From Deltaproteobacteria bacterium (lineage in GTDB: Bacteria > Myxococcota_A > Polyangia > Fen-1088): DNA of 64,000 nt. This document shows positions 1-64,000 of this stretch, one piece after another. Position 1 is the stretch's first letter; each line of letters opens with the position of its first letter. The position numbers and the translations under genes were made by a program. The stretch is from contig JANRKS010000034.1 of assembly GCA_033763315.1 (NCBI GenBank), forward strand, positions 320,355 through 384,354, read 5' to 3'. The notes below the pieces were generated by a model. It was given only the letters and a program-made list of their open reading frames with translations, was not told where the DNA came from and ran no database searches.

Positions 1-383
1 GACACATCCATCAAAGCTGCTTTTTGCAGCTGCGATTTGGGCGTGAGTGTGCCGTCCAAACCCATTTGAACAGCGTTGATGGCAGACACGTTGGCAAAGT
101 CGCCGCCCGCGGCCAGCACCCACCATCCCGAAGGTGCGGCCACACCCGCGGCGCCTCCCATACTGCCACCGCTGCCCCCGCCTCCGCCCAAGTTGGGTTG
201 CCCGCCTTGACCTGCGCCGCCCGCCTGCCCGCCGCCACCTTGGCCGGCCTCCGCGTCGCCACCGGCACCACCTTGTTCACCGCCAGCGCCATCACCCGGC
301 TTGCTGCTTCCTCCGCATGCCGCGGCCGATGCGCCCAAAAGCAGAACGAAGAGTGCAGGAAAAGGAGTGCGCGTCGATTTCAT
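1..383 (-). CDS. Lipoprotein with Gly-rich linker (partial, runs off left edge; possibly lactonase-like beta-propeller)
   Basis: Manual translation from ATG at 383: MKSTRTPFPALFVLLLGASAAAC-GGSSKPGDGAGGEQGG...GWWVLAAGGDFANVSAINAVQMGLDGTLTP. Lipobox AAAC; no stop in window, so absent from the ORF track. Confidence 0.7.
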   Translation of the reverse strand, partial: MKSTRTPFPALFVLLLGASAAACGGSSKPGDGAGGEQGGAGGDAEAGQGGGGQAGGAGQGGQPNLGGGGGSGGSMGGAAGVAAPSGWWVLAAGGDFANVSAINAVQMGLDGTLTPKSQLQKAALMDV

Positions 384-542
384 ATTGTTCCAGTCCGAAG
401 GTTGTCGTTCAGTTAACGACGACTGCAGCCCTTTGGACCATGAGGCTGAAGACCTATGTCTGCTCACAGAAGGCTCGGGGCTGGGCCGCTTCCGGGAGCG
501 GCCTCTGCCCACGTGTGGAACGCGCGTGCGCCCTTGAATCCC

Positions 543-1817
543 TCACTGCGGTGGGGAGCGATCTAGAACGTCACGGATTTTCCCGAGCAAAGCGCTGGTG
601 GTGAAGGGCTTGGCTAGGTACTCCACTGTTTTCTCGGAAAGCCCGTGTGACTCAAGCACATCGCCCGGGTACCCGGAGGTGAACACCACCTTTAGCCTGG
701 GATATTTTTCAGACAACCGCTGGACCATCGTCACGGCGGACATCCCGGGCATGATGACGTCGGTCACAACACAGTCGATCTTTGTGCCATTGAGGGTTGC
801 CGCCACCTGCATGGCTTCCTCGCCGCGGGCGGCCTGCAGCACACGAAACCGCGCGCCTTCAAGAATGCGTACCGTTGTTCTTCGTACCAGCTCTTGGTCT
901 TCCACCACCAGAACGGTTTCTTCACCCCGGGGTCGAGCCGCAATGGCGGGCACCGATTCTTGTGGCAAAGGCAAGTCTTTGGTGGTGCGCAGGCGAACAA
1001 CGAAGCGCGTGCCCTTGCCCAAAACTGAACTCACCTCCACCGTGCCTTCTGCCTGCTTGACGATGCGTTCAAGCGTCGCCAGCCCTAAGCCGGTGCCTTT
1101 TGATGCATCCTTCGTGGTGAAGAAGGGCTCGAAAATTCGCGCTTGGGTCGCGGCATCCATGCCTGTGCCGGAATCGCTCACTGTCAGCGCAATCCAGCCT
1201 TCGGATTCGCGTGTTGTGACGATCTCAAGACGTCCTCCCATCGGCATTGCATCGCGTGCGTTCACCGCCAAGTTCATAACAACCTGTTCAAGCTGTGAAG
1301 GGTCTATCTTGGTGTGGCCTGCGGTGGGCGAGAGGGTCAAAACCAATTCAACGTCAGCTCCGATCAGGCGTCGCAAGATTCGCGCGATTCCAGAGATAAC
1401 AGTATTGACGTTTACAACAACAGGTTGGCTGCCGCCGGGGCGGCTGAACGTTAGAAGTTGACGCGTCAGCGTGGTTGCGTGGGTGGTGGCCTCTTGAATC
1501 ACCTCTAGATCCTGCACAGCGAGCGGCATGGTCTTGAGGCTTTCACGCAGAAACCACACGTGGTTCCCAATCACCATCAACAAGTTGTTGAAATCATGCG
1601 CCACCCCACCAGCCAGGCGACCCACAGATTCCATTCGCTGGGCGGCCCGCACCTCTTCTTCTAGGCGGATGCGTTCTTGAAGATCCAAAGCGCTGACCAC
1701 CACGGCGCCCATGTCGTTTTCGTTTTCAGGGATCCGTGCGGTGAGAAACCACCGCACATGACGCCCCTTGAGGGTCTCGATCGGAATCTCGCTTTGAAAG
1801 ACTTGGCTGCCACCCAT
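543..1817 (-). CDS. Hybrid sensor histidine kinase (PAC-HisKA-HATPase-REC), probably 5'-truncated
   Basis: [23 protein letters not shown]-box, [15 protein letters not shown]-box, [20 protein letters not shown]; C-terminal receiver (VLVVED...TDVIMPG...KPF). Kinase-like sequence begins about 1817 with a PAC motif; the track's extension to 2030 is antisense to another kinase fragment. Confidence 0.8.
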
Positions 1818-2186
1818 CACGCTGCACGCCTGCGTGGCCAACTTGAGCACCACGAGAACGAGCTCCGCGCCGCACAGGCGCGCTTGCGTGCGGCGCAAGT
1901 GGATCTTGAAACCCGTGTGGCAGAACGCACGGCCGAACTGGAAGCCATTTCCGAGGAGTTGGAAGCGTTCTCTTACAGTGTGTCGCACGACATGAAGGCT
2001 CCCCTGCGCCACGTGCGCGGTTTCTTGCAAGCGTTCCTAGAGGAACATCCATCTAAGGATGAAGACATCTCGTTGGTTGAGCACTCGTTGGCACAGGCTC
2101 AAGAGCTCACAACCTTCATCGAGGGCAAGCTTCGGGACGGCCGCCTGCAACGACAGACAACTGATCGGATGGTCGCAAGTCGATAG
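1758..2186 (+). pseudogene. Isolated coiled-coil plus DHp (HisKA) kinase fragment lacking HATPase domain
   Basis: [40 protein letters not shown] is a typical phytochrome-class H-box; the ORF stops right after the DHp helices. Confidence 0.6.
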
Positions 2187-2377
2187 GCGAGGCAGATGTC
2201 GTCACCGGCACCTCGGATGACGCGGACTGAACCACAAAGGCCCTTTCTGGGGGAAAAGGGGCAGGGTCGCCTGGGAACTGCGAGATCTCTGGTGGGAGGC
2301 TGCGGATCTCCGTTGGGTCGAAAGGCGCGGCGCCAACACCCCCCAAGGCTCCCTCTTCCGCGGGTTTGCGAATAGCC

Positions 2378-3793
2378 ATGGCCCGTCTTGCATTGGCCCT
2401 TCACGTGCAAGCCCTTGAAGATGCTGTGCTTAAAGCTTCAGGTTCTGATTTAGCCAGCCTGCGCATCTTCGCCGGGCTTACTCTGGTTGTGTTTTGCGCT
2501 TGTGAACCGCCGTCCAAAGGCATCTTCGGCTTTTGCTCTGATGCCATTCCCGACGCTGGCGCCGATGCGGTTGTGCGCACGGCGCCGCTCACCTACCAAC
2601 GTGACATCAAGCGCATTGTCGACGAGCGTTGTGTTCGCTGCCACCAAGAAGGCGGCATGGCACCGTTTTCGTTGGCGTCGTTCGACGACGTGTATCGGAT
2701 GCGTGCGCTATCTCGCAAAGAGGTGAAGGAAGGGCATATGCCGCCATGGTTGCCGGCGTCTTGCTGTTCTCCGCTCGAGCAAGACTGGTCGATGCCCGCG
2801 GCCGAGAAGCAGGCGTTTCTCGATTGGATTGACAGCGGCGCGCAACCGGGTGATCTGACGGCGCTGCCTCCCACGACACCGGCCCCCGAACTTCTAGGCC
2901 GCGTTGACGTGACGGTGACCATGCCCGCGCCCTATCGTCCCACCCCGCCGCGCGCAAAAACAGATGACACACGGTGCTTCGTGGTCGATTGGCCAAGGAC
3001 CCAAGATGCGTTCGTGACTGGAATGAACGTGATTCCGGGCAACCGACGCGTGGTTCACCACCTTTTGCTTGCTGTTGTGTCGGGCAAAGATGGAAACGAT
3101 TTGCGTAAACGCGAAGGCAAAGATGGGCAGCCAGGATACGATTGCCCTGGTGGCGCGTTCGGAGCGAAGGTCACGCGCTACATTGGCGGCGGCGTGGGGG
3201 GCGCCGAATACCCGCGTGGCATCGGCACCAAAGTGACTGTGGGGTCAAAGCTGGTGCTGCAGGTTCATTACAGCACCATCAACGATCCCTCAGGGCAAGC
3301 CACGGATCAAACCAGCGTGCAACTGCGTGTGGACGCCACCGCCCGTGAAGGCAAAGCGATCGTCATCACCAATCCGTTTTGGATCGCGGGTGACGCAATG
3401 AAGGTCAAGGCCAACGACGCGAACGCGGTCTATTTTTATCGCTATCGCCCCACGGTGTTTACTCAAGGCAAACGGGTGCTAATTGAAGGTGGCTCACCGC
3501 ACATGCACGCGTTTGGCTCGCGGTTCTTGATGGGAATCATTCATGCCGACGGCACGCGCGAATGCATTCTTGAGATTCCGCATTGGCACTTTGGCTGGGA
3601 GCAAGGCTATTGGCTGAAAACACCGAAGCTTTTGGCGCCCAACGATGAAGTTTATGTCGAATGCAACTTCGACAATTCAGCCGCGAATCAACCCATCATC
3701 GATGGTGTGCAATCCAAGCCACGTGACTTTGCGTGGGGCGGCGACAACCAAGATATGTGCGCAGGGTTTCTCACCTTCACGGAGGCGCCATGA
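2378..3793 (+). CDS. Lipoprotein: c-type cytochrome fused to copper type II (DBH/PHM-like) monooxygenase domains
   Basis: Lipobox-like VVFCAC; CVRCH heme motif followed by APFSL...MPPW; Cu-ligand-like motifs VVHHLL, LQVHY, PHMH and QDMC. Start uncertain. Confidence 0.75.
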   Translation: MARLALALHVQALEDAVLKASGSDLASLRIFAGLTLVVFCACEPPSKGIFGFCSDAIPDAGADAVVRTAPLTYQRDIKRIVDERCVRCHQEGGMAPFSLASFDDVYRMRALSRKEVKEGHMPPWLPASCCSPLEQDWSMPAAEKQAFLDWIDSGAQPGDLTALPPTTPAPELLGRVDVTVTMPAPYRPTPPRAKTDDTRCFVVDWPRTQDAFVTGMNVIPGNRRVVHHLLLAVVSGKDGNDLRKREGKDGQPGYDCPGGAFGAKVTRYIGGGVGGAEYPRGIGTKVTVGSKLVLQVHYSTINDPSGQATDQTSVQLRVDATAREGKAIVITNPFWIAGDAMKVKANDANAVYFYRYRPTVFTQGKRVLIEGGSPHMHAFGSRFLMGIIHADGTRECILEIPHWHFGWEQGYWLKTPKLLAPNDEVYVECNFDNSAANQPIIDGVQSKPRDFAWGGDNQDMCAGFLTFTEAP

Positions 3794-4503
3794 GTTTGCT
3801 TTGGCAACGCGCCATGGGTTGGGCCATGGCGATGTGCTTTGTGGCCTCTTGCGCTCCCGTTGCAGGGATTGGCCGTGCACGAACGTTGGGCAAAGGGCGA
3901 TACGAAGTTGGCGTGGGGCCCGACGTCACAGTGGTGACCGGTCAACTTTCAAGCGGCAAAGTTCCTTTGCCATCTGCACAACTTGTGGCGGGGGTTCGTT
4001 ATGGCGTCAGCGATGATGCCGACGTTGGTGGCAAGGCGTGGGGTATCTCGCTAGGAAAGTATCTGCTTGAAAGTTGGGGTGTTGCGGGCGAGGTAAAGTG
4101 GCAATTGCGGCGCGCGCCGTTGGAGCTTGGGCGGCGTGGCACTGACGTCGCTTTGGGTCTGCAAGGCACGTTTCACAACGTTGTGTTGGGCGGCACTCCT
4201 GAGCGCATGCTGGGCGCTTCGATGCCTTTGCTTTTCGGATGGCGGGTGGGCGCGGCCAATCAATTGGTGGCTTCACTTCGTGTGGACTACCAAGTGTGGA
4301 CGGGTGAAAGCCAAACGCCGTTGGCATTGGGGCTGGCCGGAGGCTCTGTTGGTTTCGTGTGGCAATGGACCGAACGTTGGTCTTTTATGCCTGAGCTTGC
4401 CGTCCTGTGGTCGCCCCTGTCGTTCAATGGCGAAAGCGGTGGGCAGGACAGCCGAGGTTTATCGATCCTTTCCTTGGGGCTCGGGATTCACTACCGCAGA
4501 TGA
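3790..4503 (+). CDS. Putative outer-membrane beta-barrel lipoprotein
   Basis: ATGA overlap with the upstream stop; lipobox VASC; ARTLGKG motif; alternating hydrophobic strands ending LGLGIHY. Confidence 0.6.
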   Translation: MSLLWQRAMGWAMAMCFVASCAPVAGIGRARTLGKGRYEVGVGPDVTVVTGQLSSGKVPLPSAQLVAGVRYGVSDDADVGGKAWGISLGKYLLESWGVAGEVKWQLRRAPLELGRRGTDVALGLQGTFHNVVLGGTPERMLGASMPLLFGWRVGAANQLVASLRVDYQVWTGESQTPLALGLAGGSVGFVWQWTERWSFMPELAVLWSPLSFNGESGGQDSRGLSILSLGLGIHYRR

Positions 4504-4664
4504 CGGCCCTGTTTGCTCGATCCCTTCAAGCGGTTCACGATGAATATGGCCAATAGCGCGGGGATGCCGCGCATTCGTACGGAGCAATTGGGTCTCGCAC
4601 TGAAGCATTAACAGGCGGCGTGTCGCGGCTCCTGCTCCAAAACCTGCTACACGAACGTGTAGAA

Positions 4665-6035
4665 ATGACCACGGACGCCCTTAACGTACTGCTTGTCGAA
4701 GATGATCCTGACCTCCGCGCGACCCTGCACGACCTGCTGCAGGATAGTGGTCACACCGTGGAGGCGCTCGATAACGGGCAAGTGGCCGCGGAACGTGCGG
4801 CGGCATCTTTCTTCGATGTTGTGCTCAGCGACGTTCAGCTTCCAGGGATGGGCGGCCGTCAGTTGTTGGCACATGTGCGCCAAACCTCGCCTGACACCAG
4901 CGTCATTCTGATCACAGGCTATGGAGACGTGGCGCAGGCCGTGGCAGCGTTGCGCGAAGGCGCCTCCGACTACCTGACAAAACCTTTCGACGTTGACGAA
5001 CTGCTCAGCCGTCTTAAACGCGTGGCCGAGCGGCAGACCCTTCGTCTTGAACTTGCGCGTGCCAAGCAAGCCTTGGCCACCGGACTGCCCGAAACGAGCT
5101 TCATCGGCGACTCGCCTCCGGTGCGCAAACTTCTGCACCACATTCATAAAGTGGCTCCCAGCGGCTCACCGTGTTTGATCGTAGGCGAAAGCGGCACCGG
5201 CAAAGAACTGGTGGCGCGCATAATTCACGAACAGAGCCCAAGGCGGGATCGGCCCTACGTGACGATCAATTGCGGTGCCTTGGCCGAGCACCTCGTCGAA
5301 GCCGAATTGTTTGGTCACGAGCGTGGTGCTTTCACCGGCGCGGACAAGAAACGTGAAGGGCGGTTTAAGGCAGCGGACGGCGGCACTTTGTTTCTCGATG
5401 AAATAGGAGAATTGCCGATGGCGGCACAAGCGAAGTTGCTTCGCGTCTTGCAGGAAGGAACGTTCGAGCCTTTGGGCAGCAATGCCACCGTTAAGGTGGA
5501 CGTGCGGGTGGTGTCGGCCACACACAGAGATCTTCGCAAGATGGTGCGAGAACGCTTGTTTCGCGAAGATTTGTACTACCGAATCAACGTTGTGGAGGTC
5601 CCCATTCCGCCGCTGCGGGATCGCATGTCGGATCTGCCATTGCTCGTGCAACACTTCTTGTTGAGGCAATCGCCCAACCGGCCGCCCAACACCCTAAGCC
5701 TCGAGACGTGGAACGTACTAAAGGGGCACTCATTCCCGGGCAACGTTCGCGAATTGGGGCATGCGATCAGCCACGCCGTGATTATGGCTCAGGGTGCGGA
5801 AATTAGGCCCGAGCACCTGCCCGCCGCGATGTCGTTCATTCGGCCCGCGGCTTTAGCAGCACAGGACGAACAGATCGTGCCTCTGATGGAGTCGATGAAG
5901 AAGCACGAACGCGAATGCATTCAACGTGCGATTAACGCCAGTGGCGGCGTACCGTCCAAGGCCGCGGCTTTGCTGAAGATCAGCCCCAGTAGCTTGCAAA
6001 CAAAGCTAAAGGCTCATGGTCTTGTTATAAGTTGA
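4665..6035 (+). CDS. Sigma54-dependent response regulator (NtrC/AtoC family)
   Basis: REC domain, GESGTGKE Walker A, ELFGHERGAFTGA, LFLDEIGE, FPGNVREL, C-terminal Fis-like HTH. Confidence 0.95.
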   Translation: MTTDALNVLLVEDDPDLRATLHDLLQDSGHTVEALDNGQVAAERAAASFFDVVLSDVQLPGMGGRQLLAHVRQTSPDTSVILITGYGDVAQAVAALREGASDYLTKPFDVDELLSRLKRVAERQTLRLELARAKQALATGLPETSFIGDSPPVRKLLHHIHKVAPSGSPCLIVGESGTGKELVARIIHEQSPRRDRPYVTINCGALAEHLVEAELFGHERGAFTGADKKREGRFKAADGGTLFLDEIGELPMAAQAKLLRVLQEGTFEPLGSNATVKVDVRVVSATHRDLRKMVRERLFREDLYYRINVVEVPIPPLRDRMSDLPLLVQHFLLRQSPNRPPNTLSLETWNVLKGHSFPGNVRELGHAISHAVIMAQGAEIRPEHLPAAMSFIRPAALAAQDEQIVPLMESMKKHERECIQRAINASGGVPSKAAALLKISPSSLQTKLKAHGLVIS

Positions 6036-6093
6036 AGTGGCTATCGGCGCGCAGAAATGCCATGGCGGGCGTCGTCGGTGCCCGTGTGCGTCT

Positions 6094-7038
6094 TCAACAG
6101 ATCCGTCCACGCTTTCCTGCCGGCCCATGGCCCACGGGATTTGCGCCCACCCACCGTTCGTCCACGGGCTCGTCGGCAAGTTGATATCGTGAGTCTGAAG
6201 ACAAACGAAAATGCGTGCTGCGATTGTCCAGCGCTGCGTGTACGAGATACATATTGAAAATAAGTACATCGCCCAACTGATAGGGCGCCGTGAGCCATCG
6301 CCCCTTCAAGCTTCGCTGTAGTTTGACAGGATTGGTGCAAAGCCACCCGTTGAGGCCGTTGGCCGTGCGTGATTTGTCGCCAGGCCGGTTTTCGCAGTAA
6401 CTGTCGACGTCGCGTTGCCCGTATCCTGCCCGTAGGCGCTGGTTTTGGTGAGATCCTTCCAAGATCATCAAGCCGCCCATATCTAGATCGATGTTAGACA
6501 GTGGTGTCCAGGCGGTGAACAGGCGCTTTGTGCCGCGGCCCATGTAGACGATGTCCGCGTGAGGCGGTGTTCCGGCCTTGGGGGCCACACAACGCAGCCA
6601 GGTGAAATCAAAGTGGCGCACCCGGCCACCCAGGAATACAGAGAAGAACGTCATCAGTGGGCCATCGACACGGTAAAGGAGCTTCTGCAGAGGCTCATTT
6701 TGCAACGCAAGGTCAGGCCGAAAATACGTTTGCGCGTTGGGGGCGGCCTCGGCCTCTTCCACCGCGCATTGATTGTTCAATAGCCCCTCGCTCGCAAGCT
6801 CATTAAGAATGTGGCGCCGCGCCGCCAATACCTCAGTTTCCAACAGCAACTTTGGCAGCAGAAGATAGCCGTCCTCATCCATCCGCCGCCTCAATTCAGC
6901 AAAGTCCCCTCGTGCGTCAGCTGAAGATCTCAATGCGCCAAACGCATGTTCACCAGCATCGAGTGGTTGGCCGAGTGATGTCAGCGGGATCTGAGGTCGC
7001 ATAAATCGATTTTTGACGAACGTTGCAGCGACGTCCAT
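6094..7038 (-). CDS. Phytanoyl-CoA dioxygenase (PhyH) family Fe(II)/2-oxoglutarate dioxygenase
   Basis: DGYLLL, TPPHAD (HxD), TAWTPL, GGLMILEGSH, GDVLIF..LVH, RLSSDSRY. Alternative start at 7002. Confidence 0.85.
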   Translation of the reverse strand: MDVAATFVKNRFMRPQIPLTSLGQPLDAGEHAFGALRSSADARGDFAELRRRMDEDGYLLLPKLLLETEVLAARRHILNELASEGLLNNQCAVEEAEAAPNAQTYFRPDLALQNEPLQKLLYRVDGPLMTFFSVFLGGRVRHFDFTWLRCVAPKAGTPPHADIVYMGRGTKRLFTAWTPLSNIDLDMGGLMILEGSHQNQRLRAGYGQRDVDSYCENRPGDKSRTANGLNGWLCTNPVKLQRSLKGRWLTAPYQLGDVLIFNMYLVHAALDNRSTHFRLSSDSRYQLADEPVDERWVGANPVGHGPAGKRGRIC

Positions 7039-7160
7039 GCGCGGATTGGGCGATTACTTGCGCGTTTTGGTACATCTACGTTTCAAATTATGACGGGATT
7101 TTACGTGCAATATCGCGCCTATATGTGCAAAATGGCTTCGACGGTCGCGCGGGAGAGCGC

Positions 7161-7997
7161 ATGGACTTTCGGCACGCACAAAGCAACAGCCTCGGTCGGC
7201 TGACAGAAGCCGCCCGGATCAACAACAGCCAGGGGCCGGCCGATTGGCGCAAACTAGACAAGTTTGCGTTGGTGTTCACGCTTTCTGGCACCGCGCGCTT
7301 TCGTGATGAGTTCGGCAACGACTTTCAGATGAACCGCGGCGATGCGTTGTTGCTCGTGCCTGGTGTGTCGCACGTTTATGGCCCCTTGCCCGGACACACG
7401 TGGAACGAGTTCTACGTCATTTTTGAAGGACCAATTTTTGATTTGTGGCACGCAGCAGGGCTCATCGATCCGCAAACACCGCTTTACCAATCCCCTGCGC
7501 ATCATGAGAACTGGCTCCACGACCTCGAAGGCGCACGCCTAACGGATCAAGGCCGCACTTTGGACGAAGTTTGCCGGTTGCAACTCTTCCTCGCCCGCCT
7601 CCTTGAACACCGAAACCACGGTCAGGATGCTGATGCGGATAAGGTGAAGAAGGCCTGCGCAATGCTTGAAGAAGATGTCGCTCTTCCGCTGCCGAGTGTT
7701 GCCCGCCGCTTGGGGTACAGCTACGAGTCCTTTCGCAAGCGATTCCGTGCAATCATGGGCATTTCGCCGGCCAAGTACCGAGCCGCACGCGTGATGGATC
7801 AAGCCTGCGAGCTGATGAGACGAAGCGACCAAAGCGATAAAGCCATCGCCAGCGCGCTGGGGTTCTGTGATGAATTTCACTTTTCACATCGCTTCAAGGC
7901 CATTGTTGGCTGCTCGCCTCGGCAGTTTCGACAAAGGTCTTCGCGATCAGGGACGCAGACAGCGGCGTCCACGAAGTCAAAGATGAGGTCACCATGA
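7161..7997 (+). CDS. AraC family transcriptional regulator
   Basis: N-terminal cupin; C-terminal double HTH (VARRLGYSYESFRKRF...ALGFCDEFHFSHRFK..G.SPRQFR); GGAG RBS before ATG 7161. Confidence 0.92.
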   Translation: MDFRHAQSNSLGRLTEAARINNSQGPADWRKLDKFALVFTLSGTARFRDEFGNDFQMNRGDALLLVPGVSHVYGPLPGHTWNEFYVIFEGPIFDLWHAAGLIDPQTPLYQSPAHHENWLHDLEGARLTDQGRTLDEVCRLQLFLARLLEHRNHGQDADADKVKKACAMLEEDVALPLPSVARRLGYSYESFRKRFRAIMGISPAKYRAARVMDQACELMRRSDQSDKAIASALGFCDEFHFSHRFKAIVGCSPRQFRQRSSRSGTQTAASTKSKMRSP

Positions 7998-8872
7998 GCG
8001 AGGGCAACCCACTTTCTCGTTCTTCACCCACCCTCACGATCATTCGACATTTGTGGGGGCTCGACGGCCACTGGCGTGATTGGTTAACCAAGATCAAAGC
8101 CAGTGGCTATGCCGGCGTCGAGGGCCCGCCGCCAGCTGACTCCGACGCGTTCGCCGCCGCCTTGCGCGCTTTGGATCTTCACTATGTGTGCCAGATTGTG
8201 ACGCATGCGTCTGATCGTTCGGCCACAGGCCACTTCCAATCTTTCAAATCTCAGATTGAGGCTGCCTCGCCGCTGTCGCCGCTGTTTTTCACCAGCCACA
8301 GTGGCGTTGACATGTGGCCGCTAGATGAATCGAGGCGGTTCCTCTCCAACGCGCTTACTTATGCGGCGAAGCAAGGTTTAGACGTGAGCCATGAAACCCA
8401 TCGAGGTCGCATCTTCTTCAACCCTAGAGACACCTTGCAGCTCCTAAGCGAGTTTCCCGATCTGCAGCTCACGGCTGATCTTTCCCATTGGGTAAACGTA
8501 TGCGAGCGTATTCCAGACGACGCGACGCTTGGCCTTGCACTCTTGGCGCCACACATCAGGCACATTCACGGCCGCGTTGGTTACGCACAGGGACCACAAG
8601 TGCCCGATCCCCGCGCTCCAGCTTATGCATTAGAGCTTGCGGCACACGAGCGTTGGTGGGCCGAAATTTGGCGGATCCGCATCGGCGCGGGGCAACGACA
8701 ACTGACGTTGACGCCTGAGTTCGGTCCCCCGCCTTACCAGCAAACCTCGCCCTACACGGCGTTGCCTTTGGCTGATCCGTGGGATGTCAGCTTGTGGATG
8801 GCCGCACGCCTGCGCGAGCGGTTTGCACATACTTTCCCCCAGGGAGAATCGCCCCTTTTGAAAGGTATGTGA
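7994..8872 (+). CDS. Sugar-phosphate isomerase/epimerase (xylose isomerase-like TIM barrel)
   Basis: GYAGVE, HETHRGR, TADLSHW, HIHGRVG, TPEFGP; ATGA overlap with the AraC gene. Confidence 0.85.
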   Translation: MSEGNPLSRSSPTLTIIRHLWGLDGHWRDWLTKIKASGYAGVEGPPPADSDAFAAALRALDLHYVCQIVTHASDRSATGHFQSFKSQIEAASPLSPLFFTSHSGVDMWPLDESRRFLSNALTYAAKQGLDVSHETHRGRIFFNPRDTLQLLSEFPDLQLTADLSHWVNVCERIPDDATLGLALLAPHIRHIHGRVGYAQGPQVPDPRAPAYALELAAHERWWAEIWRIRIGAGQRQLTLTPEFGPPPYQQTSPYTALPLADPWDVSLWMAARLRERFAHTFPQGESPLLKGM

Positions 8873-8958
8873 CCACATTGCCTGCACTAACTGCTCATCA
8901 CCGTAACGCTGCATGTGCGCCGCTTTCAGGATGACGAACGATGCTCACTCGCGAAAGA

Positions 8959-11406
8959 TCAAAGCGCCAACGGGGCGCCATCATGTCCCACCGGCAGCTT
9001 CCAACCGTTCTTCGCTCGCGCGACCAGCCTGCGTTCGGTGGCGTCGAGCTGGAACAGGTGCAGCCACTCGTTCTGCACCAGCTCTTTGATTTTTGGATGC
9101 CTCTGCAGCACGGCGTCGATGGCCGCTTGGGAGGCCTCAATGAAAACAGCGAGGCGCACCGGCGTGTGCACCCAACGCTCGCCATCGTGGAGGGACTGAA
9201 GTGACAGGCCGATGCGTAAATCGCCGCCGTTGCCTTCAAGCACGCCCACGTGTCCGCCCACAATGTTGTGAAGCACCTTATCGCCGCAGCCATAGCGTGC
9301 GTTGTCGACCGTGGATGCGTAATACTGAAAGTTGATCCAATGGGCAACCACCATGGGCCCGGTCATGATGGACTCAAGGACTGCGTGGTCTTTGTCGTCG
9401 GAGAATCGGTAGTCATGCAGAAAGGCACGTCCTTCAAGATCCACACCCCGGGTTCGCTCGCGTGGCGCGATGATCAGGCACGCGTTGCCTGCCAAGCCCC
9501 ACTCAGGACGCACTTCAGCCCAGTTGCGCGCACGCTGAACCGCAGCCGCCTGCAGTTTTGCGTCTGAAAGGGCGGACAATCCGTGCCGCGCCGCCCGCTC
9601 ACGGCGTGTGGCGACGCTGGCCCGACGAAGCAGCGTTCTTACTTCCATCAGATCGTGCACCGTCGACGCGTGATGTTCGGGCAAGAGCGTCACCTCGTCG
9701 GTGGTCGTGTTGTGCAAAGCCGCAACGAACAACGTGGCCGATGGTATTGATATGTCACGCAGCTGAAGGGCCGCGCGAACGTCGGCGTCGTTGAGCAACG
9801 CTGCCGCAGCCCGAGCGTTCACGTCGCCCCTTTGGCCACAACACGCGCCGCAATCGAGGCCCGCGGCGTGCGCGTTGTTTTGCGTCTCACTTCCATGTGC
9901 CACGAGAAGAACAAGGGGAGAAAAATTGCTTGTGAGCCCTATGGAGCGCAAAAAGTTCTCAGCCAATGGGGCACACTCTTGCGTCGAGACGGCCGTGCCG
10001 TCGACGTGGCTTGTGATCCGCGGCATACGCGTTTTGTTTTCGGCCGCCGTAAGCCCCGCATCATCATGATGCGGCGTCGGTTGATCTTTTTTGCCGAAGG
10101 CGTCGTGATAAAGATTGCCCACGAAAAACAGCCCCATTGAATCCACAAACGCCAAACTTGAAAGCGAGCTCGATTTAAAGGCCTTCCACGCGTTGGCAGC
10201 GCCCAGACGATCCCGTCTGGTTTTCTCAAGATCCGGCGCCACACGTGTATCTGTCACGCGGTACTTCGGGGCCAAAATGCCAGGGAGCTGCGGGCGCGCG
10301 TGCGTGGCGCCGATCTGCAAGTATTCGATGGGCAGGCCGAAAAATCCGGCGGCTCCGAAGGTTTGTATGTCTTCCGCCTCGGCTTCCAACGCACGTCTGA
10401 ACACCTCCGAGCGTACGTCAATGCAAAATGCCGCTTGCAACCTGGGCCGTGTCGCAGGTCGTTGCGCACTGAGGCCTTGCAGCAGGCCCGGCCGCACACG
10501 CGATAGCCATGCCAGCTCAAGCGCGCGCTGAAGAATCCAATCTTCGGAACGCGCCAGCTGCGCCGCGCGGTCGATGGCAGGCCAACTTGCCATCGCAAAT
10601 CGCCATTCTGCCGCGATCGCTTCGTCACTCGACTTGAGCAACAGCCACTCCCAGGCCAGCCGAATCGCCAAAAGCTCTCGGATATGAACATCGTCGCTGC
10701 CAGCGATCCGAGCGCTCCAGCGTAGGTAGGCACACCATGAGGCCCAGCCATTGACGTCAAGCAGAAGTGCTGAAAAATACCGTTCGCGCTCCTTGAAGGA
10801 AACCCCGAGCTCCGCAAAGCCGAGCTCCAACATTTCGTCAGGTTGCTTGGGTAAAGAGTCAAGCGCCGTTCGATACCCATGCAGATCCATGAAGAGCGCC
10901 GGCATGTGATCATGCTTGGCTTGGTTCAGCCATGTGGCGTAAAGACCATTGGATCGAGGCACACTTACTTGCGCTTGACCGTCATCAAAATAGGACGCAC
11001 ACAGCCGGCTGACTCGTTCCATGACGAAGTCACGCCACGAAAGCTCGTGTTCGCTGCGCCGCAAAGTCTCAAGCACGTCGACCACCAGGGGGCGCCGGTG
11101 CGACGTAGGCTCGCGGATCCAGAAGCTGGCCAAAACATCTTCCTCGGTGATCTTCGCACCGCTTTCTTCGATGGCTTCGCGTAGATGCTCCGAGCGAAGC
11201 CTTCCTGCGCGCCACTCCTCGGCATACCAGGCGCGAGGCATCAACAAGCGCCCGCCCGAAAGTGCGGCAAGATCCCCGGCCACTTCTTGCAACGGTTTAT
11301 GTGTACGCGGCCAAAACGGATTGACGGCGATAAATCGGTCAAGGGGCCACGATGGGGCGATGCTTGCGCACGCGCGCTCTACGGCTTCGTGAAGTTCGGT
11401 ATTCAT
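8959..11406 (-). CDS. dabA: Inorganic carbon transporter subunit DabA (DUF2309/YbcC)
   Basis: PSWPLDRFIAVNPF, FCIDVRSE, GFFGLP, HGS..N.H..GLDCGAC, HNTTTD, RPEWGLA, GRAFLHDY; ATGA coupling to dabB. Confidence 0.93.
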   Translation of the reverse strand: MNTELHEAVERACASIAPSWPLDRFIAVNPFWPRTHKPLQEVAGDLAALSGGRLLMPRAWYAEEWRAGRLRSEHLREAIEESGAKITEEDVLASFWIREPTSHRRPLVVDVLETLRRSEHELSWRDFVMERVSRLCASYFDDGQAQVSVPRSNGLYATWLNQAKHDHMPALFMDLHGYRTALDSLPKQPDEMLELGFAELGVSFKERERYFSALLLDVNGWASWCAYLRWSARIAGSDDVHIRELLAIRLAWEWLLLKSSDEAIAAEWRFAMASWPAIDRAAQLARSEDWILQRALELAWLSRVRPGLLQGLSAQRPATRPRLQAAFCIDVRSEVFRRALEAEAEDIQTFGAAGFFGLPIEYLQIGATHARPQLPGILAPKYRVTDTRVAPDLEKTRRDRLGAANAWKAFKSSSLSSLAFVDSMGLFFVGNLYHDAFGKKDQPTPHHDDAGLTAAENKTRMPRITSHVDGTAVSTQECAPLAENFLRSIGLTSNFSPLVLLVAHGSETQNNAHAAGLDCGACCGQRGDVNARAAAALLNDADVRAALQLRDISIPSATLFVAALHNTTTDEVTLLPEHHASTVHDLMEVRTLLRRASVATRRERAARHGLSALSDAKLQAAAVQRARNWAEVRPEWGLAGNACLIIAPRERTRGVDLEGRAFLHDYRFSDDKDHAVLESIMTGPMVVAHWINFQYYASTVDNARYGCGDKVLHNIVGGHVGVLEGNGGDLRIGLSLQSLHDGERWVHTPVRLAVFIEASQAAIDAVLQRHPKIKELVQNEWLHLFQLDATERRLVARAKNGWKLPVGHDGAPLAL

Positions 11407-12974
11407 TGTCGCAAGCCGGGAGGCCACAATCGAAACGTCACACGCGTGAACCAGTCATCAATGTAAAGGCCGCTCACCAGATGCGGTTGCAGCCAGCGCG
11501 AGAACCATCCGTTCGGGCGGGTTTGCAAAAGTGATTGAGCCACATAAAGGGCAAGCAGCCCGCAGACGACAATGGTCCATTTCGTGGTCGATGCCTCCAT
11601 TCCCGCGTTGATTTGCGGAGCCAAAGACTCAAACAGGATGTGCCAGCCGAAATAGGCAGCCGAGGCGCCCAACGTGAATAGGGCGGCGATGCTGAAGGTG
11701 CGTCTTCCGCCGGCGATGGCGCGCCCGAACATGGGTGCGAAGCTTAGACCCAGCAAAAGCACAAGTGGGCCCATGGCTTCGGGAAGGCGCTCCACGGGTA
11801 GCACTGTTTCAAAATAGAAGGGGGCGGCCGGAATGCAGACCAAGATCGTGGCAGCAAAGAGGTGCCATATTCGCATGCGGGGATGGTGCAGAATGTGGCT
11901 TGCCCGCCACTGTTGCACGATCGAACCGGAACTCAAGAATGTATGAGCCTTGTAAACCGAATGTGCCAATAGGTGCAAAAGCGCCAGATGCCACGCGCCC
12001 AGCCCGCATTGAACAAGCATGAAACCCATCTGCCCAATCGTGGACCAGGCAAGGACACCCTTGATGGCCACACGTGTGGTCATCACCAACGCCGCCGTGA
12101 TCGTGGTGAACAGACCCACGCCCAAAAGGATGCTTTGTGCCACGTAGGCGTGTGCCATCAGCGGAGACAAGCGGATCATCACGAACCCTCCGATGTTAAC
12201 GACCCCCGCATGCAACAGCGCCGACACCGGCGTGGGCGCCTCCATCACAGCCTGCATCCAACCGTGAAATGGAATCTGTGCGGTCTTCAGCAGAACACCG
12301 AAAACGAGCAGGCAGGTCGCAAGATGCAGCGTGGGAGGCAGCGTTGCGCTCGAACGCGCCAAATCGTTGACAACATCGATGCGCAGCGATCCGAAGGCGC
12401 CGCCGATGATCAAAATTGAGGAGACGAAGCAGGCGTCGGCGAGCCGGCTCAACAGAAATTTCTTGTGGGCCACGATTATGGCTTGGCGCCGTGTCCGGAA
12501 GAACGTGAGCAGCGAATGCAGCCCGACGTCCGTGGCAAACCAAGCCACCACGAGCACGGCCAGGTGGTTCGACGTCACAAGCACGCTTACTGATGCCACT
12601 GTGAGCAACAAGGAACGAGCAAACCGATCAAGCTCACGCTGGCCTGCCAGGTAGGTGCGCGAATAGCGAACAACCACAAGGGCAAGCGTGGAGACCAGCA
12701 CAAACATCGCACTTGAAACCAAGTCGAGCTGAAGCACGTCGTTCATAACGGACGCAGTCGCGCGCGTGCGGGCGTCGAACCCCAGCCATGACAGCACGGG
12801 CCGAAGCGCGACGGCAAGGTAGGTGACCCCTGCGGTGGCGGTCGTGGTGACCATGGCGACCGTCAAAAAGCGATTTTGCTGACGTGACACCATGAACGCC
12901 GCAATGAAAAGGCTCGTGGGCACCAGTGCAGCAAGAAACAGGGGCAACAGGGAAAGCAGCTCACCGCTCGTCAT
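11403..12974 (-). CDS. dabB: Inorganic carbon transporter membrane subunit DabB (NuoL-like proton-conducting transporter)
   Basis: Multi-TM protein; AHKKFL.SRLAD, KTAQIPFHGW, MEAPTPVSALLHAGVVN, WSTIGQMGFML, HLLAHSVYKAH.FL; directly upstream of dabA. Confidence 0.9.
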   Translation of the reverse strand: MTSGELLSLLPLFLAALVPTSLFIAAFMVSRQQNRFLTVAMVTTTATAGVTYLAVALRPVLSWLGFDARTRATASVMNDVLQLDLVSSAMFVLVSTLALVVVRYSRTYLAGQRELDRFARSLLLTVASVSVLVTSNHLAVLVVAWFATDVGLHSLLTFFRTRRQAIIVAHKKFLLSRLADACFVSSILIIGGAFGSLRIDVVNDLARSSATLPPTLHLATCLLVFGVLLKTAQIPFHGWMQAVMEAPTPVSALLHAGVVNIGGFVMIRLSPLMAHAYVAQSILLGVGLFTTITAALVMTTRVAIKGVLAWSTIGQMGFMLVQCGLGAWHLALLHLLAHSVYKAHTFLSSGSIVQQWRASHILHHPRMRIWHLFAATILVCIPAAPFYFETVLPVERLPEAMGPLVLLLGLSFAPMFGRAIAGGRRTFSIAALFTLGASAAYFGWHILFESLAPQINAGMEASTTKWTIVVCGLLALYVAQSLLQTRPNGWFSRWLQPHLVSGLYIDDWFTRVTFRLWPPGLRQ

Positions 12975-13210
12975 GCTGTGCAGCTTTTACCATGGCGGCG
13001 CGTTTTAGGCGCTAGGGGATAACGCTGGAAGGCCGTGCCCTCTCTCTTCGCCAAATTGTAGCGAACCATTAACGCGCCGCCTCGCCTGTAGGCCGAGGCA
13101 AAATGACGTTGTTGATGGACCCAAAACAATCTTGCGAGCCCCGCTGAGCCACCGGGACGCTATCGCCAAAGGGGCGCGACAATTGGCCCGCCGTTTGGCT
13201 CCTCGCGGCT

Positions 13211-15610
13211 GTGCGTATACGATGGCGGAGGAGGGCAGGAGTGGACATCATGGTTTCAGCTGGGGATCCGAGATGGTCGGACGGGGTCCTTCGATTCCTC
13301 AATTCAATGTCGGAGCTGGTGGCGTGTTTTGAGACGGACGGTCGGGCGGTGTTCGTAAACACGGCCCTTGGCGAGTTTCTCGGTGTCCATGGGACGTCCC
13401 TGGTGAACCAAAGCCTGCGGTCATGGCTACGACTTGCACAAGACGAAGCTCTTTTAGACGCCTTTGCCCGCATTGTAGCCTCAGACGAAAACCAATCCCT
13501 CGACACCTTCGACGAGCCATCTCAACGGTGGTACGCCATCGTTTTGTCAAAGGTTGATTCGCTAATCTGGCTTCGGGCGCGCGATGTAACCGATGAAAAA
13601 CGAGCGATCGCAAGGCTGAGAATCCTTTCAGAGGCCTCAAAGGAATTTTCGCAAGCGATGAGCGAGGGACAGAAACCATTTCAAGTGATCGCTCGCCACG
13701 TCGCTGAACTGTTGCGCGACTTCTGTGTCATCCGGCTTCGCTCTTCAGACGGCACCAGGTTCGAGGCGCCCGTAGGCAAATGGGACGTCGACGAACACTA
13801 CCGAGCGATATTAGATCAGCTGCCCGCCGTGGGGGCCGACCAGTCGATTGGCCGCGAGGTGATTGATGGCATGAGGTCGCTGGTCTTGACTGATCTGACC
13901 GCAGATTCTGCGGCACTTCGTCTTGCGCCTTTGTCTCACAGGCAGGTGGCCACAAGTCTCGGGGTTCACAGCATTATGGTAGTGCCCCTTCGCACACAAG
14001 ACCAGGTGCTGGGGGTGATCAGTGTGGCTCGCCGGAACACGGGTACACGCGCCGCTTTGAACGCTGACGATCTGGCGCTGCTGGAAGAATTGGCAAGCCG
14101 TGCGGCCCTCGTTGCCCATCAATGGCAAGCTTTGCATCTCTTGGAAACAGCGCGCCGCCGGTTGACAGCCGTCAGCGATTCTCTGCCTGTGCTTGTTTGC
14201 TTGATTGGGGACGACTTGAGGTATCGCTTCGTTAACGCCACCTATGAAAAGTGGTTTGGCATTGGCAAGTCAGAGATCGTGGGCAAGTCGATGCAAGAAG
14301 TGCTGGGGCAGCAAGCGTTCAGTCGGCTGCAAGACTACGTAAACGAAGCGCTGTCCGGTCGGTCCGTCACCTTCGAGCAGCGGGTGGAATACCAGGCGGG
14401 CGGCGAGCGAGTCATCCGCGCTACGTACCTGCCCTTTGAAGTTCAGCCTGGCGTCTATCAGGGATTTGTGGGGCTTGTCGAGGACATCAGCGAGCGTTCG
14501 AGAATGGACGAGGCGCTCGTTCGCTGGGAGCAGCTTTTTCAACATGCGGGTTGGGGGATTGTGATGACGAGGTTCGATACGGGTGAAGTTGTGGCGCTGA
14601 ACGCTGCTTTCGCGCGAATGCACGGTTATGGGGTGGAAGAGCTTATCGGCACCAATCTTTTTGATGTCCTCACACCGCCGACTCGGAAGAAACTCGAAGT
14701 GGGGGGCGGCCCCGGCGATCCTGAACACTATCAGTTCGAGTCTGAAAACATCAGAAAGGATGGCAGCCACTTCGCCTGCTTAGCCGACGTGGTGGTGTTC
14801 AAAGACAAGGAAGGCACAGCCATCTACCGCGCGGCCAATTTTCAGAACATTACCGAAAGTAAGCAACTGGAAGACGATTTGCGTGCCGCCATCCGGGCGC
14901 GCGACGAGTTTCTGTCAATCGCCGCACACGAGTTCCGTACCCCCTTGACGGCCTTGCAACTGCAGTTGTCTGCGTTGCAGCGCGATCCGGTGCTAGGGCA
15001 ACAAGAGGGCCTAAAGCGCGTCAATGATCGTGTTTCCAAAGCTGTTCGTCAGGTGGGCCGCTTGACAAGCCTCATCGATAGTCTTCTGACTTTCTCAATT
15101 TTTGATGAAGAAAAGGGCCTTGAATCGCCTGAAGATTTTGATCTCGCCGTGCTCATGCGCGAGGTGGTTGAGCGCCTTGACGAAACGGCGCTTAAAGTCG
15201 GTACGAAGATCTTACTAACGATGGATAATCCAATCACAGTGCACTGGGAACGTTCGCGAATGGATCAGGCTATTACGAACGTACTCTCAAATGCCATCAA
15301 GTATGGTGCCGGCAGGCCTGTGCGCATCCAGATCGCGTGTGAAGCCGACGGTGCAAGCGTTGTCATTGGCGTGCAAGACGAGGGCATCGGCATTGGTGCC
15401 GAAGACTCTAAGCGGATCTTCGGGCGTTTCGAGCGCGCTGTATCCACCAATCATTATGGTGGATTTGGTCTTGGCCTCTACATTGCCAACAAAGCGATCG
15501 TTGACCACGGCGGCACCATCACCGTGGACAGCGAGCCCGGCGCCGGTTCAACATTTACAATCCGGTTGCCCCGCGTGGCGAAGTCGCCAACTACGTTGGA
15601 AAGGGCGTAG
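13211..15610 (+). CDS. Multi-sensor histidine kinase (PAS-GAF-PAS-PAS-HisKA-HATPase)
   Basis: PAS motifs (FVN...), GAF (HSIMVVPL...LGVI...LLEELASRAA), RARDEFLSIAAHEFRTPL, NVLSNAIKY, DEGIGI, GFGLGL. Start may be ATG 13250. Confidence 0.9.
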   Translation: MRIRWRRRAGVDIMVSAGDPRWSDGVLRFLNSMSELVACFETDGRAVFVNTALGEFLGVHGTSLVNQSLRSWLRLAQDEALLDAFARIVASDENQSLDTFDEPSQRWYAIVLSKVDSLIWLRARDVTDEKRAIARLRILSEASKEFSQAMSEGQKPFQVIARHVAELLRDFCVIRLRSSDGTRFEAPVGKWDVDEHYRAILDQLPAVGADQSIGREVIDGMRSLVLTDLTADSAALRLAPLSHRQVATSLGVHSIMVVPLRTQDQVLGVISVARRNTGTRAALNADDLALLEELASRAALVAHQWQALHLLETARRRLTAVSDSLPVLVCLIGDDLRYRFVNATYEKWFGIGKSEIVGKSMQEVLGQQAFSRLQDYVNEALSGRSVTFEQRVEYQAGGERVIRATYLPFEVQPGVYQGFVGLVEDISERSRMDEALVRWEQLFQHAGWGIVMTRFDTGEVVALNAAFARMHGYGVEELIGTNLFDVLTPPTRKKLEVGGGPGDPEHYQFESENIRKDGSHFACLADVVVFKDKEGTAIYRAANFQNITESKQLEDDLRAAIRARDEFLSIAAHEFRTPLTALQLQLSALQRDPVLGQQEGLKRVNDRVSKAVRQVGRLTSLIDSLLTFSIFDEEKGLESPEDFDLAVLMREVVERLDETALKVGTKILLTMDNPITVHWERSRMDQAITNVLSNAIKYGAGRPVRIQIACEADGASVVIGVQDEGIGIGAEDSKRIFGRFERAVSTNHYGGFGLGLYIANKAIVDHGGTITVDSEPGAGSTFTIRLPRVAKSPTTLERA

Positions 15611-15805
15611 AGCCCGATGTAAAGAGCGTCGTCCGCTCGACCAAGCGCGAGCGCGGAGACGCCGTGAAGGAGGGCGCCGAGTTGCGCCGATGCGTCGAAT
15701 GTGCCTCCGGGGTTTGGCAGTTGGCCGACGCCGGGCGCGGGGGCGAGGCTCGGTCAAGTGATAGCCCAGCTTGAGCGGAGGCTCGGTGAGCGGCATCGGG
15801 GCACT

Positions 15806-15845
15806 TGTCGCCGCTCGCGCAACAGGTGTTGTGTCCCGCACAACA
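15806..15845 (+). promoter_or_regulatory. Tandem 19-bp palindromes, candidate enhancer (UAS) for a sigma54 activator
   Basis: TGTCGC-N7-GCAACA (15806-15824) and TGTTGTG-N5-CACAACA (15827-15845), 21 bp apart and 65-100 bp upstream of a -24/-12 element. Confidence 0.55.
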
Positions 15846-15908
15846 GTGACAACGCAACTCGTGAGTCAAATCTCAACGGAATCGCGGCCGCCGTGACTCG
15901 GCCATGTC

Positions 15909-15924
15909 TGGCACGGCCCCTGCA
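15909..15924 (+). promoter_or_regulatory. Sigma54 (-24/-12) promoter
   Basis: TGGCACGGCCCCTGCA: GG-N10-GC spacing, one mismatch to TGGCACG-N4-TTGC. Predicted TSS about 15935, just before the riboswitch. Confidence 0.7.
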
Positions 15925-15942
15925 TAAGGGAAGAACAAGGGA

Positions 15943-16030
15943 ATTTTCCCGAAAAACGGCAAACCGCGGGCGACCGCGCGACGCAAAGCCGACGGGGCTC
16001 ACTGAGCTGGCCGGGTTTCCGAAGGAGAAA
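15943..16030 (+). ncRNA. c-di-GMP-I (GEMM-I) riboswitch
   Basis: GGCAAAC-CGCGG-GCGA(GNRA)-CCGCG-CGACGCAAAGCC...GGCCGGGTTTCCGA follows the GEMM-I pattern (GGCAAACC..GNRA..GGGACGCAAAGC...GGGTTACCGA); sits in the 5' UTR of the gene at 16035. Confidence 0.85.
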
Positions 16031-16034
16031 TCAA

Positions 16035-17381
16035 ATGACGACGCGAGCGCTTTGGCATTCACTTGGATTCTTGGTGGTGGGAGGCGTTGTCGGGTGCGGC
16101 GCGGCAGGGAACGAGGGTACATCTCTGCTGCAAGACGACCCCGTTACACAGGGGATTACGTCTGAGAACGGCCTGTCAGCGATCAATGGTCTATCGGCCA
16201 TCAATGGCCTGGTGGCCTCGAACGGTTTGATGACGGCCAATGGCCTTTCAACCATCAACGGCCTTTCAACCATCAACGGCTTGATGGCCTCCAATGGCTT
16301 GATGACCTCGAACGGTGGTCGCTCGACCGTTGAGTACATGGCGAAATGCGCGCTGTCTAACGGCGACTACATCGACAAGCAAGACCAAAACGGCACCTGG
16401 TACCGGTATCACGGAAAGCTGGGCATTGGCACGGGTTGGAAAGGCGGAGCGTGCGATACGGCGTGCCAAGAGCGTATCAGCGCTTGCATGATGGCGCACA
16501 TGAACAGCACGGGTAACCACGTGCCCATCTTCATCAACGGCGATCCGAATGTGATGCCTTCAGTGGGCATGAGCATGCCGTACCAAGCGGGCAGCGATGC
16601 TGCCATCATGGAAGGCGTGTTCATGGGCAACATGTTGACGCAAAATCCTCCGAAAGCCTTCTATGTAAAGGGTGATGGCTTCAAGGCGAGCATTCCAGGC
16701 CGGCTCGGCGCCAGCTCGTCGAACCCCTACACCGCATGGACGGGTTACCGGCCTGATGACTCACGCTTCTTCTCGGGTGTTGCAGACGCGCTTTGTTACC
16801 GCATGGGTGTTGGCGACGGGGAACACGAGTCTTATAGAAACTGCGGCCGCTCAGATTACGCCTACGGCCCGTACACGACGACTTGGAACTCCGTGCTCAC
16901 CACGTATGTCAACCGGAACTACAACAGCACTGTTAACCAAGACTATGTTGAACGAACGCTGAACTTTGAGGGTGAAAGCATAGGAAACAAAACGTTTAGT
17001 AAGTCGGACATCTGGACGACAGCCTACAACTTCGAGTTTCAAGATACGGTGAGCGGCTACGCAACGGGCATCGTCGGCGTAGAAAACAGCGCGAACAGCA
17101 AGCGTCTTTGCACCGCCAACGTCGATCACATTGTGATTACGAAGAACACAGGAGAGCCCTTTTCAGTTAAGAGCCTCAACATTAACGATCAGTACGGCAG
17201 CGGCAACGGGCGCGGCGTGAAGATCACCGGCTACGTACGTGGCAGCACCACACCCCGCACCACCACTGTCTACTTAAATGGCGTGGTTCCCACCACCCTC
17301 AACTGGGACAATCTGATCAAAGTTGAGATCAAATCCTATGGCGGTTGCACCTGCATCGACGACTTAGTCGTAAAAACATAA
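16035..17381 (+). CDS. Lipoprotein with NGL hexapeptide repeats, Cys-rich core and C-terminal beta-sandwich-like domain
   Basis: AAGGAG RBS; lipobox VVGC; nine NG(L)xxx units; YMAKCAL, G.LGIG..W, CQERISACMMAH.N..G.HV motifs. Confidence 0.8.
   Translation: MTTRALWHSLGFLVVGGVVGCGAAGNEGTSLLQDDPVTQGITSENGLSAINGLSAINGLVASNGLMTANGLSTINGLSTINGLMASNGLMTSNGGRSTVEYMAKCALSNGDYIDKQDQNGTWYRYHGKLGIGTGWKGGACDTACQERISACMMAHMNSTGNHVPIFINGDPNVMPSVGMSMPYQAGSDAAIMEGVFMGNMLTQNPPKAFYVKGDGFKASIPGRLGASSSNPYTAWTGYRPDDSRFFSGVADALCYRMGVGDGEHESYRNCGRSDYAYGPYTTTWNSVLTTYVNRNYNSTVNQDYVERTLNFEGESIGNKTFSKSDIWTTAYNFEFQDTVSGYATGIVGVENSANSKRLCTANVDHIVITKNTGEPFSVKSLNINDQYGSGNGRGVKITGYVRGSTTPRTTTVYLNGVVPTTLNWDNLIKVEIKSYGGCTCIDDLVVKT
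16167..16319 (+). repeat. Degenerate 18-bp coding tandem repeat (9 units, NGLxxx)
   Basis: AAYGGY codon pairs recur every 18 bp from 16167 to 16311; near-identical units AAYGGCCTTTCAACCATC. Confidence 0.9.
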
Positions 17382-17391
17382 AGGGTTGTTT

Positions 17392-17435
17392 CACAAAACC
17401 AGCGGGGTCTTCACGGGCCCCGTTTGGCTTTTGTG
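17392..17435. terminator. Probable bidirectional intrinsic terminator
   Basis: CACAAAA-CCAG-CGGGGTC-loop-GGCCCCG-TTTGG-CTTTTGTG hairpin with A/T tails between convergent genes. Confidence 0.7.
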
Positions 17436-17448
17436 GCAAGCGCTCAAA

Positions 17449-18909
17449 CTAACGCTGAGAGAGTGTGAACACAGATGGTTCGTCCAAAGTGATCCTGAAC
17501 GCCTCGTCATCGCGCCTCAATTGCTTGTCGGCCCGCTCACCGTTGCGGCTGGGCGTTGTGACCGTGAGGTTCCATTGCCCACTTAGCAATCGCCTTCCGA
17601 GTGGGACCTCAACAGTCATAGCGTTGTTGGCGACGCCTACCACAGTGACCCTACCTTTGTGAACGAAGGTTTGCACCGTGAGGTCGGCGTTGTCACTGGT
17701 GGAGGCCACGCGCTGGGCTCCCGGGCGAACAAAGCGATAGAGTTGGCGTTGGGCGTAGAACCTCTTCTTGGGCGCATAGACGTGATTCTCGTTGGCCACC
17801 AGGCCGTAGAAAGTCATCTGCTTGTCGTGATCATGATAATTATCGAAGGCATCCCACCAAAGGCCGGCTGTGGCGCCCATTCCCAATAGATCGAGGATGC
17901 GTTGGGTACCCTTGATACAAAAGCTTGTCCACTCGTTGGCGGCTGAGCGATCTTTGTCGTTCAGGTCGCCGTACTCGCTAATCCAGATGGGTACATCACG
18001 GAAGGCGCTGGCGCCGATACGCTTGAAGTGATCGGCGTAGCCCTCGGCCAACTGGCCGTACTGGTGTAGTGTAAAACGCGCCACCCGTTTCATCAGATCT
18101 GGCTCAGAAAAGATCGGCGAAAAATAGTCTGAACCGGCCCCCGCCTGGTCAGCGAACACGACGTTCACATCTGCCAATCCCTCACGATCGAGAGCGGTCA
18201 GCACCTCTTTCATGAGGCGTGGCGCTTCATCAGGATCCACGCGTGGTCCCTCAATCGGATAACAGTTTGTTTCGTTTAGGGGGCCGAACCATTCAAAGCG
18301 CACCTTTGCTTTGTTCCGCGCGTAGGACGCCAATGCCACAACGGTTTCGGCGAACTCGGCATACATATCGCTACGCAGATGCGAAGGACGGTTGGTGAAG
18401 AGGTGCACTGGGTTCGGCTCTTTGCGACACGTGCCAGGCACCAAAGGCTTGCCCTTGTCGTCCAACATCCAGGCGGGCACTGTGCCGCTGACGTTCAATA
18501 GCACCCGGATGCCCCGTTGATTGAAGGCACGCATGGCCGCCCAAGAGGCCTCGAATGCGGCCGTTGAAAAGCGATCATCGAACACTGACCAGTTGATGTG
18601 GTGCGGATCCCCGTCGTCGTTCTGAATTTCCCAGTCGCTTTGCCCGAACGGATCGAAGCGAACGATCGACGCACCCAGATCGTCGATCAGCAGGTCAAGC
18701 AACCGCTTTTGTGCTTGGCGATAATACACGCCATTGAAGTTGACTCCGAACCCCTCGATCGTTTGGAACCTTTGCGTCGTGTCCACTTTCACGGTGGCCG
18801 TGGCAAATTCGGCTGCAAGTCCGGTTGTTGCGCTTTTTAGGAGAATCGCAGCCATAAGGGCGCCGATTGAAAGGTTCACGCGGCATTTTCGGCGAAACAG
18901 ACTTGCCAT
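17449..18909 (-). CDS. Secreted clan GH-A glycoside hydrolase, GH30-like
   Basis: Signal peptide; QRFQTIEGFG, PAWM, acid/base GPLNE, nucleophile IWISEYG, QLYRFVRPGAQRV; C-terminal beta-sandwich. Confidence 0.8.
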   Translation of the reverse strand: MASLFRRKCRVNLSIGALMAAILLKSATTGLAAEFATATVKVDTTQRFQTIEGFGVNFNGVYYRQAQKRLLDLLIDDLGASIVRFDPFGQSDWEIQNDDGDPHHINWSVFDDRFSTAAFEASWAAMRAFNQRGIRVLLNVSGTVPAWMLDDKGKPLVPGTCRKEPNPVHLFTNRPSHLRSDMYAEFAETVVALASYARNKAKVRFEWFGPLNETNCYPIEGPRVDPDEAPRLMKEVLTALDREGLADVNVVFADQAGAGSDYFSPIFSEPDLMKRVARFTLHQYGQLAEGYADHFKRIGASAFRDVPIWISEYGDLNDKDRSAANEWTSFCIKGTQRILDLLGMGATAGLWWDAFDNYHDHDKQMTFYGLVANENHVYAPKKRFYAQRQLYRFVRPGAQRVASTSDNADLTVQTFVHKGRVTVVGVANNAMTVEVPLGRRLLSGQWNLTVTTPSRNGERADKQLRRDDEAFRITLDEPSVFTLSQR

Positions 18910-19104
18910 CTGACGTGTGTACGCGTTTGGCGCCTTTGTTGCAAGCGCTAGGCGTGGCGGTTGAAGTGGTGATGCCTCGGTTGCTCACTGCGCTAAGCAA
19001 TCTGCGCAGCCTTGCGTGTCTTATCCAACGACGTTGCCAAGAAGACGAAGCGATACGCTTTGAGACGAGACGGCGGCCTGCGCTCGACGTTTCGAGGTAC
19101 CCAT

Positions 19105-20841
19105 ATGAAAGCCCGACAGCCTGTGGTTCTGGGTTTGTTGTTCTGTGTGCTGCCCGTCGGGTGCATGGGGCGCGTGAGCGACCATGGTGAAGCGCTTAAT
19201 GAGGGCGAGTCTGATCCGGCCGCGGGCGCCTCCGGAGGCGCCGCTGGAACATCGCCTTCGGCCGCGGGCGGTCGCTCGCAAACGCCCCCCGTGCCAGAGG
19301 TTCCGGGCCAACCATTCGACGATGGGATCGCGGGCAACTTACGCCGGCTGACCATCCGCGAGTACCGGAATACCATTGTTGATCTGCTGGGTACACCGGA
19401 GTACCTGCTTTACCCCACCGAAGGCTTCGCCCCCGACGGGCGAGCATGGGTTTTCGAGAACAACCGCAACCTACCCACGAGCGCCGCCATCGCCTTTGAC
19501 TATCTGGCGGCGGCAGAGGTGTTTGCCGAAGACAGCGTGACTCATCGTTTCGAAAGCCTGTCTACGTGCGATTTTGCAAAGACGGAAGACGCGTGTGCGA
19601 AGGACTTCGTGGTGCGCGTGGGCCAGCGCGCCTTGCGGCGTCCTTTAACCGACCTCGACACGACCGAATTCATGGCTTTGTACAAGGCAGCGCGTGCCGC
19701 GCCTGAGGCGTCATACAGGGAGGCCACGCGCGTCGTGCTGACGGCTTTCCTGCAAAGTCCCGAGTTTCTCTATCACTTCGAGGTGGGCGATGAACCTCGC
19801 GCGACCACGGCCAGCAAGACGCCATTGACCGATTACGAAGTGGCGTCGCGACTGTCGTATGCGTTTTGGTCCTCGATGCCAGACAGCGAACTGTTTGCGG
19901 CCGCGGCGCGTGGCGAGCTGCGAACGGTGGAGGGCATCACGAAGCAAGTGAATCGCATACTCGCGATGCCACACACGCGCGAAACCCTGATGAATTACTT
20001 CGCGCAGTGGCTCGATTTCGATCACACCATGGAGCTTTACAACAACCCTGCTTATGGTGAGGTCAGACCGTTTATCATTCCTGAGATCAAGGCCTTCATA
20101 CAATCCGTTGTTTTTGACGGTGACGGTCAATTGGCAACGCTGCTCAAGGCTCCCTATTCGTTCCTGAACGAGCCACTGGCGGCGATCTATGGCGTGGACG
20201 GCCTCGAAGGTGACACCTTGAAGCGCACGGCGCTTGATCCCAACCAACGTGCCGGCCTGCTGACGATGCCTGTCTTTCTCGGCAACACTTCCAACCCCGA
20301 CGGTTCGATTCGCCCGGTGATTCGGGGCAAATACGTGCGCCAGCGGTTGCTGTGCCAAGAGATGCCGCCACCACCACCCGAGGCAAACACCAAAGCCCCT
20401 GAGGTCAAAGAAGGGTCGACAACGCGGCAAAGGGTGGAGCAACACGCGGCAGATCCCTTCTGCGCTGGCTGCCACCGCCTGATGGATCCCATCGGTTTGA
20501 TTTTTGACCGTTATGACAGCTTGGGCCGGTATCGGCCGGCTGGTTCTGATGGCACGGACGATCAAGGCGAGCTTGTGGCCACGGATGTAAATGGCAAGGT
20601 CAATGGTGTGCGTCAGTTGGCTGAACGCCTCAGCATGAGCAAGGATGTGCAGGCGTGCGTGGCTTCATCCTGGTTTCGCTTTGCGCTCGGACGCTCGGGG
20701 GAGGATCCATCGGATGAGATGCCGCTGCGCGCTTTCATAGATGCCTTCGCACGTAGTGGTGACATGCGCGGTCTGTTTCGTGGTCTCTCCACCTCCGATG
20801 CATTTCGCTTCATACAAGCACCAAAGGGGCAGTGCCGATGA
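19105..20841 (+). CDS. DUF1587/1595/1592/1588/1585 heme-c lipoprotein, module 1
   Basis: Lipobox PVGC; LRRLT..EYRNTIVDLLG, RALRRPL, LQSPEFLY, YEVASRLSY.FW.SMPD, RAGLL, RGKY.R.RLLCQ..PPPP, CAGCH.LMDPIG, YD.LGRYR. Confidence 0.9.
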   Translation: MKARQPVVLGLLFCVLPVGCMGRVSDHGEALNEGESDPAAGASGGAAGTSPSAAGGRSQTPPVPEVPGQPFDDGIAGNLRRLTIREYRNTIVDLLGTPEYLLYPTEGFAPDGRAWVFENNRNLPTSAAIAFDYLAAAEVFAEDSVTHRFESLSTCDFAKTEDACAKDFVVRVGQRALRRPLTDLDTTEFMALYKAARAAPEASYREATRVVLTAFLQSPEFLYHFEVGDEPRATTASKTPLTDYEVASRLSYAFWSSMPDSELFAAAARGELRTVEGITKQVNRILAMPHTRETLMNYFAQWLDFDHTMELYNNPAYGEVRPFIIPEIKAFIQSVVFDGDGQLATLLKAPYSFLNEPLAAIYGVDGLEGDTLKRTALDPNQRAGLLTMPVFLGNTSNPDGSIRPVIRGKYVRQRLLCQEMPPPPPEANTKAPEVKEGSTTRQRVEQHAADPFCAGCHRLMDPIGLIFDRYDSLGRYRPAGSDGTDDQGELVATDVNGKVNGVRQLAERLSMSKDVQACVASSWFRFALGRSGEDPSDEMPLRAFIDAFARSGDMRGLFRGLSTSDAFRFIQAPKGQCR

Positions 20842-22088
20842 GTCAGCCAATCGTTCGCCGCGATCTTCTACGCATGGCTGGGTTGTCGACCATGGCCTTG
20901 CCGCTCGGCGCTTTATGCCAAAGCGCGAGGGCCGCCGCCGCGTTTCCAAAACGGCTTGTCATTGTGACCAGTGCCAACGGAACGTCGATGCAGCACTTTT
21001 GGCCAACGACGGGCGTCACGGGTAGCCGCATTCTTGAGCCTCTGGCGCCACACGCCAGCAAGCTTGTGGTGATGCGCGGCATCGACGCCGAGTCGGCGCA
21101 CAAAGCGCCTGTGCCTCCAGACCATGATCCCGATTACCGCAACCTGCTTACGGGCTGGCAAGCCGTTCCTCAGGGAACCGATTATGTGATCGCTGGCATC
21201 TCCATTGATCAGCACATTGCCAACGCCGTGGGGCGCCAGACCAAGCTTGCGTCATGGCATCTCGGTGGCGGATCGCGGTTGCATAGCCGCGGCTTCAACC
21301 AGCCCATCGTTTCGGACGAGAACCCCAAAGCGGCGGTCGACCGTTTGTTTGGGGATCTGGCCATCGGTGCGTCTGAGCTCACCAAACAGCGTCGCGAGCG
21401 CGCTGCCGTGATGGACGTGGTCGCGAATCGGATGAAGCGGTTGCGATGCCAATTGGGTGCCGCCGACCAACAAAAGCTTGATGCACATTTCGAAGCCGTG
21501 AACGATGTGCGGCTTCGCACGCAATTGGTCTTGCCCGCGGCCTGTAAAGCGCCCGCCGTGGCCAAGGATATGGATTACCCAACAACCATTCGCACCTTCA
21601 TGGATTTGACTGTGGCGGCTTTGGCGTGTGACGCCACGCGTGTCGTGACCGTTGATCTCGACAATAGCCACACGCAGCATGGCTTCATCGACTACCCGGG
21701 CTTGGATGTGCCGTACCACGCAGGCATTGCCCACGATGGTAGCGTCGACGGCTTTAAGAAGGTGGCCGAGATCGAACGCTGGGTGGCCGCCCAGTTTGCG
21801 TATTTGTTGTCTCGCATGGATGGCGTCAAAGAGGGCGATAAGACCCTTCTCGACAATAGCGTTGTTGTGTGGCTAAAGGAGCAGTCCAATGGCAGCACCC
21901 ATGCGCGACGAGACTATCCTGTGGTGCTGGCGGGAGGCGGCGCCGGCGCCATACGAACAGGTCGAACCCTGCATGCCCAGGGCAAACCACACAGTGGCTT
22001 GTTGATCTCCTTGGCCAACGCGATGGATGTGCCAACCAAAACGTTTGGCGATCCACAGTTTTCGAACGGGCCCCTGCCCGGGTTGTAA
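20838..22088 (+). CDS. DUF1552 (HxxSH-type) Tat-exported protein, module 1
   Basis: VRRDLL Tat motif; PKRLV, LEPL, SIDQ.IA, KLDAH, ACDATRV, YHAGIAH, TLLDNS, GSTH, PVVLAGG; ATGA coupled to the upstream gene. Confidence 0.9.
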   Translation: MSQPIVRRDLLRMAGLSTMALPLGALCQSARAAAAFPKRLVIVTSANGTSMQHFWPTTGVTGSRILEPLAPHASKLVVMRGIDAESAHKAPVPPDHDPDYRNLLTGWQAVPQGTDYVIAGISIDQHIANAVGRQTKLASWHLGGGSRLHSRGFNQPIVSDENPKAAVDRLFGDLAIGASELTKQRRERAAVMDVVANRMKRLRCQLGAADQQKLDAHFEAVNDVRLRTQLVLPAACKAPAVAKDMDYPTTIRTFMDLTVAALACDATRVVTVDLDNSHTQHGFIDYPGLDVPYHAGIAHDGSVDGFKKVAEIERWVAAQFAYLLSRMDGVKEGDKTLLDNSVVVWLKEQSNGSTHARRDYPVVLAGGGAGAIRTGRTLHAQGKPHSGLLISLANAMDVPTKTFGDPQFSNGPLPGL

Positions 22089-22157
22089 CGCCGTTTTTGC
22101 CTGCAGAGCTAGTCATTTCCCGCAGCAAAAGGACGCCGTCGCCTCGGATGACTTAGC

Positions 22158-22171
22158 TCAACACTCGTTAC
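22158..22171. promoter_or_regulatory. Candidate operator TCAAC-ACTC-GTTAC (TTAAC-N4-GTTAA family)
   Basis: Intergenic, about 50 bp upstream of the esterase/module-2 genes; 2 mismatches to consensus. Confidence 0.45.
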
Positions 22172-22221
22172 ATTCTATACGTGCTCATCGCGATCCATTT
22201 TCGCCTGTGGCGGCAGCAAGG

Positions 22222-23322
22222 ATGTTCATGCGCTTCCGAAAGAATGCACTTCGTGTATTGTTAACAGTGGTTATCTGGGGCGGGCTGGTTGGGCTTTGGG
22301 CGTGCGCTTCGTCAACGGAGTCCTGTAGTGGCGACTGTGAAGAAGGTGGTCAGACGGGAGAAGGTGGGCAAGGCGGCGAGGGTGGCTTTGGTTCCGGTGG
22401 CTCGAGTGAGCAAGGCGGAAAAGGGGGGAACGCCACGGGCGGCAGCGCGGCCTCAAGCGCTGGCAAAGGCGGCACACCAGCCGGTGGCAACGGCACATCC
22501 TCCGGCGGCAGCGGCACATCCTCCGGCGGCAACGCCGGCAGCGTTCCCGATGCGGGCGTCGGCGGAAGCTCACCCGATGGTGGCGCGATCAACAACGATC
22601 CGAAGTCGAAGAATTGGGTGTTCTTGCTGTTGGGGCAGTCGAATATGGCGGGGTCATCTCCCATGGAGAAGGAGGATCAGTCGGCGCCCGCGCGGGTTTG
22701 GAAATTGAGCCGGGACAAAGTCTGGGTGCCTGGGGCCGAAGGCTCGAACATCAACCCCTACGTTAAATTCACACCGACCAACTATTTTTCTCCCCTGGGG
22801 GAAGACAGCTTGAGCCCCAGCCGAACGTTCGCCATGGATGTTCTGGCCAGCACTTCAGACGCGGCCGTCAACATCTACATTGTGAACGCCGCCGTCAGCG
22901 GTTCGGCCATCGAAAGCTGGGAACCTGGCAAAGGTGAGAATTACCAGTTCATGTTGCCCTACCTCGAGGAGGCAATGAAGAAGGGTGTTGTGCGAGGGTT
23001 CCTCTGGCACCAGGGTGAGGCAAATGGCGGGATGGCTTCGCGCACCTACGCCGATCGACTCAAAGCCATCTTGGCCGCCATTCGCGCCAAGGTTGCGGAT
23101 CCTTTGCTGCCCATGGTGGCAGGCCAGGTGGGCATCACGGCCGATGGTAACGTCAACGGCGCATTGAATCTCATAAAGCAGGAGGATGCCCGGTTCGGCA
23201 TCGCCTCGTGCGTGGGCCTGACAAAGAAGGTGCCCGGCGACGCTCATTACAGCTCGAGTTCAGAACGCGAATTTGGCAAGCGCTACGCCGCCGCGTGGCT
23301 CGCAATCCAATCGAAACCCTAA
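22222..23322 (+). CDS. Lipoprotein carbohydrate acetylesterase (SASA/CE6-like SGNH) with Gly-rich linker
   Basis: Lipobox LWAC; Gly/Ser linker; FLLLGQSNMAG, GFLWHQGE, GDAHY, GKRYA. Confidence 0.85.
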   Translation: MFMRFRKNALRVLLTVVIWGGLVGLWACASSTESCSGDCEEGGQTGEGGQGGEGGFGSGGSSEQGGKGGNATGGSAASSAGKGGTPAGGNGTSSGGSGTSSGGNAGSVPDAGVGGSSPDGGAINNDPKSKNWVFLLLGQSNMAGSSPMEKEDQSAPARVWKLSRDKVWVPGAEGSNINPYVKFTPTNYFSPLGEDSLSPSRTFAMDVLASTSDAAVNIYIVNAAVSGSAIESWEPGKGENYQFMLPYLEEAMKKGVVRGFLWHQGEANGGMASRTYADRLKAILAAIRAKVADPLLPMVAGQVGITADGNVNGALNLIKQEDARFGIASCVGLTKKVPGDAHYSSSSEREFGKRYAAAWLAIQSKP

Positions 23323-23337
23323 TTAGAGGAAGATCGA

Positions 23338-25008
23338 ATGCAGTTTCAACCTCGGTACATACTATGGGTGTCGGCACTGGCTGCCGCGTGTTCTGGCTCG
23401 GTGTCCGGTCCGGGTTCGGGAAATGGTGGTCAAGACGATGGCGAGGGCGGTGAGGGCGGGGGCAGCCTGCCGCCTGAAGTTGCCGAGGCGTGCTCAGATC
23501 AACCGAACGTTGGTCCGAGCAAGTGGCGACGTCTTTCCACCACACAATACAAGAACGCGGTCACCGACCTGCTTGGCGTTGCACCGGATACAAAAGGGTT
23601 CTTGTTCGATTCCACCACGGGGCCATTCGCCACCAATACGACGCTGAATCCACAAGATGTGGACATCGCACAGTACGCTTCGGCGGCAGAGGCATTGGCT
23701 GCCAAAGCCACGGCCGATGTCAACAAGCTCATCGATTGCGATCCCCGCACGCAAACCGAGGATGCATGCGCAAACCGCTTCATCGACAACTTTGCCACGC
23801 GTGCCTTTCGTAGGCCGATCGAATCGACCGAGCAAAGCAGGCTTCGCGAGCTCTACAAGCTTGGAAAAGCGCAGAGCTTCACCGACGGCATTCGTTTGGT
23901 TTTGCAGGCCATCCTGCAATCGCCGAGCTTCTTGTACCTGGTTGAGCGCGGCCAAGGCGATGGCAAAGGCATCGTACCGCTGACCGACTATGAGGTTGCG
24001 GCACGCCTTTCGTTTACGCTCACGGCCACTTTACCTGACAGTCAATTGCTTGCGGCTGCCAAGGACAAAAAGCTTTCAACCGCGCAAGGCCTTCGATCAG
24101 AGGCCATGCGCCTGATGAATTCGCCCCGCTTTAACGAAGCCTCTATCACGTTTGCCACAGAGCTACTGGGCTTGCCCTCACTCACGCGCAGCGGATTTGT
24201 CACCAAATCGGGCGGCGATGCGGCCACGTTCGACGATTCGATGCGACAGGCGATGCTGGACGAGCCGAGAAAGTTCGTGGATTACGTGATGAACAAGGGC
24301 AGCGGTACGGTGGAAGAGCTGTTCTCGGCGCCATACGTTTTTCCCGCCGGCCCCTTAACCAAAATCTACGGCCCTTCGCTTTCGCCTGATGGTGACGGAC
24401 GCGCGGTGATCTCCGACGGCTCACGTCTGGGCCTGTTGAGCCTGGCTGGTGTGCAAGCAAGTCATCCGCACGTGCCCACAATTTATGGTGCGGTGGTTCG
24501 CGGCAATCTTGTCCGTCGCGAACTGTTGTGCATGACAATCCCACCGCCCAATGTGGCTGTGAAATTTGAGGCACCCCCCAATGCGAGTCAAATGTCGCCA
24601 CAACAGCTGCTGCGAGCGCATCAGGACAACGACACATGCCGTCCCTGTCACGAGCTGATGGACCCCATCGGCTTTGGCCTTGAACGCTACGATGGCGTAG
24701 GAAGGCTAAAAGAAAAGAATGGCGATGGTTCGCAAGTGGATTCGTCCGGCGAGATTTTAGGTCTCGAGAACGAATACAAATTCTCTGACACACAAGAGCT
24801 TTTGAAGACGTTGGCGACCATGCCAGAAGTCAGACGCTGCATGGCAACTCAACTTGTACGCTTCTCACTTGCACGCGAACCAGACGACGCGGATGCGTGT
24901 GCTGCACGGAAGCTGCAAAGCGTTCTTGCCGACGGCAAGGGCAATCTTCGAGACGCCATTTTGACCCTCGTCACGAGCGATGCATTTCGATATCGAAAAG
25001 GGGAATGA
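23338..25008 (+). CDS. DUF1592/1588-family heme-c lipoprotein, module 2
   Basis: GAGGA RBS; lipobox AAAC; WRRLS..QY.N...DLLG, RAFRRP, LQSPSFLY, RELLC..IPPP, CRPCH.LMDPIG. Confidence 0.9.
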   Translation: MQFQPRYILWVSALAAACSGSVSGPGSGNGGQDDGEGGEGGGSLPPEVAEACSDQPNVGPSKWRRLSTTQYKNAVTDLLGVAPDTKGFLFDSTTGPFATNTTLNPQDVDIAQYASAAEALAAKATADVNKLIDCDPRTQTEDACANRFIDNFATRAFRRPIESTEQSRLRELYKLGKAQSFTDGIRLVLQAILQSPSFLYLVERGQGDGKGIVPLTDYEVAARLSFTLTATLPDSQLLAAAKDKKLSTAQGLRSEAMRLMNSPRFNEASITFATELLGLPSLTRSGFVTKSGGDAATFDDSMRQAMLDEPRKFVDYVMNKGSGTVEELFSAPYVFPAGPLTKIYGPSLSPDGDGRAVISDGSRLGLLSLAGVQASHPHVPTIYGAVVRGNLVRRELLCMTIPPPNVAVKFEAPPNASQMSPQQLLRAHQDNDTCRPCHELMDPIGFGLERYDGVGRLKEKNGDGSQVDSSGEILGLENEYKFSDTQELLKTLATMPEVRRCMATQLVRFSLAREPDDADACAARKLQSVLADGKGNLRDAILTLVTSDAFRYRKGE

Positions 25009-26381
25009 AGATGTACCTCAACGGAATTTCTCGTCGAAAGTTTGTCGCTGCCCTCGGTGCTGCTGGTGCGGCCAGCCGATTGGCACCGTTTTTACCTCAC
25101 GCTGTCCGCGCTGAGGGCGCGCCAAAGCGGCTCTTGGTTGTGTTTTCACCCATGGGCTACTTGGAGAACTCGTTTTGGCCCACAGTGAACGGTTCCGACT
25201 TCACGCTTGGCGAAACGATGTCGGTGCTCCAGCCTTACAAGAGCAAATTGCTTTACCCCGATGGCCTCATGGTCTATGGCGCGCAGTGGTTCTTCAAGAA
25301 CGACGACAACGAACACGCTTCGGGCCAATCGATGGTTTTTACTGGGTCGAAGAAAGATGGGTTTTCCACGGGCCCGTCTGTTGACCATGCGGTTGCGGAC
25401 TTCGTCTACGCACAGACGAAAACCAAGTTTCGTCACCTGGCCTTGGGCGTGAACGCCCCGTCTCCTGTGCCACATAACGCGTGCTTCTTCTCAAAAGCGC
25501 AAACGCCGGTCAATGCGCAAAACAGTCCCGCGTCGGCGTTCGATATGGTTTTCAAAGACTGGACTCCCCCGAGCGCAGGCACGCCCATTGACACAACCGC
25601 CATCGATCGTGCGCGCAAACAAAGCCAAAGCGTCATTGACTTTGTCAAAGGCGATCTCGATCGCCTAAAGGGCGTCGCGGGCAAGGACGATCAAGAAAAG
25701 GTTGCCGCCCACTTGGATGGCATTCGCATGCTTGAGGCCCGCCTATCCCAATCTGGCGGCGGCAGCCCTGGGGCGGCCTGCACCAAGCCGAATGCACCTT
25801 CGGGGGCCGGCTTGTCAGGGCAGGTTGAAGCACAAATGGATGTCATTACAGCTGCATTTGCGTGTGACCTCACCCGCGTCGCCTCGCTTCAACTAGGCTT
25901 TTGCGACGGTGGCCTGGAGGAGATCCCTGGGCTCAATCATCACGACGTGACACACGCGGTTGGCGACACCAAAGGCGCACAAACTGTGCTCGACAACCAT
26001 AAGAAGATCGATCGGTGGTACGCCGATCGGTGGTTGCATTTGCTCACGAAGATGGATTCGATCAAAGAGGGCAACGGCACGTTGCTCGACAACACCCTTA
26101 TTCTCTTTGGCTCGGACACCACCACGGGGCAATCCTTGGAACTGTCCCCGCACTTGCACTGGCGGTTTCCGTTGTGGCTTGCCGGTGGATCCAATTTCGC
26201 GTTCAAAACGGGTCGCACCATCAAGTTGCCCCAGCCGAGGGGCATGGGCAGTCCAGCACAGTCTGCTCAATGGGTGGTTCACAATCGTTTGTTGACCTCG
26301 ATTTGCAGGGCCTTCGGGATGGATGTTGATACGTTTGGCACCAACGATCCCGGTAAGGGGCCGCTGACGCAGCTAGGGTAA
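25005..26381 (+). CDS. DUF1552 Tat-exported protein, module 2
   Basis: SRRKFV Tat motif; PKRLL, NEH, SVDH, ACDLTRVASLQ, HHDVTH, TLLDNTL, PLWLAGG; ATGA coupled. Confidence 0.9.
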   Translation: MKMYLNGISRRKFVAALGAAGAASRLAPFLPHAVRAEGAPKRLLVVFSPMGYLENSFWPTVNGSDFTLGETMSVLQPYKSKLLYPDGLMVYGAQWFFKNDDNEHASGQSMVFTGSKKDGFSTGPSVDHAVADFVYAQTKTKFRHLALGVNAPSPVPHNACFFSKAQTPVNAQNSPASAFDMVFKDWTPPSAGTPIDTTAIDRARKQSQSVIDFVKGDLDRLKGVAGKDDQEKVAAHLDGIRMLEARLSQSGGGSPGAACTKPNAPSGAGLSGQVEAQMDVITAAFACDLTRVASLQLGFCDGGLEEIPGLNHHDVTHAVGDTKGAQTVLDNHKKIDRWYADRWLHLLTKMDSIKEGNGTLLDNTLILFGSDTTTGQSLELSPHLHWRFPLWLAGGSNFAFKTGRTIKLPQPRGMGSPAQSAQWVVHNRLLTSICRAFGMDVDTFGTNDPGKGPLTQLG

Positions 26382-26583
26382 AGCTGAATCACGATTGGAT
26401 GCAGAGCTGGGATGCCAGCCAACGCTGCTCATCGAGCCTGCCTCGGACTGAAAAAACAGGACGCTCGGGCATAACTGCCACCGTCACCTCAGAAATGTGA
26501 GGCGACAAGTGGCCGTCTGTGGGACCTTCGGCGGCGTGTGCCACGCTTTTCGCCAGGCACATGTTTTGCTTCGGGCTCAACAG

Positions 26584-27495
26584 ATGAAGTTCATGATCAA
26601 TTTTCGTATCACGTGCCTGTGTTTGTTGGCATGTGGGGCATGCACCGAGGATTCCAACGACATCGGGGAGAAACGTGACGCCGGCGCCGTTTCCGACGCC
26701 GCCACAGATTCCTCCAAGATCTCGGACGCGCAATCGGGCGACTCAAGCCCGCCTAAACAGGACGCCAGCGGTGATACCGACGCAAGCCAGTACACCGCCG
26801 TTGTGGGCGCGAGGTGTGCATTGCCCAACCGTTTGGGGGCCATTGAGGTGCAGACGGTCCAAGGCAAGCTTTACGCCTCGTCATCGGTCTTCACTGAAAA
26901 GAACCCAGGCCTCGGAAGCTGGAAAGTGCAGGACAGCGATTGTCGCTTTCACCAACAGTCCCCGCAGCCCACACCGTTTATGCCGAAACGCCCCAAAGAC
27001 GCCAAGCTTGTGCTTGTCGCCAACGGGCAAGAACAAACGTTCCTGGCAGGTTCCGAGCGAGGGGAGATCGATGGCGAGATAATCCTACCGGGCCAAGCAT
27101 TTTCAGGCCGCTTCTCGTGGTCGGGAGTCACCGTCTCCTTCCCGGCCATCACGGTGCCAGCGGAGCTTGTGGGGCTCAAGGGTAAACTGAAGGGATCGAG
27201 CGAGTCGCCTGAACAGCTAGACATCACCTGGGACAAGCCCAACGCCAATTCACAAGTTCACACCATTGTCCCCATCAATCACCACGCGGGGGGCGATACC
27301 TTCACCGAATGCGACGTACCTTCAAGCAAGGGAAATCTTAAAGTGGCGGGGGCGATGTTGAAGCCGTTGGCGGTGATCACAGGGCTTGAGTTTCAAGGCA
27401 TCAACCACGTCCGCTTTGCAGCGGCGGAAACACCTTTAGGGTGCATTGAGATCCAATTCTTCACGCGGTTCATTGGCATGCCGCCCGCGCCCTAG
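26584..27495 (+). CDS. Hypothetical lipoprotein
   Basis: Lipobox-like LLACGAC; DAG/DA-rich linker; several Cys; QVH..VPINHHAG motif. Confidence 0.7.
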   Translation: MKFMINFRITCLCLLACGACTEDSNDIGEKRDAGAVSDAATDSSKISDAQSGDSSPPKQDASGDTDASQYTAVVGARCALPNRLGAIEVQTVQGKLYASSSVFTEKNPGLGSWKVQDSDCRFHQQSPQPTPFMPKRPKDAKLVLVANGQEQTFLAGSERGEIDGEIILPGQAFSGRFSWSGVTVSFPAITVPAELVGLKGKLKGSSESPEQLDITWDKPNANSQVHTIVPINHHAGGDTFTECDVPSSKGNLKVAGAMLKPLAVITGLEFQGINHVRFAAAETPLGCIEIQFFTRFIGMPPAP

Positions 27496-27579
27496 CAGGC
27501 TTGGCATCACCCGTGGCCCACGCTGTCTGGGCCGAACGTACCCGTGGCATGGCTGCCGTTCCAAGGTCAACCCCACCTC

Positions 27580-30417
27580 CTACTTTGCAACCTGTGTTGT
27601 TCGCTGCATCACGATCGAAGGATCCAACGGATAGCGGCCGAAGCTGGCACCGTAAACCGCTAGCCCCGTAGGTCGCTGGTCGGCCACCTCAAGTCGAACC
27701 TCGAATGTGCCCGCGGCCTTGCCGCTCGCCAAGGCCTTCGCCGTCAGCGGCACTTCCAAGCGGTAACCGTACGTGCCGGCGTCCCACAACCGCTTCTCGC
27801 CTGGTTGAAAGTGCCACGAGAGGATGCCTCTGTGATCCGCTGGATCGTCTGGCAGATCGAAGCGTCCTTGAAAGTCACCGTTGATCCAAACGTTCACCGC
27901 CCCTGCATCCACATAACGGTCCGTCATGGGATAAGCGTTTTTGTTCAAGGAAGGATCGTGCGCACCCGCACCGCGCATGTAGCTGCCCAGCGCCTCTGTG
28001 TTGGTGCCACGGTCTTTGCCAAGCGGCGGGCGCGTCGATACCTCAGCCAAGAACACGGCTGCGTTTGCCATTGCGCCGCCTTTGGGCAGCGGAATCGCGT
28101 ACGTGACGGAGCCCGTGCCAATGCCGGCGAATTTCTTGTCCCCCAGCACCACGTGGTGACCCTGGGAGAACTTTGCATCCTTAGCGCTGCCCACGGGTAC
28201 CGTGCTTACAGTCAAATCCCGATCTCGCAGGCTTGCCTTGCCATCAGCGGGCACGACGAACGTTGTGAAATTGCGCGCCAACACCACGCCGGCCGCATCT
28301 TCAAGTGCCACCGTGAACACCGCCACCGCCCGTTCATCGGGCATACGCACTTGCAAGGCGGGCAGCGGGCCAAACTGCCACGGCACAAACGTCAGCGGCC
28401 GCGTCGATTCGCTCCACACACGGTGGCGGGCGAGAGCATCCCATCCGTGTAGTTGTGTGCGCAAGTGAAGCTGCTTGCCGTGGCGGGCTTCGCTTTCGTA
28501 AAACGACGCCCACAAGGGCACTTGCACAGTCTCACCCGGCTTGCGCTGCTCACTCAACGTTTCACCAACCACAATGTAAATCGGCCTGTGCAGGTCGCGC
28601 AGGCTCATGCCTGGCATCAGCTCTTCAAGGCCTGTCTCTTTCGGTGTGCGATCAAAACGATAGTAGCCATTCCATTCGTTGATCACGTCGTGGTGTTCCG
28701 TGTAAAGCCAACCCGCCACCTTCGGATGCCGTCGAAAGGCATTGAGCCCCATGTGGTAATCCCAGCTCCAGTCGCAGTCACCCGTGTTGCCTTCGTAGCC
28801 CCACACGTTGCCGAACTCGCTGTTGAGCAGCGGCTGGTGGCCTTGCGTTTTGCCGGCAACGAAGTTCCAGGGCGAGCCGGGGTGCGTTTGTTCCACAACC
28901 TCCGCGATGTGCCGCTGCCAACGCGGACCAGCGAGATACTCGTGCCACGTGTTTAGATCCGTCACCACGTGATCGCGCAGGTTCGCGCTGTTGTCCTCGA
29001 TAAGCCGGGTCGGATCCAGGGCCTTGGCTTGCGCGAACACCTCTGCCACACGCGCCTGCGTGGCGGGCCGATACACCTTCTGCACGCCGTCCTTGTGCAG
29101 CAGGCCCCAGGTCTCGTTAAACAACACCCACGCAAAGATCGCAGGGTGGTTAAAGTCGCGCTCCATCATGCCCCGCATGGCCGTTGCGTGATCGCGAAAC
29201 ATAGCGTCGTCCGGATCGCCCCAGGCGTTCGGCACATCCGCCATGATCAAGACCCCTAGTTTGTCGGCCCAGTAAAGCTTGCGCGGCAGGGGCACCTTCA
29301 CGTGCACGCGCATTGTGTTCAGCCCCAGGCGGCGCGTGCGCTCGACATCTTCGCGAATGAAGTCGTCCGATGGAAAGGTGTAAAAGCCCGTGGGGTGATA
29401 CGCCTGATCAAGGACCATTTGCAGATAAACGGGTTTACCGTTGAGCGCCACGTAAGGGTGCCCTTGCGTCGGCAAATCGACCACGCTGATCGTGCGCATA
29501 CCAAAGTAAGTTTTCACCACATCTGCAGTGCGGCCCTCGGGTGCGCTCGTCACTTCGCAGGTGTATAGATGCGGATCTTCTAGAGTCCACAACCGTGGGT
29601 TGGGTACATCAAGCACGAGCGATGCCTCTTTTGCGCCCACGGGCACCGACGTCAGCGTGTGCAGTTCACCGCAGGTCAATGTCACTTGGCATGGCTCACG
29701 CGTCGCCTCTTGCAACCGCACCTGCAAGCGCACGCGTTCGTGCGCCGGTTCTGGATAGAACGCGATCCGCTGCACCGGCACGGGGCCCCGCGCTTCGAGG
29801 TAAGGGGTTTGCCAAATGCCACGAGCCTGCCCATAGCCCTGCTTGCCTTCGAGCTTGAAGGCCCGCGGGGCGTCGTCAACGTGGATCACCAACACATGCT
29901 CGCCGGCCCCGAACTGTGTCAGCTCAAACTCGAAGGGTGTGTAGCCGCCCTCGTGTACGCCAAGCTTTTGGCCATCGAGCCACACCGTGGTGCGCCAGTC
30001 GCTGGCGCCGATTACGAAGAAGACTCTTTGTCCTTCCCACGCCCCAGGGATCGTTATTCGCTTGCGATACCAAGCATAGTCAGCTTGCCCTTCGACGCCC
30101 GAAAGCGGGGCCGCCCACGAAAACGGCACCATGATGCTTCGATCAAAGGCCGCTCCTCCTCGAAACCACTCGTGCGCTTCACCTTCATTGGCCGGGTCAA
30201 GCGCGAAATCCCAAACACCATTTAGGTTCACCCAGCGCTCGCGTTCGAAATCAGGGCGCGGGTGTTCGGGCAGCGGCTGCGCCCGCGACACGGTTGCACG
30301 AGCATCGGGCAATGACGCCTGCGGTGCAGGGAGCGCCGTCCGTGCCTGCGGCGGAGTTGAAGTGGCACAGGCCGCCAGCGCGACCGCGTAAACGTAGAGC
30401 CAAGGGGGGCGGGTCAT
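27580..30417 (-). CDS. Glycoside hydrolase family 2 lipoprotein
   Basis: Lipobox LAAC; PEHPRPDF, NLNGVWDF, HEGGYTPF, GIWQT, FGMR, LNGKP, LDQ.Y.P, R.HVK, RDFNHPAIFAW..FNETWG, DPTRL, NSEFG. Confidence 0.9.
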   Translation of the reverse strand: MTRPPWLYVYAVALAACATSTPPQARTALPAPQASLPDARATVSRAQPLPEHPRPDFERERWVNLNGVWDFALDPANEGEAHEWFRGGAAFDRSIMVPFSWAAPLSGVEGQADYAWYRKRITIPGAWEGQRVFFVIGASDWRTTVWLDGQKLGVHEGGYTPFEFELTQFGAGEHVLVIHVDDAPRAFKLEGKQGYGQARGIWQTPYLEARGPVPVQRIAFYPEPAHERVRLQVRLQEATREPCQVTLTCGELHTLTSVPVGAKEASLVLDVPNPRLWTLEDPHLYTCEVTSAPEGRTADVVKTYFGMRTISVVDLPTQGHPYVALNGKPVYLQMVLDQAYHPTGFYTFPSDDFIREDVERTRRLGLNTMRVHVKVPLPRKLYWADKLGVLIMADVPNAWGDPDDAMFRDHATAMRGMMERDFNHPAIFAWVLFNETWGLLHKDGVQKVYRPATQARVAEVFAQAKALDPTRLIEDNSANLRDHVVTDLNTWHEYLAGPRWQRHIAEVVEQTHPGSPWNFVAGKTQGHQPLLNSEFGNVWGYEGNTGDCDWSWDYHMGLNAFRRHPKVAGWLYTEHHDVINEWNGYYRFDRTPKETGLEELMPGMSLRDLHRPIYIVVGETLSEQRKPGETVQVPLWASFYESEARHGKQLHLRTQLHGWDALARHRVWSESTRPLTFVPWQFGPLPALQVRMPDERAVAVFTVALEDAAGVVLARNFTTFVVPADGKASLRDRDLTVSTVPVGSAKDAKFSQGHHVVLGDKKFAGIGTGSVTYAIPLPKGGAMANAAVFLAEVSTRPPLGKDRGTNTEALGSYMRGAGAHDPSLNKNAYPMTDRYVDAGAVNVWINGDFQGRFDLPDDPADHRGILSWHFQPGEKRLWDAGTYGYRLEVPLTAKALASGKAAGTFEVRLEVADQRPTGLAVYGASFGRYPLDPSIVMQRTTQVAK

Positions 30418-30486
30418 CGTGTGGAACGTAACATACGAGCGCATGCTGAGCCGCGCGGAGATCCGAGACAGTGTTATGCTCGGTAG

Positions 30487-33459
30487 GTGTATTTTCCTCG
30501 GCTTTCCCTTGCGTTGGCTCTCGCCTTCATAGGTACCAAGGCGGCGGCGGCCAGCGACGCTTTCGTTGTGCAGAGCTCGTGGCACCGCACGCAAAAGGTG
30601 TTCGCTCTTGAACAAACGGACGATGGTGTCCTATGGGCCGGCACTGACGGCGGGTTGATACGTTACGACGGCAGGGATTTTGTGACCCTGACCTCCTCGC
30701 AGCACCCGGAGTTGCGGAGCAACGTTGTCACATCGTTGTGGAAGGACGCGGATGGGGCCCTTTGGCTAGGCCTAGACGACGGTCAAGGCGTTGCGCGTTT
30801 GTCCCAAGGGCGCGTTGAATCCATAGACACAGGAGACGCGCTTGCGGGCAAGCGTGTGCTTGCCCTCGTGGCCAGCGGTTCGCGCTTGTGGGTGGGGACT
30901 TCAGCGGGCCTCTTCCAGGTCGATGTAGGGAGAAAACCCGTTTGCCGACAGATGAAGGAAGTGGGCAACGTGGCCGTGTCCGCTATCAAGCCTGTTGCGG
31001 ACGGAAGTTTGTGGGTGGGGGCGCAAAGCGGTCTGTTCAAAGCGCAGGGCAACACCTTTACGCGCACTGGTAACTTCGGTCCCATCCAGGCCATCACCGC
31101 GGACCATCTCGGAAATGTGTGGGTTTCGGACGCTGAGGTTGGCGTTTATAGAATCACCCGCGCAGGTGAGGCGACTCTGGCGATGGCCACGAACGCCGCA
31201 CATTCGGGTGGCGCTGGATTCACAGCGTTGGCAACCGATGGTAAGGACAACGTGTGGGTCGGCTGGGAGGGAGGCTTTGGCAGGCTCGCGGAAGGCGAGC
31301 TGGCGCAGGTGTTCTCGAACGGTTTGTCGACCGTGGCGCTGCTGCCCGATCGCGAAGGGGGCGTGTGGGTGGGCACGTTCTGGGGCGTCGTTATACGTGT
31401 GTTTCGCCCGCGGGTAAGAACGGAAGTCCACGCGGCCGGCGACGAGCCCAAGGTCGTCTTCGGTTTGGCCGCAGACAAGCAAGGCGCGCTTTGGCTTGCG
31501 CAGGTTAAGTCCGTTGTGAAAACGACACCGACCGGCATACGTCGTTATGAATCCGGAAAGGATTTGCCCACTTGGTGTCCACGCAGTCTCTATCCAGCCC
31601 GAACAGGCGGCATGTGGCTGGCCACCTGTGACAAAGGATTGTTTCGCATAACCGGCGATGCCTTTGAATCACTTGGCCCCGACGGACCAGACGCGTTACG
31701 CAACATCCAAACTCTCTTCGAGGATGACGAAGGCGATCTTTGGTTGGGCACGGTGGCTGGGGAGCTTTATCTGCGCAGCCACGAGCAAACCACACTCATG
31801 CCTTTGGCAAATGGCACGTGTGATCCAAACCGGCGCAATTTAGGAAAAACGCCGCGCGTGGACGACGAATGCAGGTTCTCTCCCACCGCCATCATTCGGG
31901 CCGAGGCGGGTGGTGTGTGGGTGGCCTTGCGGCGCAATGGCCTGCGCCGCGTCTGGAAGGGAGGCAGCATCGCCTTGTCGAAGAGTGAGGGGCTGCCAAC
32001 GAACGATCTCAATGCGCTGTATGAAGATCGTGCACACACCTTGTGGATCGGCACGCAAGCGCACGGCTTGGTGCGCTATCGAGACGGCGTCTTCAAGCTT
32101 TTTGATCGGGCCTCCGGCCTGGGCGCGCAGAGCGTGCACGGCATTGCCGAGGACGATCGAGGTCAGTTATGGATGAGCGGAGAGAACGGTGTTTTCCGCG
32201 TGGCAAAGCAGAATTTGGAAGACTTTGCTGCGGGGAAAACCGATCGGATCATGAGTTATACCTATGGCACCGCCGATGGTTTGGCTTCTCCTATCACGGT
32301 GCAGTGTTTCACCTCGCCGCTTGTTTTTAACGCGGGCGTTGTCGCTGTTCCCCTCGATATGGGCCTTGGGCTCATCGATACGAACGCGGTGGATCAAACA
32401 GCCGGCTTCGCAAAGGTCATCCTCGAATCGGTTCGCGTCAACGGTGTTTTGTCGACGGTCACGCAAGCTCAGAAATTCGATCTTCCGCCGGGCGCTTTGG
32501 GTGCGCTTGAATTCAAATTGAGCGTGCCGAATTTCGACGTGCCCCACCGCGTGGACATCGAATACCGCTTGCTGCCGAAGTATCCCAAGTGGTTGCAGGC
32601 CGCGGGCGAACGGGTGGTTCGTTTTTCCGATCTGCCACCCGGCAGGTATCAGGTGGAGGCGCGGCCGGTTTTGGATGGGCGTTCATGGGGAGACTCGACG
32701 CTCGCGCCCGAGGTGCGCCTGCGGGGCTTCCGTGAACGGCCCATGTTTTGGCTGCTTGTCGCCGTGGCGTTCTTGCCCGTTCTCGCCCTGGTTGTGATCT
32801 TGCGCTTGCGCTATCTGCGCATCAAAACCGATGCCATCTTACAAGAACGCGGTCGTGTGGCGCGTGAGCTTCACGACACGCTTGCACAGTATTTCACCGG
32901 CATTTCTTACCAACTGGCTAGGTTGACGGAGGCCATCCCAACGAATCCCGCGGTGGCGGACAAGATAGCCGAGGACACCAAGATGATCTTATTGCAGTGT
33001 CGCTTGGAGACGCGACAGGCGATCCACGATCTGCGTTCATCGGACACCGACGACCACAGCGTGGTGAAAAGCCTCAAACGCCTGGCCGACGAAACGCGTT
33101 TGTCAGGAGACATCAACGTGGATTTCGTTTTGCGAGGGGAAGAGTGGCCATTCGAGGAGCGCGTCTTTCGACAACTGACGAGGATAGCGCAAGAAGCCAC
33201 AGTCAATGCGTTGTCTCATTCGCAAGCGAGCTGCATCACGATGACGCTCGACTTCTCGCCGAGCGAGTTTGTATTGCAAATCAGCGACGATGGTGAAGGG
33301 TTTGATCTCGGCGCGGGGGCCAAGCCGCTGCATTTCGGCTTACAAGGCATCAAAGAGCGTGCTGACGTTATCGGAGCGCGGCTTTCCATCACTTCCAGCC
33401 TTGGCAGCGGAACCGAAATCAAAGTCACGCTTGTTGCTCCAGGGCAGCCTGTTGAATGA
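30487..33459 (+). CDS. Sensor histidine kinase: periplasmic Reg_prop beta-propellers, Y_Y_Y, TM, HisKA_3/HATPase
   Basis: Repeated D..G.LW.GT..GL blades; YRL...W...FSDLPPGRY.VEAR; TM helix; ERGRVARELHDTLAQ, QEATVNALSH, DDGEGFD, FGL.GI.ERA. Confidence 0.92.
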   Translation: MYFPRLSLALALAFIGTKAAAASDAFVVQSSWHRTQKVFALEQTDDGVLWAGTDGGLIRYDGRDFVTLTSSQHPELRSNVVTSLWKDADGALWLGLDDGQGVARLSQGRVESIDTGDALAGKRVLALVASGSRLWVGTSAGLFQVDVGRKPVCRQMKEVGNVAVSAIKPVADGSLWVGAQSGLFKAQGNTFTRTGNFGPIQAITADHLGNVWVSDAEVGVYRITRAGEATLAMATNAAHSGGAGFTALATDGKDNVWVGWEGGFGRLAEGELAQVFSNGLSTVALLPDREGGVWVGTFWGVVIRVFRPRVRTEVHAAGDEPKVVFGLAADKQGALWLAQVKSVVKTTPTGIRRYESGKDLPTWCPRSLYPARTGGMWLATCDKGLFRITGDAFESLGPDGPDALRNIQTLFEDDEGDLWLGTVAGELYLRSHEQTTLMPLANGTCDPNRRNLGKTPRVDDECRFSPTAIIRAEAGGVWVALRRNGLRRVWKGGSIALSKSEGLPTNDLNALYEDRAHTLWIGTQAHGLVRYRDGVFKLFDRASGLGAQSVHGIAEDDRGQLWMSGENGVFRVAKQNLEDFAAGKTDRIMSYTYGTADGLASPITVQCFTSPLVFNAGVVAVPLDMGLGLIDTNAVDQTAGFAKVILESVRVNGVLSTVTQAQKFDLPPGALGALEFKLSVPNFDVPHRVDIEYRLLPKYPKWLQAAGERVVRFSDLPPGRYQVEARPVLDGRSWGDSTLAPEVRLRGFRERPMFWLLVAVAFLPVLALVVILRLRYLRIKTDAILQERGRVARELHDTLAQYFTGISYQLARLTEAIPTNPAVADKIAEDTKMILLQCRLETRQAIHDLRSSDTDDHSVVKSLKRLADETRLSGDINVDFVLRGEEWPFEERVFRQLTRIAQEATVNALSHSQASCITMTLDFSPSEFVLQISDDGEGFDLGAGAKPLHFGLQGIKERADVIGARLSITSSLGSGTEIKVTLVAPGQPVE

Positions 33460-33503
33460 CAAGTGTTCGGGGTGCCCGTTGGTTCTATCGCGGTTGGCTC
33501 TAA

Positions 33504-33517
33504 TTCACAGGTGTTAA
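33504..33517. promoter_or_regulatory. Candidate operator TTCAC-AGGT-GTTAA
   Basis: Intergenic, upstream of the HTH gene at 33609; 1 mismatch to consensus. Confidence 0.55.
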
Positions 33518-33608
33518 GTCATGTGCGCTAATGCATGACTTCCGCTGTGACGGCGCCTGGGCAAAGCACTACCATTGTCGAAGAACCTCACTGAGGAAAG
33601 GCTTCGAT

Positions 33609-33995
33609 ATGGCTTCTTTTCCTACAACCATGTCTGTTCCAGCGTTGCAGAAGGGGCGACGTCGGCGCTTTTCGGAAGACGAAAAGCGTACGCTTTTGAC
33701 TGAAGCGTTTCTTAACAACGAAACGCTTTCCGAACTTGGGCGACGATACAACATTGCCGTGGGCCTGCTATTTCGGTGGCGGCGACACTTGGGCGTCACC
33801 CGGGCGTCTGTCGCTGTGCAGCCGTCGGCATCCGAAGCGGCAAGCCAGGCCGCGGACCAGCGGCTGGCCGCGCTTGAGCATCGTTTGAATGTCTTGATGA
33901 AAGACAATTCCGTATTGCATCAAAGGTTGGCACACATGGAGTCGGTTGCCCAGGCCGGCCAAAGCCTAAGCGCATCGAGCGAGGCATCGCACTAG
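33609..33995 (+). CDS. Stand-alone transposase-OrfA-like HTH protein (IS66 TnpA / IS3 OrfA type) with coiled coil
   Basis: RRRRFSEDEK..L..A...ETLSELGRRYNIAVGLLFRWRR, then LAALEHRLNVLMKDNSVLHQRL; GAGGA RBS; no catalytic transposase gene adjacent. Confidence 0.7.
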   Translation: MASFPTTMSVPALQKGRRRRFSEDEKRTLLTEAFLNNETLSELGRRYNIAVGLLFRWRRHLGVTRASVAVQPSASEAASQAADQRLAALEHRLNVLMKDNSVLHQRLAHMESVAQAGQSLSASSEASH

Positions 33996-34093
33996 ACATC
34001 GCCCTTCGCGCTTCCCGCTGTTCAACGCAGAAAGTCGCCTCTGGCAATCTGGCCGAGGAGGCGAAGAGACAACCCCCGTCTGGAGATCTACGC

Positions 34094-35095
34094 ATGATGT
34101 TTCGCGTACTGTTTCGGCTCGCTCCTATAGTGATCAGTTTGTCGGTGTTGAGCTGCGGACGTGGATCCGATGCCGGCCCGGAGGGCGATGGTGGAGGGGG
34201 TGGAAGCGGCGGTGCAGAAGGTGGCCAGGGCGGCGAAGAGTCGCCCGCGGGTTCGGGCGGTATGTCAGCCTTGGGTGGGGCAGCAGCCGGCCCAGGAGGC
34301 GCTGGTGGGGCGGCAAGTGGCGGCACGGCCGGCAGCGGCGGTGTGGCGGGCGCGCCGGCCATTGGTGGGGTCGGTGGTGGTGGTGCGATGGGTGGAGCCG
34401 CAGTCGCGGGCGCGTCGAAGTGTGGCGCATTCGCGGTGTGCGACGACTTTGAATCCTCCGTGCCAGGGCCGTTGCCGAGTGGCAAGTGGCAAATTGAGGG
34501 CGGCGATGCCAAATCGTATTCCATCACGGAGGAACAGAAGCATTCTGGATCGCGCAGCGTGAAGATCACGAACGAAGCATCGTCGCCCGATCGTATGCTG
34601 AAGATCTCTGGTCTCGACAGCATGGTCGCGGGGGGGAAGACCGTGTTCGGGCGCGTTTGGATGTATTTTCCTTCGCTGCCGCAAGTCAGCCGAGAAGGCG
34701 CAGGCCCACACTACCGCTTGCTGCGTTTTTTTGAGCTTGGACCAACGGGCGCGGGAGCCGTGGTTTCGGCAGGGATCGTTGGCAGCGATCGAGGTCGTAT
34801 GCTGTATTTCAGAGCGGCTGGATTCAAGGATTGCGCAAAGGATGCCGCCACGCTGCCTTCAGGCAAGTGGGCTTGTGTTGAGCTGCGCGCCGACGTGAAC
34901 GGATACGAAGCCTGGATCGATGGAAAATCCATGGGTGCAGCCAATGCCGTCGCGGGCGATGAATGCTGGCAAAAGCACTCGAAGGTGACCTCCGCTGGCT
35001 TTGGTTTTCAGTTTGCCGCTGGAAACCTTGATAAACCGTTTACCTTCTATATGGACGACATTGCTCTTGATACGCAACGCATCGGCTGCAACTGA
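34094..35095 (+). CDS. Gly-linker lipoprotein with Cip1-like / polysaccharide-lyase-like beta-jelly-roll domain
   Basis: Lipobox VLSC; long Gly linker; CDDFE, HSGSRSVKI, FGRVWMY, P.GKWACVE, DDIAL..QRIGC. Confidence 0.7.
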   Translation: MMFRVLFRLAPIVISLSVLSCGRGSDAGPEGDGGGGGSGGAEGGQGGEESPAGSGGMSALGGAAAGPGGAGGAASGGTAGSGGVAGAPAIGGVGGGGAMGGAAVAGASKCGAFAVCDDFESSVPGPLPSGKWQIEGGDAKSYSITEEQKHSGSRSVKITNEASSPDRMLKISGLDSMVAGGKTVFGRVWMYFPSLPQVSREGAGPHYRLLRFFELGPTGAGAVVSAGIVGSDRGRMLYFRAAGFKDCAKDAATLPSGKWACVELRADVNGYEAWIDGKSMGAANAVAGDECWQKHSKVTSAGFGFQFAAGNLDKPFTFYMDDIALDTQRIGCN

Positions 35096-35102
35096 AACAG
35101 GG

Positions 35103-35116
35103 TTACCAAGTGTTAA
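35103..35116. promoter_or_regulatory. Candidate operator TTACC-AAGT-GTTAA
   Basis: Intergenic, 65 bp upstream of module 3; followed directly by another TTAAC half-site. Confidence 0.55.
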
Positions 35117-35180
35117 TTAACGAGTTGCCGCGCCGCCGCTTCTTGGTGCAGTTCCTGTAACGCAGGCTTAGGCTTGATCC

Positions 35181-36992
35181 ATGCAGCCGGTAGTTCGAGG
35201 GCTCATGGTTCTGTCGTTGTTTGCCTTTGTGGGAAGCGTCGTGCCTGCGTGCACAGGGACGGTCAGCGGAACGTTATCTCGGGATGGCGAAGATCCCGAA
35301 ACGGAAAACCCTGACAATCCACTTGGGCCCAACCCCGTTGACGGCGATCCCAGCGATCCCAATTTCGTGCCGCCACGGTACACGTGCGACGCAAAGGCCA
35401 GCCCCAAGCAACAGCCGTTGCGACGGCTCACGCGCACCCAGTTCCTGAACACCATCAACGCTGTTGTCACTGAGATAGCCGGCGCCGGCGCGGCAGACGT
35501 GCTTAAAGCTGTGGCCGCGCAGCTCGATAAATTTCCTCCGGATAAATACACCTCGGAACACAACAAGGGTCGCGATGGCTTCCTGCGTGCCGACATGGAG
35601 GTTTCACAACTGCACGCTGACGTGCATCTTGATATCGCAATAGGGCTCGGCAAGGCGTTGACCGCCACGGCCACGCAAAGGTCCGCTTTGTTTGGTCCCT
35701 GCGCCACCGACAGCAACACGGCCAACGACACGGCATGCGTCGATGACTTCATTCGCAAGGCGGGGCCGATCATTTTGCGTTCACCCGTAATCGATGCCGA
35801 CGTGGCTTTGTACCGCAAGGCCATGCGGGGCACGACGGCCTCGCCCGAAGCGCTCGCGGACGTTGTGGCGCTGTTGTTTTCGTCGCCCCGCGTTCTTTAT
35901 CACGTTGAAAGCCAATCCACCGTAGATCGACTTCCCGCCTTCGAGCTGGCGTCGCGGCTCGCGTATCAAATTTGGGATGCACCGCCAGACAAAGAGCTGC
36001 GCGAGGCAGCCGCGCGCGGCGCTCTCGATGATTCAGACGGATACCGCGACCAAGTCGTGAGGATGCTGGCTTCGCCATTGGCCGGTGCAACCATGGAAAG
36101 GTTTGTGGAGCAGTGGTTATCGCTATACACAGCGCCCGACCTCACGTCGGCGCTCGGTTTTGCCGATTACAAGTCACTGGTGGGTGATGCCGCTCCCACC
36201 AAGAGCGCCACGGAGGGAATGCGGGAGGATGTCATTGGACTGGTTCGCGCCATTTTCGAGGAAAAGCGCCCCATGATGGAGTTGCTCACGGACCGCCGCG
36301 TTTACACAAAAGATCCGTTCGTAAACAAGATCTATGGCACCACGCCAGGCAGCCCGGCCTTACCGAACTCAGACTTGCGCGCAGGCCTCGTCACCCGCCC
36401 GGCGTTCGTCGCATCAGGTGACTATTCGACGCATCCCATTCTCAAAGGCGTTCGCCTTTACAAACAGGTGCTTTGCCAGCACATAGCCGATCCTCCGGCC
36501 GACGTGTTCGATAACATCAAAGCGGCCCCGCCCATGGGTCCCATGTCCTCGCGCATGGAAGCCGAGTCGCTCACCGCGCCGGGCGGCTGTCAAGGTTGCC
36601 ACCGCGTCTTGAACCCGCTTGGTTTCGCCACAGAGAATTTTGATAGCTTGGGCCGCGAACGCCGGGAAGAACGCATCTTTGACAAAACGGGCAAGCTCGT
36701 TCAAACGATGCCGGTCAACGCAAGCATTGTGACGGAGATGGAGGGCTCGGGGCAGGTCACCATAAATGGACCTGTGGATCTGGTGAACACGATCAGCCGC
36801 AGCCGCATGATGGAAGCGTGTTTTGGAGTGCAATACTTCCGCTATACGTTTGGCAAGGTGGCCGAGGACCCCGACGTCGATGGGTGTGCGCTTTCGGCTC
36901 TTGAGAAAACCGCTCGAAGCGGTGGCACCTTCCAAGACCTCATCGCAACGATGGTTCAATCACAAGCCTTTGCTCACCGGGGAGTGGATTAA
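35181..36992 (+). CDS. DUF1592/1588-family heme-c lipoprotein, module 3
   Basis: Lipobox VPAC; LRRLTRTQF.NT, SSPRVLYH.E, FELASRLAY..W..PPD, RAGLV, QVLCQ...DPP, CQGCH..LNPLGF..ENFD.LGR.R. Confidence 0.9.
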   Translation: MQPVVRGLMVLSLFAFVGSVVPACTGTVSGTLSRDGEDPETENPDNPLGPNPVDGDPSDPNFVPPRYTCDAKASPKQQPLRRLTRTQFLNTINAVVTEIAGAGAADVLKAVAAQLDKFPPDKYTSEHNKGRDGFLRADMEVSQLHADVHLDIAIGLGKALTATATQRSALFGPCATDSNTANDTACVDDFIRKAGPIILRSPVIDADVALYRKAMRGTTASPEALADVVALLFSSPRVLYHVESQSTVDRLPAFELASRLAYQIWDAPPDKELREAAARGALDDSDGYRDQVVRMLASPLAGATMERFVEQWLSLYTAPDLTSALGFADYKSLVGDAAPTKSATEGMREDVIGLVRAIFEEKRPMMELLTDRRVYTKDPFVNKIYGTTPGSPALPNSDLRAGLVTRPAFVASGDYSTHPILKGVRLYKQVLCQHIADPPADVFDNIKAAPPMGPMSSRMEAESLTAPGGCQGCHRVLNPLGFATENFDSLGRERREERIFDKTGKLVQTMPVNASIVTEMEGSGQVTINGPVDLVNTISRSRMMEACFGVQYFRYTFGKVAEDPDVDGCALSALEKTARSGGTFQDLIATMVQSQAFAHRGVD

Positions 36993-36993
36993 T

Positions 36994-38544
36994 ATGAACC
37001 AGCCATCACGACGCTTCTTTCTCCGTGGTTTGGGTGGTGCATCTCTTGCGATACCCACAATGCCCTCGCTGCTTGGCACCCGCGAGGCGAAGGCGGCACT
37101 GGCCGCCGATGACAAGATCTTTATTGGCTTCATGAGCCATTACGGAGGTGTGTGGGCAAAGAAAATGTTGCCCATACTGCCCTCAAGTGGGTCCACCGTG
37201 GCGATGGACTACGCTGGTAAGAAGGTGCGCAAAGGCCCCCTGGCTGCGACCGTTTCTGGCGGTATCACAAAGGTCTCGGATGTGCTGCAGGCACCAAGCA
37301 ACGTGTTCACACAGTCGATTGTGGACAAGATGACGGTTTTGCAAGGCATAGACTTACCGTTCGATACGAATCACCATTCATCCGCCACGTTCGGCAACTA
37401 CGCCCAAGGCGATGGCAAGGTGAAGATCGCGGGTGGAGCGGGCCGCGCGACGATCGATCAAGTGATCGCGAATTCGCCAGCGTTCTATAAAAACTTGGCG
37501 GGCATCACCCAACGGTCGGTGTTCGTATCGCAGTTTGGCGAGCTCAGCTACAAACAGAAAGTACCAGGCAACATCAACTCGGGGGTCGACAAACCACCCA
37601 CGTACATGGATCCCGTGGCGTTGTGGTCGGCTTTGTTTGGCAGCGCCAAACCGAACGTTCCTGCAGCAGCGCGGCCTTCGATCGTCGATTTGGTCAAGGA
37701 AGATTACACGCGCCTCAAGAATGCGCCCCAGCTTGCGGCTGCCGACAAGGTGAGGCTTGAGGAACACGTCAACCGCATCGCGGAGATTGAGCGCCGCTTG
37801 GCGGTCACCATTTCATGCAACACGCCAAGCCGACCCAGCAATCCGGCGAACCCAGTGTGTGGCCAACCAAGCACTGATGTTGCCTTTTACGAAAGCTTCC
37901 TCGACATCCTCGTGGCGGGGCTTTCCTGCGGGCTCACACGCGTCGCAACCGTGCTTCACCAAGGCTGGAGCACGACCTTTGGCGAGCGTTGCAATGATCC
38001 TTGGCACCAAGAGGTGTCGCACAAGGTGGACGCTGCCGGGCCGCAAGAATCGATGGCGTCGTCGATGCGTACGCAGTTTTCCCGTGTTATCGCGCCGCTG
38101 GTGGCGAAGTTGGATGCCTCAAAGGATGCGAACGGCAAAAGCCTACTCGACCGATCGCTTGTGTATTGGACGCAAGAGCACGGCGTGTTTTCGCACGCAC
38201 AGGAGAACATTCCGGTTGTCACGTTCGGATCGGCCAACGGTGCGTTCAACACGGGCCTGCATCTTGACTATCGCGACCTCAATCGCATGATCCCCAAAGG
38301 GCAGTTCGGCGACACGCCCGGCGATCAACCATATGTGGGCCTTACGTGGCATCAGATGCTTGGCACGATCGCGCGTGGCTTCGGGATTCCGCAGACCGAG
38401 TGGAAGGAACCAAACCATGGTGGCTTTGGCCTTAAGCCAAGTAATCTTTCAGCGTCTTCCTACAACAATCGTTACAACTTCTGGGGCACGCCAGAGTGGA
38501 ATGCGGCCGCGGACAATCTGCCATTTTGGGTTAAGGCTTCGTAG
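36994..38544 (+). CDS. DUF1552 Tat-exported protein, module 3
   Basis: SRRFFL Tat motif; NHH, TIDQVIA, D..RLEEH, SCGLTRVA, WHQEVSH, SLLDRSL, FSH...IP. Confidence 0.88.
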   Translation: MNQPSRRFFLRGLGGASLAIPTMPSLLGTREAKAALAADDKIFIGFMSHYGGVWAKKMLPILPSSGSTVAMDYAGKKVRKGPLAATVSGGITKVSDVLQAPSNVFTQSIVDKMTVLQGIDLPFDTNHHSSATFGNYAQGDGKVKIAGGAGRATIDQVIANSPAFYKNLAGITQRSVFVSQFGELSYKQKVPGNINSGVDKPPTYMDPVALWSALFGSAKPNVPAAARPSIVDLVKEDYTRLKNAPQLAAADKVRLEEHVNRIAEIERRLAVTISCNTPSRPSNPANPVCGQPSTDVAFYESFLDILVAGLSCGLTRVATVLHQGWSTTFGERCNDPWHQEVSHKVDAAGPQESMASSMRTQFSRVIAPLVAKLDASKDANGKSLLDRSLVYWTQEHGVFSHAQENIPVVTFGSANGAFNTGLHLDYRDLNRMIPKGQFGDTPGDQPYVGLTWHQMLGTIARGFGIPQTEWKEPNHGGFGLKPSNLSASSYNNRYNFWGTPEWNAAADNLPFWVKAS

Positions 38545-38562
38545 GGCGATCGTCAGATGTGA

Positions 38563-38578
38563 ATTAACGAAGGTTAAT
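38563..38578. promoter_or_regulatory. Candidate operator, perfect palindrome ATTAAC-GAAG-GTTAAT
   Basis: Intergenic, about 58 bp upstream of 38636; shares TGTGAATTAACGA with the site at 43715. Confidence 0.65.
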
Positions 38579-38635
38579 GTGAGGACATGACTAAAGGGCG
38601 TATGTCCGTGGAATATTTCCAAAGGACAAACGACG

Positions 38636-39454
38636 ATGCGCTCAAAAATTTATGCCTGTTTGTGTTTGTGTTTCACCCTCGCGGCGGCCGTGGTCGCTTG
38701 CAACTCTGACACCTCCCGTGATGAATCAAACAACGGTGGCGAGTCCGGAAGCGCCGGCGGTGGTAAAGACGGTGGAGGTGCGGGGGGCAAAGCTGCCACC
38801 GGTGGCTCGGGCGGCAGCTCGGGTGGATCGGGCGGCCAAGGCGGCAGCGCCAACGTTGCGGGATCGGGTGGCACGGCATCATCGGGGGGCATGGGTGGCA
38901 CCGCACCCATCAACGTAGCGGCTCCGCGCGTGTATGACTTCGAGGTGGACACGCAGACGTGGGGGCTTGCGCTTGAGTCCAAAGATGCACCAGCGTCTTC
39001 GCCTGACGCCGGCGCAAGCGACGCAGGAACGGTTGAGCCCTTAAAGGCGCCTGTGCAAAGCACCACGAAGGCGTTGACGGGCACCGGCTCGTTGCGCGTG
39101 GACATTGAGGGTGTGGCGGGCACAAAACGTCAAGTGTTCGTTGGCTTGCAAGGCACACCCTCGGACATCGGTTTTGTTCGACCCATCACGAAGGTGACCT
39201 ACAACTTGTGGGCTCCCACAGATAGCGCCTTGAGCTTCGTTCAGGCCTACGTCGTAGGCTTCGGTAACGAAACGCCTGGCTGGAAATCTGTGAGCAAACT
39301 GCCAACTCCTGGCGCTTGGACCCAGTACGAGCTGATTTTCCCCGAGCCCTATCCCGTCAGCCCCTACGGCATGTCGGTCGGCTTTCAGCTGGAAACCAAG
39401 ACGGCATGGAGTGGTGCGGTCTACATCGACGCTGTGAAAGTCGAGTTCATGTGA
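38636..39454 (+). CDS. Gly-linker lipoprotein with carbohydrate-binding-module-like beta-sandwich
   Basis: AAGGA RBS; lipobox VVAC; Gly/Ser linker; YDFE...W, A..GTGSL.V, PGAWTQY, G.VYIDAV pattern typical of galactose-binding-like CBMs. Confidence 0.65.
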   Translation: MRSKIYACLCLCFTLAAAVVACNSDTSRDESNNGGESGSAGGGKDGGGAGGKAATGGSGGSSGGSGGQGGSANVAGSGGTASSGGMGGTAPINVAAPRVYDFEVDTQTWGLALESKDAPASSPDAGASDAGTVEPLKAPVQSTTKALTGTGSLRVDIEGVAGTKRQVFVGLQGTPSDIGFVRPITKVTYNLWAPTDSALSFVQAYVVGFGNETPGWKSVSKLPTPGAWTQYELIFPEPYPVSPYGMSVGFQLETKTAWSGAVYIDAVKVEFM

Positions 39455-39488
39455 CTTGAGCGGACTTCGTCACTTTGTCTCGTCAGGA

Positions 39489-39502
39489 TTAATAAGCGTT
39501 AA
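39489..39502. promoter_or_regulatory. Candidate operator TTAAT-AAGC-GTTAA
   Basis: Intergenic, upstream of 39593; 1 mismatch to consensus. Confidence 0.6.
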
Positions 39503-39592
39503 CGGCGTTCACTCCATGTGTGTGTGAACCTAGGGCTAGCGTTCGTTATCACGTACCGCTTCACGCCCTGGTTCAAACAAGGAGATCCCTCC

Positions 39593-40627
39593 ATGCGTTC
39601 GCAGTTCGCTCATGGTGTTCCGATGGTTTTGCTCTCGACGTTGGTGATCGCTGCCTGCAGCTCGTCGAGCAATCCGAGCGACGATAACGGCTCGGGCGGC
39701 GGCGGTTCTGATGCGGGCGGTGCCGCAGGCATGGAGGACAAAGCGGGCATGGGAGGCGCATCTTCCTCCGCTGGAGGAAAAGGCGGCAGCAACGCCGGTG
39801 GCAGCGCCGGCAGCGCTTCAGGCGGAGCCTCCGGCGGCCAACCGGGCACGGGCGGCATGGCGGGGGCCGGTGGCGTCACCGGTACCGGCGGTGCCATCCC
39901 CGCAACTCCACCGGCGTTCGCGATCGATTTCGAGAACGCCACCGTGGGGCAAGGACCTCCCACACCCTTCACGGGCGGCGGCCCGGGAAAAGCCGTCGTC
40001 GATGCCACGCGCGCTTGGAGCGGAAGCAAATCGATCAAGGTCACGTCCTCCGCCAACTCCACAATGTTCAACTTGAATGTGGCCAAGTACATCGCCACCA
40101 ACAAGAAGACGGCCTACGCGCGTTTCATGCTCTACATGGACAACTTCCCAGGCACCATGGCCGGTGGGCATTGGGACGTCATCAAGATGCTGGGCACCAT
40201 GCGCGGCGGCGACTTCAACGTCAACGGCTTCCTCTCGTTTGGTGGCTTCGCCGACGCGCAACAAAAGCTCCATATGTTTGGCGACGACACCGCCGGCAAG
40301 GGCCGACAAGACTGTGTCAAACAAGCGCCCATGGTGTTCGAGCCGAAAAAGTGGGTGTGCGTTGAGATGAAGGTGGATGAAGAGGACATCGTCAACTACG
40401 GCATCTCGTTGGATGGAAAACCCATTCAGCAGTACAGCTTCTTGTGGGATAGCGCCGCTTCTAACTGCGTGCCGGAATGGAACATCATGCAAGGCAAGTG
40501 GTACTTGCCCGAGGTGAACGTGATGACGTTTGGCTTCAATCACGTCCATACGCAGGCCAATCCGGTGACGCTTTGGATCGACGACATCGCCGTGGATAAG
40601 AAACCCATTGGCTGCCCCCAAAAATAG
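39593..40627 (+). CDS. Gly-linker lipoprotein with Cip1-like / polysaccharide-lyase-like domain
   Basis: AAGGAG RBS; lipobox IAAC; IDFE, AWSGSKSIKV, YARFMLY, KWVCVE, WIDDIAV...PIGC; paralog of 34094. Confidence 0.7.
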   Translation: MRSQFAHGVPMVLLSTLVIAACSSSSNPSDDNGSGGGGSDAGGAAGMEDKAGMGGASSSAGGKGGSNAGGSAGSASGGASGGQPGTGGMAGAGGVTGTGGAIPATPPAFAIDFENATVGQGPPTPFTGGGPGKAVVDATRAWSGSKSIKVTSSANSTMFNLNVAKYIATNKKTAYARFMLYMDNFPGTMAGGHWDVIKMLGTMRGGDFNVNGFLSFGGFADAQQKLHMFGDDTAGKGRQDCVKQAPMVFEPKKWVCVEMKVDEEDIVNYGISLDGKPIQQYSFLWDSAASNCVPEWNIMQGKWYLPEVNVMTFGFNHVHTQANPVTLWIDDIAVDKKPIGCPQK

Positions 40628-40655
40628 TTCACCAACTTAACGATTCGGAGCTGAC

Positions 40656-41675
40656 ATGAAGAAGATCTTTGGTTTTGTAAGTCTTGTTGCCATTGCCGCC
40701 GTTGCCTGCTCTTCCAGTGAGGGAGGCGACGACAAGAACAACGGAGGCGACGCAGGGCAATCATCTGCCGGCGGCAGCAGTGATGGCAGTGGTGGCAAAG
40801 GTGGCAAAGGCGGCAACGGTGGCAGCGGGTCGGCAGGCCAGGGATCGGGGGGCTCAGCGGCTGGCTCTGGCGGCGCCGCTGGCATGTCTTCCGGCGGCTC
40901 GTCCGGCAAGGCAGGTGGCAGTGGTGGCACGGCGTCTGGCGGTGCGGCGGGCATGGCTGCCGGTGGCAGTGGCGATGCTCCTGCAGAGACGTGCAAGAAT
41001 CTCAAGGCCAAGGTTTTCGACTTTCGTTCTGACCATCCCGACTTTCAGCCCGAAGGCGCAATGGTCAATGCACTGATCAACTTCGTGAAGGAGGAACTGG
41101 ATGCAGACAAAGACCTGCAGCTGGTTCCCGGCGTGACGGACTCTTACGTTAAGGACGCTGCATCTCTTAAGCAATGGTATCGCCCGACGGAGAACGTCAA
41201 CAAGGTGATCGATGTTGATCTGACGATGTTCAAACGGTCCGCCTTGTTGTGGGCGTTTGGCAGCGACAACCCCGAGGGCGATTGGTACCCGATCGATGCG
41301 AAGGGCTGGGGAAATCTCGACATCATTGCGCCGCGCATGCACAAAGACGCCGACGAAGCCACGCTCGACAACGCGCACAACCAGTTGTTCACCGCCAAGA
41401 TCGAAGCCTCTTTCTATTACCGTGGCGGCAAGAACGAGCTCATCATTTCCGAAAGTGATGACGACTCGTGGGTTTTCATCAATGGAAAGCTTGCGCTCGA
41501 CAACGGGGGTCTAAAGGGTTTTGCGCCCGCAAGCGTGAACTTGGATGCTGTTGCCGTGAAGCTCGGCATCCAGCCCGGCAAATCATACCCCATCACGTTC
41601 TTTTACGCCGAGCGCAACTTCGGTGGCGCGCGCTATCGTGTCTCGCACAATCTGGTGTTTGATAACTGCAAATAG
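40656..41675 (+). CDS. Fibro-slime (PA14-like) domain lipoprotein with Gly linker
   Basis: Lipobox AVAC; DFR.DHPDF, QWY, HN..FT, SDDDSWVFINGKLALDNGG, FFYAER. Confidence 0.85.
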   Translation: MKKIFGFVSLVAIAAVACSSSEGGDDKNNGGDAGQSSAGGSSDGSGGKGGKGGNGGSGSAGQGSGGSAAGSGGAAGMSSGGSSGKAGGSGGTASGGAAGMAAGGSGDAPAETCKNLKAKVFDFRSDHPDFQPEGAMVNALINFVKEELDADKDLQLVPGVTDSYVKDAASLKQWYRPTENVNKVIDVDLTMFKRSALLWAFGSDNPEGDWYPIDAKGWGNLDIIAPRMHKDADEATLDNAHNQLFTAKIEASFYYRGGKNELIISESDDDSWVFINGKLALDNGGLKGFAPASVNLDAVAVKLGIQPGKSYPITFFYAERNFGGARYRVSHNLVFDNCK

Positions 41676-41726
41676 GGGCATCGCAAAGACGCGCCCCCCC
41701 CCCGACCACTGACAGAATTCGCCACT

Positions 41727-43655
41727 GTGGCACACAATCGTTTGATGACACGCGCACGTCTGCTTTGCTCGGTGCTGCTCCCGCTAATGGCTTGCGCACA
41801 TTCCGGACCGGCGGACGTTGCGTCTTCCGCGCCGGCTTCGCCGTTTGATAACAAGGACGACGCTGAGCGCTCGTTGCAGCGGTTGGTCACACGGGGTTGG
41901 AACACCTGGAACAACCCGAGCTTACTGTCGCACGTGCTGATGCCTGAAGGTTTGGCGCTCAACCTTGTTTTCCGCAACACCCGCGGCGGACCTTATTGGT
42001 TGCGCGAGTCGTACGTGCGGAGGGTGCCGGTGCCTGCTGACCGGGAGCTCATTCGCCCAGGCCTGCGCGCCTACGATGGCAAGTACACGGAATTGTCCCT
42101 GGAATGGGTGGGAGTCAAAGCTGATGTGCAATCCGCCACGATCGGCGATGACATCGTCATCCTCTATTCGCCGCACAAAGACTCTTCGGGCGATCGTATC
42201 TTGATATTGGAAACGGCAATGTTGTGGAACCGCAGGGGATCGCTTCTGCAAACGGGAGGCGCCATCGATGCGGTCACCGCCAACCGAAAGCTGCGCATTG
42301 GCGCCACGTCACCGAGTTTGGGGTTGAACTTCCCGTTGTCCTCGCCTCACTTAACGTTTCGGTCGAACCAAGAAGTTGCGTTCTTCACCGGCCCGAATCG
42401 CTCGCTCGCAGAGGTCAAAGCGCTTATCGCCAGCAAGCGCAAGGAAGTTGAGGCGCAGTCGGCCAGGTTTGGCGATTTGGCTGAGGCGCATCAGGCAATG
42501 CGCAATGTGACGGCATGGAATTTGTTCTACGAAGCGCAGGGCGACAGAGCCGTGGCCTCGGTATCCCGCACGTGGAATGAGGCCTGGGGCGGGTACATTT
42601 TGTTTGATTGGGATACGTACTTTGCGGGCTGGATGATGGCGGTCGATGACAAGAACCTGGCTTATGCAAACGCGATGGCCGTCACGCGCTTGATGACCGA
42701 AGACGGCTTCGTGCCCAACGTGGCCGCCGCCTTCGATTCTAAGTCCCGTGATCGCTCACAGCCGCCTGTGGGCGCAATGATGGTGAAAGCCTTGTTCGAT
42801 AAGTTTCATGATCAATGGTTCGCTGCCGCGCTGTTTGATGACCTGCTGCGCTGGAACCGCTGGTGGGACAAACATCGTAACAATCAAGGCTATTTGTCAT
42901 GGGGTTCAGATCCAAACACCCGCGGCATGGATGACCCAAACTCCCGCAAGGCTGCCATCTTAGAGTCCGGACTCGATAACTCGCCTCTTTTTGATGATGC
43001 CGCCTTCAACGAATCCACGCACATGTTGCAGCTGGCTTCGGTGGATCTCATGAGCCTCTACATTGCCGATTGCCAGTCACTGCAAGCGTTGGCCAAGATC
43101 TTGGGGCGGCAAGGCGAAGCCGCGGAACTGGCAGAACGAGGCAAACGTTTTACCGCCAAGCTTGCGGAGCTTTGGGACGAAGAGACGGGCATCTATCGCG
43201 ATAAAGATCTCGTGACCGGGAAGTTCAGCAAACATCTGGGGCCCACCAACTTTTACCCCTTGCTCGCCCGAGTGCCGACGCAGGCGCAGGCTGAACGTAT
43301 GGTCAAGGAGCACCTGTTCAATCCAAAGGAGTTTTATGGGCCATGGATGTTGCCGTCGATTTCGCGGGACGATCCGGGTTTTGGCGATAACGAATACTGG
43401 CGAGGGCGCATTTGGGCGCCGATGAACTTCTTGGTGTACCTGGGCCTTCGCAACTACGATTTGCGCGAGGCTCAACACGTTCTGGCAGAAAGCTCGGTAA
43501 GGCTTTTGCTTAAGGAATGGCGCGCGAACCGCCGGGTGCACGAAAACTACAACGCAACCACCGGCGCTGGCGGCGACGTGAATTCGAGCGACGGCTTCTA
43601 TTCATGGGGAGGCCTTTTGGGGCTGATAGGCCTCATCGAAGGGGGGCATTTTTAA
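41727..43655 (+). CDS. (alpha/alpha)6 glycoside hydrolase lipoprotein, GH63/trehalase-like
   Basis: Lipobox LMAC; GWNTW, FDWDTYF, RSQPP, ESGLDNSPLFD, YWRGRIW.P.N, HENY. Start may be ATG 41745. Confidence 0.85.
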   Translation: MAHNRLMTRARLLCSVLLPLMACAHSGPADVASSAPASPFDNKDDAERSLQRLVTRGWNTWNNPSLLSHVLMPEGLALNLVFRNTRGGPYWLRESYVRRVPVPADRELIRPGLRAYDGKYTELSLEWVGVKADVQSATIGDDIVILYSPHKDSSGDRILILETAMLWNRRGSLLQTGGAIDAVTANRKLRIGATSPSLGLNFPLSSPHLTFRSNQEVAFFTGPNRSLAEVKALIASKRKEVEAQSARFGDLAEAHQAMRNVTAWNLFYEAQGDRAVASVSRTWNEAWGGYILFDWDTYFAGWMMAVDDKNLAYANAMAVTRLMTEDGFVPNVAAAFDSKSRDRSQPPVGAMMVKALFDKFHDQWFAAALFDDLLRWNRWWDKHRNNQGYLSWGSDPNTRGMDDPNSRKAAILESGLDNSPLFDDAAFNESTHMLQLASVDLMSLYIADCQSLQALAKILGRQGEAAELAERGKRFTAKLAELWDEETGIYRDKDLVTGKFSKHLGPTNFYPLLARVPTQAQAERMVKEHLFNPKEFYGPWMLPSISRDDPGFGDNEYWRGRIWAPMNFLVYLGLRNYDLREAQHVLAESSVRLLLKEWRANRRVHENYNATTGAGGDVNSSDGFYSWGGLLGLIGLIEGGHF

Positions 43656-43714
43656 CCTCACCCCACTTGAATGCGAGCTTGCTTTCAGAAAAGAGGCTCG
43701 CGCCTTGTTGTGAA

Positions 43715-43728
43715 TTAACGATCGTCAA
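43715..43728. promoter_or_regulatory. Candidate operator TTAAC-GATC-GTCAA
   Basis: Intergenic, about 82 bp upstream of module 4; 1 mismatch to consensus. Confidence 0.6.
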
Positions 43729-43809
43729 CAGTCCCCAACACGTTCGTCTCCTAGCATTGGCTATGGTCGGGCCTGCACGAGCGGCTCCTTTGCTGTCTGA
43801 GGGGTGTCT

Positions 43810-45546
43810 ATGATTCGCATCACATTGAAACGAACCGCGTACGATTTGGCACGCGTGGGCTTGGTGGGTGTTTTAGCCGTCGGATGTACGGGTGGCGCCG
43901 GCAAATCGGCTTCGGCGCCGTCTGACGATGACGGAACGGTCATACCCCCGGCCGATGAGATAAAACTCGACCGCAACCCCAGTCACCCCCTTACCTGCAA
44001 CGACAGCAAGAAGGTTGTCACAGGGTCCACGCCGTTTGTGAGGCTCTCGGCAACGCAATACGCGAACACGCTTCGCGACCTGCTCGCGCCGCTAAAGATG
44101 CCTGGCGCGCCCTTGCCGCCCGATACGTTGCGCCCGGGCTTCGCACCCGACGATGCCTTTGCCGCGGGCACCGACGTCGTCGAAGCCGTTAGCTCGCAGG
44201 CCACCAACCTTGGAACCCTCGTGGCGTCGAACCTCGATAAGTTGGGTCTGGCGGGGTGCCCCCCGGCCAACGCAAATGCGGAGACGGCCTGCATGGATGG
44301 TTTCATCAAAGGATTTGTGACGCGCGCATACCGGCGGCCTCCGTCGGATGACGAGCGCAAAGCGATCGAAACTTTGTTCGCAAACGCGCGCAAGAGCGGC
44401 GATTTTTCACAAGCCATCGGCACGGTGGTGGAAGGCGTGCTGCAAACTCCACAATTTCTCTATCGCCTTGAGATAGGTGGTGGAGCGCAGGACGGAAGCG
44501 CCAAATTGAGTGGCTACGAGATGGCCTCGCGGTTGTCGTATCTGCTTTGGAATAGCATGCCCGACGCCGAGCTCATGACGGCCGCAGGCGAGGGCGCCCT
44601 TGACGACAGCAAGGGCATCGCGAGTCAAGTGCAGCGTATGTTAAAGGACGAGCGCGCCAAACAAATGGCAGGCGACTTTGTCGACGCTTGGCTTCACCTT
44701 GATCTGCGCCTCTCCCGCGCCGCTGGAAGCGCCAAAGACAAAACCGCATTTCCGAACTACTCAGACGCCGTATCGAAGGATCTCGTGAGCGGCCTGGACA
44801 GCTTCATCGAAGATAGCTTGCTTGGCGACAAAGGCGGCATTCGGAAGCTGCTTGGTAGCCGAAGCGGTTGGGTGAACCAAAACACCGCGCCAATCTATGG
44901 CGCCACCAGCAGCGGATCGCAGCTCACCAAGATTGAACTCAATGGTGACCAGCGCCGTGGGCTTCTAACTCAACCCGCTCTTATGGCGGCGTTGGCCAAC
45001 CCCGAGAAGCACGCGCCAGTTCGTCGCGGGGTGTTGGTGCTTGAGGGCATCTTGTGCCAAAGCCCGCCACCTCCTCCCAATGGAATGATCCCTCCGCAGC
45101 CGGCGCCTGACACCAGCGTAAAGCGCACCACACGTGAGCGCTTGATCGCTGAACACGAAAGCCAAGGGGGAAGCTGCAAGTCCTGCCATGAGGTGATCGA
45201 CGGCGCGGGCTTCGCGTTCGAGAACTACAACGCCATTGGACAATGGCAAGACAAGGAAGACGGCCTTGACGTCAATTCATCGGCGGTGATCACAGGCACC
45301 TACGATGCAGATGGAAACTACAAGAACGCCGTCGAGATGATCGACCGTTTGGCCCAAAGTGAGCAGGTCGCACAGTGTTACACCGAGACGTTCTATCGCT
45401 ACGCCATGGCCCGAGAGCTGACCGAAGATGACGGATGCAACATCGGCTATCTCACGGATCGCGTGATCAAGTCCGATTCCGATATGGCGTCCTTAATCGA
45501 AGCTTTGACAACCGCACCCGGTTTTAGATACCGCAGCGCCTTTTAG
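43810..45546 (+). CDS. DUF1592/1588-family heme-c lipoprotein, module 4
   Basis: Lipobox AVGC; RLS..QY.NTLRDLL, RAYRRPP, LQTPQFLYRLE, YEMASRLSY.LW..MPD, RRGLL, ILCQ.PPPPP, CKSCH. Confidence 0.9.
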   Translation: MIRITLKRTAYDLARVGLVGVLAVGCTGGAGKSASAPSDDDGTVIPPADEIKLDRNPSHPLTCNDSKKVVTGSTPFVRLSATQYANTLRDLLAPLKMPGAPLPPDTLRPGFAPDDAFAAGTDVVEAVSSQATNLGTLVASNLDKLGLAGCPPANANAETACMDGFIKGFVTRAYRRPPSDDERKAIETLFANARKSGDFSQAIGTVVEGVLQTPQFLYRLEIGGGAQDGSAKLSGYEMASRLSYLLWNSMPDAELMTAAGEGALDDSKGIASQVQRMLKDERAKQMAGDFVDAWLHLDLRLSRAAGSAKDKTAFPNYSDAVSKDLVSGLDSFIEDSLLGDKGGIRKLLGSRSGWVNQNTAPIYGATSSGSQLTKIELNGDQRRGLLTQPALMAALANPEKHAPVRRGVLVLEGILCQSPPPPPNGMIPPQPAPDTSVKRTTRERLIAEHESQGGSCKSCHEVIDGAGFAFENYNAIGQWQDKEDGLDVNSSAVITGTYDADGNYKNAVEMIDRLAQSEQVAQCYTETFYRYAMARELTEDDGCNIGYLTDRVIKSDSDMASLIEALTTAPGFRYRSAF

Positions 45547-45580
45547 CGCCTACCCCCAGCCAGTTCGGAGCAGTCTCATC

Positions 45581-46999
45581 ATGCCCATCACGTTCAACCG
45601 ACGACGACTTCTGGAAACCTTTGGTATGGGTGGCGCGGCGTACTTTTTACCGAGCCTCCGCCCAGCGCACGCCGCCACCCCGCCTCAGCGTGTGGTGATT
45701 TTCTACAGCCATCAAGGCACATTGCCATGGATGTGGAAGCCCACGGGTACGCGGACTGATTTCAAACTCGGGCCGTTGCTTGAGCCCTTGGAGCCCTACA
45801 AAAAAGACCTCATCTTGTTTGACGGCGTGGATTTCAAGGCCCTGGAACTCCCCAATGGCAAGGGTGGCAACGATGGCCACGCCACAACACAAGCCTGCTC
45901 GATGACGGCGAACGTTCAGATCAACCACCTCACGAACGATCCCAAGTCGCGCGGCAAAGGGCCCTCGTTCGATTGGTTCCTGGGCCGTAAGCTCGAGGCC
46001 GCCAATGGGGGCCGGCCACCCACACCGTTCGGCGAGCAACGCTTCCGTGTGTACGATCGTTTGGGTGATAACCCCAACTGGTACCGTCCGCTTGAAGACG
46101 ACAAGAACCAATGGCTGTTGCCCTCGGTGGATCCGGGGCGCTCGTTCGATACGTTGTTTGGCGCGGCCATGCAAATGAGCGCTGGCGGCGATACGGCGGA
46201 CAACGCGCGCATTCTGCAACGCAAGAGCGCTTTGGATTTTGCCGTGGGCGAATTTGGGCGTGTGGCGAACAAGGTGGGTACGTTCGAGAAGCAGCGCCTC
46301 GATCAGCACGCTGAACTCGTTCGCGGGATCGAGAAGCAACTGCAAACGCGCGCGGACAGCGCCAAAAGCTGCACAGCCCCGCCTCGTCCGCAGGGCGCCC
46401 GGTCCGCGGCTGGTAACTGGGATTTTTCGTGGAAGGGCTTTAGCGACCTTTCAGTGGCCGCGCTGACCTGCGACTTAAGCCGCGTTGTTTTCATCCATGT
46501 GGATGAAGTTGCGCCAAAGCTTTACGGCGGCATCAATTCCGGCAGTCTGGGCGGCATCGACAACCTGCATGACTTGGTTCACGCCATCAACGTTGGTAGC
46601 AAAGACAACCAAGACGCGAACCGGTTGAAGACCGTGAAGGGTTACTATGGCGCCCACACACCCGTCTTCAAAGAGCTGCTCGATAAATTGGCCGCGGTGA
46701 AGGAATCGGATGGCAAGCGTCTGCTTGACCACACTGCCGTGCTTTGGTGTGGCGAACTTCCGCAACCCGGGCATTCCCCGCACAACAACAAGTGGCTTAC
46801 GGCGGGCAGCTGCGGTGGCAAACTCAAGACCGGCCAGTGGCTTAACTATGACGGCGATGGCATCGTTTTCGGTGGCGTGCGCAACAACGTTCCATCTAAC
46901 GGTGACGTCTTCACCACGCTCGCCAAAGCCATGGGCGTTAATGAATCTTTCGGCGCACCAGGTGCCACGAAAGGTCCGATCTCCGACGCCCTGGTTTAA
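45581..46999 (+). CDS. DUF1552 Tat-exported protein, module 4
   Basis: NRRRLL Tat motif; PQRVV, LLEPL.PYK, DGH, RLDQH, TCDLSRV, LHDLVH, LLDHT, PGH. Confidence 0.9.
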   Translation: MPITFNRRRLLETFGMGGAAYFLPSLRPAHAATPPQRVVIFYSHQGTLPWMWKPTGTRTDFKLGPLLEPLEPYKKDLILFDGVDFKALELPNGKGGNDGHATTQACSMTANVQINHLTNDPKSRGKGPSFDWFLGRKLEAANGGRPPTPFGEQRFRVYDRLGDNPNWYRPLEDDKNQWLLPSVDPGRSFDTLFGAAMQMSAGGDTADNARILQRKSALDFAVGEFGRVANKVGTFEKQRLDQHAELVRGIEKQLQTRADSAKSCTAPPRPQGARSAAGNWDFSWKGFSDLSVAALTCDLSRVVFIHVDEVAPKLYGGINSGSLGGIDNLHDLVHAINVGSKDNQDANRLKTVKGYYGAHTPVFKELLDKLAAVKESDGKRLLDHTAVLWCGELPQPGHSPHNNKWLTAGSCGGKLKTGQWLNYDGDGIVFGGVRNNVPSNGDVFTTLAKAMGVNESFGAPGATKGPISDALV

Positions 47000-47042
47000 T
47001 CCACCACGGGCTCGGCTCGTGCTGTTGATGTGCGCCTAAGCC

Positions 47043-47067
47043 CACGCAGGGCGTTGCCCTGTGCGTG
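47043..47067. terminator. GC-rich hairpin between convergent modules 4 and 5
   Basis: CACGC-AGGGC-GTT-GCCCT-GT-GCGTG; no clear U-tract. Confidence 0.3.
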
Positions 47068-47186
47068 AGTGAGGGCGCTGCCGCGTTTTGCGCCGGCACA
47101 TCAACCGAATGACGGACAAAAGGGAGGACGAGGAACGTCCTCCCGTGACAATTGCGCAGAAGCTTGGTGAGCCCTAAAGAGAGAGT

Positions 47187-48536
47187 CTACTCCGAGTAGA
47201 TCTCGGGCAGGCCGCCGTTGCACCACTGCGCATCGCCGACGGTGTCTTTGTTGAGGCCAATCGCCTTTTGCACCGACACCCAAAGATCAGCCAAGCTCTT
47301 GTTGCTTGCCTTGCGTGATTCTGCCAAGGCCGCCCCTTGAAAGAAGTCTTTTCCGGGCGACGAGAACGGGTAAACGATGTTTTGGTTGAGCTTGATGCCC
47401 AAGTTGCGACCTCCCGCCAGCACGAACACCATATCGTTCTGGTTGTGGTTCTCTGAGATACCACTGCCCCACACCACCACCGTGTTGTTCAGGGCACCCA
47501 CGGACTTCATTTTCGCCACGAAATAGGCGAAGCGATCAGCGTACCACTTGTCGATGTCGATCCACATGCTTTGCGGGGCTGAACCGTGACTTACGTCGTG
47601 GTGGCCGGGCGCAGGTGCGACGGGGTTGAGGCCGCCCGAATCACGTTGCCACACCAGCGTTCCGACACGACGCGAGCCACACGCCATCGCTGTGGCCGCG
47701 ATGTCCAGCAAGGCCTCGCCGATGGCTTGAAACTTCGGCACATTGCCAGCCGTGGCCTCGGCGGCGCTGGCTTTGGATGCGAGGCCGGCCGGGGCGCAAG
47801 TGCCCTCCATGGCAACAGGCTTGTTGTTGGCGAGCTTGTTTTCGATCTCGCGGATCGACGTGAGATAGAGATCCAGGTTTTCGGCGTCTTTGCCCACGAG
47901 CCGGCCTTGCAGACGCTGGATGTCACCTTCCAAGAAATCAAGCACGCTCTTGCGCTTTTCAAGCAGCAGGTCCGTTCCGCCCGCGGTGCCTCCCGGCATG
48001 ATGCCGCCCGAGAACGCCTCAAGGTGCGCAAGTGTTGGCGAGAAGATCTTAGTGTCGGCTTTTCCCGGCCCTACCCAGCTTACCTGCCCGTAAATGTCGC
48101 CTGTGCCTCCCCCGGGCGGCACGCCCAGCGTCAACGGCGGCGTGTTCAGGAACTTTCCGAGCTCATGGTCGAAAGACTGCGCGTACACCGTGGTCTTGTC
48201 ACCGGAGCCGTGCACCATCGACAACAGTTTGCACATATCTTCGTGGCTGTTGAAAGTGGAAGACGTCTTATTGCAAAGGCCGCGTATGACCGTGATGTCT
48301 TCCTTATAGGGTGTGAGCTTCGCCAACGAGCTCTTGAACGTCCACGCGCTGCCGGAGCCTTGTCCACCGAACGCCGAGCGCACGAAGCCATTGGGCGTGG
48401 CAACGAGAAAGAAGTTGCCAGCCGGGGCCGCATCAGCGAGCCGATTCTTTACAAATGGCGATAGTAAGAATGTGCCGGCACCGATGCCACGAAGAAGTCT
48501 GCGGCGCGAAATTTGATGACGAGTTGTTTCCCACAT
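47187..48536 (-). CDS. DUF1552 Tat-exported protein, module 5
   Basis: SRRRLL Tat motif; PNG, L.PYK, NSH, SFDH, KSVLD, ACGSRRV, HHDVSH, ENH, VLAGG. Confidence 0.88.
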   Translation of the reverse strand: MWETTRHQISRRRLLRGIGAGTFLLSPFVKNRLADAAPAGNFFLVATPNGFVRSAFGGQGSGSAWTFKSSLAKLTPYKEDITVIRGLCNKTSSTFNSHEDMCKLLSMVHGSGDKTTVYAQSFDHELGKFLNTPPLTLGVPPGGGTGDIYGQVSWVGPGKADTKIFSPTLAHLEAFSGGIMPGGTAGGTDLLLEKRKSVLDFLEGDIQRLQGRLVGKDAENLDLYLTSIREIENKLANNKPVAMEGTCAPAGLASKASAAEATAGNVPKFQAIGEALLDIAATAMACGSRRVGTLVWQRDSGGLNPVAPAPGHHDVSHGSAPQSMWIDIDKWYADRFAYFVAKMKSVGALNNTVVVWGSGISENHNQNDMVFVLAGGRNLGIKLNQNIVYPFSSPGKDFFQGAALAESRKASNKSLADLWVSVQKAIGLNKDTVGDAQWCNGGLPEIYSE

Positions 48537-48575
48537 GTGAGAGCTCTCCTGCCGAAGTTGCTGACGCGTTGTTGT

Positions 48576-50234
48576 TTAGCGGGCCCGGCTTACGAAACCT
48601 TCATCCGTAACCCCCGCCACCATCAGCCCCTCGATGTTGAGGCCGTCGTTTGCGAATTTGCGGCCTACGTCTCGTGTCATACACGAGCTTTCGGCATCCT
48701 CGATCGTGGTTCCCATGACGTAGGTCATGTAGCGCTGCACGAAGCAATTTCGTCCGCTGGGACTTGCCAAAATTTGATCCACCAGGTCGCCGAGGCCATC
48801 GAACTTTCCCGACCAATCGTTGGCACCTTCGATTTCACCGTCGGTGGCGATGGCGCGGCCGTATTCGTTCTCGCTTCTAAATTTGCCTTTGTCGTCGTAT
48901 CGCTCGAAGGGAAAGCCCAGCGGCTCAAATTGGCGGTGGCAGGCAGCGCATCCGCCGCGCTCTTGCACGAACACGTCCCATTTTTCCCGCTGCGTCCATT
49001 CTTTCGGCGTTTGGGGAAGCTGCATGATCAAGTCCCCCGCGTTGGGCGGTGGCAACGGTATGCCTTGGCACAAGAACATCTCTCGTATGACCTTGCCTCG
49101 GTGGATGGGGCCGTGCGTGGCCATCAGCCATCCTGGTTGGGTAAAAACACCAAAGCGTTCCCCCTCTTTTAGCTGTGTGCGCTTAAGCTCCGTGCCGCCG
49201 CCGACGCCGTAAGCGGGGGCGAGATTCGAATCCACAAAGGAAACAGGTGCCTTGTAAAGCGTAGTGAGGGTGGGCTCTGAACTTTGCAGAACGTCCTTGG
49301 CAAAGGCATCCACTTCGGCAATGGCTGAGTTGACAAGGCCATCGCCCAGATCGTTGCGCTTGTCTTCCAACTTATAAAGGCCCATCTGCCAATATAGAAA
49401 CTGCGCAAACTTCGTTCGCGCCTCATCCGTCTTCACCAGGCCTTTGGCAAACGACTCGCGCTCCTTTGGATCCGACAAGCGCCCTTCTTCGGCGGCCGCC
49501 AGAAGCTCATCCGATGGTGGCCGATCGGTGAGGCCGTAAGACAAGGCCGACGCGATTTCATAGTTATCGAGTTTGGTCTTCGCTTCGCCGTTGCCCAATT
49601 CGAAACGGTAAAGCATGTGCGGTGACATCAAGAGGGCCTGAACCAGAAGTTCAGCCGCACCTTGAGCCTTCAAGGTGCCCACCTTCGCTTTGTGCAGGTC
49701 AACGAACCGCTGCTGCTCTTCCGCAGAAAGGGGGCGCCGGAACGCCCGTTTTCCAACGCTGCCGACGAAGTCCTTTACGCAGCTTTCGCTCACGGAGCTG
49801 GCGAGCATGCAGGGCGTGCGTTGTGAAAGAGCCTTAACAGCTTTGGCGGCAAACAGTTCTGTTTGGTTGAAGACGGCATTCGTGAGGGGGCCGCCCAAGA
49901 AGGCGCTTTGCGCGCCATTGGCGAATCCAGTTTTCGCATCACGTGGGTCGGCTGGGAAGCTCTTGGCGTCGAACTCATTCAGGCCAAACGCCGCGTTAAC
50001 AGTCCGTTTGTATTGTTCCGGCGTTAACCTCCAAATCCGCGGCGCAATCTTCTGCTCCTCGCACGCGCGCTCTTCCGGGGGGCCATCTCCGCCGCCACCG
50101 CCGGCACCGCCCTCGCCGTCGGCGGGGCCGCCGCTCACGGAGCCTGCGCACGCCACCAACGACACCAAAAGACCGACCGTGAAGGGCTTGTGGGCGGTTT
50201 CGACGCCACGACACCAAGCATGAGCCAAAGACAT
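48576..50234 (-). CDS. DUF1592/1588-family heme-c lipoprotein, module 5
   Basis: AAAGGAG RBS; lipobox LVAC; IWRLTPEQY, RAFRRPL, LMSP..LYRFE, RGK.IR..FLCQ..P.PP, CAACH...EPLGF.FERYD. Confidence 0.9.
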   Translation of the reverse strand: MSLAHAWCRGVETAHKPFTVGLLVSLVACAGSVSGGPADGEGGAGGGGGDGPPEERACEEQKIAPRIWRLTPEQYKRTVNAAFGLNEFDAKSFPADPRDAKTGFANGAQSAFLGGPLTNAVFNQTELFAAKAVKALSQRTPCMLASSVSESCVKDFVGSVGKRAFRRPLSAEEQQRFVDLHKAKVGTLKAQGAAELLVQALLMSPHMLYRFELGNGEAKTKLDNYEIASALSYGLTDRPPSDELLAAAEEGRLSDPKERESFAKGLVKTDEARTKFAQFLYWQMGLYKLEDKRNDLGDGLVNSAIAEVDAFAKDVLQSSEPTLTTLYKAPVSFVDSNLAPAYGVGGGTELKRTQLKEGERFGVFTQPGWLMATHGPIHRGKVIREMFLCQGIPLPPPNAGDLIMQLPQTPKEWTQREKWDVFVQERGGCAACHRQFEPLGFPFERYDDKGKFRSENEYGRAIATDGEIEGANDWSGKFDGLGDLVDQILASPSGRNCFVQRYMTYVMGTTIEDAESSCMTRDVGRKFANDGLNIEGLMVAGVTDEGFVSRAR

Positions 50235-50355
50235 GAACTTCTCCTTTGGGTGGGACGATGGCCGGGGCAGCTGCGGCGCAGCGGAACGGCTTAGGAAAAC
50301 CTACAGACTTCGTACACACACGCCAACAGTAGAACGACTGTATGCGGCTCAAGAC

Positions 50356-50369
50356 TTAACGACTGTTAT
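50356..50369. promoter_or_regulatory. Candidate operator TTAAC-GACT-GTTAT
   Basis: Intergenic, about 120 bp upstream of module 5 (minus strand); 1 mismatch to consensus. Confidence 0.6.
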
Positions 50370-50469
50370 GGCTCGCTGCTCTGGCTGCGACGGCGTCTGT
50401 GAGCTGTTAATTGCAACCGCCGCTTGGGTTTCACCGTTAACAACTCACTTCGCAGCTCATCTGCCATGC

Positions 50470-50502
50470 AAAAAGGGCCGCGCTCTGGTTGAGCGCGGCC
50501 TT
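50470..50502 (-). terminator. Intrinsic terminator (minus strand)
   Basis: GGCCGCGCTC-5 nt loop-GAGCGCGGCC perfect 10-bp stem followed by CTTTTT on the minus strand. Confidence 0.8.
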
Positions 50503-50568
50503 CGGCAAACGGTGTAGATTGAATCAGCCCGGAATGATTTCCACGCCGTATATGGCTGTGTTTATCGG

Positions 50569-50667
50569 TCAGCGGTTAGCGACGCCGTGATGCAAACTAG
50601 GTCTGCAAAAGCATGGGGATGCGGCCCAGCAAAGCAAAGATGAACCCAAACGGCTGCGGTTCGTCAT
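50569..50667 (-). other. Small ORF (32 aa) or collapsed gene remnant with strong RBS
   Basis: AAGGAG-TTTTTT-ATG; MTNRSRLGSSLLCWAASPCFCRPSLHHGVANR; flanked by an operator-like site upstream and a terminator downstream. Confidence 0.35.
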
Positions 50668-50793
50668 AAAAAACTCCTTATGGCGGTCTGCAGGCAAACT
50701 CCTGCCCCAGACCATGAGTGCGAAACGATTCCCCCCTAGAACGCCGCCAACGGGAAAACGAGGCGACAAAACCAACATTGGCCTGCGTAGAAA

Positions 50794-50807
50794 CTCACGA
50801 TCGTTAA
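50794..50807. promoter_or_regulatory. Candidate operator CTCAC-GATC-GTTAA
   Basis: Minus strand reads TTAACGATCGTGAG, similar to the 43715 site; 2 mismatches to consensus. Confidence 0.45.
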
Positions 50808-50857
50808 CCAGGATTGGTACGCCGATCCGTCGCAGCCGCGCCGCGAAGCCGCTGGCG

Positions 50858-53800
50858 CTATTTCTTCAGGGACGAAAGATACGCGACGAGATCACGTAGT
50901 TCCCGTTTGGTGAGAATGCTTCCGAAGCCATCGGGCATACCCGATGCGCCTGGCTCTCGGCCGGCGATTTCCTTCTTTTCAAGCGAAAGTGGGCCTTCTT
51001 CAACAGAATCAAGCATCAGGGCTTTCGTCGTTTCCCGCTTCACCGTGCCTCCATGAATGGAGCCGCTTTTCATCGTGACCAGAACGGATTCGAAACCCTT
51101 CGCAAAGTGCTTACTCGGATAAACCACCGCCTCAAGCAGGTATTCACGAGAGCGGCGGCGGCCCACACCGCTAAGCTCCGGGCCCACTTCTGCACCATGG
51201 CCCTCAACACTGTGGCAGCGGCGGCATTGCACCTGCGTATGGAATGTAAACACACGCTCGCCCAACTCCGCGTCACCGCCGCCAACAGCCTCGACAAAGG
51301 GCCCCAAGTCGGTTTGTGGCCTGGCTTCTTCATACTGCGCGATCTTGGCTTCAAGCGTGGCACTGCCCTTGAGCTTGGCAGCCTCAAGAACGTCCAGGAT
51401 CAGCGGCTGGGGCAGTTTGTTCGCAAGCAGATCATCCAACAAGGCGGACAACCGTTGCGAAGCCTTCGGATCTTGCAGCCCCACCAACAGTCCCACGGCG
51501 GCCTGCTTTTCCACGATGTCTCCGCTGCGCAGCGTCTCGTCTATGAGGCTCACAGCTCTTGCCGGTTCGGCTTTCACTTGCGCCTTTAATCCCCACAGGC
51601 GCACTTGTGGCGATGGATCCTTGGCGGCCACCGGAAGCACTTGCGCCAACTCGGGCGCCTCAAAGTCCGAAAGCGCCTTAAGGGCGGCCATCCGCACCTC
51701 GGGCCCATCCCAGCGATTGATCACAGCTTGCGCCAACGCCGGTGTGGCGTTGTGCAGCTGCATTTGTGCCGCGGTAGCCGCTGCGGCAACGAACACAACA
51801 GGCTGTTTGGGCATCAATAGCTTGTCGAGCACACGCGTCAACGCGGACGCTGCGACGGCAGAATCCCGCAGCTGCTTGGAAAGCAAAGGGCGGTGGTTTC
51901 CCGTCACACGATCTCTTGGTTGAGGCGACGCCCAAGAGCCCAAGGCAGTGACGGCTTCACGGCGCAGCTTCGCATCGACACCGCTATCCGTGGCTATTGT
52001 GGCTAGCAACTCCGCCGCGGCAGTTGTGCCCTGGCGGAAGTTCGCATGAATCACGCGCGCTGCAATGGCGTTGTCCTTGAGCAGCCGCGGATCCTTGCCG
52101 AGCTCCGCTAATGTGGATGTGGCTTCTTCAATTGGCACGTCGTTGATGGCGCGTGCGGCTTCCCGCACCACCAACAGGTCCTTGTCTTGAAGAAACGCTG
52201 AAAGCAGACCAGATTCGCGCCGACGCAAGGCCACAACCGCGGCCAACCGCACAGACACCGAAGGGTGCTGCGCCAGTTGGGCAAGAGCGTCGACAGATGC
52301 CCCAGCGGTCAGGACCTGAATGCCGGCATGTCGAACAAAAGGATCACGATCCGCATTTTGTTCAATCATGGCAATGGCCGCAGCGGTGGTGTCAGGCGCA
52401 GCAACACCCAAGCGTGCCAGGCTTTGAGCCGCAAAGAACCGGACGCGTTTATTTTCGTCAGATAGCGCCTGCGTGAGCGCCGAAACGAAATCCGCGGACT
52501 TGTGATCTCCCAAAACCTTGGCCGCCTGCGCGCGCGCTTCATCGTCGGCTCCCGGCTTCGCTTGCAATCGGGCCACGAGCGCCGTCTGCACGTCGTGCGA
52601 TTCGTTTGCATTCGCACCAGGCGCTCCACGCAAAATCTGACCCAACCCCCAAATCCCATGCAACTGTGCAAGCAACGGCTTGCCAGGGCCAGACGCCTGC
52701 ATCAGCAGGTCACTCCTCCCCGTGCGCACAAGTTCAAACTGAGCCTCCATGCGCACACGCACGTCAGGATGGGACAACAATTTGGCGAGCGAATCGGGCG
52801 ATCGATCCCTCCAGTCACCAGCAAGAATCGCTTGAACGCTTTCGCCATTGCTGGGCACCGTGGGCTTGCTATCGAATACACGATGTATGCGCCCCTTGCC
52901 TGTACCGGCCCAACCCATGACCCAATCTGAAACGTAAAGGGCACCATCGGGGCCGAAATCGACGTCCGTGGCCAAGACGCCCCAAGCAAATTGCTTGCGG
53001 TCCACAAGCTTGAAGCTTACGCCGCGCGGCTCAACGCGGAAGCTGTCCACGCCGCTGCTGCTGGGTTGCCCGCGAAAGTCGGCCAAAAAAAAGTGGTTGC
53101 GGTAATTCTGCAGCTGCGCACTGCCAGGATGATAGGTCAGGCCTGAAGGGCCGCTTGAGATGTTATCCACCGGCGGCAGAATGTAGGCGGCCTGTCCCGT
53201 GAATTGTGGCGCCCACATCTTTTCAGCGTTCCAAGGGCCGCGCTGCACGGGACGGTTCAGGTATTGGAAACCCACGCGCCATCCATAGTCAGCGCCCAGC
53301 ACCAAGTGAATGAAACGGGCCTTGTCACCGCCGTCCGAATTGTTATCGCCTGTGAACAAATTGCCGAACTGATCGAACGCAAGTTCCTGCGGGTTGCGCA
53401 GGCCTTCGGCAAAGACCTCAAGACGGCTTCCGTCGAGCTCGCAGCGAAAGACAGCGCCCCGATCAGGAAGCGACAGCACTTTGCCTTCGCGCGTTTTCAC
53501 GGACGCGCCGCGATCGCCAATGCTGAAGTACATGCGGCCATCGGGGCCCAAGCGTAGGCCGTGCATATCGTGGCCCATAAAGGCGTAGCGAACGCCGTAG
53601 CCCGTGGACATGATTTCCCTCTTGTCGGCGGCGCCATCATTGTCACTGTCGCTGACACGCCAAACGTTTGGGATGTTTGTGATCCACACCTGTCCCTGCC
53701 GCGCGAGCACGCCCGACATCAACCCATCCATAGGTTGGTTGAACCCGCCAGCAAATAGCGTTGATTGGTCGGCCACCCCGTCGCCATCAACGTCCACGAG

Positions 53801-54283
53801 GCGCTTGACGATGTCCGAGTCTTTCGAAAAGCGATCCAAATCGCCTTCGAAGTATGTGCGAACCAACCGCTCTCGCTCGGCAACCGTGCGCGCCGCCAAC
53901 TCAGCATCAATGATCTCGTCATCGATCTGAGCCAACCGTTGCGGTGAGGCTTTGCTTCTGAACGCAGCCGAGGGCCAGCTATTGGCGCTGCGATTGTCTA
54001 AGACCGCCGAGCCAATGCGCACCCCTTCGGCCACAAACATGCGCCCCTTTTCATCGAAGGAAAACGCAACGGGGTTCTCCAGCAACGGCTCAGCGGCCCA
54101 CAGCTTCGCTTGCACGTCCGTTTGCAGCTTGATCTGCCTGGTGGCCTGACTGCCCTCAGCGTTCGCAGCCTGAGACGGCTTGATTGATTCGGGGGGCGCC
54201 GCGTAAGCCGGGGAGGCAGCGAGCCCAATAAACAAAATCAGTGAGGTCAGCTTCCTCAAAGAACACAGGGGAGTGCGATGCAT
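50858..54283 (-). CDS. PVC-type membrane-bound dehydrogenase beta-propeller, HEAT repeats and C-terminal heme c domain
   Basis: Signal peptide; WAAEPLLENPVAFSFDEKGR.FV.E, D.DGDG.AD, H.L..GPDGR.YF, GLRNPQE.AFD..G.LF..DN, DFGPDGALYV.DW; HEAT repeats; GD...G..VF...CRRCH...G..VGP.L, SGMP. Confidence 0.9.
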   Translation of the reverse strand: MHRTPLCSLRKLTSLILFIGLAASPAYAAPPESIKPSQAANAEGSQATRQIKLQTDVQAKLWAAEPLLENPVAFSFDEKGRMFVAEGVRIGSAVLDNRSANSWPSAAFRSKASPQRLAQIDDEIIDAELAARTVAERERLVRTYFEGDLDRFSKDSDIVKRLVDVDGDGVADQSTLFAGGFNQPMDGLMSGVLARQGQVWITNIPNVWRVSDSDNDGAADKREIMSTGYGVRYAFMGHDMHGLRLGPDGRMYFSIGDRGASVKTREGKVLSLPDRGAVFRCELDGSRLEVFAEGLRNPQELAFDQFGNLFTGDNNSDGGDKARFIHLVLGADYGWRVGFQYLNRPVQRGPWNAEKMWAPQFTGQAAYILPPVDNISSGPSGLTYHPGSAQLQNYRNHFFLADFRGQPSSSGVDSFRVEPRGVSFKLVDRKQFAWGVLATDVDFGPDGALYVSDWVMGWAGTGKGRIHRVFDSKPTVPSNGESVQAILAGDWRDRSPDSLAKLLSHPDVRVRMEAQFELVRTGRSDLLMQASGPGKPLLAQLHGIWGLGQILRGAPGANANESHDVQTALVARLQAKPGADDEARAQAAKVLGDHKSADFVSALTQALSDENKRVRFFAAQSLARLGVAAPDTTAAAIAMIEQNADRDPFVRHAGIQVLTAGASVDALAQLAQHPSVSVRLAAVVALRRRESGLLSAFLQDKDLLVVREAARAINDVPIEEATSTLAELGKDPRLLKDNAIAARVIHANFRQGTTAAAELLATIATDSGVDAKLRREAVTALGSWASPQPRDRVTGNHRPLLSKQLRDSAVAASALTRVLDKLLMPKQPVVFVAAAATAAQMQLHNATPALAQAVINRWDGPEVRMAALKALSDFEAPELAQVLPVAAKDPSPQVRLWGLKAQVKAEPARAVSLIDETLRSGDIVEKQAAVGLLVGLQDPKASQRLSALLDDLLANKLPQPLILDVLEAAKLKGSATLEAKIAQYEEARPQTDLGPFVEAVGGGDAELGERVFTFHTQVQCRRCHSVEGHGAEVGPELSGVGRRRSREYLLEAVVYPSKHFAKGFESVLVTMKSGSIHGGTVKRETTKALMLDSVEEGPLSLEKKEIAGREPGASGMPDGFGSILTKRELRDLVAYLSSLKK

Positions 54284-54372
54284 GGGCCCTTAAGCTTAAC
54301 GGTAGCGAGTCCGTTATCGCCAGCTCAAGGGCACGCTCCACCAACGCTTCGTGCGTGCTCACGTCACTCGAG

Positions 54373-54386
54373 ATAACACCTGTTAA
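54373..54386. promoter_or_regulatory. Candidate operator ATAAC-ACCT-GTTAA
   Basis: About 90 bp upstream of the dehydrogenase; minus strand reads GTGAACTTAACAGGTGTTAT. Confidence 0.6.
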
Positions 54387-54477
54387 GTTCACGGCAGGTG
54401 GGTTGAATGTTGTAAGGGGCAAAACGCATTCTAAGGGCGAAGCGCCTGAGGATGCCGAAGCATTTCCGTTGTGGCTG

Positions 54478-55308
54478 TCAGCCGGATGGCACGAACGTCA
54501 ACTTAGACTTAGGTCGAGCGATCCACACGACCGCTGAGGCAACCAGCGCGGTGCCCGCAAGGATCGCCGATCCGGCGCCAACGGAGTAGGACCAGCCCGA
54601 TGTGACATCCGCTTCACCTAGTCCATAGAACACGCCACTTGCGCCAGCAAAAACCAAGCCTGTATACAGCAACCCTCGGGGCATAAAGGTCCAAGCTTGG
54701 TGAACAAGGTCAGCGTGAACCGCCGTATCCCGACGTGGCAAGGAAAACCAATCACTTGGCTGGGCGGATTGATTGTGTACGCGGTAAAGTTCCGGATCGC
54801 TCGCGGGCAGTACAGCCACACAGGGCGTCTCACAAACGAGATAATAGGCGACGGTATCTGAACCAGCCGGCGCGCGGGCATCCACGCTTATGCGCCGTTC
54901 AAGCGCTGCCTCTTTGTTCGCGGAGACCTTGAGCTTGATCCGTTGCCCCGCAATTCCCATGAGGACCCTATCAAGGGAGGTCTCCGCGTTGACGTTTGTA
55001 GCCGCAGGGGAGGCCGCCGTGGCTGAAGGCCCATCACTTCGCCGAACCGCGGCTATCTCTTTTGCTGGCAACCTTCGCAGTGTGCCTTGCGCATCTCGGA
55101 TGACCACATGACTTTTGGGTACGTATTCAGTGACGACGCCACGAATGAAGCCACCGCCAACCAACTCAACGGTATCGCTTAACTCGGTCGCGGCGCCTGA
55201 CTCTGCCGCGGCTGCGGGGCGTGCACCTTCCATGCGAAGGGGCACGCTCCACAAGGCGAATATGATGGCCATGCGGCCACGCCAACGCCGTTCTGGGTCA
55301 CGCATCAC
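54478..55308 (-). CDS. Hypothetical exported protein with C-terminal membrane hairpin
   Basis: Signal-like N-terminus; DTVEL..G..IRG.V.E motif; CETPC; two C-terminal hydrophobic helices; overlaps the stop of the upstream TRL-like gene. Confidence 0.65.
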   Translation of the reverse strand: MMRDPERRWRGRMAIIFALWSVPLRMEGARPAAAAESGAATELSDTVELVGGGFIRGVVTEYVPKSHVVIRDAQGTLRRLPAKEIAAVRRSDGPSATAASPAATNVNAETSLDRVLMGIAGQRIKLKVSANKEAALERRISVDARAPAGSDTVAYYLVCETPCVAVLPASDPELYRVHNQSAQPSDWFSLPRRDTAVHADLVHQAWTFMPRGLLYTGLVFAGASGVFYGLGEADVTSGWSYSVGAGSAILAGTALVASAVVWIARPKSKLTFVPSG

Positions 55309-55631
55309 TCGCCAGTGACGATTACGCAGTAGGTGGAATAGATGCCGAGGATGTTCGTGTTGTGGCCATCTACGGAAGCTACTTTTGTGATGCCTGCCGC
55401 TTTGGCTGCGGTAGCAACCGAAGCATCGCCTGTTGCCACAACGCCCAACACCGCGCTGGCGCAGGACTGGCCTTGCTTCATACCCACAGCGTTTTGACCC
55501 TCGGTGCGCTCATTGAACTTTACATCGGAGTAAGCCCAACCGGCGCCATAGGGCTTGCCCATGATCGGTGAACAACCCGAAACGCCGGCGCCAACCACCA
55601 AGCTAATAGCCAAGACTTGAGAGAATTTCAT
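55305..55631 (-). CDS. TRL-like family lipoprotein
   Basis: AGGAG RBS; lipobox VSGC; K.G.SC...LG.VA.GDAS...A...GITKV..VD....ILG.Y...C..V.GE. Confidence 0.8.
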   Translation of the reverse strand: MKFSQVLAISLVVGAGVSGCSPIMGKPYGAGWAYSDVKFNERTEGQNAVGMKQGQSCASAVLGVVATGDASVATAAKAAGITKVASVDGHNTNILGIYSTYCVIVTGE

Positions 55632-55873
55632 TCGTGCTCCTATGTTCTGTCGGTTTGTAAGCGCAGGCCCGCTGCGCGCAGGGCATCATAGGATCCACGT
55701 TGCGAAGGTCAATCTGTCAAACGAGGATGTTGCTAACGAACAGTGGCGGCACGCGAGGCGTTTTGAATTCGCGAACGTTTTGCGTGCGTGGCGCAGGGCC
55801 GCGCATACATGGCACCCTTTGGCCCCGTTGTACACGCGGCCTTCGTTGGATCAAGGTTGCTCGGCCAGTCTTG

Positions 55874-56164
55874 ATGGCGAAGCCCTTGTTGAACGTACCC
55901 TCTCCCAGCCGTTTCGCGCGCGCGGCCCTTGGCCTTTGCTTGGCCGTGGCTACGCAGCAGATACGTTCGGCCGCGCATGCTCAATCTTCGTTTGAGGTGG
56001 CGCCTTCGCCGGAGCCTCCCTTGCGGTTTGCCACCACCCATTGGTGGCGAATTGCGACGTTGGAGTTGGGCGTGATGGCGGCAGGCACGGTTTGGTTGCG
56101 CTTGACCCCCGGATCTCACATCCAGGTCACATTTTTTCTGAGCCCTTTTTCGACGCCGCGGTGA
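55874..56164 (+). pseudogene. Possible truncated exported protein
   Basis: Signal peptide ending AAHAQ and a HWWRIATLELGVMAAGTVW helix, then composition breaks down and the ORF stops. Confidence 0.3.
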
Positions 56165-56174
56165 CTTTACAAGG

Positions 56175-57293
56175 GTGAAGCCGTTACTGAAGTGTCTGCT
56201 CTTTGCCGCCCCGTTGCTCGCCTTAGCCTGTACTGCAGGGACCAATGACGGAGAAGATCGGGCCAGCAACGGGGGCGTCGCAGGCTCCACCGATGAGGGC
56301 GGCGCCGGTGGGCGGGGCGGACGATCGGGGTCGCTGGACGCACGAGGTGAAAGCAATGGCGGCTCAACGAACGCGGCTGGTGCCGGCGGTGTCGCGGGCA
56401 GCAACACACCAGACGCGCGATCCGCGGACGCGCCACGCGATTCGCTAACCCCTTCCGCGGACGGTTGCGGTCAGCCCCCCGCCGAGCAACTGTATGTATG
56501 GCTTGCCGCGGGCCAAGGCGTCACTGCCGACGCGCAAGGTGTGGTTAGCGCGTGGAAAAATCTGGCAGGCACACAGGTGGCGGTGCCAGCACAAGGCGGC
56601 GGACCCAAGGGCCGTCCCACGCTCGTGAAGAATGCGCTCAATGGCAATCCCATCATCCGGTTCCGCGGGGATCCGAGTCTTGGGCTTGATCCGCAATCCG
56701 ATCTGCTGCAAATGCCTGCGGTTACAGTGAAGGGCGATACCGAGTTGACTTTGGTTGTGGTGAACGCCAGCGGAAAGCGCTGGTTGCCGGCACCTGAGTG
56801 GTGCATGCGCGCAACGCCCACGGGCTGCAGTTCAACTTATCAGTGGGTATTTGGCTGGAATGGTGTCGAATCTTGGAGCGGGGTGTTCTTAAGCCCACGC
56901 GACGAAGAGGTTGGCTTTCGTTTCGGAATAGGCAAGGGGATAGACCACCACTGCTTCGTTGGCGATAAAGTCAGTGCGGCTGATCCGTGTATGAAGTACC
57001 CGCGCCCGGCTTCAATCGGAACAAAATTTTCCGTCACCGTCGCCGTTCACACGACGCAGAACAACCGAATCTACGTCGATGGGCGCCTGGTGCATGAAGC
57101 GCCAATACCACACGGCTTGCCCGCGGTCTCGAGCGATCCGCCCCTGAACATTGGCAACAATACCTTTGCACACAACGGCGGTGGCGACCTCGCCGAAGCG
57201 ATGGTCTACCGTCGCGCGTTGCCGCAAATGGAACGGGCCGCACTTGAAGACTACCTCCTGTGCAAGTACCTGCCCGAGCGGCGGATACGGTAA
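56175..57293 (+). CDS. Gly-linker lipoprotein with concanavalin A/LamG-like domain
   Basis: Lipobox ALAC; WL.A..GV......VS.W.N..G, PTL..NALNG.P.IRF.G, IYVDG, L.IG, GDLAE..VY.RAL...E...LE.YL..KY. Confidence 0.75.
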   Translation: MKPLLKCLLFAAPLLALACTAGTNDGEDRASNGGVAGSTDEGGAGGRGGRSGSLDARGESNGGSTNAAGAGGVAGSNTPDARSADAPRDSLTPSADGCGQPPAEQLYVWLAAGQGVTADAQGVVSAWKNLAGTQVAVPAQGGGPKGRPTLVKNALNGNPIIRFRGDPSLGLDPQSDLLQMPAVTVKGDTELTLVVVNASGKRWLPAPEWCMRATPTGCSSTYQWVFGWNGVESWSGVFLSPRDEEVGFRFGIGKGIDHHCFVGDKVSAADPCMKYPRPASIGTKFSVTVAVHTTQNNRIYVDGRLVHEAPIPHGLPAVSSDPPLNIGNNTFAHNGGGDLAEAMVYRRALPQMERAALEDYLLCKYLPERRIR

Positions 57294-57457
57294 CCTTGCT
57301 TTGCGAGCGTTCAAGCTCAAAGACACGCTTGAATCTGACGGCTACGGCGACCGTTAACCAGCTGGACCGATGCCGGGGCCATGCCTGGTTGGGCGCTTAC
57401 GAGTTCTTTACTCAAGATAGGTTGGTCGCTACGGCAGCTCTTATGGCTTGCCATGCC

Positions 57458-60400
57458 TTAATCCTGCTTGAACTTGAACTCAACACGTCCTTTGGTTTTC
57501 CCCACGATAGGGCTCACCGTAAACAGCCGCGCCCCGACGTCCGGCGCTTGTTTGGCGACAGCTTCTTTCACGGCGGCGGCGCGCTTCATCGCCAGTTCGT
57601 TTAGGTCGCTGTCCTTCACCACAATGTGCGAAGCAATGGCCTTCTCCATCTCGGGCGTCGGCAAGGCTTTGATGCCGCCGAACACCGTCTTGGGTTTTGC
57701 GAAGGGCTCTGCCTTGTAAACGCGCTCGATGAGTGGTGGACGTTCAGAAGCCGAAACGGTCACGTCCTCAATCGCCTTTACGCTGGCGCCGCTTTTGACG
57801 AGGTCATCCAGTTTTGCGGCCCTTAACTTGCGTTCCAAGAGTGCGCGCCTAAGTACCTCAACCTCACCGGTGGCGTCAGCGCTGCCCTGTAGCTCGAAAG
57901 AAAGTCCGGGGCGGTCTTGCAGCGCCTTTGCCAGCTTGGAAAGCTTCGCACGCGCCTTGGCGTCGGGCGTGGACGAGCCGGGCGCAAAGTCAACGAACGC
58001 CGATTCATCGTCGCCCTCGAACGCGGAGGCAATCAACGAAAACGGCGCGGTGGCCGCTTTGACCACCAGGTTTCCTAACACCTTCAACACGGCCGCAGCA
58101 ATTCTGAATTCCGGATCGTCGAGCGATCCCGCGATGGGCACGTCGAGATCGATCACGCCGTGGCGGTCTTTCAGCAGCGCCACCGCAAAGCGCACGGGGA
58201 GGTTCAACGCGTCGGGACTCGCGACTTTTTCACCGAAGGTAAATTGATCAAGAACAAGATGATTTGTGGCCTTAAGCTTGTTGTTGTCGATCTTGTAGTT
58301 AAGTGAAAGTCCGAGTTTGCCTTTGGCAATGTTGTAGCCAACAAACTTGCCCGAGAAAGGACTCGCGGGTGGCAGCTCGACTTCGTTAACGTCGACTTTG
58401 AGATCCAGGAATAAGTCTTTGGCCAGCGGGTTCGTGGCACCTGTGATCGACAAGCGCCCCGCGTGATCGATGGTGCCAGAGATCGCCACCTCGGCACGTG
58501 TATCCTGGCTTGATGACAATCCCTTGATCGTGCCGTTAAGTTGCGTGATCTCAGTGAAGTAAGCCGGCTTTACCGTTTGATCGTCGTACCGGACGTGGCC
58601 ATTCGAGATCACCACGCGCTCGATTGACACCGGCGGTGGGGGTGTGGGCTTGGCGCTTTCGGGGGTGGCCGTAGCGGCTTTTTCTGCTGGCTTCGCTTCG
58701 GGTGTTGGCTCCGACTTGGGGGATGTCGAAGCCCGCGCTACGTTTTGTAAGTTCGGCTTGCCGTCGGCAGAAACGCTGACATACGCAAAGAAGTCAGCCA
58801 AAGCGATCTCACCCACAGCCACACGCAGGGGCGCGGGCGCGCCCTCGTTTAATCCCACATTCAGTTTAGCAATCGACAGCTTTTTCCAGCCAGCCAAGGG
58901 CTTTGCGTCCGTGCCTTCGACTGTGACGAAGTCGGCCACGTCGATGCCCCCTTGAAAGCCTGCATGTGCCCCTGCCTTCGTGGCCTCGAATGTTACGTCC
59001 CCATTGATGGCCAACGTGCCGTCGGTCAGGGTCATATTCACTTGGTCGGAAAAATAGGGTTGAAAGGGCACGAGCTCTAAAGCGTTCAGGCCAAGCTTGG
59101 CGTTTAGGTTGACGGGATCGAGGCCAGCTTGGCCCGCGATCGACAACCGGGCGCGCTTGTTGATCACAAAGCGAAAATCGAAGTCGCCGCGCGTGTTCTT
59201 GCGGTTTGTCAGGTTGTTCGCTGTGGCCTTCGCAAGGTCAACGGCAAGGGTGGCTGCGGGCCTAACGGTTCGATCGTGTAGACGCACGGACCAGGCGGCA
59301 ACATCGAGCTTCTGCAGTGTGAAGGCCCAGGTGGGCGAGGCTGGCTGGGCTGGCGGCATTGGTGCAGCCGTGGGGGCCGCGGTGGCGACCAAGGCCGCCA
59401 AATCAAGCGAGCCGTCGGCAGCACGCTCTGCCTTTAGCGTCAAGCCCTGTGACGCCACGGAGCCCACGGTCACTTGTGTGGTCTGGGGATTCACGGCGAC
59501 GTCGGAGACGGACAGACTCTTGACGCTGAAGAACGCATCATTGGGTTGTGCACGACGCTTTCGCAGTGAAAGCTCGCGCACTTCGAAGAATGCTTTCGTC
59601 AACGAAATGCTGGGCGGGTCGGCCTGCGTGAAGTTGAAGTCGGTGCCGAGGCGAAGCGCACCGTTGGTAATGTCGAAGCCCACCAGTGTTTGGAAGTAGG
59701 GCGCGAACCTTGCTGGCAACAAGTTGTCGACGGCGACGCTGCCATCAACTGTGAGAGGCTCCACCGAGAATGTTGCGCTGCTGCGAAGCGAAAGCCCCAC
59801 GCTTGACGAAAGCGAAGCCTGCATGCGACCGCGTTTGCCCGGCGCGGTGCTGACATCGAACACCGAGACGTCAACCGGGCCGATGTCGGCCTCGAAAGTC
59901 GGGCTTACCGCCTGGTCCGTTAGATGAATGTGCGCCTGTTCAATCTTTAGCGCGGCCACATCGACTTTGGGAAGCGCGCGCTTGGTCTCCGGTTTGGGTG
60001 TGGACGGCGGCCCCGACGGTGGAATCAAGTCTAGGAGATTGAGGCGGCCGCTTGAATCGCGGCGAAGCCCCACGTCGAGACGTGAGAGGCGAATGGCGTC
60101 TACGGCAAAGGCCATGGCGGTCACATCAGCTTTGCCAAGCAAAATCTCGAATACATCGAAGGCGATGACAGGTGCTTTGCTCGCGTGCTCTTGGAGCGAT
60201 AAACGCTCAAGGGCCACACGACCCTTGACGAGCAACGAGGGCGTCGAGGTGCGCACAAAAGCGGCTTCCAAATCAAGATCCAAAAACGCTGACGTGACGT
60301 CGAACGCAAACTTCATCGGCACGTAGCTCACGAACTTTGTTAAGTCGAAATCGTCGACCTTAAGCCGCACAACTGTTTCAAGCGTTTCCTTAAATGGCTT

Positions 60401-61096
60401 GGCCTTACCGCGCACCGAAAAGGGAGCGCCGTCGACAATGACGTTCAAACCCGGCTCAACGAGGTTCTCGACGAAGACGGGCAGGTTCGAGACGAAGGGG
60501 ATGCCAACGTTTAAATCAGCAATGGTGTGGGTCTTGTGTTGCGGCCGATCGTCGAACGTGATCTGCGCATCTACGAGCCCGATGTTGTTCACGGAGAATT
60601 TGGGCGGGTCTGAGGATGCAGGAGCGGTAGTAGGGGAGGGGGATGGCGCCGCAGACGCGAAGCGGTCGAGAATGTCCGAAAAATTGTAGGCGTTCAGGTC
60701 GGCCAGATCATCGGGGGTGGCCTTTAGGCGCACCACATTTACGCGCAGGGATTCAAGACTCACCTGCTTTACAACTGGCGCCAGTCGAAATACCGATGAC
60801 AGTTGGGCGTTCACATAAAGGCGGCGAAAGCCCACGAAAGGCGTCGCGCCGTCGGGCTCAAAAATCGTGAAGCCCTCCACCGCCAGCGAAAGCGCGAAGG
60901 GGTTCACCTTCACCTTGTCAATCGCAACCTTGCGGCCGAGTTGCTTAGACAATTGCGATACCGCCACACGTTTGGCCACGGCCGGGATCACAAAGAATCC
61001 CAAGACAGCGATGACGACCACGGCCCCCGCCAACAGCTTGCTGGTTGTAATCAACCGCCGTTTTAGCTTAGGCGTATTTGCGAAGAAGTTGGTCAT
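57458..61096 (-). CDS. DUF748 domain (AsmA-like) protein
   Basis: N-terminal TM anchor; repeated beta-rich DUF748-like units; PF.GK.VGY.I.KGKL, LPV..AVALLKD..G.IDL.VPI.GSLDDPEF; OmpA-like C-terminus. Confidence 0.88.
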   Translation of the reverse strand: MTNFFANTPKLKRRLITTSKLLAGAVVVIAVLGFFVIPAVAKRVAVSQLSKQLGRKVAIDKVKVNPFALSLAVEGFTIFEPDGATPFVGFRRLYVNAQLSSVFRLAPVVKQVSLESLRVNVVRLKATPDDLADLNAYNFSDILDRFASAAPSPSPTTAPASSDPPKFSVNNIGLVDAQITFDDRPQHKTHTIADLNVGIPFVSNLPVFVENLVEPGLNVIVDGAPFSVRGKAKPFKETLETVVRLKVDDFDLTKFVSYVPMKFAFDVTSAFLDLDLEAAFVRTSTPSLLVKGRVALERLSLQEHASKAPVIAFDVFEILLGKADVTAMAFAVDAIRLSRLDVGLRRDSSGRLNLLDLIPPSGPPSTPKPETKRALPKVDVAALKIEQAHIHLTDQAVSPTFEADIGPVDVSVFDVSTAPGKRGRMQASLSSSVGLSLRSSATFSVEPLTVDGSVAVDNLLPARFAPYFQTLVGFDITNGALRLGTDFNFTQADPPSISLTKAFFEVRELSLRKRRAQPNDAFFSVKSLSVSDVAVNPQTTQVTVGSVASQGLTLKAERAADGSLDLAALVATAAPTAAPMPPAQPASPTWAFTLQKLDVAAWSVRLHDRTVRPAATLAVDLAKATANNLTNRKNTRGDFDFRFVINKRARLSIAGQAGLDPVNLNAKLGLNALELVPFQPYFSDQVNMTLTDGTLAINGDVTFEATKAGAHAGFQGGIDVADFVTVEGTDAKPLAGWKKLSIAKLNVGLNEGAPAPLRVAVGEIALADFFAYVSVSADGKPNLQNVARASTSPKSEPTPEAKPAEKAATATPESAKPTPPPPVSIERVVISNGHVRYDDQTVKPAYFTEITQLNGTIKGLSSSQDTRAEVAISGTIDHAGRLSITGATNPLAKDLFLDLKVDVNEVELPPASPFSGKFVGYNIAKGKLGLSLNYKIDNNKLKATNHLVLDQFTFGEKVASPDALNLPVRFAVALLKDRHGVIDLDVPIAGSLDDPEFRIAAAVLKVLGNLVVKAATAPFSLIASAFEGDDESAFVDFAPGSSTPDAKARAKLSKLAKALQDRPGLSFELQGSADATGEVEVLRRALLERKLRAAKLDDLVKSGASVKAIEDVTVSASERPPLIERVYKAEPFAKPKTVFGGIKALPTPEMEKAIASHIVVKDSDLNELAMKRAAAVKEAVAKQAPDVGARLFTVSPIVGKTKGRVEFKFKQD

Positions 61097-61292
61097 AAGG
61101 CCTCAGCTTAGGATGCGTTGAGATGCTGCAAGAGCGCATGTTGGGACGAACTTTCCCGTTTGTCATCAACTACTGAAATGCAAAAGCCGTTAACGATAGG
61201 AGCAGCACGGCGTTAACAGCGAAGTCGCAAAGAACATTCTCGTAAGCCAAATGATCTGCTGTAAGTTCAGCGCAAACTGAAGGGAGTTGCCA

Positions 61293-62117
61293 ATGGATTT
61301 CGATCTCAAGGGTTTAGCCGCTTCTGCCGTGGCGCAAACGACCGTCTTAGCTACCACGTACGTGCCGCAGGTGTTGTTGGCTCTCGTAACCCTGGTTATA
61401 GGCTTATGGGCTGTAAGGGTGGCAACCAACATGCTGGGGAAGCTGCTGGGCCGACGCGGCATTGATCCGACCGTAGGCAATTTTCTGCGCAGCCTGATGA
61501 GTTGGACCTTGAAGGTCGTTCTCTTCATCAGCGTCGCCTCAATGGTGGGGATCAAGACGACCTCGTTTGTGGCCATACTGGGGGCCGCAGGGTTGGCTGT
61601 GGGACTAGCCCTGCAGGGCAGCCTCAGCAACTTCGCTGGTGGCGTGCTTATTTTGATCTTCCGGCCTTACAAGGTGGGCGACCTCATTGAGGCCCAGGGC
61701 CACTTAGGTGTGGTGAAGGAAATTCAAATCTTCACCACCACGCTGTTGAGCCCGCAGAACCAGATGATCATTGTTCCGAACGGCCCGATGGCGAACGGCG
61801 TGATCAAGAACTACACCGGGGCCGGTATGTTGCGTGTCGATCTGAATGTGCATATCGCTGCAGGTGCCGATCTGGCCGCGGCCAAATCGCTGCTTTTGGA
61901 GACCCTGAGCAAAGACCCGCGCGTGCTCACGAACCCCGCACCTACGGTGGCTGTTGAAGCGCTTGAGCCCGGCGCCGTGAAGCTGGCCGTCCGCCCCTAC
62001 TGCACGCCCGATAACTACTGGAACGTTTATTTCGATACCCTCGAAGCGGCCAAGCAAATTCTTGAACAGAACAACATTGCGGCGCCCCGACGCGATTTGC
62101 ATTTGTTCAACCATTAA
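61293..62117 (+). CDS. mscS: Small-conductance mechanosensitive channel
   Basis: GIKTTSFVAILGAAGLAVGLALQGSLSNFAGGVLILIFRPYKVGD.IE, G.V.EI.IF.T, IIVPN. Confidence 0.95.
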   Translation: MDFDLKGLAASAVAQTTVLATTYVPQVLLALVTLVIGLWAVRVATNMLGKLLGRRGIDPTVGNFLRSLMSWTLKVVLFISVASMVGIKTTSFVAILGAAGLAVGLALQGSLSNFAGGVLILIFRPYKVGDLIEAQGHLGVVKEIQIFTTTLLSPQNQMIIVPNGPMANGVIKNYTGAGMLRVDLNVHIAAGADLAAAKSLLLETLSKDPRVLTNPAPTVAVEALEPGAVKLAVRPYCTPDNYWNVYFDTLEAAKQILEQNNIAAPRRDLHLFNH

Positions 62118-62791
62118 GCCGTTCCGCCAACGTCTTCGCCTCCTGCAGCGCGTGTCGGGGGCCTCGTTCGGGCTGCCGGGTTCTGGGGGAATGCGACCGA
62201 GCGCGGCAGTCGTCGCGAGTCGCGGAGGTTCTATCTGAAGAAGTCGGCACCCTTCACGGGCGTCGATTTCCCACTTCCTTCCTAGTTCGGAAGGCGCCGT
62301 CGAGCTCGGTGCCAACGCGGAGCCGATTGAGGTCGCCCCGGTATACGAAGGAGCGATAGTGCGGAGGCCGAGCGCTGTTCGTGTTTGCTGGCAAGCGTGG
62401 TCACTCGATGAAGATTCTCACTTGGGCAAGGCCACCCTCGGGTGATGTCAGATCCACAACCCGTCACATTGGGCAAACCTTTGACCATCATGATTCGAAA
62501 ACCGGCCGACCTTGAGTGGGCCAACACCGAAATCGTCGTGGCGTTGCAATCGCAGTCAACGGGGTACATTGCCTCAACGATCGATTTACGCTTATCGCCC
62601 AACAATCACTGACTTCATTGTTGTCGGTAAGCCCCGAGCGAGCCGCACGGTTTGCCGCAGCGCTGGGATACTCAGAAGTGCGTCTCGTGAAGCTGGCCCT
62701 GCAAAACCTGGTAACCCGCGGCGGTTTGCGCTTTCAAGTCGACGTCAAACCGGTTTAACGTCGTCAATGAATTTCCTCAGGTGATCGTCGC

Positions 62792-63406
62792 ATGCTTTGC
62801 ACAAAACTTTCCGCCATCCCCTTGGTCGCTTTCGCTGCTGCTTCGTTGGCGCTCTCGCCGGCGGAGGCATGGGCGCTTTCGTGCATGGAGGCCGATTTCG
62901 AGCAACACTTCAACACGTCGGCGTTGGTGTTTGAAGGTATCGCGGTGAATACCACGGCTTCAGCCTCTGCCAACGTTTCGCAGACTGCCGAATTCCGAGT
63001 GACCCGCGTTTGGAAGGGAGGCGTCCAGCCCACGCGCCGGTTGAGGATTGATTCGAATTGGGGCCCGTTCTTCACGGCGGGCACTCAATACATTGTTTTC
63101 GCGGCAGAGGACAACATCGGCCCTTGCTCTCTGTTGACCAAGCCCGTGGCAGATTCCGGTGCCACTTTGCAACGACTTGGTGCCGGGCAAGTGGTTGTGC
63201 AATCCGTGGGTTTGGATGCGGCTGCCGACGCCTTAAGCCCGACGGACGCGCTTCGACTTGACGGCGAAGCTGGTGCTGGCGACACCCCACGTGGCAAAGA
63301 TGGCTCTGGCTGCCAGATCGGGCTTGCCACAACGCCAGCTTCAGGTTTGCCTTGGCTGGTGCTGGCGTGGGTACCATTTGTTTTGAAACGCCGACCACGT
63401 CGTTGA
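62792..63406 (+). CDS. Exported TIMP/NTR-like domain protein with MYXO-CTERM-like anchor
   Basis: Signal peptide AWA-LSC; VFEG.A, F.V.RVWKG, F..G..YIVFA, CS; tail GSGCQIG...[17 protein letters not shown]. Confidence 0.65.
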
Positions 63407-63655
63407 GGGGGCTGTCAGACGTGGTCCACCGCTAAGGTGTGAGCACTCTTTTGCAACCATTTCCGGGCGGATGGCCCGTGTAGACAAAAGAGAGCACACT
63501 GCGCAATGGTTGCGCGATTCGCGATTCGCGAATGCAGTAAAGGATGATGAAGCCTCGGGATTTTGTCGTGGCGATCCGCCTCGCCACACCCGGGACCCGC
63601 ATTTGGACCTATCCCGACCCGTGCGGATTCTGTTTGCGATGGGGGCGGACTTCCG

Positions 63656-63844
63656 GGTTGGATGTTTGTGGACGCCATCGACGGCGTTGATGATCGCGGC
63701 CTTTGTGTGCTTGGCCAAGAGCGCCGCCGAGCCCGCCTGGACGTGCCGAATCACGATCACATCGGGCGCCATGGCGTCGATGTTTTTGGCGGTATCAATC
63801 AGCGTTTCGCCCTTGCTGGGGGACGATGACGATCCTGAAATGTT
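63656..63844 (-). pseudogene. pyrB: Internal fragment of aspartate carbamoyltransferase (pyrB), degenerate
   Basis: [28 protein letters not shown]...G.A..LA......[13 protein letters not shown] versus canonical INAGDG.HEHPTQ; both ends missing. Confidence 0.8.
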
Positions 63845-63932
63845 CTCGCACAAATCCACCAAGCCGATCGTAACCCATGCGCATGTCCACCGGTTCAAGC
63901 GCGATGTAGATCGGTAAACCCATAAAGTTCAC
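63795..63932 (-). pseudogene. tnpB: IS66 accessory protein TnpB (Orf2), truncated
   Basis: Manual translation from GTG 63932: [32 protein letters not shown], matching the IS66 TnpB PVDMRKGFDGL motif; homology breaks at about 63840. Not the IS200/IS605 nuclease TnpB. Confidence 0.75.
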
Positions 63933-64000
63933 TGCGCACCTCGCGCGACGCGAATCAAGCGTGCAAGTGCATGGTCATCGAAGTTTGCGTCCAGCTTGAT
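63929..64000 (-). mobile_element. 3' end of IS66 TnpA (Orf1); element continues beyond the window
   Basis: IKLDANFDDHALARLIRVARGAQ* resembles the IS66 TnpA C-terminus; GTGA overlap with tnpB. Confidence 0.6.

Follow-up and report, generated by a model that had tools for sequence, protein, structure and literature searches.

Diverged pairs of a heme lipoprotein and a DUF1552 protein in a Deltaproteobacteria bacterium: candidate two-subunit redox enzymes with a partial link to glycans

The PSD and PSCyt domains stem from Studholme et al. (2004), as cited by He et al. (2017, PMC5615132). The portion of the latter paper available to us describes PSCyt3/PSD "group III" proteins adjoining DUF1552, without a function. 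For the related module of DUF1501 with PSCyt2/PSD1, electron transfer to sugars or proteins has been proposed (Kamneva et al., 2012, PMC3542564). Another line of work concerns Cellvibrio Cbp2D. In the accessible text of PMC12542752, Cbp2D is important for growth on insoluble cellulose and its deletion hurts more than the loss of the LPMO; the authors suspect a new cleavage mechanism. The partner proposed for Cbp2D is Cbp2E or an LPMO, and the DUF1552 gene goes unmentioned in the available parts of these reports (PMC8981238, PMC10916295, PMC12542752). In published RNA-seq, growth on cellulose induces 753 genes, among them CJA_2617, which follows cbp2D and rises together with it (log2FC 2.21 vs 2.26 for cbp2D). 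Judging from gene order in other Cellvibrio, CJA_2617 probably encodes a DUF1552 protein, and this operon context points to an overlooked partner enzyme.

Here we analyze a 64,000-nucleotide stretch of a Deltaproteobacteria genome (the window) that carries five such pairs, each made of a CxxCH lipoprotein (A) and a Tat-exported DUF1552 protein (B) (Table 1). We propose, with a probability of about 0.47, that each pair is a two-subunit, envelope-anchored heme/metal redox enzyme and that part of the family acts on glycans.

Table 1. Pairs and neighboring genes in the window. B4 residues follow the numbering of the model, in which residue 1 corresponds to base 45680.
Feature	Coordinates	Strand	Remarks
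GH30-like glycoside hydrolase	17449..18909	-	divergent from pair 1; match AcXbh30A, E 1.7e-10
A1	19105..20841	+	DUF1587-1595-1592-1588-1585 (X132-type) lipoprotein; CxxCH at aa 453
B1	20838..22088	+	Tat DUF1552; four His kept; 4-bp overlap with A1
CE6/SASA esterase	22222..23322	+	between pairs 1 and 2
A2	23338..25008	+	lipoprotein; CxxCH at aa 434
B2	25011..26381	+	Tat DUF1552; four His; alternative ATG at 25005
Putative lipoprotein	26584..27495	+	no known-family match; 3' of pair 2
GH2 glycoside hydrolase	27580..30444	-	
Reg_prop/Y_Y_Y beta-propeller sensor kinase	30487..33459	+	
Cip1/X122-like protein	34094..35095	+	directly 5' of pair 3
A3	35181..36992	+	divergent subtype; CxxCH at aa 470; lipobox plausible, unmatched by pattern
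B3	36994..38544	+	Tat DUF1552; four His
Putative lipoprotein, possibly CBM-like	38636..39454	+	weak, E 0.03
Second Cip1/X122-like protein	39518..40627	+	
PA14/fibro-slime protein	40656..41675	+	
GH63/MGH1-like hydrolase	41727..43655	+	directly 5' of pair 4
A4	43810..45546	+	lipoprotein; CxxCH at aa 456; pLDDT 93; used for complex prediction
B4	45581..46999	+	Tat DUF1552; predicted alkaline-phosphatase fold; H67/H297/H301/H365; helical hairpin 173-227 docks on A4 (predicted)
B5	47187..48536	-	Tat DUF1552; four His
A5	48576..50234	-	lipoprotein; CxxCH at aa 429
PVC-type DUF7133/GSDH-propeller-HEAT-cytochrome c protein	50858..54283	-	5' of pair 5

The pairs and their family in the genome

A first-pass annotation of the window had placed and ordered the five pairs correctly. 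Every A combines PSD5, PSD4, PSCyt3 and PSD2 (DUF1595/1592/1588/1585) with one CxxCH motif, and four of the five add PSD3 (DUF1587). These proteins of 552-603 aa contain PSD/PSCyt3 domains only, so that all five have the group III make-up (PSCyt3 with PSD4, and usually PSD2/3/5, in one protein). The adjacent B genes each match PF07586 (E 1e-25 to 5e-56) and start with a twin-arginine leader. The lipoprotein assignment holds by pattern for four A proteins; the lipobox pattern misses A3, in which VVPAC is nonetheless plausible. The tight junctions were also borne out, the sequence giving a shared ATGA for pair 1, an overlap of 4 bp or a gap of 2 bp for pair 2, 1 bp for pair 3 and 34 bp for pair 4, and the ORF coordinates 39 bp for pair 5. 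A scan for promoters and terminators gave a signal no better than chance.

The copies share only 23-32% (A) and 18-30% (B) identity and are therefore old paralogues; recent tandem duplication is ruled out by this low identity and by the A and B trees. They belong to a large family, the genome holding 130 PF07586 and 120 PF07631 matches that form 118 adjacent pairs, the window's five included; these pairs occupy ~5% of its length. The heme motif is present in the A of all 118 pairs, 113 of the 122 A proteins having a single CxxCH, and the RR motif is found in 113 of 118 B. The conserved histidines of B noted in the first pass number four across the family. They are all kept in 109/118 pairs, and the nine B lacking one or more at the aligned positions have partners that retain the heme motif. 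Mean column identity is 19-29%, yet the histidines and the heme motif are near-invariant. Three cytochrome c assembly genes are present in the genome.

The partners co-evolve: the Mantel rho of 0.66 was reached by none of 999 shuffles, and 25 of the 37 supported splits of the A tree recur in the B tree, against a maximum of 1 after shuffling. Inter-protein covariation over 89 pairs showed no excess (maximum z 7.1 vs 5.9-7.7 in shuffles). Structure prediction in turn favors the heterodimer proposed earlier, A4-B4 scoring 0.79 against 0.05 for the best control, with runs that share at least 73% of contacts and a partner pLDDT of at least 80. The mark for a complex was reached by 116/157 solved pairs and 2/215 mismatched ones, a calibration that is roughly applicable here. 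Recall of a known complex is an unlikely source of this prediction because neither sequence nor fold links A to a PDB entry: A4 had no significant match in a PDB sequence search, and its model, searched unsplit by domain, gave no Foldseek match at E<=0.001 and a best VIA match of Z 6.4 to a small helical bundle. The ESM Atlas returned only matches at 0.81, without a family. In the predicted complex, hairpin 173-227 of B4 grips A4, and the confident interface excludes both the heme motif and the histidine site.

Kinship with Cbp2D and the fold of DUF1552

By sequence comparison, A is the "X132" module of Cbp2D. The core of A4 aligns over 96% of its length with a CBM26-X183-X132 starch-binding protein (Bsw20308; 28% identity, E 3e-40), a cbp2D-like protein matches the A profile at E 2e-112, and A is homologous to DUF1587+X132. 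The pairing recurs as well. A DUF1552 gene lies directly downstream of both the Cbp2D-like and the starch-binding forms, 16 bp from the gene of the latter, and two Cellvibrio genomes share the order cbp2E-like, cbp2D-like, DUF1552; these Cbp2D-type loci were found through a plasmid record. All 16 related loci examined are paired, and five genomes have 18 PF07631 and 18 PF07586 matches. In a secretome table for T. turnerae, the X132 protein appears but no adjacent locus tag does. Cellvibrio-type A modules (Cbp2D, Cbp26A) are fused to CBM, Cip1/X122, GSDH, YceI and cytochrome domains, several of which are separate neighboring genes in the window. None of 71 "longer" homologues has a CBM fusion, their Pfam domains being PSD, PSCyt and cytochrome only, and the window's A proteins lack the CBM2-YceI-FN3-X183 arrangement that precedes X132 in Cbp2D.

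Modeling indicates that DUF1552 has an alkaline-phosphatase (AP)/sulfatase fold. The B4 model superposes on the AP core fold with Z 16.8 and rmsd 3.5 over 248 aligned residues, Foldseek reaches an AP-superfamily fold at E 7.6e-5, and PDB sequence searches with B4 or the B profile yielded no significant match. The four histidines apparently replace the usual nucleophile and carboxylate ligands. The first-strand Asp is absent, and where a Ser, Thr or formylglycine nucleophile would be expected, a His stands in the CxPxR register, itself weakly supported: H67 was placed at the sulfatase nucleophile position by motif register and by aligning in two steps, with a weak result, and direct profile alignment of the N-terminal part of B to three sulfatases failed. 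A redox enzyme on an AP fold would be unusual. The phosphatase/sulfatase fold of B had escaped the first-pass annotation.

Proposed mechanism and alternative readings

In the mechanism that we favor, A would be exported by Sec and lipid-anchored, mostly helical, with one c-type heme, and B would fold in the cytoplasm before Tat export and then grip the N-terminal helices of A with its inserted hairpin. On the AP scaffold of B, with the nucleophile and a carboxylate ligand apparently swapped for histidines, the four-His site would suit a redox metal (Cu or Fe) rather than Zn/Ca hydrolysis. B would bind and oxidize, or oxidatively cleave, a substrate, and the heme of A, in which no distal Met or His is invariant across the family, would shuttle electrons between this site and quinone or further cytochromes. 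With 118 diverged pairs, many substrates would be covered, sugars and glycans being those of a substantial subset that probably includes the window's copies. We infer the occupancy by heme and metal, the redox chemistry, the direction of electron flow, the path from heme to metal and the substrate.

The link to glycans is genuine, though it extends to only part of the family. In the window, the first-pass assignments of the GH30-like, CE6/SASA, GH2, Reg_prop kinase, two Cip1-like, PA14/fibro-slime, GH63-like and PVC-type heme proteins stood, the "CBM-like" gene being weakly supported. The expected CAZyme enrichment was found in this genome at strict flanks (15/232 vs 1/121, p=0.014) and with a broad definition (44/232 vs 7/121), figures that are inflated because the background is housekeeping-rich. 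Cip1 genes follow the same trend (8/11 within 3 genes of a pair), and sulfatases (2/10) and GH43 (0/1) were not enriched near pairs. Among 102 other modules, 36 have a broad glycan-related immediate flank, 12 a strict CAZyme one, and 66 lack a recognizable glycan flank. This last figure suits a reading that we hold somewhat unlikely, namely that the same enzyme is a general platform for many small molecules, aromatics among them, with glycans a minority use and the window's glycan neighbors partly reflecting an island that the pairs share with accessory genes for secreted proteins. A Sphingobium pair, surrounded by cytochrome c, cytochrome b and flavin/Rieske oxygenases and by no CAZyme, is consistent with it, as are genomes in which pairs and GH5 part ways (G030, ~152 candidates and 1 GH5 match; G008 and G051, no matches and 14 and 25 GH5). 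The CBM2, CBM26 and CBM73 fusions nevertheless tie those A members to polysaccharides, Cip1/X122 is both fused to X132 in Teredinibacter and found beside pairs in this genome, and protein kinases, likewise accessory, are barely enriched (17/108 within 3 genes, p=0.11).

Across genomes, pairs are few or absent where GH5/GH3 are most abundant. Within the family, pair number tends opposite to GH5 and GH3 (rho -0.64 and -0.72, n=6, not significant); class-wide the correlation is mixed (GH3 +0.39; GH5 +0.20, not significant), the kin not being independent. The available text of He et al. (2017, PMC5615132) gives a near-opposite distribution for Verrucomicrobia. A bolder version of our reading, which we consider rather doubtful, would make DUF1592(X132)/DUF1552 an undescribed bacterial class of oxidative carbohydrate enzymes, in which a phosphatase scaffold is rebuilt as a four-His redox center wired to a heme protein of new fold, with CJA_2617 the missing catalytic subunit of Cbp2D and a more than hundredfold expansion in lineages like this one standing in for large sets of glycoside hydrolases; the latter would explain the opposite tendency.

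Given the fold of B, hydrolase or transferase chemistry stays a rival. B might keep AP-type chemistry, hydrolyzing or transferring phosphate, sulfate or a comparable group, perhaps with a His-linked intermediate, and decorate or strip glycans, with a structural or regulatory heme in A. All listed fold matches of B are NPPs, sulfatases, phosphonate hydrolases, LtaS/EptC or PafA, E359 of B4 aligns with the aspartate of the sulfatase SDNG, and the sister pair DUF1800-DUF1501 accompanies bacterial chitin synthases (PMC5122149). We judge this improbable: the nucleophile register holds no Ser, Thr or Cys and the first strand no Asp, only 64 of 89 B have E or D at position 359, one Cellvibrio lineage has lost the CxxCH of A together with three histidines of B, and YceI, cytochrome and GSDH domains are fused to A homologues.

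The pairs could finally be non-catalytic units for binding or sensing at the cell surface, each with its own ligand, whether as a scaffold or for capture in the manner of SusD, as their 118 diverged copies, the Cellvibrio pair kept with a CBM2 after heme and histidine loss, and the nearby regulators (27/232 flanks; within 3 genes, 14/28 Reg_prop kinases and 15/32 LuxR regulators) would allow, but the near-invariant, active-site-like motifs and the scarcity of TonB-dependent receptors (10 in the genome, of which one is as close as 3 genes to a pair) make this quite implausible.

Comparison with known systems

SusC/SusD pairs of Bacteroidota polysaccharide utilization loci likewise come in ~100 diverged units of two genes, one of them for a lipoprotein, and often lie close to glycan genes and beta-propeller sensors. 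The first-pass annotation had likened the organization of our pairs to theirs, which does not hold: neither A nor B is a transporter, ruling out a SusC/D-type uptake role, most units are not CAZyme-flanked, and, within the family, genomes with more GH5/GH3 do not carry more copies. The pairs have instead a heme motif and a histidine site. The window contains no TonB-dependent receptor, as had been claimed for the gene block, and the 28 proteins scanned yielded no ABC family.

With the AP superfamily (NPP, sulfatase, phosphonate monoester hydrolase, LtaS/EptC), B shares the predicted core fold (Z 15-17 over ~250 residues) and an aligned C-terminal metal-ligand strand; it differs in its ~10% identity, the His in the nucleophile register, the missing first-strand Asp and a hairpin predicted to bind a heme protein. 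DUF1501, of the PSCyt2/PSD1 (DUF1549/1553) and DUF1800 modules, is homologous to B (prob 98) and has the first and last His in common; it appears to have Asp-x-x-His in place of His-x-x-x-His, and its partner has a different domain set.

The group III proteins of He et al. (2017, PMC5615132) show, in the text available, the same domains, adjacency and high copy number, with CBM fusions noted. Most copies here are, unlike the multi-cytochrome forms, minimal one-heme lipoproteins, and that text does not describe the fold of B, its histidine site or the complex. Our results bear on the role of hundreds of such "planctomycete-specific" cytochrome/DUF1552 modules; should our reading fail, the window's pairs would be unremarkable members of a large, already described family.

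They also bear on how Cbp2D supports growth on insoluble cellulose. A subunit was missing from the studies of isolated cytochrome domains, and from the six-gene E. coli reconstitution, if DUF1552 is a bound catalytic partner. A is homologous to DUF1587+X132 in the systems of C. japonicus Cbp2D/Cbp2E and Cbp26A and of Teredinibacter TERTU_2913/3803 (CAZy X132; PMC8981238, PMC10916295 and PMC12542752, as far as available), in which a DUF1552 gene comes directly next. Unlike its homologues there, the window's A carries no CBM, YceI or X183 and is lipid-anchored rather than released, and the Cip1/X122 and GSDH-cytochrome domains fused in Cbp2D-type systems are its neighbors.

A large family of gene pairs

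The first-pass annotation described five two-gene units in the window, each a DUF1592-type CxxCH lipoprotein (A) followed by a Tat-exported DUF1552 protein (B), and these are present as it described. The five A proteins (552-603 aa) combine DUF1595-1592-1588-1585, with DUF1587 too in four, and a single CxxCH; the B proteins carry a twin-arginine leader. Identity is 23-32% among the A copies and 18-30% among the B copies, each copy is more closely related to a protein encoded elsewhere in this genome than to the other window copies, and no supported clade of fewer than 30 members in the tree holds two window copies. These units belong to a very large family, of which the window shows only a sample. 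The genome (7.63 Mb, 91% complete) has 130 PF07586 (B) and 120 PF07631 (A-side) matches; purpose-built profiles run on the whole genome give 122 A and 134 B. An adjacent B accompanies 118 A (117 distinct B; A-then-B 113, B-then-A 5), and these pairs occupy about 5.4% of the genome. A class survey gave a match in 29/61 genomes, with 0 to 152 first-look candidates per genome.

Judging from their sequences, A and B partners co-evolve. Of the 118 pairs, 90 came through filters on length and motifs, and removal of one that shared its B left 89 for alignment. For these 89, Mantel rho was 0.66, reached by 0/999 shuffles; the nearest paralogue of A lay within B's top three in 56/89 (3 expected), and 25 of 37 supported A-tree splits were found again in the B tree.

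Some ten DUF1552 genes (496-598 aa frames) lack an A next to them, and nine of these keep all four histidines of B. CxxxCH replaces CxxCH in three A proteins. The genome also holds eight sister pairs of a two-CxxCH protein and a DUF1501-type gene (L136-L143; one gene per kind checked with Pfam).

Coordinates of window features and of individual loci (L) and contigs (C)
Feature	Coordinates	Remark
Protein with CxxCH and His motifs	window 2378-3793	No NCBIfam hit; His motifs, in our view, reminiscent of copper monooxygenases
Two genes, putative DabA/DabB-type	window 8959-12974 (-)	Presumably resemble a DabA/DabB-type inorganic carbon pump
Putative lipoprotein, tandem NGL-type hexapeptide repeats	window 16035-17381	No family hit; a similar family numbers 11, of which 5 lie near pairs
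IS66/IS3-type transposase fragment	window 33630-33995	Between sensor kinase and Cip1-like genes
DUF1552 without adjacent A (examples)	C16:155808-157385; C1:307506-309302
A with CxxxCH	C16:165929; C7:210573; C34:302720
GMC oxidoreductase, 3-keto-disaccharide hydrolase, three xylose-isomerase-like barrels	L017:31-1695; L072:3997-4851; L080:34-921; L001:4238-5140; L044:1885-2745	Pair flanks
Cytochrome b561	L188:1296-1847	Cellvibrio, directly after DUF1552
Cytochrome c and cytochrome b	L145:12955-14066	Sphingobium, directly after DUF1552
CBM2-X132 without CxxCH, beside DUF1552 missing three of four His	L190:3557-7028; L191:3751-7202	Two Cellvibrio genomes
CBM2-GH5-YceI	L185:8276-11137	In cbp2E position, upstream of cbp2D-like/DUF1552 pair
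DUF2214 membrane gene	L181:9630-10235	Upstream of cbp2E-like gene

Glycan neighbourhoods and proposed function

We put at just under one half (about 0.47) the probability that A would be a heme protein held in the envelope by a lipid anchor and bound to B, a Tat-exported four-His metalloenzyme that would carry out redox chemistry, with sugars or glycans as substrates for a sizeable subset of pairs, window copies included. Redox chemistry by the pair is, taken by itself, fairly probable.

The glycan neighbours claimed for the window were confirmed with the sole exception of a 'CBM-like' gene. The window is unusually glycan-rich relative to the other modules of the genome, of which only 12/102 have a strict (GH/PL/CE/CBM) and 36/102 a broad glycan flank. 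CAZyme enrichment around pairs, proposed earlier as a check, is found in this genome: 15/232 flanking genes are strict (232 of 239 immediate neighbours scanned, the window's own left out) versus 1/121 in the background (121 of 631 genes in 40 stretches, all lying over 10 genes away from the nearest pair; p=0.014). Broad glycan-related genes number 44/232 versus 7/121 (p=0.0007), with a list compiled after the first neighbour batch had been seen. The background used in both comparisons is rich in housekeeping genes. Genome-wide, where 11% would be expected, 8/11 Cip1-like and 4/9 GH5-like genes lie within three genes of A or B, and only 2/10 sulfatases; 1/10 TonB-dependent receptors lies that close to a pair. 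The Cip1-like family matches Cip1 and two further structure entries, which we take to be the Teredinibacter X122 structures. The GMC oxidoreductase, 3-keto-disaccharide hydrolase and xylose-isomerase-like flanks presumably resemble an oxidative route of 3-keto glycoside cleavage. Reg_prop sensor kinases (14/28) and LuxR-type regulators (15/32) also occur within three genes of a pair.

That the pairs form a general redox platform is unlikely, though it deserves consideration. Among three named plasmid loci, the Sphingobium pair is surrounded by cytochromes and oxygenases and the Chondrinema pair by sensor genes. Across 60 class genomes pairs correlate weakly with GH3 (+0.39) and not with GH5. 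Within the family, pair number shows a negative, non-significant trend against GH (n=6, three genomes entered as candidate counts), and He et al. (2017; PMC5615132) describe A/B pairing, CBM fusions and a distribution near-opposite to that of GHs. The cytochrome genes after DUF1552 in Cellvibrio and Sphingobium are possible membrane electron links.

Predicted structures of the partners

The B model (pLDDT 88, confident) has an alkaline-phosphatase-superfamily fold, best matched by ENPP4 (Z 16.8, rmsd 3.5, 248 aligned; Foldseek agrees on the fold, E 7.6e-5) and then by a carrageenan sulfatase (Z 16.5). Across the 89 pairs H67 and H365 (numbering of B4, from window pair 4) are invariant, H297 is kept in 88/89 and H301 in 87/89. 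A metal site in B is likely, and H297, H301 and H365 presumably match the first-metal ligands of alkaline phosphatase. E359 aligns to the sulfatase SDNG aspartate (prob 55). H67 is in register with the sulfatase nucleophile (HxxGxxxxLTG versus CxPSRxxxxTG) and aligns to an invariant DUF1501 histidine (prob 71), itself weakly aligned to the sulfatase cysteine; direct comparison of B with sulfatases gave no alignment supporting H67 as the nucleophile position. A phosphatase-type hydrolase or transferase, which the fold would suit, is improbable, the strand-1 aspartate of superfamily enzymes being missing from B. Least probable is a binding or sensing unit, the four histidines being so widely kept.

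The A model (pLDDT 93) is mostly helical, and fold searches found no PDB match to it. The heterodimer put forward by the first-pass annotation is predicted for pair 4 (0.79; best control 0.05), with contact agreement of at least 73% between runs and partner pLDDT of at least 80, and an A-B complex very probably forms. That mark was reached by 116/157 solved and 2/215 mismatched pairs in a benchmark that is only roughly applicable, as our own alignments and ligands were used. In the confident predicted interface an inserted hairpin of B (residues 176-217) packs on N-terminal helices of A (46-154); heme motif and His site both lie outside it, so the A4-B4 prediction does not demonstrate electron transfer.

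Relation to Cbp2D and other known systems

Cbp2D, a Cellvibrio protein important for growth on insoluble cellulose, has the architecture CBM2-X158-FN3-X183-DUF1587-X132, and the list of Branch et al. (2021; PMC8981238, including spreadsheet S1) gives fusions of X132, the CAZy module homologous to A, to CBM2, CBM26 and CBM73. A4 matches a 'starch-binding protein' of Pseudoalteromonas Bsw20308 (28% identity, 96% of core), whose strain and architecture are both on that list; a DUF1552 gene begins 16 bp after it. Relatives in named genomes have DUF1552 with four His directly downstream in 16/16, and five such genomes hold 18 PF07631 versus 18 PF07586 matches, 17 adjacent by coordinates and one at a contig edge. 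Cellvibrio mixtus and Cellvibrio sp. 79 show the order CBM2-YceI (cbp2E-like), CBM2-YceI-X132 (cbp2D-like, two CxxCH), Tat-DUF1552, the latter two genes 45 bp apart; by eye, C. mixtus B keeps the four His. One Cellvibrio lineage, represented by two genomes and counted as a single event, has lost CxxCH from A and three His from B, leaving what is apparently a retained pseudo-enzyme pair.

Cellulose use needs cbp2D and cbp2E, and CJA_2617, a 'hypothetical' gene after cbp2D, has cellulose log2FC of 2.21/2.02 versus 2.26/2.02 for cbp2D (Kakacek et al., 2025; PMC12542752, Tables S2/S3). CJA_2617 is one of 753 induced genes, which include the next gene, amy13A. CJA_2870, after cbp26A, is likewise equally induced; CJA_2614, positioned like the DUF2214 gene, is co-induced (PMC12542752). 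By analogy with the gene order of other Cellvibrio, CJA_2617 would encode DUF1552. The T. turnerae secretome table (PMC12055684) includes an X132 protein and lacks the adjacent locus tag, which counts against co-secretion.

The A/B pair itself is already known as uncharacterised. Our search, which covered mainly open-access papers, found no literature linking DUF1552 to Cbp2D/X132 or giving its fold or His site. Rajagopal et al. (2024; PMC10916295) show fusions in which X132 is joined with the Cip1-like X122 and with a domain resembling PQQ dehydrogenases, and a CBM2-DUF1592 protein is tabulated in work on a lignocellulose community (PMC6004670). The sister DUF1501 module has been proposed to pass electrons to sugars or proteins (PMC3542564), and DUF1501-DUF1800 accompanies chitin synthases (PMC5122149). 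The link between DUF1552 and Cbp2D is a prediction open to direct test.
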